Origin: Tolypothrix carrinoi HA7290-LM1
GTDB lineage: Bacteria; Cyanobacteriota; Cyanobacteriia; Cyanobacteriales; Nostocaceae
Direction: 5' to 3'
DNA length: 25,972 bases
Assembly: GCA_019358935.1 (NCBI GenBank)
Contig: JAHHIK010000118.1
Span: 1 to 25,972, forward strand
Below are positions 1 to 25,972 of the stretch, in pieces (within the stretch, counting starts at the first letter, position 1; the number at the start of each line of letters is the position of its first letter). The position numbers were made by a program, and so were the translations under genes. Below the pieces are notes generated by a model. The model was not told where the DNA came from and made no database searches. It was given only the letters and a program-made list of their open reading frames with translations.

Positions 1-121
1 GGAGTGAAAAATCAACCCTGAAAGCTATCGCAAAGTGCAAAATTCCAGATTCCAATTTTACGACCCAAATAGACCTTGCGATCGCAGCTTAATTTCCGCA
101 CCTTTTTTATGGTGACCTGTA
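1..121. mobile_element. End of an insertion sequence (probably IS630 family) running in from outside the window
   Basis: Reverse complement of 92-123 matches 25852-25883 at 27/32 nt. It ends ...GGTGACCTG followed by TA (120-121), after which DJ-1-like coding sequence resumes. Confidence 0.65.
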
Positions 122-720
122 CTAAGAACCCGCGGCTAGACAACCCAATCATTTTGTCAAAATGGTTACCGGATAGGCCTTACTGGAGTTCTCCGAAATT
201 TCTTCGGGAAATGGAAGCCTACTACCAAGCGCTCGACGAAGTGCAGAAGGATTTGGAACAATACGATGCTATTCTGATAGTGGGAGGTAGTGGCCCGATC
301 ATCGATTTGGCCAATAACCATAGGGTTCACGATCTCATCCTTAGCTTTTACAGGATGGGGAAGCAGATTGCAGCAGAATGCTACGGTGTTGCTTGTCTCG
401 CCTTTGCTCGCGACCTTGGGGACCGTAAGAGCATTATCTGGGGTAAGCACGTCACAGGTCATTGCAAGGAATATGATTATCTGGATGGAACCGGATTTGT
501 AGGAACTGACATTAATATTGGTCCGCCCCCCTATCCGCTAGAGTATATCCTCCGTGATGCTACGGGTCCAGACGGGCAATACCATGGCAATGTCGGTAAA
601 GGGATCTCCGTGATTGTTGACTATCCGTTTATCACGGGTCGCTCTACTCCAGACTCTTATATGACTGGTCAGAAGTTGGTGGAAGTCTTAGAGAGAGGAC
701 TTACGCGGTACGGGTGGTAA
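122..720 (+). pseudogene. DJ-1/PfpI (class I glutamine amidotransferase-like) protein, N-terminally truncated by IS insertion
   Basis: YDAILIVGGSGP strand/loop, nucleophile-elbow Cys in IAAECYG, VTG and ITGR motifs. The first ~15 aa of ORF 76..720 derive from the IS end, and the N-terminal strand carrying the conserved Glu is missing. Confidence 0.75.
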
Positions 721-738
721 ATAACCAGGAGGAAATGT

Positions 739-1848
739 ATGCGTTACAAACTGCTGGGAAATAGTGGACTTCGTGTTTCTGAACTTTGCCTTGGAGCAAT
801 GACTTTCGGTACTGACTGGGGATGGGGGGCAGACAAAGATACAAGCCGCCAAATTTATGAGGCTTTCCGAGAAACAGGTGGCAACTTCATTGACACGGCT
901 AACTTTTATACGGGAGGCACCAGTGAGAAACTGATTGGTGAATTTATTTCCTCTGAGCGTGATCGCGTCGTACTTGCCACTAAATACTCGTCCTCAATGG
1001 ATGACGACAACCCTAATGCATCTGGTAATAGCCGCAAGAACATGATGCAGTCGGTGGAGGCTAGTCTTAAGCGATTGGGTACTGACTACATCGACCTTTA
1101 TTGGGTACACACCTGGGATTTCATGACGCCCATTGAAGAGGTCATGCGGGGTCTTGATGACCTCGTACGTCAAGGCAAAGTGCTTTACGTTGGTATCTCA
1201 GATACACCCGCTTGGATTGTAAGCCAAGCTCAGATGCTTGCCGAATTGCGCGGCTGGTCACCGTTTGTTGGGCTTCAAATTGAGTACAACCTTGTCGAGC
1301 GCACTATAGAGCGGGAGTTTCTACCAATGGCACGCTCCCTCGACCTCGGCGTACTCGCATGGAGTCCTCTAGGAGGCGGCATCCTTACGGGTAAGTACAA
1401 CAGGGAGAACGGACAAGCTGGGAGTAATAATAGCGAGTCTACTCGTCAAGATGCCATGAAGCTTCATCAAATGAACTCGCGCAGTCTCGCCATTGCCGAT
1501 GAGGTACAAGAAATAGCAAGGGAGATTGATCGCCAACCAGCTCAAATTGCACTCAACTGGGTACGGCAGAAGGGAGCCATCCCTATCGTGGGTGCAACTA
1601 AGCTCTCACACATTAAGAACAACCTTGGCTGCCTTGAATTCGATCTGAGTGCAGACCAGATGACACGACTTGATGAGGTCACCGAGATCGAGATGGGCTT
1701 CCCCTACGACTTCTACCCATATGTGCGTCAAGCTATGTATGGTAATATCTTGAGTCAAATTGACCATCACCGAGCTAATAGAAGTGGTTTTCCCATCACG
1801 CTCTCGCGCGTTAAGAATGAAGCAACAGCTAAAGCATGGAGCCGTTAA
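739..1848 (+). CDS. Aldo/keto reductase (aryl-alcohol dehydrogenase-like)
   Basis: LGNSGLRVSELCLG start; catalytic tetrad motifs IDTANFY, LATK and LYWVH; WSPLGGG; RBS AGGAGG at ~727-732. Confidence 0.93.
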   Translation: MRYKLLGNSGLRVSELCLGAMTFGTDWGWGADKDTSRQIYEAFRETGGNFIDTANFYTGGTSEKLIGEFISSERDRVVLATKYSSSMDDDNPNASGNSRKNMMQSVEASLKRLGTDYIDLYWVHTWDFMTPIEEVMRGLDDLVRQGKVLYVGISDTPAWIVSQAQMLAELRGWSPFVGLQIEYNLVERTIEREFLPMARSLDLGVLAWSPLGGGILTGKYNRENGQAGSNNSESTRQDAMKLHQMNSRSLAIADEVQEIAREIDRQPAQIALNWVRQKGAIPIVGATKLSHIKNNLGCLEFDLSADQMTRLDEVTEIEMGFPYDFYPYVRQAMYGNILSQIDHHRANRSGFPITLSRVKNEATAKAWSR

Positions 1849-1856
1849 ACTTGTAG

Positions 1857-1882
1857 CGGATGCCAGGTATTCCTGGTATCCG
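1857..1882 (+). terminator. Stem-loop downstream of AKR (possible terminator or processing site)
   Basis: CGGATGCCAGG-TATT-CCTGGTATCCG, 11-bp stem with one G-U pair; no clear U tract. Confidence 0.4.
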
Positions 1883-1970
1883 GAGAGCGTGAAAGCTTTT
1901 TGACCTACAGGTAAGATTATCGATATCGTCCGAATAGAGTTTTCTTATGACTCATTTAGGATTGCTATAT

Positions 1971-1996
1971 ATATTGCAAACAATTGTTTGCAATAT
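1971..1996. promoter_or_regulatory. Perfect 26-bp palindrome, candidate repressor operator
   Basis: ATATTGCAAACAATTGTTTGCAATAT equals its own reverse complement and ends 32 bp upstream of the ATG at 2029. Confidence 0.65.
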
Positions 1997-2028
1997 GCAG
2001 TCGTCAAGATAAAAGGTAGGACATAAAT

Positions 2029-3063
2029 ATGAAAGCAATCGTACTCCATTCTTTTGGAAGTGTTGAAAATCTTCAACTTTCGGATTGGCCAAAACCTGAG
2101 CCGCAGGAAGGTGAGGTGCGGATCTGGATACAAGCAACCTCTGTTAATCCCATTGACTACAAATTACGACAAGGCCACTTCGGCGGAGAGTTGCCCATGA
2201 TTCTCGGTCACGATTTGGCCGGTATTGTTGATGCCGTAGGAGGTGGTGTGACTGATCTTTCCGTAGGTGATGAAGTATACGCTTTTCTTGGTGGACAAAA
2301 AAGCAACGGTTCCTATGCTGAATATGTCTGTGTATCAACCGACTTTGTAAGCAAGAAGCCGTCGAACCTATCGTTTGCCCAGGCAGCTGCCGTTCCCTTA
2401 GTCGGGTTAACCGCCTATAAGTGTGTAGTGGAGAAAGCAAAAGTGCAAGCTGGTGAGGCAGTCTTTATTACTGGTGCAACTGGAGGCGTTGGCTCTATAG
2501 CCATTCAACTTGCCCGCTATCTCGGAGCCGACCCTATCATTACCACTGCTGGAAGCGATGACAGTGCCGACTATCTGATCCAATTGGGTATCTTGCCTGA
2601 GTACGTTCTCCGTTACAAAAACCTGTCTCTTGAACAACTCAAGGATCAAGTGCTGAAAATGAACGGTGGTCAACCTGTAAGGGCAGCCTTCGACTTTGTA
2701 GGCGGTGATATGAAACGATTGTGCTGTAGCGTCATCGGTTTTGATGGGCGTGTCGTATCCATCATGCAAGAGCCGAATGATTTTACTCTCAACCTTTGGG
2801 ATTACGTAAAAAGTCCTCTGTTCTCTAAGTCTGCGACGTTTCACTTTGAGTTTCTCGGTTCCCGTGGGCTGTTCGGCGAGCCTGAGACTTGGAATATGTA
2901 CCGAAAAGAACTCAATGCCCTTACAGAATTGCTCGAAGCTAACTACATTAAACCTCCAGCTATCACCGATGTGGGCAGTCTTTCGGCTGAATCAGCTCGC
3001 CGTGCACACACCATACTTGAAGAAGGACACGCAAAAGGAAAACTGGTCGTCTCGGTTGGTTAA
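2029..3063 (+). CDS. NADP-dependent oxidoreductase, MDR superfamily (quinone oxidoreductase/zeta-crystallin-like, Zn-independent)
   Basis: SVNPIDYK, ILGHDLAGIV, GSYAEY, ITGATGGVG Rossmann motif, C-terminal GKLVV; no cluster of Zn-ligand cysteines. Confidence 0.92.
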   Translation: MKAIVLHSFGSVENLQLSDWPKPEPQEGEVRIWIQATSVNPIDYKLRQGHFGGELPMILGHDLAGIVDAVGGGVTDLSVGDEVYAFLGGQKSNGSYAEYVCVSTDFVSKKPSNLSFAQAAAVPLVGLTAYKCVVEKAKVQAGEAVFITGATGGVGSIAIQLARYLGADPIITTAGSDDSADYLIQLGILPEYVLRYKNLSLEQLKDQVLKMNGGQPVRAAFDFVGGDMKRLCCSVIGFDGRVVSIMQEPNDFTLNLWDYVKSPLFSKSATFHFEFLGSRGLFGEPETWNMYRKELNALTELLEANYIKPPAITDVGSLSAESARRAHTILEEGHAKGKLVVSVG

Positions 3064-3099
3064 ATTCAGGTCTTGCTTGGCTCTCCAAACCAAGTAGAC

Positions 3100-3172
3100 A
3101 AGTAGAACCGAAACAATGCAAACTTGCTCGGAAAGATCGACCCTTGCGGTCGTGTTTCGCGCTCCCTAAACT
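3100..3172 (+). promoter_or_regulatory. Conserved promoter module, copy 1 (upstream of ThDP enzyme)
   Basis: AAGTAGAACCGAAACAATGCAAACTTGCTCGGAAAGATCGACCC, then TTGCGG (3144-3149), N17, TAAACT (3167-3172); 56/73 ungapped identity to 9923-9995. Confidence 0.75.
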
Positions 3173-3267
3173 GATCATCAAAGACTTAAGAAAAAGCCAC
3201 TAGCATTTTCAGTTAAGAATCTAGTGCCCCTAAGGAAATTTAACCAATTGGACTTTGAAACAACTTC

Positions 3268-5022
3268 ATGAGTGCCGCAACAAAACAGATTACGTTTAAG
3301 GAAGCGGAAGTTATAGCTAATAGAAATGGTCGCTTTGCCATCATTGAACAACTTCTCGCAGATGGTATACGCTACATGTTTGGCAACCCCGGTACAGTCG
3401 AAGAGGGGTTCCTGGACGCGTTGAGCGACTATTACCCAGAATTTAAATATATCTTCGCATTGCAAGAGACGATAGCGGTGGCAGCAGCAGACGGTTACGC
3501 CCGCGTCACCAAGAAACCAACAGTAGTGCAACTCCATAGCGGAGTTGGTCTCGGTAACGGGATTGGGATGATGTACCAGGCAATGCGCGGTCATGCACCA
3601 CTGGTAATACTGGCTGGTGAAGCTGGTATTAAATACGATGCTATGGATGCCCAAATGGCTGCCGACCTTGTGAGCATGGCCAAGCCTGTGACAAAATGGG
3701 CAACCCGGGTCGTTCATCCCTCTTCTCTCTTGCGTGTGCTGCGCCGAGCCATCAAGATAGCTGCCACGCCCCCTATGGGTCCTGTGTTCGTCAGTTTACC
3801 AATGGATGTGCTGGACGCTCCTAATTACGAAGAGGTAGTTCCGACTTCTTTTCCGGTGACACGGGTTGCCCCCGAACCCGACCAGCTTGCAAAGGCGGCA
3901 GCTATGCTAGCCGTTGCATCGGAGCCACTGCTAATTGTGGGTGACGGTGTAGCTGTTTCCGATGCGCAGGCTGAATTGACCCGGGTGGCCGAACTCACTG
4001 GTGCACAGGTCTGGGGAGCAGACTCATCTGAACCGAACATGAACGCCACGCATCCTCTGTTCGGAGGGCTGCTGGGTCACATGTTTGGAGATGATAGCCA
4101 CCGCACTACATCGCAGGCGGACGTGATCTTGATTGTTAGAACTTACGTGTTACCCGAGGTATTCCCTGCCCTGTCCGGCGTTTTTGCTTCGGGATCAAAA
4201 GTGATTCACATAGACCTAAATACCTACGAGATAGCAAAGAACTTCCCGGTAAATCTCGGACTGCTTGGCGATCCGAAAACCACGCTCGCCAAGCTGACCA
4301 TTGCGATCGAGACAACCATGACGGTTGAAAACAAGGAGGCGGCAAACGAGAGGGCTGTCTTGATAGCAGAGGCCAAGAAGCAGAGATTGGCTGCTCTGTT
4401 TGAGGCCGACAAGGCTGTTCACGATTCAGTACCTCTGCATATGTCACGTTTCGCCGAGGAGCTAGCTGCCCAGTTGCCACAAGATGCGATTATCTTCGAT
4501 GAAGCACTTACCAATTCTCCCGAACTGTGTCGGTACATACCACCTACGACGCTGGGACAATATTTCCAGACGCGAGGCGGCTCGTTAGGCGTCGGCATTC
4601 CTGGGGCGATTGGAATCAAACTGGCTCATCCGGATAAAACTGTGATTGGGTTGACAGGCGATGGCGGCAGTATGTACACTATCCAGGCACTCTGGACGGC
4701 TGCACACCACAATATCGATGCGAAATTCGTCATCTGTAACAATCAGGGCTATCAAATACTGAAGCTCAATATTCTGCATTATTGGGGCGAACATCAGATA
4801 CCGGAGCACGACTATCCATCTTCTTTTAATATATGCGACCCGGATATACGTTTCGATGAGTTAGCACGTGCCATGGGAGTTCAGGCTGTTCGGGTTGAGA
4901 AGCCAGACCAGATTGGTCCAGCTATCCAGAAAGCTTTGGATCACGACGGTCCCTTCCTGATTGATTTAGTGCTTACGAACGAAATTTCGGGCACAAAGAT
5001 TGGCGTTAAATGTGGTCAATAG
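3268..5022 (+). CDS. Thiamine diphosphate-dependent enzyme, benzoylformate decarboxylase (MdlC)-like
   Basis: MFGNPGTVE, catalytic Glu in LQETIAVAAADGYAR, QLHSGVGLGN, RGGSLGVGIPGAIG, ThDP motif GDGGSMY...CNNQGY. Confidence 0.9.
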   Translation: MSAATKQITFKEAEVIANRNGRFAIIEQLLADGIRYMFGNPGTVEEGFLDALSDYYPEFKYIFALQETIAVAAADGYARVTKKPTVVQLHSGVGLGNGIGMMYQAMRGHAPLVILAGEAGIKYDAMDAQMAADLVSMAKPVTKWATRVVHPSSLLRVLRRAIKIAATPPMGPVFVSLPMDVLDAPNYEEVVPTSFPVTRVAPEPDQLAKAAAMLAVASEPLLIVGDGVAVSDAQAELTRVAELTGAQVWGADSSEPNMNATHPLFGGLLGHMFGDDSHRTTSQADVILIVRTYVLPEVFPALSGVFASGSKVIHIDLNTYEIAKNFPVNLGLLGDPKTTLAKLTIAIETTMTVENKEAANERAVLIAEAKKQRLAALFEADKAVHDSVPLHMSRFAEELAAQLPQDAIIFDEALTNSPELCRYIPPTTLGQYFQTRGGSLGVGIPGAIGIKLAHPDKTVIGLTGDGGSMYTIQALWTAAHHNIDAKFVICNNQGYQILKLNILHYWGEHQIPEHDYPSSFNICDPDIRFDELARAMGVQAVRVEKPDQIGPAIQKALDHDGPFLIDLVLTNEISGTKIGVKCGQ

Positions 5023-5229
5023 TTAACCGAGGTTTGTGCTGATTCAAGGCGTTGCATAGTTGTGGGATGATGCTGTCTCTAAATTCAGTTTGGAATTTTC
5101 AAAAACAAGAGGATATAAATTTAGCAATCACCCCTATCATCCCTGGATTATACAGTGCCTACATGACTAAAGTAGCACCTCTAAATGAACCAAAATTGAA
5201 GGAATTTACAGCAGCTTGGAGCACTTACT

Positions 5230-5931
5230 ATGATTCATCAACTCATATTTGCCCATCCCAAACTTGGAATGAGTGAAAAGGATTTTCAGGACTACTGGAA
5301 AAATGTTCATGCCATTAAGTACGCTAGCAAAATTCCTCAAATCAAGCGTTACATGATTGATTCGAGGATTCCCTTTGGAACCGAGCCAGAAGATCCATTG
5401 TGGAGTGGCGTTGCTGAGATCTGGTTAGAGAATGAGGAAGAACAACTTGCCTCCCTTCAAACTAAAGAGTTTTTAGAGGGGGCACGTTTGGATGAACCAA
5501 CCTGGGCAGCATTTTGGCGCACCGTAGTGCTGGATACAACTGCTCACACCCTGCTGGAAGGACTTCCCCTCCAAAAAAACTCCACAATGGTGAAACTTTT
5601 TATTCTGGCTAAGCGTAAACCAGGAATGCCTTTGGAGGATTTTCGTCAGAAGATGTTGGAAATTCATGCACCCAACGTGCTGAAACTTCCTGGTCTGCGG
5701 CGCTATCTCCAGTGTCATGTCCGGGATGGTTTCTATGCAGTCGGGGAAGCGCTTCTCGATTGTGTTTCTCAGCTTTGGTTTGATGACATCCAGGCGCTGG
5801 AAAAAGCTTATAAGTCTCCAGAATATGAAAATGGAGTCAAGCCGGACTTTGCCAATCTTTTCGAACCCAAATACATCCATACTATGGTAACTGATGAAAC
5901 CTGGATTATCGGACCAGAATTTCGCCTGTGA
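5230..5931 (+). CDS. EthD-domain protein with two tandem EthD (dimeric alpha/beta barrel) domains
   Basis: Two homologous halves: KLGMSEKDFQDYWKNVHA...GVAEIW and RKPGMPLEDFRQKMLEIHA...DCVSQLWFD. Confidence 0.85.
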   Translation: MIHQLIFAHPKLGMSEKDFQDYWKNVHAIKYASKIPQIKRYMIDSRIPFGTEPEDPLWSGVAEIWLENEEEQLASLQTKEFLEGARLDEPTWAAFWRTVVLDTTAHTLLEGLPLQKNSTMVKLFILAKRKPGMPLEDFRQKMLEIHAPNVLKLPGLRRYLQCHVRDGFYAVGEALLDCVSQLWFDDIQALEKAYKSPEYENGVKPDFANLFEPKYIHTMVTDETWIIGPEFRL

Positions 5932-6166
5932 AAAATACTTTTCAACAATCATGAGTGAACGATGATTCTGCTGAAGAGGTGGGGAAAGGTCTAAGAGAAT
6001 TCCTTTTACCCTATACAACCTGTTTTTTTCCTAACTTCTACAAGAAGCATTAGGAACATAGTTCGCAACAAAAAAATAAAATTTTTCTTCCCCATTCCCC
6101 ATGTTCATGTAAAAAGCTCAAGCTAGTGCGTGATGATACGATTATCAAACTTTAGGAGGCAATTTT

Positions 6167-7654
6167 ATGGATGAACAGAGCGTAAAAGAAAGAGAGACTT
6201 ATGAGGTTGCAAAACGTTGGTTTAATGCACTAGCACAAGGCGATGTTGAGACAGCCCTTAATTGCCTGGCTAATGATGTGGAGTGGTTTAACTACACCAT
6301 AATTCCTGGGTTTAATGACATAATGCCTTGGATTGGAACATATCATGGTGTCGAACAAGTAGTTGAAACATTTAAAATTTTTACCGGGCTGGTCGAAGTT
6401 AAGTTTGAGGAACTGGTTAAATTGGCTGTTCAGGGAGAAGAAGCAGCAGGAGTTATACATGAACGCTCCCTGGTTAAAGCTACAGGTCTGGAATTTGAAA
6501 TTGAGTTCGTCCAGTGGCTTACTATCCGCAACGGAAAGATTGTAAGGTGGAAATCCTACACTGATCCATCCTCCATCGTTAGGGCACTGCGAGGAGATTT
6601 ACGCAAGCGCTTGGTCGAAGCCGTTGAAAATGATGATCTTGAGATAACCAGATACCTTCTCCGACATGGTGCAGATCCTAACTCCCGCAATCCTGAAAGT
6701 GGGCTAACGGTTCTCATGATAGCTGCTGGTAAAGCTAATGCAGAGATAGTGAAAACTTTGTTAGATGCTGGTGCGGATGTATTTGCTGTAGACAGTATTG
6801 CAGGTGCATCAGCTCTACATAAGGCTTGCCAGGCAGGTAGTATCGAAGTTGCTCGACTGCTTGTCGAAGCAGGAGCTTTCATTGACTGGGCTGTACCAGC
6901 AACTGGACATACGCCTTTGATAGAAGCTTTGTGGTTTAAGTCTCCCGATATCGTGGAGTATTTGCTGCAAAAGGGTGCGGGTTTGAATATTAACACTCAT
7001 TATGGCTTCACCTTGTTGGAGCATTTTCAGTATGCTCTGAATGTTAACGTCATTGGAAAAGAAAAGTTACTTCAAGCAGATAAAATGCTGAAGGAACGTC
7101 ATAAGTCAGATGAGGAAAAAATCCAGAGCCAAAAGTTGATGGCTGTTGTAACTAGTAATGACATCGCAACGGTAAAACAACTGATTCAATCAGGCGTTGA
7201 CGTCGATGAAAGATATCCAATCCTCAATGGCTTTAATGACTACCACACTCCCTTGTTAGTAGCTGCACGGGACGGGCATACGGAAATTGTCGTAGAACTT
7301 CTGAAAGCTGGGGCGGATGTAAATGCAACAGAGCCAACTTTCGGAGCAGTCCCATTGCACAAGGCTGTATACAACGGTCATGCAGACATTACCACAATAC
7401 TAGTTGAACAGCCTGGTATTGATATCAATTTTCAGGGAGCAACAAACGGCTACACACCCCTTCACGATGCGATTTGGCATGGATTTGCTGACTGCACCCA
7501 AATTTTGATTGAAGCTGGGGCTAGGCTTGACCTGAAGGGACATGATGGTAAAACCCCATTGAATATAGCTATAGAAGTCTTTGGTTTAAAACATGAGGTT
7601 GTCCAACTGATTCAGTCAAAACTGTCAAAGTTGGAGTTTGCTAAGGCTGCTTAG
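6167..7654 (+). CDS. SnoaL/NTF2-like domain fused to ankyrin repeats
   Basis: N-terminal ~135 aa SnoaL pattern (WFNALAQGDVETALNCLANDVEW...LTIRNGKIVRWKSYTD), then ankyrin repeats (GHTPL, YHTPLLVAARDGH, GYTPLHDA, GKTPL); RBS AGGAGG. Confidence 0.9.
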   Translation: MDEQSVKERETYEVAKRWFNALAQGDVETALNCLANDVEWFNYTIIPGFNDIMPWIGTYHGVEQVVETFKIFTGLVEVKFEELVKLAVQGEEAAGVIHERSLVKATGLEFEIEFVQWLTIRNGKIVRWKSYTDPSSIVRALRGDLRKRLVEAVENDDLEITRYLLRHGADPNSRNPESGLTVLMIAAGKANAEIVKTLLDAGADVFAVDSIAGASALHKACQAGSIEVARLLVEAGAFIDWAVPATGHTPLIEALWFKSPDIVEYLLQKGAGLNINTHYGFTLLEHFQYALNVNVIGKEKLLQADKMLKERHKSDEEKIQSQKLMAVVTSNDIATVKQLIQSGVDVDERYPILNGFNDYHTPLLVAARDGHTEIVVELLKAGADVNATEPTFGAVPLHKAVYNGHADITTILVEQPGIDINFQGATNGYTPLHDAIWHGFADCTQILIEAGARLDLKGHDGKTPLNIAIEVFGLKHEVVQLIQSKLSKLEFAKAA

Positions 7655-7780
7655 ACATCGCGTTTGCTGCGAGACTTGATCCACCCTAAGTTGTGATTCA
7701 AAGGTGTAGCCTACCTGTGTAGGTGAGGGATATGGGAAGAGGGACACATTTAATCAGATTCTAAAAGGAGATGTAGCATT

Positions 7781-8089
7781 ATGCTGTTTTACGTTCAAAT
7801 GCGCTGGAACTACGAAGGAAGAATAACGTTAGATCAACTGTGGGAAATTGAGGAAAAGGAAATTGTACGCGCAAAGGAAACTGTAGATTCAGGCGAAGTA
7901 AAGGCTTTGTATAAGGTTGCTGCACAGAAGCGCGTTATTGCCATTGTGGAAGTGGAGTCAGCTGATGAATTAGACCGAAATGCCTTAGGTCGTCTACCAA
8001 TGCGGGAGTACCTAGAGTTCGAGACGATTTGGCCATTGCGAGAGTATGAGAGCTTTGCTGAAGATGTAAAAGCTCGCTACAAGGTTTAA
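7781..8089 (+). CDS. Muconolactone delta-isomerase (CatC-like) family protein
   Basis: 102 aa with MLFYVQM start, E..RA.E....G....LYKV, VESADEL, LPMREYLE...PL; RBS AGGAG. Confidence 0.75.
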   Translation: MLFYVQMRWNYEGRITLDQLWEIEEKEIVRAKETVDSGEVKALYKVAAQKRVIAIVEVESADELDRNALGRLPMREYLEFETIWPLREYESFAEDVKARYKV

Positions 8090-8180
8090 TCCAAAGTTAC
8101 CCCACAGTTTGAACCAGGCTAAGCCTAAAACCCTTTTACTGTAGCGATTTTAGAACATCGGTTCAGTAATCAATAAGCTA

Positions 8181-9423
8181 GTAGTGTGGCAAGTCAACAA
8201 TGCTTGGTGAGACAAGTGGATATAAACGTCCCATTTTCTTCCGTGCATCCGTAGTTTTAAAGCGCCAATTTACACTTGCACGCCCGAGAATTGCGATCGC
8301 TCTGCCAAGAAGCAATTTTAGAGGATAATTTTTGAACGTCAGCAATTCGTCTTTCTAAACATTGACGGGATAAAACGGATAACTCAATCTCAACTTGGTT
8401 GAGCCAACTACCATGGAGAGGGAGTGTAGTGGAACTCGCGCTTTTTGGACAATCCGACGTGCATATCGACGGTGGAAATACTTCGTATAATGCAGCTGGA
8501 TTATGTGTGTTGAGGTTATCAACTATCCATAGAATCGACGAGGCAACTGGGCAATGAATGTCTACTAAATTCTTCAAAAGTAAAGCAAAATCTTTTTTCG
8601 TTCTTTGTTGTGTAACCGAGTGGGTGTCGCCAACATGAGGAGGTTCAAAAATGGCAAATAAATTGACACTTCCCGAAGCGTTTATACTCGCGCGTCATAA
8701 CGCTCTGGTTCGGGTGGTAATGGTTCTCTAACATCCTCTAATAAAGGATATGGGCGTTCATCGAAACAAATTACTGGATGTTTTGGGTCATATGGAACGC
8801 TCGTATAAATCTAATAAATCTTCCATCCGTAAAACATACTCGGCATCTACCGTATCGTATGCACCATTGTTCCTTTAACCAAGGTTAAACGAGCGTTTTT
8901 TTTAAATAGGAGCGAACAGTTTCTTTAGAAACCGAATCTACGATGTTTAAACTCACTATGCGCTCTGCTAATAGTTGCATCGAAAGAGCGATTTCTTCCT
9001 TCTGGTGCTTTAGAACAAGCTGTCGCTTTTCAGTTATGCTTATTGTTGACCATCTAATTTCCGTTGTTTTGGTGGTGATGGGCGGTCTTGTACAGCGCGC
9101 TTCAATTCCTCCCTCTACGTATCTGGCACGGGTACGCTTAAGGATTGAAACGTGTACTCGTAAGATTTCTGCGTTAGCGAAGCTCCTCCGTCAGGAGGCT
9201 CGCTCTATCAGTTTCTCCCTCACTCGCCATCAAAAGTATATGGGCGCGGGTAATGCTTCTTGCTTTAAAGATTGCCTGTTTTGAGAGCGCGATCGCAGTT
9301 GATTAACCTCCGATTCACTTAAACTTACTGTATATTTTTTACCCATGATGCCACCCTAAATCCGTTAAGATAAGCATACCAAAAAACGGCATTAACTCAG
9401 CTTTCGTTGACTTGCCAGACTAC
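8181..9423 (-). mobile_element. IS630-family element with frameshifted transposase
   Basis: TIRs GTAGTGTGGCAAGTCAAC (8181-8198) and 9406-9423 match at 17/18; TA duplication at 8179-8180 and 9424-9425 in CTAG context; minus-strand fragments MGKKYTVSLSESE (ATG ~9346), DNLNTH and HGSWLNQVEIELSVLSRQCL. Confidence 0.92.
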
Positions 9424-9429
9424 TAGGGT

Positions 9430-9548
9430 TAAGCTGTTCCACATTTTACTTGCACATTTAATCGTGTGGACTGTTAACAGTTAAAGCCAACAATCAACCT
9501 TTAACGACCCTAATAAGTAATTGTGCAATTTAAATGTGTTTTAGCTTA
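9430..9548. repeat. ~120-bp MITE-like short inverted-repeat element, copy A
   Basis: Ends TAAGCTGTTCCACATTTTACTTGCACA and TGTGCAATTTAAATGTGTTTTAGCTTA; related copy at 24220-24339. Confidence 0.6.
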
Positions 9549-9655
9549 ATACAGCAGTACAGGCAGCCACTGCTCACTTCAAAAACACGTTAAAGAACGC
9601 TGCATCTTTCTAGAACTTAAATCTTGCACCTCGTTGCCCACAAGTTCCAAGCCAA

Positions 9656-9743
9656 GACGGCAGTTGCTTCAACTTTAGAAACCCTCCGAAGTTCTGAGCG
9701 GACGAAACCGACCCTCGGACTTCTTTGAGCAACGTACTGCCTC
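9656..9743. repeat. Nested stem-loop short dispersed repeat (Nostocales-type)
   Basis: Outer arms GGCAGTTGCT and AGCAAC-GT-ACTGCC enclose an inner imperfect hairpin GAAGTTCTGAG...CTCGGACTTC. Confidence 0.4.
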
Positions 9744-9922
9744 TTGCTAAGATTGGTCTCCAAATCTAAATTCTCATCAGGAAACTACGTCAGCACAAAG
9801 GTTAGGGTTAACTTCTCGCACTAGGAGTTGGCATGATTGGCTACCTATCTCACATTTGTTTAGAGGACTATCAATAGGGCTTTTCAGGAAAATAGTTAAA
9901 TTTCTTAACAATACCAGTGAAT

Positions 9923-9995
9923 AAGTAGAATCGAAAAATTGCAAACTTGTTTCAAAATATCGACCCTTTTAGCCGTATTTCACGCCCGATAAACT
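9923..9995 (+). promoter_or_regulatory. Conserved promoter module, copy 2 (upstream of SDR operon)
   Basis: AAGTAGAATCGAAAAATTGCAAACTTGTTTCAAAATATCGACCC, then TTTTAG, N17, TAAACT (9990-9995). Confidence 0.75.
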
Positions 9996-10238
9996 TAACA
10001 TATCGGCTTAATAACTTGGGGTAGCAGAGAAAAAATAAAAAGACTCAGGGGTACACACAGCGTCATAGAATGTGACACATGACGCAAAAAGCATCTGCTG
10101 ATAAATAGCTATCTGCACCACTGCAAAGGATTGACCCCAAAGAGATTGCACACGAGTCCTTGCGTCAAACATCTGCCATAATTAGCATGATTTCCCTACC
10201 TTTTTTAAAGTGACTTGTATTAAGTAAGGATAACCTAG

Positions 10239-11195
10239 ATGCCAAAGGACTCTGAAAACAAAATCCCCAATAGAGCCAATAGCGCATCTAAGAAGCAGAC
10301 GCTTGGACTCTCTCGGCGTCGGATAATGCTTGGCGGCGCGGGATTAGCTGGATTAGCCACAGCAGCTGGGGTTGGATACCAGGTTAATGCCAACACCCAG
10401 AAATCAGTTGCTCCCCAACCAAGACCTGCTAATCCAAATGGAAAATTTGTAGGCAAGGTCGTTCTCATCACCGGCGCAACATCGGGGATTGGAGAAACCA
10501 CCGCCCGCATGTTTGCTCAAGAAGGCGCGATCGTGCATTTTTGTGGTCGGCGAGAAGCACTTGGAAACAAAATCGCTCAGGAAATCAATGCTCAAGGCGG
10601 ACGTGCGAGCTATCAAAGAGCAGATGTTCGCAACGAGCAAGATATTCAGTCTTTTGTTGGTACCTGTGTTCAAAAATACGGTCGCGTCGATATCGCTTTT
10701 AATAATGCTGGCGTTGAAAGTTCTCCGAAAACGATCATAGAACGTTCCTTAGATGAGTGGATGAACGTGATGACGACGAACGCAACCGGGGTCTTTTTGT
10801 CGATGAAACATGAACTGCCCCAGATGCTCCGTCAAGGTGGTGGAGTCATTATCAATAACGCTTCTGTTTCCGGTCATGTCGGCTTTGCCACAATCGCGCC
10901 CTACAGTGCGAGTAAACATGCGATCGTGTCGTTGACAAAGGTGGCAGCGCTAGAGTACGCCGATAAAAATATTCGGGTAAATGCGATCGCGCCAGGAGCC
11001 GTTGATACGCCGATGTTACGACGGGCAATGGCGGCTTGGAAAACTTCTGCTGAGCAAATTGCTAACGATTATCCAATCAAGCGAATTGTTGCTGCAGACG
11101 AAATTGCAAAAGCTGTGCTCTGGCTGAGTTCTGCTGAATCAACTGCAATTATTGGCACGGATATTGATGTAACAGGGGGGTATCTTGCAAAGTAG
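10239..11195 (+). CDS. Classical short-chain dehydrogenase/reductase with N-terminal twin-arginine (Tat)-like signal
   Basis: TGATSGIG, NNAG, YSASK, APG motifs; ~65-aa N-extension containing SRRRIML followed by an Ala/Gly/Leu h-region. Confidence 0.9.
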   Translation: MPKDSENKIPNRANSASKKQTLGLSRRRIMLGGAGLAGLATAAGVGYQVNANTQKSVAPQPRPANPNGKFVGKVVLITGATSGIGETTARMFAQEGAIVHFCGRREALGNKIAQEINAQGGRASYQRADVRNEQDIQSFVGTCVQKYGRVDIAFNNAGVESSPKTIIERSLDEWMNVMTTNATGVFLSMKHELPQMLRQGGGVIINNASVSGHVGFATIAPYSASKHAIVSLTKVAALEYADKNIRVNAIAPGAVDTPMLRRAMAAWKTSAEQIANDYPIKRIVAADEIAKAVLWLSSAESTAIIGTDIDVTGGYLAK

Positions 11196-11214
11196 CTTCA
11201 CGTCTCCAAACAGG

Positions 11215-11745
11215 ATGTCACCTTACTGTGCTGTTTTTCGAGATTGGCATCTTGCGCTGATGCTCGTTTGGGCTGTTATCGGTGGATTTACTTTGTCATC
11301 CTGTAGCACACCGCCATCTGCTTCTCGTACCGGGAGTCCGATGATTTCTGATTCTTCATCGTCTCCTGCAACTGTTCAATTACAATCCACTACTAAAATG
11401 CCAAATTCATCAAACCCAACTGCCACCAATATTTCAGCGCCCATTCGTTGCTACGTCAATGCGGTTAACGCTAAGAATCTTAATGCCTTGGTTGCGTGTT
11501 TTGCTTCCGATGCAGTCGTCATTGACGTTAACCGTAAAATCACTGGTGTAGATGCCATCCGTACTTGGGCAAACAACGAGGTCATCGGCGGGAGTCTTCG
11601 AGTTATCGAGAGTACACCAACCCCTAACGGTGTCAGGCTGCTCGTACACTGGGCTCCGGGGGGATCTAACGGCTGGAGGGCGTATTACACCTTTGACTAT
11701 CAGAACGGACAGATTACTCAGGCAGATTTACAGTACGCCAACTGA
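11215..11745 (+). CDS. SnoaL-like domain lipoprotein (start uncertain: 11185, 11215 or later)
   Basis: Hydrophobic stretch ending in lipobox-like LSSC, Ser/Thr/Pro linker, then YVNAVNAKNLNALVACFASDAVVID...GVDAIRTW...GQITQADLQY. Confidence 0.75.
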   Translation: MSPYCAVFRDWHLALMLVWAVIGGFTLSSCSTPPSASRTGSPMISDSSSSPATVQLQSTTKMPNSSNPTATNISAPIRCYVNAVNAKNLNALVACFASDAVVIDVNRKITGVDAIRTWANNEVIGGSLRVIESTPTPNGVRLLVHWAPGGSNGWRAYYTFDYQNGQITQADLQYAN

Positions 11746-11793
11746 AACGGAATACCATGAACTGATTTCTGGCTTGATAATTCACAGGAAACC

Positions 11794-12837
11794 ATGTTGC
11801 TTATGCAGTACACAACTTTTGGACATACAGGCTTGGTCGTATCGCGTCTCGCTTTTGGAGCAATGACCTTCGGTACCGGTGAATTGGTACCAGGCGTTAC
11901 CAACAACATTGACCAGACTAAGGCAGATCAGATGGTTGGTCGCGCCCTTGATACCGGGATTAACTTGTTTGATACGGCTGATGCCTACACAGGAGGTCAG
12001 TCCGAAATTATGCTAGGCAAAGCGCTTTCTTCACACCGTAATGAGGTAATTATTGCAACAAAAGTCGGCTTTCGCAGCGGGAAAGCGCTCACCGATACAG
12101 GTCTTTCCTATCGGCACATCATTGCCTCAGCGGAAGCTAGCCTGAAGCGCTTGGGAACCGATTATATTGACCTGTATCAAATTCACATTCCTGACCCTCT
12201 TACACCCTTGGATGAAACGGTACGTGCTTTGGATGATGTGGTTCGCCGTGGACTCGTGCGTTATATCGGATTTTCCAACTTCCCAGCCTGGAAAGCAGCG
12301 CGAATGCTGGGGATTCAACAGTGTCATGGCTATGCCCGTTTTGCTGTAGCGCAGATGTATTACTCGTTGCTGGGGCGCGATATCGAGTATGAAATCGTTC
12401 CCTTTGTGGAAGAAACGGGGATTGGGGTGCTGGCATGGAGTCCGCTGGCTGGTGGTTTCTTGAGTGGAAAATATAATCGGGAGAATCCAACACCAGAGGG
12501 CGGGCGTCTCAACACGTTTAAAATTCCGCCTATTGATGTTGAGAAAGGCTACGATGTTATAGATTTGCTAAAGGAAATTGCTCAAAACCACTCTGCCTCA
12601 CCTGCTCAAGTGCCTCTAGCGTGGATGTTGACTAAACCCTTCATTTCGTCGATTATTATTGGTGCGAATAAAATGTCCCACTTGGAAGATAATCTAGGCG
12701 CGATTGAACTGAATCTGTCCAGGCAGGAAGTGGAACAACTCGATGAACTGACAGCGCCCCTACCTATCTATCCCGGCTGGATGCAAGCACTCGGACAGGA
12801 TGCCCAAGTGAAACAAGCGCTATCACAAGGCTTTTAG
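11794..12837 (+). CDS. Aldo/keto reductase (start may be 11803)
   Basis: FGHTGLVVSRLAFG, FDTADAY, IATK, LYQIH, WSPLAGG. Confidence 0.93.
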   Translation: MLLMQYTTFGHTGLVVSRLAFGAMTFGTGELVPGVTNNIDQTKADQMVGRALDTGINLFDTADAYTGGQSEIMLGKALSSHRNEVIIATKVGFRSGKALTDTGLSYRHIIASAEASLKRLGTDYIDLYQIHIPDPLTPLDETVRALDDVVRRGLVRYIGFSNFPAWKAARMLGIQQCHGYARFAVAQMYYSLLGRDIEYEIVPFVEETGIGVLAWSPLAGGFLSGKYNRENPTPEGGRLNTFKIPPIDVEKGYDVIDLLKEIAQNHSASPAQVPLAWMLTKPFISSIIIGANKMSHLEDNLGAIELNLSRQEVEQLDELTAPLPIYPGWMQALGQDAQVKQALSQGF

Positions 12838-12993
12838 CATTGACCACATCGGCGCAACACACTACAGCTGGCGTTGGATAGTTGCCGGATGATTTATGCC
12901 AAGAGAGACCCAGTTCCATTATAGAGGTAATGCAGTAACAATTCAATTGTCATTTCAGCATTTCCTTGGTTTTGGGGTAGCACAGGATCTGAA

Positions 12994-13050
12994 GTATTAA
13001 GCGAGTATAGCTTGTATTAAGCGAGTATGTTCTCGCTTAATACAAGTTAT
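12994..13050. repeat. Triplicated 12-15 bp unit: two direct copies and one inverted copy forming a long hairpin
   Basis: GTATTAAGCGAGTAT at 12994-13008 and 13014-13028; perfect 15-bp stem between 13011-13025 and 13032-13046 with a 6-nt loop. Confidence 0.8.
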
Positions 13051-13261
13051 GTAAGTTTTACTGACCCAGTGGTTAATCTTAAAGAGAGGTTCCTGAAATG
13101 ACGCATGAAAGCCAAATAGACTTGCATAATGGGGCTTTAAAATCAATTTTTGCTAATAAAATAATTTACTTGTTTTTGTCCTCTATTTTGGGGTTTGACC
13201 CATTAGATTAGTATAATTTTGGATTACTCACTATCAGATAAAGAGTCAAAAAACAGTAAAT

Positions 13262-13332
13262 ACTTATAATCGTGAAAATGCAAAAAATATTCAAAAATCG
13301 TCCCTTGTAGCTGTATTTTGTGCCCATAAAAT
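13262..13332 (+). promoter_or_regulatory. Conserved promoter module, copy 3 (upstream of MFS)
   Basis: AATCGTGAAAATGCAAAAAATATTCAAAAATCGTCCC, then TTGTAG (13305-13310), N16, TAAAAT (13327-13332). Confidence 0.65.
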
Positions 13333-13675
13333 TGACATTTTTTTGATGAATCAAACGTTGGTATAAGCGTTATGCAGGGGCATTGTGTCTGACTATATGA
13401 GTGTTTTGCCTAATGTCCTCGTGTTCTATTAAGTCTCAGTTCGTCATAGATAGCAAGGGTTTTAAAATCGCACTGATTCTCATACCATTTCAATTTTTAG
13501 GTGCTACACATCCAGTCTCTACTTCCCTTTCAAATTAAGAATATGTAGTGTCCTAAAGGCGAATTGACATTGAGAGGTTTTATTGAGAGGTTTTAATGAC
13601 GAAAAAAATGGCTTGGGGGAGAGAGTAAGAATTTTACTCATTCAGTAGCATTCAAAAACTAGTGAGGGTAAGACT

Positions 13676-15253
13676 TTGGAAAACACAAAAAACAACTCAA
13701 TCGATTGGTCACAATGCAAGCAAGTTACTCTGATTGGTGCTTGCATAACTGGAATTATGCTAACGTTGGACGTTACTAGCGTTGGGGTGGCATTAGACAG
13801 CATTAGTGAGGAACTGAATACGAGCTTTGCCCAATTGCAGTGGGTACTGAACGCCTACAATTTGACCTTTGGGGCGTTTTTGCTTGCTGCCGGGTCAATA
13901 GCAGATTTGTGGGGTCGCCGTCGCCTCTTCACCATCGGCGTTGCTCTTTTCACAGCGGCTTCCCTTGTGTGTGGATTGTCTCAAAATCCAATGATGCTTA
14001 ATATTGCGCGATCTACACAGGGCATATGTGCAGCATTTGTTCTACCGTCAGGATCTGCCTTGATTGCCAGTACATTCCTTGACAGTTCCGAACGGGCAAA
14101 AGCTTTTGGTCTGTTTGGGACTTCTTTTGGAATTGGTCTTGCTTTCGGACCAGTAGTAGGTGGTTTTTTGACCAGCGCTGTAAGCTGGCGGTCGATTTTT
14201 TTCATTAATGTGCCTATCGGTTTAGCCGTTTTAGCACTGGCTGTCCCGAAAATGTGTGAATCCAAAAACCCAGACGCAACTCGCGTTGACATACTTGGTG
14301 TTGCCAGCTTTAGCATATCCCTGTTCCTGTTGATTTACGCTTTGATTAATGGTCCTGAGGTGGGGTGGAATAGCCCCCAGACTCTGGGCACACTGATAGG
14401 TGCTGTTGTCGGAGTTACACTTTTTATTACTTTGGAGCGTGGACAACGTTACCCCATGTTTGATCTAGAGCTATTTAGCAACCCGACATTCATCGCGGCT
14501 CAGATTCTCCCAGTTGTACTCGCGTTCGGTTTTCTCACTCCGCTCATTTATCTTCCACTTTACTTTCAGGGTCTAAAGGACTACTCCCCAATTCAAGCAG
14601 GATTAGCGATACTCCCCTTGACCATTCCCATGGCAGCAGTTCCCGCTTTGGTGGGTCGCTTGGGAACCCGTTTTTCTGTACGCGGACTAGTGAGTGTTGG
14701 TCTAGTCTTAAACGCTATAGGTTCTTTATGGGTGAGTGTAGGTATTGCAGGGACAGAACAAATAACACTACTAGGTGCAATGCTAGTTATCAGCATTGGT
14801 TCTGGGATAGTAAATGGGCAAGCGGATAACCTTGCGGTAAGTGTGGTTTCCCCAGAGCGCAGTGGGATGGCATCAGGAATTTTCAATACAATGCGCCTGT
14901 CGGGCGATGCTATCACAATCGCTGCGGCTGGAGCAATTCTGATTGGCTTTACTCAGAAACGTCTATCCGATTTGCTTTGGGGAACATCTGTTGAACTACA
15001 CCGTTCTATAGGGGAGACTGCAAACCAGCTGGCGCGTGGTGACATTAGTGATGCATCAACTGCTGTCTCTGTGGGTCAAGAGATGTTTATGGAAGCTGCC
15101 AGAATGAGTTATTTAGGCGCATTGAGTAACTTGTTTGTGATTATTGCCTGTGTTTCTTTCATCGGTGCAGTATTGATGTTAACTCTAATACGGTCGCAAG
15201 ATATGTTTTCTCCCTCTGCCTCTTCCTCTCAACGCAAACTTCAAGAGAAGTAG
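13676..15253 (+). CDS. MFS drug/metabolite efflux transporter, DHA2 (EmrB/QacA) type
   Basis: LD.TSVGVAL, WVLNAY, motif A GSIADLWGRRR, motif C GPVVGG, WRSIFFINVPIG; many hydrophobic helices; TTG start with GAGGG upstream. Confidence 0.92.
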   Translation: MENTKNNSIDWSQCKQVTLIGACITGIMLTLDVTSVGVALDSISEELNTSFAQLQWVLNAYNLTFGAFLLAAGSIADLWGRRRLFTIGVALFTAASLVCGLSQNPMMLNIARSTQGICAAFVLPSGSALIASTFLDSSERAKAFGLFGTSFGIGLAFGPVVGGFLTSAVSWRSIFFINVPIGLAVLALAVPKMCESKNPDATRVDILGVASFSISLFLLIYALINGPEVGWNSPQTLGTLIGAVVGVTLFITLERGQRYPMFDLELFSNPTFIAAQILPVVLAFGFLTPLIYLPLYFQGLKDYSPIQAGLAILPLTIPMAAVPALVGRLGTRFSVRGLVSVGLVLNAIGSLWVSVGIAGTEQITLLGAMLVISIGSGIVNGQADNLAVSVVSPERSGMASGIFNTMRLSGDAITIAAAGAILIGFTQKRLSDLLWGTSVELHRSIGETANQLARGDISDASTAVSVGQEMFMEAARMSYLGALSNLFVIIACVSFIGAVLMLTLIRSQDMFSPSASSSQRKLQEK

Positions 15254-15366
15254 ACATCTCCGAAAAATGTTAATACCTTTCTATGACTGGCTTTCAACGG
15301 GCGATCGCCAATTGCAAATATCAGCCACTCTCAACGCAAAAATAAGGGTTTGAGACAGTTTATGTT

Positions 15367-15711
15367 GGACATATTGTGAATATTTCTTCTGTGGCTGGTC
15401 GCGTATCTGTGCCAAATTATCGTGTGTAGAATGCTACAAACATTATGAGAAGTGGGTTCAGTGAAGCTTTGCGGAAAGAAGTTTATAAAGACAACATTCG
15501 TGTGACAGTGATTGAACCGGGTGGGGTTGCAACGGAAATAGCTGACCACGTTACTAACTTAGAGTCTAAGCAGTGGGTAGAAGGGGTTTTCCAATCAATG
15601 ACAGTCCTCAAAAGTGAGGACATAGCTGCTGCGACTATTTATGCCGTGACTCAGCCGCCTCAGGTCAACGTGAATGAAATCCTGAACCGTCCCACCGAGC
15701 AGGAACTGTAG
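15367..15711 (+). pseudogene. C-terminal remnant of an SDR (YdfG-like)
   Basis: GHIVNISSVAGR; the Tyr position of YxxxK is TAG (15427-15429); frameshift into FSEALRKE...IRVTVIEPGGVATE...VNVNEI..RPTEQ; Rossmann N-terminus absent. Confidence 0.85.
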
Positions 15712-15827
15712 CTTTTCGTTTGCTTCTTGTTACGTTCAATGCTGTAGTGGGTAGGGTGGGTACTGCTTGCCTAAGACCTACGTATGCATTAATATGCTCA
15801 GATCGAGAAAATCCATTTTGTCGAGCT

Positions 15828-15861
15828 AAGGGTTTTTCTTTCGGAGCAAGTTTGGATTCTT
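15828..15861 (-). promoter_or_regulatory. Conserved module, copy 4: upstream block only, inverted
   Basis: Minus strand AAGAATCCAAACTTGCTCCGAAAGAAAAACCCTT is 28/34 identical to 3112-3145; no matching -10 follows. Confidence 0.6.
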
Positions 15862-15900
15862 TAGCAAAAATGTTGAACGTTCTGCTTTTTGTGCAACCCT

Positions 15901-16905
15901 ATGAAACGGAAATTATTTAACTCCATCCTGACCCTACCTGCTTTTATTGTGCTAGGTTTTGCCACTCCAGCGGTGGGAGCCCACCTCTACGTTGCCGGAT
16001 TTAGCTCTGACAATATTCAGCAGTACGATGCTACGACGGGAGAACTTCTTGGTACCCTCGACTCTGGTAACGAGCTGCTAGATGAGCCGGAAAATTTAGT
16101 CTTTGGACCAAACGGCAACCTCTACGTCAGCAGCAGAGGCATCGACCGAGTTCTAGAGTACGACGTTAACACAGGAACCTTGGTTGGTATCTTTGCCTCA
16201 GGCGGTGGACTGGATGGAGCTGATGGCTTAACCTTTGGTCCAGACGGCAACCTCTACGTCAGCAGCCAATTTACCGACCAAGTGCTAAAGTACGATGGGA
16301 TTACAGGAGACTTCCTTGGCATCTTCGCCTCTGGGGGTGGATTGGATGTAACTGCTGGTTTAGCATTTGGTTCAGATAACAACCTTTACGTTGCCAGCAA
16401 TGGCACCAACCAAATACTGCGCTACGACGGCACAACAGGAGCATTTCTGGGCTCCTTTGCTTCCAGCAACGAGCTGCTTGCACCTACTGGTCTAGTATTT
16501 GGTTCAGATGGCGACCTCTATGTTGCCAGCTTTTTGAATGACCAAGTTCTAAAGTACGATGGTGAGACAGGAAGCTCCCTTGGCATCTTCGCCTCTGGTG
16601 AGGAGCTCGATGGATTTGATTACTTTAACTTTGGTCCGGATGGCAACCTCTACGTTGGTAGCGTAAATAACAACCAAATCTTGGTATATGATGGTTTAAC
16701 AGGAAACCTCCTAAGGAGTTTCGCCTTAGTTGGGCTACAAGCACCCACTGGTCTAGTCTTCTCCTTCAAGACCATCCCTGAATCCTCTTCTGCATTAGGG
16801 CTATTGGGATTTAGTGTTTTATGTGCATATTGGCTGTTGCGCAAGAAAACCTTAGGAGTGCAAATTTCATCCGCGAAGCTTTATAGCAGACAGATGAAAG
16901 CGTAA
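15901..16905 (+). CDS. Secreted NHL/Vgb-like beta-propeller protein with PEP-CTERM-like sorting tail
   Basis: Signal peptide MKRKLF...PAVGA; six ~44-aa repeats (NLYV.S..TDQVLKYDG.TG.FLG.FASG..L....L.FGPDG, 132-bp period); C-terminal IPESSSALGLLGFSVLCAYWLLRKK. Confidence 0.85.
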   Translation: MKRKLFNSILTLPAFIVLGFATPAVGAHLYVAGFSSDNIQQYDATTGELLGTLDSGNELLDEPENLVFGPNGNLYVSSRGIDRVLEYDVNTGTLVGIFASGGGLDGADGLTFGPDGNLYVSSQFTDQVLKYDGITGDFLGIFASGGGLDVTAGLAFGSDNNLYVASNGTNQILRYDGTTGAFLGSFASSNELLAPTGLVFGSDGDLYVASFLNDQVLKYDGETGSSLGIFASGEELDGFDYFNFGPDGNLYVGSVNNNQILVYDGLTGNLLRSFALVGLQAPTGLVFSFKTIPESSSALGLLGFSVLCAYWLLRKKTLGVQISSAKLYSRQMKA

Positions 16906-16983
16906 ACTACTCTGCCCATGCCGTAGGCTGACGTAAAATGTCTCTACATAACACAACTTTTGCTATTTTACACCAAGCCCACC

Positions 16984-17048
16984 AAAAGAATACAAACTTG
17001 CAAAAGAAAGATTGTCCCTAGCGACCTTGCAGCTGCGCTCTTTAGAAT
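16984..17048 (+). promoter_or_regulatory. Conserved promoter module, copy 5 (upstream of GUN4-domain gene)
   Basis: AAAAGAATACAAACTTGCAAAAGAAAGATTGTCCC, then TAGCGA, N18, TAGAAT (17043-17048). Confidence 0.65.
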
Positions 17049-17063
17049 TAATCATGCATAATT

Positions 17064-17080
17064 TCAATGCGTAAGTCCTA
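17064..17080. mobile_element. Solo terminal inverted repeat of the IS701-type element at 24511-25650
   Basis: TCAATGCGTAAGTCCTA is the exact reverse complement of 24511-24527. Confidence 0.65.
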
Positions 17081-17209
17081 GTATTCCCACTCATACTGAA
17101 GCCGCCCTTGCATTGAAAAAGCCTATGGACAGTTTGTGCGTAAGGTGATGGCAACAGCAGGTATGTTTGTTTTAGGAGTAGCCATCCACTTTTCCTGATG
17201 AGGACCTCA

Positions 17210-17809
17210 ATGTCTAATGAAGTGCATAAATCTGAAGCCATCAGTAGTTCAGCCGCGATAGAAGCGCAGCTACAACAATTCAATCAGCTTTTATCAAGCC
17301 TCTCCGAGCGAGTTGCTCGGTCAGAGTAGAATCTTATACTGGTTGCAAATGTCTACAAATACAAAAAGCTGCGAGATTTGTTAGCGGCAGAGAACCTGCC
17401 AGAAGCGGATTGGGAAACCATTCAGGTAATCCTAGCGCTCACAGGACAGCCTGATGTGGAATCCATCACCCCTGATGACATGAGGCGGTTTCCCTGTGAT
17501 CAACTTCGCGTGATTGACAGCCTCTGGACAACCTATAGCAAGGGTCGCTTTGGCTTCAGTGTGCAGATTCAGATTTATCAAAGTGTGGGTGGTTCTCTCG
17601 GTACCACCATCTCTCAAGATAATTCAGTTATTGAACAATTCGGCGATCGCGTCGGCTGGCGCGTGGACGGCAAATGGCAAAAGTGTGATGACCTAGACTA
17701 CACCCAAGCTGCGCCAACAGGCTGTCATCCTTCGCGGTGGTGGAATTCCCCCTTTGGTTCTAAAATGACGAACTATTTCTTCAATCGGCTGCTCACGTGT
17801 GGTCTTTAG
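17210..17809 (+). pseudogene. GUN4-domain protein with one in-frame amber stop
   Basis: GAGGA RBS and ATG at 17210, in frame with ORF 17378; TAG at 17327-17329; GUN4 motifs Y.KLRDLLAA, EAD.ET, FPCDQLRVIDSLW..YSKGRFGFSVQ, FGDRVGWR. Confidence 0.8.
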
Positions 17810-17954
17810 GTCGGCTGTTCTGATCTTGCAATCGGGGTAACTCTAACTATCGGCAAATCGTACTTTGAACACCTTTATCAGCGCAGCACAAATTTTAGCA
17901 ACAGAGCCATCTTTGGTTCAAAAATCGTAATCCTAAGCTGAAAAAACGCCTGCT

Positions 17955-18392
17955 ATGAAGAAATCTATCTTGATGCCGAAGATTAAATTCTACTTACTCA
18001 CTATTGAAAAGTGGTATTTAGATACACCAGAGCGATCGCTGGATGAAGCGTACAAAGCGGCCTTGCTGATTAAGGCGATGGAAGAAAAACATTTCAGTGG
18101 TCAGAAAATAGCGGCTGAATCCGCCAGTTACGGAGACAGCGTTATAGCTTATTTTCAGTCAGAACTTAAAAAATACTTAAAAACTATCCGGATGAGACTG
18201 GTAGAATTTCAGGCGAGTTGTTCAGTGGTTAGTACTTATAATCAAATAATTACCACAATAGTAAAACATGCTCCCACAAATTCTCCCAAAGATTCCTTGG
18301 CTATCCAACTAAGAAATAATCCCGACTTGATTTTAGATAAATTAAGGTTCATTGATTCGTCTGTCGCCACCTACCGCAATATGAATGAATAG
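17955..18392 (+). CDS. Stand-alone N-terminal domain of proton extrusion protein PcxA (CotA/CemA), lacking the transmembrane CemA domain
   Basis: WYLDTPERSLDEAYKAALLIKAMEEKHFSGQKI, YFQSELKKYLKTIRMRL.EF and LDKLRFID match my recollection of the PcxA N-terminus; the ORF stops at 145 aa with no TM helices. Confidence 0.75.
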   Translation: MKKSILMPKIKFYLLTIEKWYLDTPERSLDEAYKAALLIKAMEEKHFSGQKIAAESASYGDSVIAYFQSELKKYLKTIRMRLVEFQASCSVVSTYNQIITTIVKHAPTNSPKDSLAIQLRNNPDLILDKLRFIDSSVATYRNMNE

Positions 18393-18482
18393 TTTTGAGT
18401 TTTGAATACTAAATGGTATTGCCCACTGATGTAGCCTACAAATAAAGTAAGTGTATTTTTCTGTCTTGGGAGGAATTGATAA

Positions 18483-19154
18483 ATGTCAATGAAAGGAATA
18501 ATTAGAGGTCTAAGTGAGTTTCATAAAAACTATTTCTGCTCACATCAGGAGTTGTTCGAGCGACTCTCTCACAGCCAACACCCTGAAGTGCTCTTCATCA
18601 CCTGTTCCGACTCCCGGATTGACCCGAATCTGCTAACTCAAACCCAGCCGGGTGAACTATTCATCATTCGTAATGTTGGTAATATCATTCCAACCTATGG
18701 AGCAATCAATAGTGGTGAAGGTGCAGCCATCGAATATGCTGTTCATACTTTGGGGGTCAAGGATATTATTATCTGTGGCCATTCCCACTGCGGAGCCATA
18801 AAGGGACTGTTGCAGTTGGGTAATCTTGCTGAAGAAATGCCTTTGGTTTACGAATGGTTAAAGCATCATGCGGAGGGTACCCGCCGCCTTGTTCAGGAGA
18901 ACTACAAGGAGTACTCTGGTAAGGAACTTTTAAACGTCACAATTGAGGAAAACATCCTGACCCAGATACAAAACCTGGAGACCTACCCAATCATTCGCTC
19001 CAAACTTCACAGTGGCCAACTCTACCTTCACGCCTGGGTTTATGAGATTGAGACTGGAAAAGTTTTCGCTTACAACGCTAGCCTTGGCAAATTTGTACCT
19101 CTTGAGGATCTGTTTCCTGTACCTAATCCTCTAGCTGCCATGCAGCCTAGATAA
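18483..19154 (+). CDS. Beta-class carbonic anhydrase (CcaA/IcfA-like, short form)
   Basis: Zn-ligand motifs ITCSDSR and GHSHCG, GELFIIRNVGNIIP, AAIEYAV; RBS GGAGG. Confidence 0.95.
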   Translation: MSMKGIIRGLSEFHKNYFCSHQELFERLSHSQHPEVLFITCSDSRIDPNLLTQTQPGELFIIRNVGNIIPTYGAINSGEGAAIEYAVHTLGVKDIIICGHSHCGAIKGLLQLGNLAEEMPLVYEWLKHHAEGTRRLVQENYKEYSGKELLNVTIEENILTQIQNLETYPIIRSKLHSGQLYLHAWVYEIETGKVFAYNASLGKFVPLEDLFPVPNPLAAMQPR

Positions 19155-19177
19155 TGGAACTATTGGAATTTTAATAG

Positions 19178-20224
19178 ATGAGCCGCTCAAATCCTACTAA
19201 TACACTGCAACGGTGCAAACAGTTTCTCAGCAAGACAAAGAATTCGTTTAAAGGAAAGTATCATCTTTACACTGGTGAACAACTGCATTGGTTTCAAGTA
19301 GTTTTACGACTTGAAAGTTCAGTTCTTTCAGTCATTCTTCCCTGCGTAATCGTTTGTGGTGTATATGGTTTTTTAGTATCCTTACTCCACTATTTTGGGG
19401 TTACTATAGCATTTCCAGAGGGGAATCGTGTTCTTACTAATGCCGTATTGAGTTTCAATGTTGGCTTGAGTTTGTTATTAGTTTTCCGGACGAATACAGC
19501 TCATGATCGATTTTGGGAAGGTCGTAAACTATGGGGAGCTTTAGTCAATACGGTTCGTAACTTGGCTCACTCCATTTACATAGTAGTTAAAGAGCAGTCA
19601 CCGAAAGATCGAGTAGAAAAAGAGGCAATACTTCGGCTAGTAGTTGCTTTTACGGTCGCGATTAAGTTACATCTAAGGTCAGAGCCTTTGGACGGGCAGT
19701 TAGCGTCATTGATGTCAGAATTCCAGTATTGCAAACTCAAAGAAACGAATCATCCCCCACTACAAATTGCCTTTTGGATTAGGGATTACTTGCAGTATCA
19801 GCATGACCAAAATTGTCTAAATATCTATCAGTTGACTGCCTTACATAAATTGCTGGATGATATGATAGATATTTTGGGTGGCTGTGAACGCATTTTGAAA
19901 ACGCCACTGCCCTTGATATATGCTATTAAACTCAGGCAACTGGTGGTAATTTATTGTCTGATATTGCCTCTTGAAATAGTCAGGAATTTAACTTGGTGGA
20001 CCGGCTTAGTAATAGCTTTTGTGAGTTTCACATTATTGAGTATTGAACAAATTGGTTCTGAAATCGAAGAGCCTTTCGGGCACGATCCAAATGACCTACC
20101 CTTGAATGCGATTTGCAACACAATGCTACGCAATGTTGAGGAATTAATCAGGCTTGCTCCTAACAACGCTCGTGACTGGCAGCTCTCAGACCTACACGTT
20201 AGAAACAACCTCGAGAAAAAATGA
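19178..20224 (+). CDS. Bacterial bestrophin-family anion channel
   Basis: LLLVFRTNTAHDRFWEGRKLWG, CERILKTPLP, EIEEPFGHDPNDLP; starts 23 bp after the CA stop. Confidence 0.93.
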   Translation: MSRSNPTNTLQRCKQFLSKTKNSFKGKYHLYTGEQLHWFQVVLRLESSVLSVILPCVIVCGVYGFLVSLLHYFGVTIAFPEGNRVLTNAVLSFNVGLSLLLVFRTNTAHDRFWEGRKLWGALVNTVRNLAHSIYIVVKEQSPKDRVEKEAILRLVVAFTVAIKLHLRSEPLDGQLASLMSEFQYCKLKETNHPPLQIAFWIRDYLQYQHDQNCLNIYQLTALHKLLDDMIDILGGCERILKTPLPLIYAIKLRQLVVIYCLILPLEIVRNLTWWTGLVIAFVSFTLLSIEQIGSEIEEPFGHDPNDLPLNAICNTMLRNVEELIRLAPNNARDWQLSDLHVRNNLEKK

Positions 20225-20269
20225 CTTGGGCGAACTGACTCTGTCCACACCCCTTTACGCCGCTTCTGG

Positions 20270-20673
20270 CAGAGAGTTTAGGCATTATTTAGGGGGATTA
20301 TTGGGAGAAAGTGAGAGAAAAAATCTATTTCAGATGGCTTCTAATGCCGTAGGGGTGACTTACCATCGTTTACACAACTTTTTAACCGAAGCACCTTGGT
20401 CTAACTCGAAGATCAATGAACGTCGCTTGCAGATAATGAACAAATGTAGTCAGACCTGAATTAGTAGAGGATTTAGTCTAATAATTGATGATTCAGGGCA
20501 AGTGAAAAAGTGGAAATTTTACTACTGGAGTAGGAAGTTACTGATGCTTTAGAAGCCTTTAGAACAGCGATATCTTTTCGATTTTTTGATTGGTTAACCA
20601 TGAGTCGTGACGTGTTTGCCGCTTATAAAGCTACTTTGGGCTTCATTTGGGCTTAATTTTTGTCTAAGTCCCG
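20270..20673 (+). mobile_element. Internally deleted IS701-family remnant
   Basis: REFRHYLGGLLGESERKN...KCSQT*ISRGFSLIIDDSG fused almost directly to the C-terminus DALEAFRTAISFRFFDWL...GFIWA* (stop at 20656); right end TTTTTGTCTAAGTCCCG. Confidence 0.85.
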
Positions 20674-20742
20674 ATAAGGCAAAAGGAAAAATGCGATCCC
20701 CCCTTATTGATCAACCTTTGTCACCCCGCACTCAGGTAGTAT

Positions 20743-22158
20743 ATGCAGCCCGAACCGAAAGTAAACGTCCTCCTAGTTGACGACTATCCGGAAAATCTTC
20801 TGGCCTTAGAGGGGATACTGGACTGCCTGGGTCAGAATCTACTGAAGGCTCAATCGGGTGTGGAAGCCTTGAGATGTCTTCTTAATCAGGATTTTGCGTT
20901 GATTCTGCTCGACATCCAGATGCCAGGGATGGATGGTTTTGAGACGGCAAAGTTGATTCGAGAAAGAAAGCGATCGCGTTACACCCCGATCATTTTCCTG
21001 ACAGCGTTCAGCATAAGCGACAATCTGGTGTTCAAAGGTTATTCCCTTGGTGCAGTAGACTACCTGATCAAGCCGATTTCGCCAGAAATATTGAAATCGA
21101 AGGTCACGGTGTTTGTCGAGTTGTTCAAAAAGACAGAGGAAGTGAAACGACAAGCAGCACAACTTCAAATGCAAGAGCTAAAGATGTTATCTCAACAACA
21201 CGAAAAGCTTATTGCCTTAGGTAAGCTAGCCTCTGGACTTGCCCATGAACTGAATAATCCAGCATCAGCAACACGTCGGGCTGCGGGACATTTGTGCTAT
21301 AAAATACAGGTTTTCCAGGCTCTCTCGCTTAGATGTATTGAGCAACACCTCACGCCGATTCAACTAGAGCGCATTTTGGAGCTAAAGCGTGATGCCATTG
21401 AACACGTCAAGCATTTGGATTCCTTGGCTCAGATTGATTTGGAAGATGAACTAACGGACTGGCTGGAGTCACATGGCGTTGCCGATGGGTGGAGACTTGC
21501 TCCTACTCTGGTTGCGGGCGGAATTGACACTCTAGCTTTAAAAGCGATTAGCGAGCAGGTGGCGACCGATGCACTCAACGATGTGCTGACTTGGCTAGAG
21601 GCAACGCTGACTGTAGCAAGTGTGCTGGATGTACTCGAGCAAGGCACTGATCGCATCTTTGAAATAGTCAAGGCTGTTAAAGCATACTCTTACATGGATC
21701 GGGCTCCCCTACAGAATGTAGATTTGCATGAAGATCTCGACAACACGCTCACTATTTTGGGCTACAAGCTAAAATCGCGCAATGTCGTGGTGATACGCGA
21801 GTACGACGAACAGAAGCAGTTATCCATTCAGGCCTACGGGAGTGCATTAAATCAGGTGTGGACGAATTTGATTGATAACGCTATCGACGCGGTGGGCGAG
21901 GGAGGTACGATTTGGGTGCGTACATCAAGTGAGAAAGATTATGTCATAGTGGAAATTACGGATAACGGGTCAGGCATTCCCCTTGAGATTCAGTCGCGAA
22001 TCTTTGAGCCGTTTTTTACCACGAAGGAGGTCGGTGCCGGGACGGGGTTAGGTCTGGAAATCGCCTATCGGATTGTAGTGGGTCAGCATAACGGAGACAT
22101 TCGCTGCTTTTCAAAGCCAGGCGACACGCGCTTTCAGGTTCGTCTACCATGTGCCTAA
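20743..22158 (+). CDS. Hybrid histidine kinase (N-terminal receiver, HisKA, HATPase), no sensor domain
   Basis: LLVDD, LLDIQMPGMDG, LIKP; H-box LAHELNNP; N, G1, F and G2 boxes NLIDNAIDA, DNGSGIP, FEPFFTTK, GTGLGL. Confidence 0.92.
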   Translation: MQPEPKVNVLLVDDYPENLLALEGILDCLGQNLLKAQSGVEALRCLLNQDFALILLDIQMPGMDGFETAKLIRERKRSRYTPIIFLTAFSISDNLVFKGYSLGAVDYLIKPISPEILKSKVTVFVELFKKTEEVKRQAAQLQMQELKMLSQQHEKLIALGKLASGLAHELNNPASATRRAAGHLCYKIQVFQALSLRCIEQHLTPIQLERILELKRDAIEHVKHLDSLAQIDLEDELTDWLESHGVADGWRLAPTLVAGGIDTLALKAISEQVATDALNDVLTWLEATLTVASVLDVLEQGTDRIFEIVKAVKAYSYMDRAPLQNVDLHEDLDNTLTILGYKLKSRNVVVIREYDEQKQLSIQAYGSALNQVWTNLIDNAIDAVGEGGTIWVRTSSEKDYVIVEITDNGSGIPLEIQSRIFEPFFTTKEVGAGTGLGLEIAYRIVVGQHNGDIRCFSKPGDTRFQVRLPCA

Positions 22159-22210
22159 TCCAATCAGGATAACGGCGCAATATGGGTTGTATAAGTCCAA
22201 AATCGCTGCC

Positions 22211-22233
22211 GAAGCCTGCAACATGCAGGCTTC
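22211..22233. terminator. Perfect 10-bp hairpin after the kinase gene
   Basis: GAAGCCTGCA-ACA-TGCAGGCTTC; no 3' U tract on the + strand. Confidence 0.4.
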
Positions 22234-22261
22234 AAAACCGAACTTTTAGAACGATTAGCAC

Positions 22262-22323
22262 AAAAAATGCAACTTTTTACCGAAAGATTGACCCTTGCAG
22301 CCATATTTTGTAGCTTTTAAACT
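22262..22323 (+). promoter_or_regulatory. Conserved promoter module, copy 6 (upstream of LtrA-family gene)
   Basis: AAAAAATGCAACTTTTTACCGAAAGATTGACCC, then TTGCAG (22295-22300), N17, TAAACT (22318-22323). Confidence 0.7.
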
Positions 22324-22360
22324 GAACAAATAGGAAGGAGGAAAAACAAGGGAATTTGCA

Positions 22361-22505
22361 TTGACACTCCCTCGATTTCCAGTCGGAGGATTCTTGGGCT
22401 GAAGTTGCCTTACCTATGCCGTTTTTCATCCGATGAAGGACGTTTGAACTACGTCGGACTTGTCTGGTTCAAACTTGTGGGCTTTCAGACGAACCGCAAA
22501 TCTTT
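22361..22505 (-). mobile_element. Possible IS200/IS605 (tnpB) right-end remnant
   Basis: Minus strand ends CAAGAATCCTCCGACTGGAAATCGAGGGAGTGTCAA, resembling the GAATCC-hairpin-GGAG...GTCAA right ends of cyanobacterial IS605 elements; no tnpA or tnpB present. Confidence 0.45.
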
Positions 22506-22511
22506 ATAAGG

Positions 22512-23717
22512 TTGGTAATGATGAAAGGCTTATGGCAACCACCAGGGCTACGCATTGGTGAAAGCAGCGAAGAGGAAAGGCATGCAACGTGGTTGGAACT
22601 CTTTTATGATCTGATTTTTGTGGCGGCGATCGCCCAGTTAGCTCAAAAGCTCTATGAAGATATCTCGTTGCCCAGCTTCTTTAGCGTTGTGGTACTCTTT
22701 CTTCCAATCTGGTTGTCATGGTTTGGTACCACACTTTATGCGACTAGGTTTGATACAGATGACTTAGGGCATCGGCTATTAACTGCGCTTGGGATGCTAG
22801 CGATCGCAGCAATGGCAGTTAACATACGCCACGGGTTAAATGAGACTTCGGCTGGCTTTGCCTTCTCTTACGCAATCTCTCGGATTGTACTCGTCATTGA
22901 ATACCTGCGTGTTCGACAGCATATAGTCTCTACGCGTTCACTGACAAGTCTATATGCACTGGGCTTTGGAATTGCTGCTACCATTTGGCTAGTTTCCTCC
23001 TTTGTACCATCGCCGCTGCGCTTCGTACTCTGGTTCTTTGGACTGTCGATTGACTTCGCAACCCCATTGTCAGTCGGAAAACTAGATGCGGAATTTGCTC
23101 CTCACGCTTCACATCTACCAGAACGCTTTGGATTGTTCATTCTAATCGTATTAGGTGAGTCAATAGGCGCTGTAGTCAATGGGATTGTTGGGCACCAATG
23201 GACTACCTCATCTGCGATCGCTGCTGTGTTTGGTATCAGCATTGCTTTTAGCTTGTGGTGGATCTACTTTGAAAACCTCGGTGGTTCAGCAATCCAGGTA
23301 GCCCGTAAGTGCCGTCGTCTTAGAGCCTACCAGATATGGCTCTATGCCCATTTACCACTAGCCATTGGTATAACAGCTACGGGAGCAGGTGTGAGACATG
23401 TCGTCTCCAGTACTCCGGATATAGCCCTGTCATCTCCAGCACGCTGGTTAATTTGTTGTGGTACAGCCCTGTGCATGGTATGCCTCGGGGTTATATATTT
23501 GACGGGTCTAGCTTCTAGATCCTGCAAAGTTCAGGCAGCAAATCGTATGGGGGCTGCAGCAGTTATTCTAGCCGTTGCTTTGATCGGCAAATGGTTATCA
23601 CCCGCTTGGCTCATTGGGCTTTTAGCTACAGTCTGTGGCTATCAAGTCACCTTTGATCTAAAGTCACTTGCAAACCGCAAAGATATTGATTCAAATGCTT
23701 CAGAGACTCGCTTATAA
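22512..23717 (+). CDS. ltrA: Low temperature requirement protein A (LtrA)-family membrane protein (start may be 22518 or 22521)
   Basis: EERHATWLELFYDLIFV, YATRFDTDD, HLPERFGLFILIVLGE, WWIYF, YAHLPL; multiple TM segments. Confidence 0.88.
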   Translation: MVMMKGLWQPPGLRIGESSEEERHATWLELFYDLIFVAAIAQLAQKLYEDISLPSFFSVVVLFLPIWLSWFGTTLYATRFDTDDLGHRLLTALGMLAIAAMAVNIRHGLNETSAGFAFSYAISRIVLVIEYLRVRQHIVSTRSLTSLYALGFGIAATIWLVSSFVPSPLRFVLWFFGLSIDFATPLSVGKLDAEFAPHASHLPERFGLFILIVLGESIGAVVNGIVGHQWTTSSAIAAVFGISIAFSLWWIYFENLGGSAIQVARKCRRLRAYQIWLYAHLPLAIGITATGAGVRHVVSSTPDIALSSPARWLICCGTALCMVCLGVIYLTGLASRSCKVQAANRMGAAAVILAVALIGKWLSPAWLIGLLATVCGYQVTFDLKSLANRKDIDSNASETRL

Positions 23718-23798
23718 AACTTACACGAACAACTCATCCAAAGTTTGCACATATGCATCACCAAATTCCAAAAGAACCAGACTTCGCTCCTTTTAATT

Positions 23799-23904
23799 CA
23801 ATACCGTTCAGTTAAGCCCGATCGGACGAGCGTAGAGACTTCGTCCGATCGCGTCTCTACAGGTCTAAAATCAGTACCAAAAATCCTTAACACCAAGCGT
23901 ATTG
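23799..23904. repeat. MITE-like element with internal REP-like hairpins
   Basis: Imperfect ends CAATACCGTTCAGTTAAG and CTTAACACCAAGCGTATTG; internal stems 23819-23851 and GTAGAGAC/GTCTCTAC. Confidence 0.55.
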
Positions 23905-23991
23905 CCTTCTAATTGGTTTGGCTGAAAAGCTGTCAAGCCTAAACGTTTACATATTTAGAGAGGGAGTAGAAAGAAAAGGTAAAAATTACTC

Positions 23992-24195
23992 ATGAAAAAT
24001 TGTCCTTGTTGCTCTAATCGACTGCTGCAACACGTTCGGAGTAATCAGGTGTACTGGTTCTGCCGAAACTGTTGGCAGGAAATGCCTTTGCTAAACTTAA
24101 AAAATTCAAAATACGCGCCCATAAGTAGCAGCAATTTAGCAATCTCTGAGAAATTGTTCGTCCAGAATGGACAGTGGAAACAGAAACAAATATGA
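23992..24195 (+). CDS. Small cyanobacterial Zn-ribbon-like hypothetical protein
   Basis: CPCCS..LL.HVR....YWFCRNCWQEMP, two CxxC pairs; purine-rich leader. Confidence 0.7.
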   Translation: MKNCPCCSNRLLQHVRSNQVYWFCRNCWQEMPLLNLKNSKYAPISSSNLAISEKLFVQNGQWKQKQI

Positions 24196-24219
24196 AAATT
24201 CAACTTGAGCGCACATTAA

Positions 24220-24339
24220 TAAGCTGTCGCGCATTTAACTTGCATGTTTTCAACTTTTGGTAAAAACAGTCAACCCCTCTCCCCTGTACAAAGTGCTCCT
24301 CTGCTGTTTTAATGTGCAAACTACAAGCCCAACAGCTTA
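24220..24339. repeat. ~120-bp MITE-like short inverted-repeat element, copy B
   Basis: Ends TAAGCTGTCGCGCATTTAACTTGCA and TGCAAACTACAAGCCCAACAGCTTA; same ends and length as 9430-9548. Confidence 0.6.
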
Positions 24340-24510
24340 TCTTGTCCTGACTATCTGCGGTGTGCACATATAGTTGCTACCAAAGACAGAATTTGTTTTA
24401 TTATTATTTATTACTTTAGATAGATAAACTTTACATTACATTAAGCAAATTTTTTAATAGGGACACAACATCCCTTAACACTATAAATAATTAAATAAAT
24501 ATATAATATT

Positions 24511-25650
24511 TAGGACTTACGCATTGACAGAGTGATAAAATAGTGAAGTTGAAATAGGTGTCGTCTACTTGTAGGTATTGGGCAATTGAGAGAAATCAGC
24601 AAACCCTCGACAGCACAATGCAATCTGGAACATTATACTCTGTTTCTGTTATCAGAACCAAAGCATGGGGGGTGTAGTAGACTGGCAGAAATATTGGGAG
24701 ATATTTCACACGATAGTGTGAACCGCTTTTTACTGAGGGAGCGATATGAACCAAAAGATTTATTTAATATTGTAAAGACAGTTATCAATTTAATAGGAGG
24801 GATTTTAAGTATTGACGATACAGTAATAGAAAAGCTTTATAGTAACCCTCAATATGCAGAATTAATCGGCTATTTTTGGTCTGGAAAATATCATAAAAGT
24901 ATCAAAGGTTTGAATTTAATCACCTTGTATTACAGCGATGTTCATGGGAACTCAGTCCCAATAAATTATAGAATATATGACAAAAAAGAGGGGAAAACGA
25001 AGAACGATTATTTCCAAGAAATGTTACTTTAAGTGCTAGATTGGGGTTTAAAACCAAGGATAGTGACAGGAGATAGTTGGTACTCAGGGTTAGAAAACTT
25101 GAAATTTTTAAGAAACCAGAAATTGGGTTTTCTATTCGGCGTTGAAAAAAATAGAACTGTCTCAAATGAACCGGGTAAGTATTGTCAGGTAAGCACCATA
25201 GAGATTTGTGATGAAGGATTGATAACTCATCTGAGGGAATTTGGATTTGTTAAATTGTTTAGGAAAGACTTCAAAAAAGAAGACTCTAGGCATTATATAT
25301 TGTATCTACCAGATGAAGAAACTTTCCAAAAAATAAGCAGAAGTGAATTTGTGACAATTCATGATACTCATTGGGGAATTGAAAGTTTTCATAGAGCGAT
25401 AAAACAAGTATGTGGGATTTGTCGATTCATGGTTAGGGATAGCCATGCAATTAAAACACACATATTTTGTTCACTTCAAGCATTTGTTCGTTTAGAGAAA
25501 ATGCGGTCTGAAAACATCATTTCTAATTGGTATGAGTTGCAAAGGAATTTGTTCACTTTAGTTGTGCGTGAATACATTGTGGACAATCTCACCAATACTC
25601 GTGCTGCTTAGTGTACATGGATGAGATTTTTTGTCAATGCGTAAGTTCTA
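24511..25650 (+). mobile_element. Full-length IS701-family element
   Basis: TIRs TAGGACTTACGCATTGACA (24511-24529) and 25632-25650 match at 18/19; ATATT direct repeat flanks both ends (24506-24510 and 25651-25655). Confidence 0.92.
24586..25611 (+). pseudogene. IS701-family DDE transposase with one in-frame TAA
   Basis: ISHDSVNRFL, SIDDTVIEK, VTGDSWYS, HWGIESFHRAIKQ; ORFs 24586..25032 and 25033..25611 share a frame, split by TAA at 25030-25032. Confidence 0.9.
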
Positions 25651-25739
25651 ATATTTTTAATCATATTATTTATATTATATTTATGTAAAACAAAATTGTT
25701 TTCGTGACTTTTGTCGCGAAAAATGAGTATTCATAATTT

Positions 25740-25855
25740 ATGAATCCGCACAATCCAAAACGGAGTCGTGGCGTTATACTTACTCTCGAAGGCTGGGAAA
25801 AGCTTTACAAGAGAAAACTTGAATGGGAATATCGAGAAAAATATGGCTCTAAGTA
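25740..25855 (+). pseudogene. 5' fragment of a cyanobacterial HTH-type regulator-like gene, interrupted by an IS
   Basis: ATG at 25740 gives MNPHNPKRSRGVILTLEGWEKL...YGSKY, resembling the R.RGVILT..G..KL N-terminus that precedes an HTH in cyanobacterial AAA/NB-ARC-type proteins (from recollection); similarity stops at the IS end. Confidence 0.55.
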
Positions 25856-25972
25856 CATGTCACCGCAAAAAAGGGTCGGAAATAGAGGAGGATATTTTTT
25901 GTAGGGTGGCATAAAAATCAGACATGCAAGGACGTATCTCAAGTATCCGGGTTGAAATAACTGGTGAGCAGC
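25856..25972 (+). mobile_element. Left end of an IS (probably IS630 family) with start of transposase, truncated by window edge
   Basis: TA followed by CATGTCACCGCAAAAAAGGGTCGGAAAT, an inverted match to 92-119; ORF from ATG 25924 (MQGRISSIRVEITGEQ) resembles IS630 N-termini. Confidence 0.6.

Follow-up and report, generated by a model that had tools for sequence, protein, structure and literature searches.

A tandem-repeat promoter motif on a cyanobacterial mobile island and its predicted AraC-family activator

Does a short intergenic sequence that recurs along one cyanobacterial contig mark a set of jointly controlled genes, and if so, which protein reads it? The question is raised by a 25,972-nt stretch of Tolypothrix carrinoi HA7290-LM1 (contig JAHHIK010000118.1, hereafter the window), in which a first-pass annotation had described six copies of a promoter module and proposed that one activator co-induces the genes behind them.

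Results

All six copies were found where that annotation had placed them, and copies 1 and 2 are indeed 56/73 identical without gaps. Because BLAST with copy 1 alone reached just 3 of 41 genomes, profile models were needed. We built a profile from 49 sites of other genomes, excluding the window genome (G000) and its closest site donors, and used it to scan G000. Nine copies were recovered at E values of 7.7e-15 to 2.2e-3, six of them in the window and three beyond it (C136:2625, + strand; C136:16373, - strand; C24:925, - strand). The next-best match had an E value of 0.25, and the best match in the reversed-genome control had an E value of 1.5. It is confirmed that the repeat is real, beyond chance. 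In line with the proposed regulon, the motif was not scattered across G000 regardless of genes but restricted to three island contigs, and among relatives it occurred in 21 of 151 family genomes. We classed genomes as strong-site if they held a site with E under 1e-6; five family genomes with a single weak partial match (G021, G059, G063, G082, and G164; E 1.6e-4 to 9.2e-4) were not so classed. An exact-pattern scan of the genome collection returned five loci, which were kept out of the counts because the named records may repeat assemblies already counted under our handles.

The consensus over 82 copies comprises two ~21-bp direct repeats, the second entering a TTG -35 element, followed after 17-18 bp by TAnnnT. 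The A-tract period was 21 bp in 67 of the 82 sites, the spacer as aligned was 17 bp in 67 and 18 bp in 15, and TAnnnT was present in 74. The TTG terminates repeat 2, i.e., the proximal half-site overlaps the -35. Across these sites, autocorrelation peaked at lag 20 (0.25), with no peak at lag 10-11. Information reached 1.1-1.2 bits per column in the two repeats and the -10 and was low in the flanks (0.20-0.23), and a same-strand gene lay downstream of 72/82 sites. The tandem repeat in the upstream part is additional to the earlier description, whereas the view that the module is a promoter rather than a MITE was supported by this distribution of information, the gene-facing orientation, and an Rfam search that returned 0 matches.

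The copies are multiple, intergenic, and set in IS-rich surroundings, as a MITE, a REP-like repeat, or a structured RNA might be. However, the consensus is a direct and not an inverted repeat, its flanks are unconserved, its orientation towards genes is strong, and it is confined to the three island contigs, which makes such elements an extremely improbable explanation. When tested as a MITE or REP element, the motif showed no terminal inverted repeats, conserved ends, or genome-wide spread. Judged by its sequence, the motif is a predicted promoter/operator and neither a MITE nor a known RNA. The architecture is textbook AraC, an ordinary design: as in AraC/XylS class II promoters, the half-sites are direct repeats about two helical turns apart, the proximal one overlaps the -35, and a sigma-70 -10 follows at 17-18 bp. 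The accessible part of PMC3900636 describes direct-repeat half-sites as typical of AraC activators.

Within the window, copy 1 (3109-3172, + strand) has repeat 1 at 3109-3129 and repeat 2 at 3130-3146, overlapping the -35 TTGCGG (3144-3149), with 17 bp to the -10 TAAACT (3167-3172) and a predicted start at ~3179. Copy 2 (9932-9995, +) has both repeats, a weak -35 TTTTAG at 9967, a 17-bp spacer, and TAAACT at 9990-9995 (predicted start ~10002). The weakest forward copy is copy 3 (13271-13332, +), with a degenerate repeat 1, a repeat 2, TTGTAG at 13305, 16 bp, and a -10 read directly off the sequence, TAAAAT at 13327-13332. Copy 4 (16983-17048, +), orthologous to sites in G016/G167, has repeats 22 bp apart, TAGCGA at 17019, 18 bp, and TAGAAT at 17043-17048, and copy 5 (22260-22323, +) has both repeats, TTGCAG at 22295, 17 bp, and TAAACT at 22318-22323. 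The predicted starts for copies 3, 4, and 5 are ~13339, ~17055, and ~22330. Copy 6 (15801-15864, - strand) retains both repeats (15864-15827), with its -35 and -10 decayed; TAnnnT is absent at the -10 position, as is a same-strand gene behind the copy, and it is likely a relic. The -35, earlier given as TTGYAG, is therefore TTG-led but not fixed, and the correctly spaced -10 applies to the five forward copies (16-18 bp) but not to copy 6.

The forward copies precede five predicted target units, all on the + strand: unit 1 (3268-8089; ThDP enzyme, EthD, SnoaL-ankyrin, and a muconolactone-isomerase-like gene), unit 2 (10239-12837; SDR, SnoaL-like protein, and aldo-keto reductase), unit 3 (13676-15253; MFS transporter), unit 4 (17210-20224; GUN4-like, PcxA-like, carbonic anhydrase, and bestrophin), and unit 5 (22512-23717; LtrA). 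Unit 4 has the composition previously assigned to it behind copy 4, but its first two genes are broken in G000: the GUN4-like gene has a premature stop and the PcxA-like gene a ~900-bp deletion, with carbonic anhydrase and bestrophin intact. The kinase-site-ltrA order around copy 5 recurs on the Nostoc edaphicum plasmid pNe_3. Redox enzymes, efflux, and CO2/anion handling are all represented, as had been claimed, but the set is wider and also takes in glycogen-debranching and DJ-1/PfpI operons. Such targets point to a stress response of the carbon-remobilisation and reactive-carbonyl kind. We also observe that the genes behind the repeat encode stress-type enzymes and transporters on a mobile island of filamentous cyanobacteria.

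The copies could be alike by descent, with no dedicated activator and with IS-driven rearrangement having spread duplicated promoter-leader segments. The reuse of promoters has been described (PMC3575422, accessible part), and copy 1 plus its leader matches leaders that serve other genes in relatives at 84-87% identity: 3091-3248 (+) has 87% identity with the promoter-leader of the G016/G167 CMD-family gene, and 3111-3248 has 84% identity with the DJ-1 operon promoter-leader of G100/G142. The junction between this leader and the ThDP gene in G000 lies at a ~12-nt microhomology (3236-3248). Inverted duplicate pairs are present in G016/G167, and the similarity of copies 1 and 2 at low-information columns is 0.60 vs. 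a mean of 0.38. Still, near-background similarity at these columns is seen in most G000 pairs (range 0.15-0.60), and the boxes are fixed across families. Descent accounts for the origin of some copies but not for box-limited conservation or AraC-specific variants, and we consider it very unlikely to be the whole explanation. As a route of spread, promoter reuse is compatible with control by an AraC protein.

A candidate for that protein is encoded by a small AraC-family gene (C24:9437-10051; PF12833). Pfam assigns it only HTH families, with ~36 residues ahead of the binding domain and no effector domain, and its three PDB matches are generic AraC domains. The double HTH is intact, and both predicted recognition helices are almost invariant across the 16-member island AraC clade, which includes a cupin-bearing relative in G038. 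The gene is linked to the sites and co-occurs with them: in one sample of 151 family genomes, in which kin genomes are not independent, 12 have an orthologue, and all 12 are among the 21 motif-positive genomes. Four of the 15 strong-site genomes (G121, G128, G145, and G161) have no orthologue, their best AraC matches being only 45-54% identical; three of the four are assemblies of 1010-1300 contigs, and G121 is 99% complete. No copy of the motif was detected ahead of the island AraC operon, and there was thus no sign of autoregulation. Overall, the single activator proposed in the first-pass annotation holds up in genome comparisons, with this protein as its putative identity.

The island also encodes HTH-NB-ARC-WD40 (XssQ-like STAND) proteins. 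The first 39 codons of a second such gene lie at 25740-25856 (+), cut by a multi-copy end, and its last ~79 codons lie at C24:93-329, which ties the window contig to the contig carrying the AraC gene. These proteins might bind the repeat directly, perhaps with one paralogue per half-site. Among the island loci fetched, no cluster is shared more widely than the STAND genes (13 groups), these genes are present in 12 motif-positive genomes, one motif site adjoins them, G161 has STAND and sites without an AraC orthologue, and XssQ is a precedent for a STAND-type protein activating cyanobacterial promoters (PMC8205485, accessible part). Co-occurrence by itself cannot tell AraC from STAND, as the two move jointly with the island. 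However, G046, G144, and G042 have STAND matches (N-termini 79-81% identical in the first two, yet with no site nearby) and neither an AraC orthologue nor a site better than E 0.001. G106 has AraC and an adjoining site but no STAND match, sister loci likewise possess sites without STAND (G038, with a STAND gene nearby, was excluded from this list), and the same layout occurs beside AraC genes at scyA and on contig C62.

Moreover, a different box tracks the island STAND genes. This conserved block of AAGTT/AACTT elements, resembling the XssQ AAGTTnnAC, lies upstream of the AraC operon (C24:8169-8237) and recurs at a STAND locus that has no AraC. It was obtained by alignment and not by palindrome search; scanning upstream of the AraC operon for a perfect XssQ-type palindrome, with two mismatches allowed, yielded only 45 matches in 14 regions vs. 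22 expected. AAGTTnnAC is not the consensus of the 21-bp-repeat motif, which does not resemble an XssQ-type STAND operator. Direct STAND binding to the repeat is, in our judgment, very unlikely. Because the box upstream of the AraC operon tracks STAND genes, the circuit would likely run from signal to STAND to AraC to regulon.

Variant sites were found beside the gene at six of the nine fetched AraC-paralogue loci without island STAND (G379, G452, G036, G501, G441, and G315), using sister models iterated on sites near the paralogue genes themselves; the other three (G483, G507, and G044) had no convincing site. In G000, contig C62 holds a PAS-AraC locus with five variant sites, and a REC-AraC gene beside the scy kinase is 59% identical to the island AraC in the binding domain. 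The gene scyA, which belongs to the sunscreen pigment scytonemin, is itself under an AraC-type regulator (PMC9127174, accessible part). A matrix without any scyA sequence placed the matching layout ahead of scyA, on the sense strand, at 30/30 loci, exceeding all 60 controls, these promoters being orthologues rather than 30 independent events; an island-site-only matrix found 20/30. The four motif classes separated in 117 of 118 leave-one-genome-out tests. In most loci, 190-230 bp separate the end of the predicted scyA -10 from the conserved ATG downstream of it. The published start in N. punctiforme reportedly lies ~164 bp upstream of scyA, and a real mismatch between the two would weaken the ScyR prediction. 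The accessible parts of PMC9127174 and PMC13707963 give no ScyR binding site, and that of PMC12188702 gives no scyA start site.

The paralogues have their first recognition helix and 5' box in common with the island AraC and its sites, several kinases are encoded on the island, and G121 has sites without an orthologue. Another reader could be imagined: a trans-encoded AraC paralogue such as ScyR, an OmpR-type response regulator, or an alternative sigma factor. However, OmpR-type spacing is 10-11 bp, a periodicity absent here, and the response regulator of the island is a fusion to a thioredoxin-reductase-like domain and showed no DNA-binding domain. The boxes resemble those of sigma-70, and ScyA is above the family cut-off in 49/121 genomes, whereas island sites are limited to a small subset. 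We regard such readers as very improbable.

Discussion

We judge it quite probable, from sequence comparisons, that the repeat is the operator-promoter by which the island AraC would co-activate ~eight units, likely within a STAND-to-AraC circuit. Two AraC DNA-binding domains would sit head to tail on the repeats, the downstream one overlapping the -35 and recruiting sigma-70 RNA polymerase, i.e., class II activation. Because the protein lacks a ligand domain, its amount probably sets the output. There is no obvious reason for a protein without a dimerisation domain to need tandem sites. In G000 the circuit may be partly dead, since breaks affect several targets as well as the ScyA-related gene and the second STAND gene.

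A larger picture is possible but more tentative. A plasmid-borne two-tier switch may operate in which an immune-receptor-like, small-molecule-sensing STAND induces a sensor-less AraC, which then fires a portable promoter cassette spliced before ever-changing stress genes, and the operator layout, retuned by a few bases in each paralogue, is a readable code for an entire cyanobacterial AraC subfamily that includes the ScyR site. The sensed molecule would perhaps be the product of the adjacent ScyA-related ThDP enzyme and KAS III. We found no description of the motif, the regulon, or a ScyR site in the literature searched. The analysis assigns a concrete predicted operator and target list to a little-studied cyanobacterial AraC subfamily and offers a base-level prediction of the scytonemin regulator binding site, of use to groups engineering scytonemin. 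It also puts forward a candidate cascade from STAND to AraC and, for synthetic biology in cyanobacteria, an activator and promoter that would likely form an orthogonal pair, and the look-alike signals beside related activators would supply those regulators with predicted binding sites.

Tandem half-site class II activators include E. coli AraC at araI1-araI2 and XylS at Pm, and in MarA, SoxS, and RamA, a sensor-less AraC domain heads a redox and efflux regulon through single ~20-bp boxes, under SoxR, MarR, or RamR. The island system resembles the AraC/XylS class II activators, including P. aeruginosa SphR (PMC3900636, accessible part), in its half-sites ~21 bp apart, the proximal one over the -35, and in its linked AraC gene. 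It differs in sequence, in having about nine promoters on a mobile island, and in a protein without a ligand or dimerisation domain whose binding is predicted. Like MarA, SoxS, and RamA, the island AraC is sensor-less and probably controlled via its own expression, but its sites are tandem, with each repeat at ~1.1-1.2 bits per column rather than a single degenerate box, and its upstream regulator would be a STAND protein. That protein shares with XssQ of Synechocystis PCC 6803 (PMC8205485, accessible part) an N-terminal HTH and AAGTT-containing boxes, here upstream of the AraC operon; the XssQ box is not the 21-bp-repeat motif, and the island STANDs are likened to XssQ by domain layout and box. 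Finally, a further comparison is with the scytonemin response regulator ScyR/Npun_F1278 (PMC9127174 and PMC13707963, accessible parts): the REC-AraC gene of the G000 scy locus is 59% identical in the binding domain, and the scyA promoters have the same layout of two repeats, -35, and -10; unlike the island AraC, however, ScyR comes with a receiver domain and a kinase, and the 3' bases of each repeat differ.

Results and discussion

By scanning the 7.96-Mb, HIP1-rich genome of T. carrinoi HA7290-LM1 with a motif model trained on 49 sites, all from other genomes, we recovered exactly nine copies of the promoter motif (E 7.7e-15 to 2.2e-3). The tenth-best match had an E value of 0.25, and the same model found nothing under E 1.5 in the reversed genome, which served as a control. 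All six copies that the first-pass annotation had described in the window were found, and its count of 56/73 identical positions between copies 1 and 2 was confirmed. The genome-wide scan it had suggested added only three copies, at C136:2625 (+), preceding a ThDP gene remnant, C136:16373 (-), and C24:925 (-), C136 and C24 being other contigs of this genome.

To describe the motif, we used 82 of 83 collected sites, dropping one that was cut by a locus end. The consensus, C.AAA.AAT.cAAACTT..tc / C.AAA.aT.aACCCTTG, consists of two direct repeats with A-tracts 21 bp apart in 67/82 sites, the second repeat terminating in the TTG of the -35. As aligned, the -35 to -10 spacing was 17 bp in 67 sites and 18 bp in 15, and a TAnnnT -10 was present in 74. 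The repeats and the -10 hold 1.1-1.2 bits of information per column, against 0.54 for the spacer and ~0.2 for the flanks. The downstream ORF lay on the same strand at 72 sites and on the opposite strand at six, with none within the locus at four; three of the six opposite cases were the GUN4 unit, where our script picked a spurious antisense ORF. This layout reads as an activator-dependent sigma-70 promoter, and we regard it, on sequence grounds, as a real, ordinary-looking promoter of AraC class II type. Together with the same-strand ORFs, it upholds the earlier view of a promoter rather than a MITE. We rejected both a MITE and a known RNA as its identity, the latter after an Rfam search of the motif matched no known RNA.

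The window is the whole of contig C118. One HTH-NB-ARC-WD40 (STAND) regulator gene begins at its right end and ends at the left end of C24, so the two contigs probably belong to a single island that IS copies have broken up; gene content shared in relatives links C136 to it. HIP1 density on these three contigs is 0.41-0.53 per kb vs. a genome median of 1.01. The island is likely plasmid-borne, since C24 has genes for a relaxase, a TrbI-like protein, and a Tn7-like transposase, and two named Nostoc plasmids bear close AraC relatives plus sites (4 sites in 81 kb). Mutually related IS-end-like sequences occur at both window ends (92-130 and 25845-25883), with a further one in the leader that follows copy 2 (10190-10224). 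The window also holds IS remnants (8178-8710, 20154-20459, and 24586-25611) and further short inverted and direct intergenic repeats unrelated to the motif (9406-9461, 8178-8198, and 24219-24340).

Islands share glgX, an AGE-epimerase/STAS gene, a receiver-thioredoxin-reductase fusion, kinases, two STAND genes, and a small AraC gene. Recurrent first genes behind sites were glgX, a DJ-1/PfpI-ThDP operon, CMD/EthD genes, an ankyrin gene, SDRs, aquaporin-like genes, and efflux genes, and in two genomes (G349 and G417) carbonic anhydrase and bestrophin lay directly behind a site. Judged from gene families, the regulon theme looks like carbon remobilisation with carbonyl or redox stress. The stretch made up of copy 1 and its leader is matched in relatives by the leaders of other genes, and a microhomology marks its junction with the ThDP gene here; we read this as a case of promoter reuse, a process described in PMC3575422. 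Several parts of the system are damaged here: copy 6 no longer has a -10, a stop interrupts the GUN4-like gene, pcxA carries a deletion, the ScyA-related gene is cut short, and the second STAND gene is in two pieces. Both the AraC gene and the first STAND gene are intact. An SDR gene fragment (15331-15711) lies antisense to copy 6. A beta-propeller repeat protein at 15889-16905, weakly similar to ScyF, has internal repeats of 132 bp and ends in what we take to be a PEP-CTERM-like tail.

At a cut-off of E 0.001, our sequence-only motif model scored 21 of 151 family genomes as motif-positive; 15 of these had sites under 1e-6, and the copies mostly came in clusters of up to 10. The candidate reader is the small, sensor-less island AraC (C24:9437-10051), with orthologues in 12/151 genomes, all 12 motif-positive. 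Four genomes with strong sites and no orthologue (G121, G128, G145, and G161) count against it. The STAND N-terminus occurred in 15/151; three of its bearers (G042, G046, and G144) had no site better than E 0.001, and G106 combined an AraC orthologue and a site with no STAND match. In an order-level sample of 401 genomes, five genomes of another family had a stand-alone AraC orthologue (68-70%), a STAND match, and 8-13 sites each. The AraC C-terminal tail (L002:9887-10048) resembles a stretch of contig C135 (50% over 36 aa) and may also resemble an IS transposase N-terminus.

Sister AraC systems are a stronger argument for AraC as the reader than these co-occurrence counts. Variant sites adjoined cupin-, PAS-, or REC-AraC paralogues in 6/9 fetched loci without the island STAND. 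A lasso-peptide-like locus in this genome (C62:18300-27040) combines a PAS-AraC gene with five variant sites, a sequence-distinct second regulon; its class recurs at a REC-AraC locus of G501, and a model built from it did not match the island copies (best E 1.5). A matrix without any scyA sequence found the layout upstream of scyA in 30/30 loci (the best 30 of 49 ScyA matches over the cut-off, among 121 genomes), and all 60 reverse-strand and shuffle controls scored below these matches. With island sites alone, the matrix found it in 20 of these best 30. According to PMC9127174, the scytonemin operon requires an AraC-type regulator. In the binding domain, the island AraC and the REC-AraC next to this genome's scy kinase share 59% identity. 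The scyA layout (L103-L132; contig C31 here, L079:13260-13340 region), of which several loci have two copies, is our predicted operator for the response regulator ScyR. With the own genome left out, 117/118 sites fell in their own motif class, four sites from G036 and G315 being left unclassed. The 5′ box of each repeat is common to all four classes, which are told apart by the 3′ box; across these AraC paralogues, the first recognition helix hardly changes and the second is variable. This fits the AraC rule that two recognition helices read the two boxes.

We found no description of the motif in paper listings and abstracts on cyanobacterial AraC sites, scytonemin promoters, and ScyR binding, or in passages of PMC9127174, PMC13707963, PMC12188702, and PMC3900636; those of PMC13707963 mention no EMSA, motif, or binding site. 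A published ScyR site may exist in subscription papers or supplements outside this search. This island regulon, with its sensor-less candidate activator, is apparently undescribed.

A ScyA-related ThDP enzyme and a KAS III-like gene lie beside the regulators in several islands (L025:4045-7087; L002:7089-7598), and a haem-oxygenase-like gene in others; the first two could make a signal molecule. A second block with AACTT and AAGTT elements, unrelated to the motif, lay upstream of the AraC-containing operon in each of the 14 islands that we examined, differing from a 20-base core by 0-4 mismatches and frequently accompanied by a weaker divergent copy. In this genome, the box (C24:8169-8237, +) and its divergent copy (C24:7907-7861, -) have the AraC operon on one side and the ScyA-related gene on the other. 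The box also occurred at AraC-less STAND loci in G144 and, weakly, G046, and so tracks the STAND genes. A STAND tier above AraC is probable, and we infer a cascade in which STAND would act on AraC and AraC on the regulon, the least supported step of our proposal. According to PMC8205485, XssQ, a cyanobacterial STAND activator from Synechocystis PCC 6803, binds AAGTTnnAC, a site that resembles the island's AAGTT/AACTT box upstream of the AraC operon.
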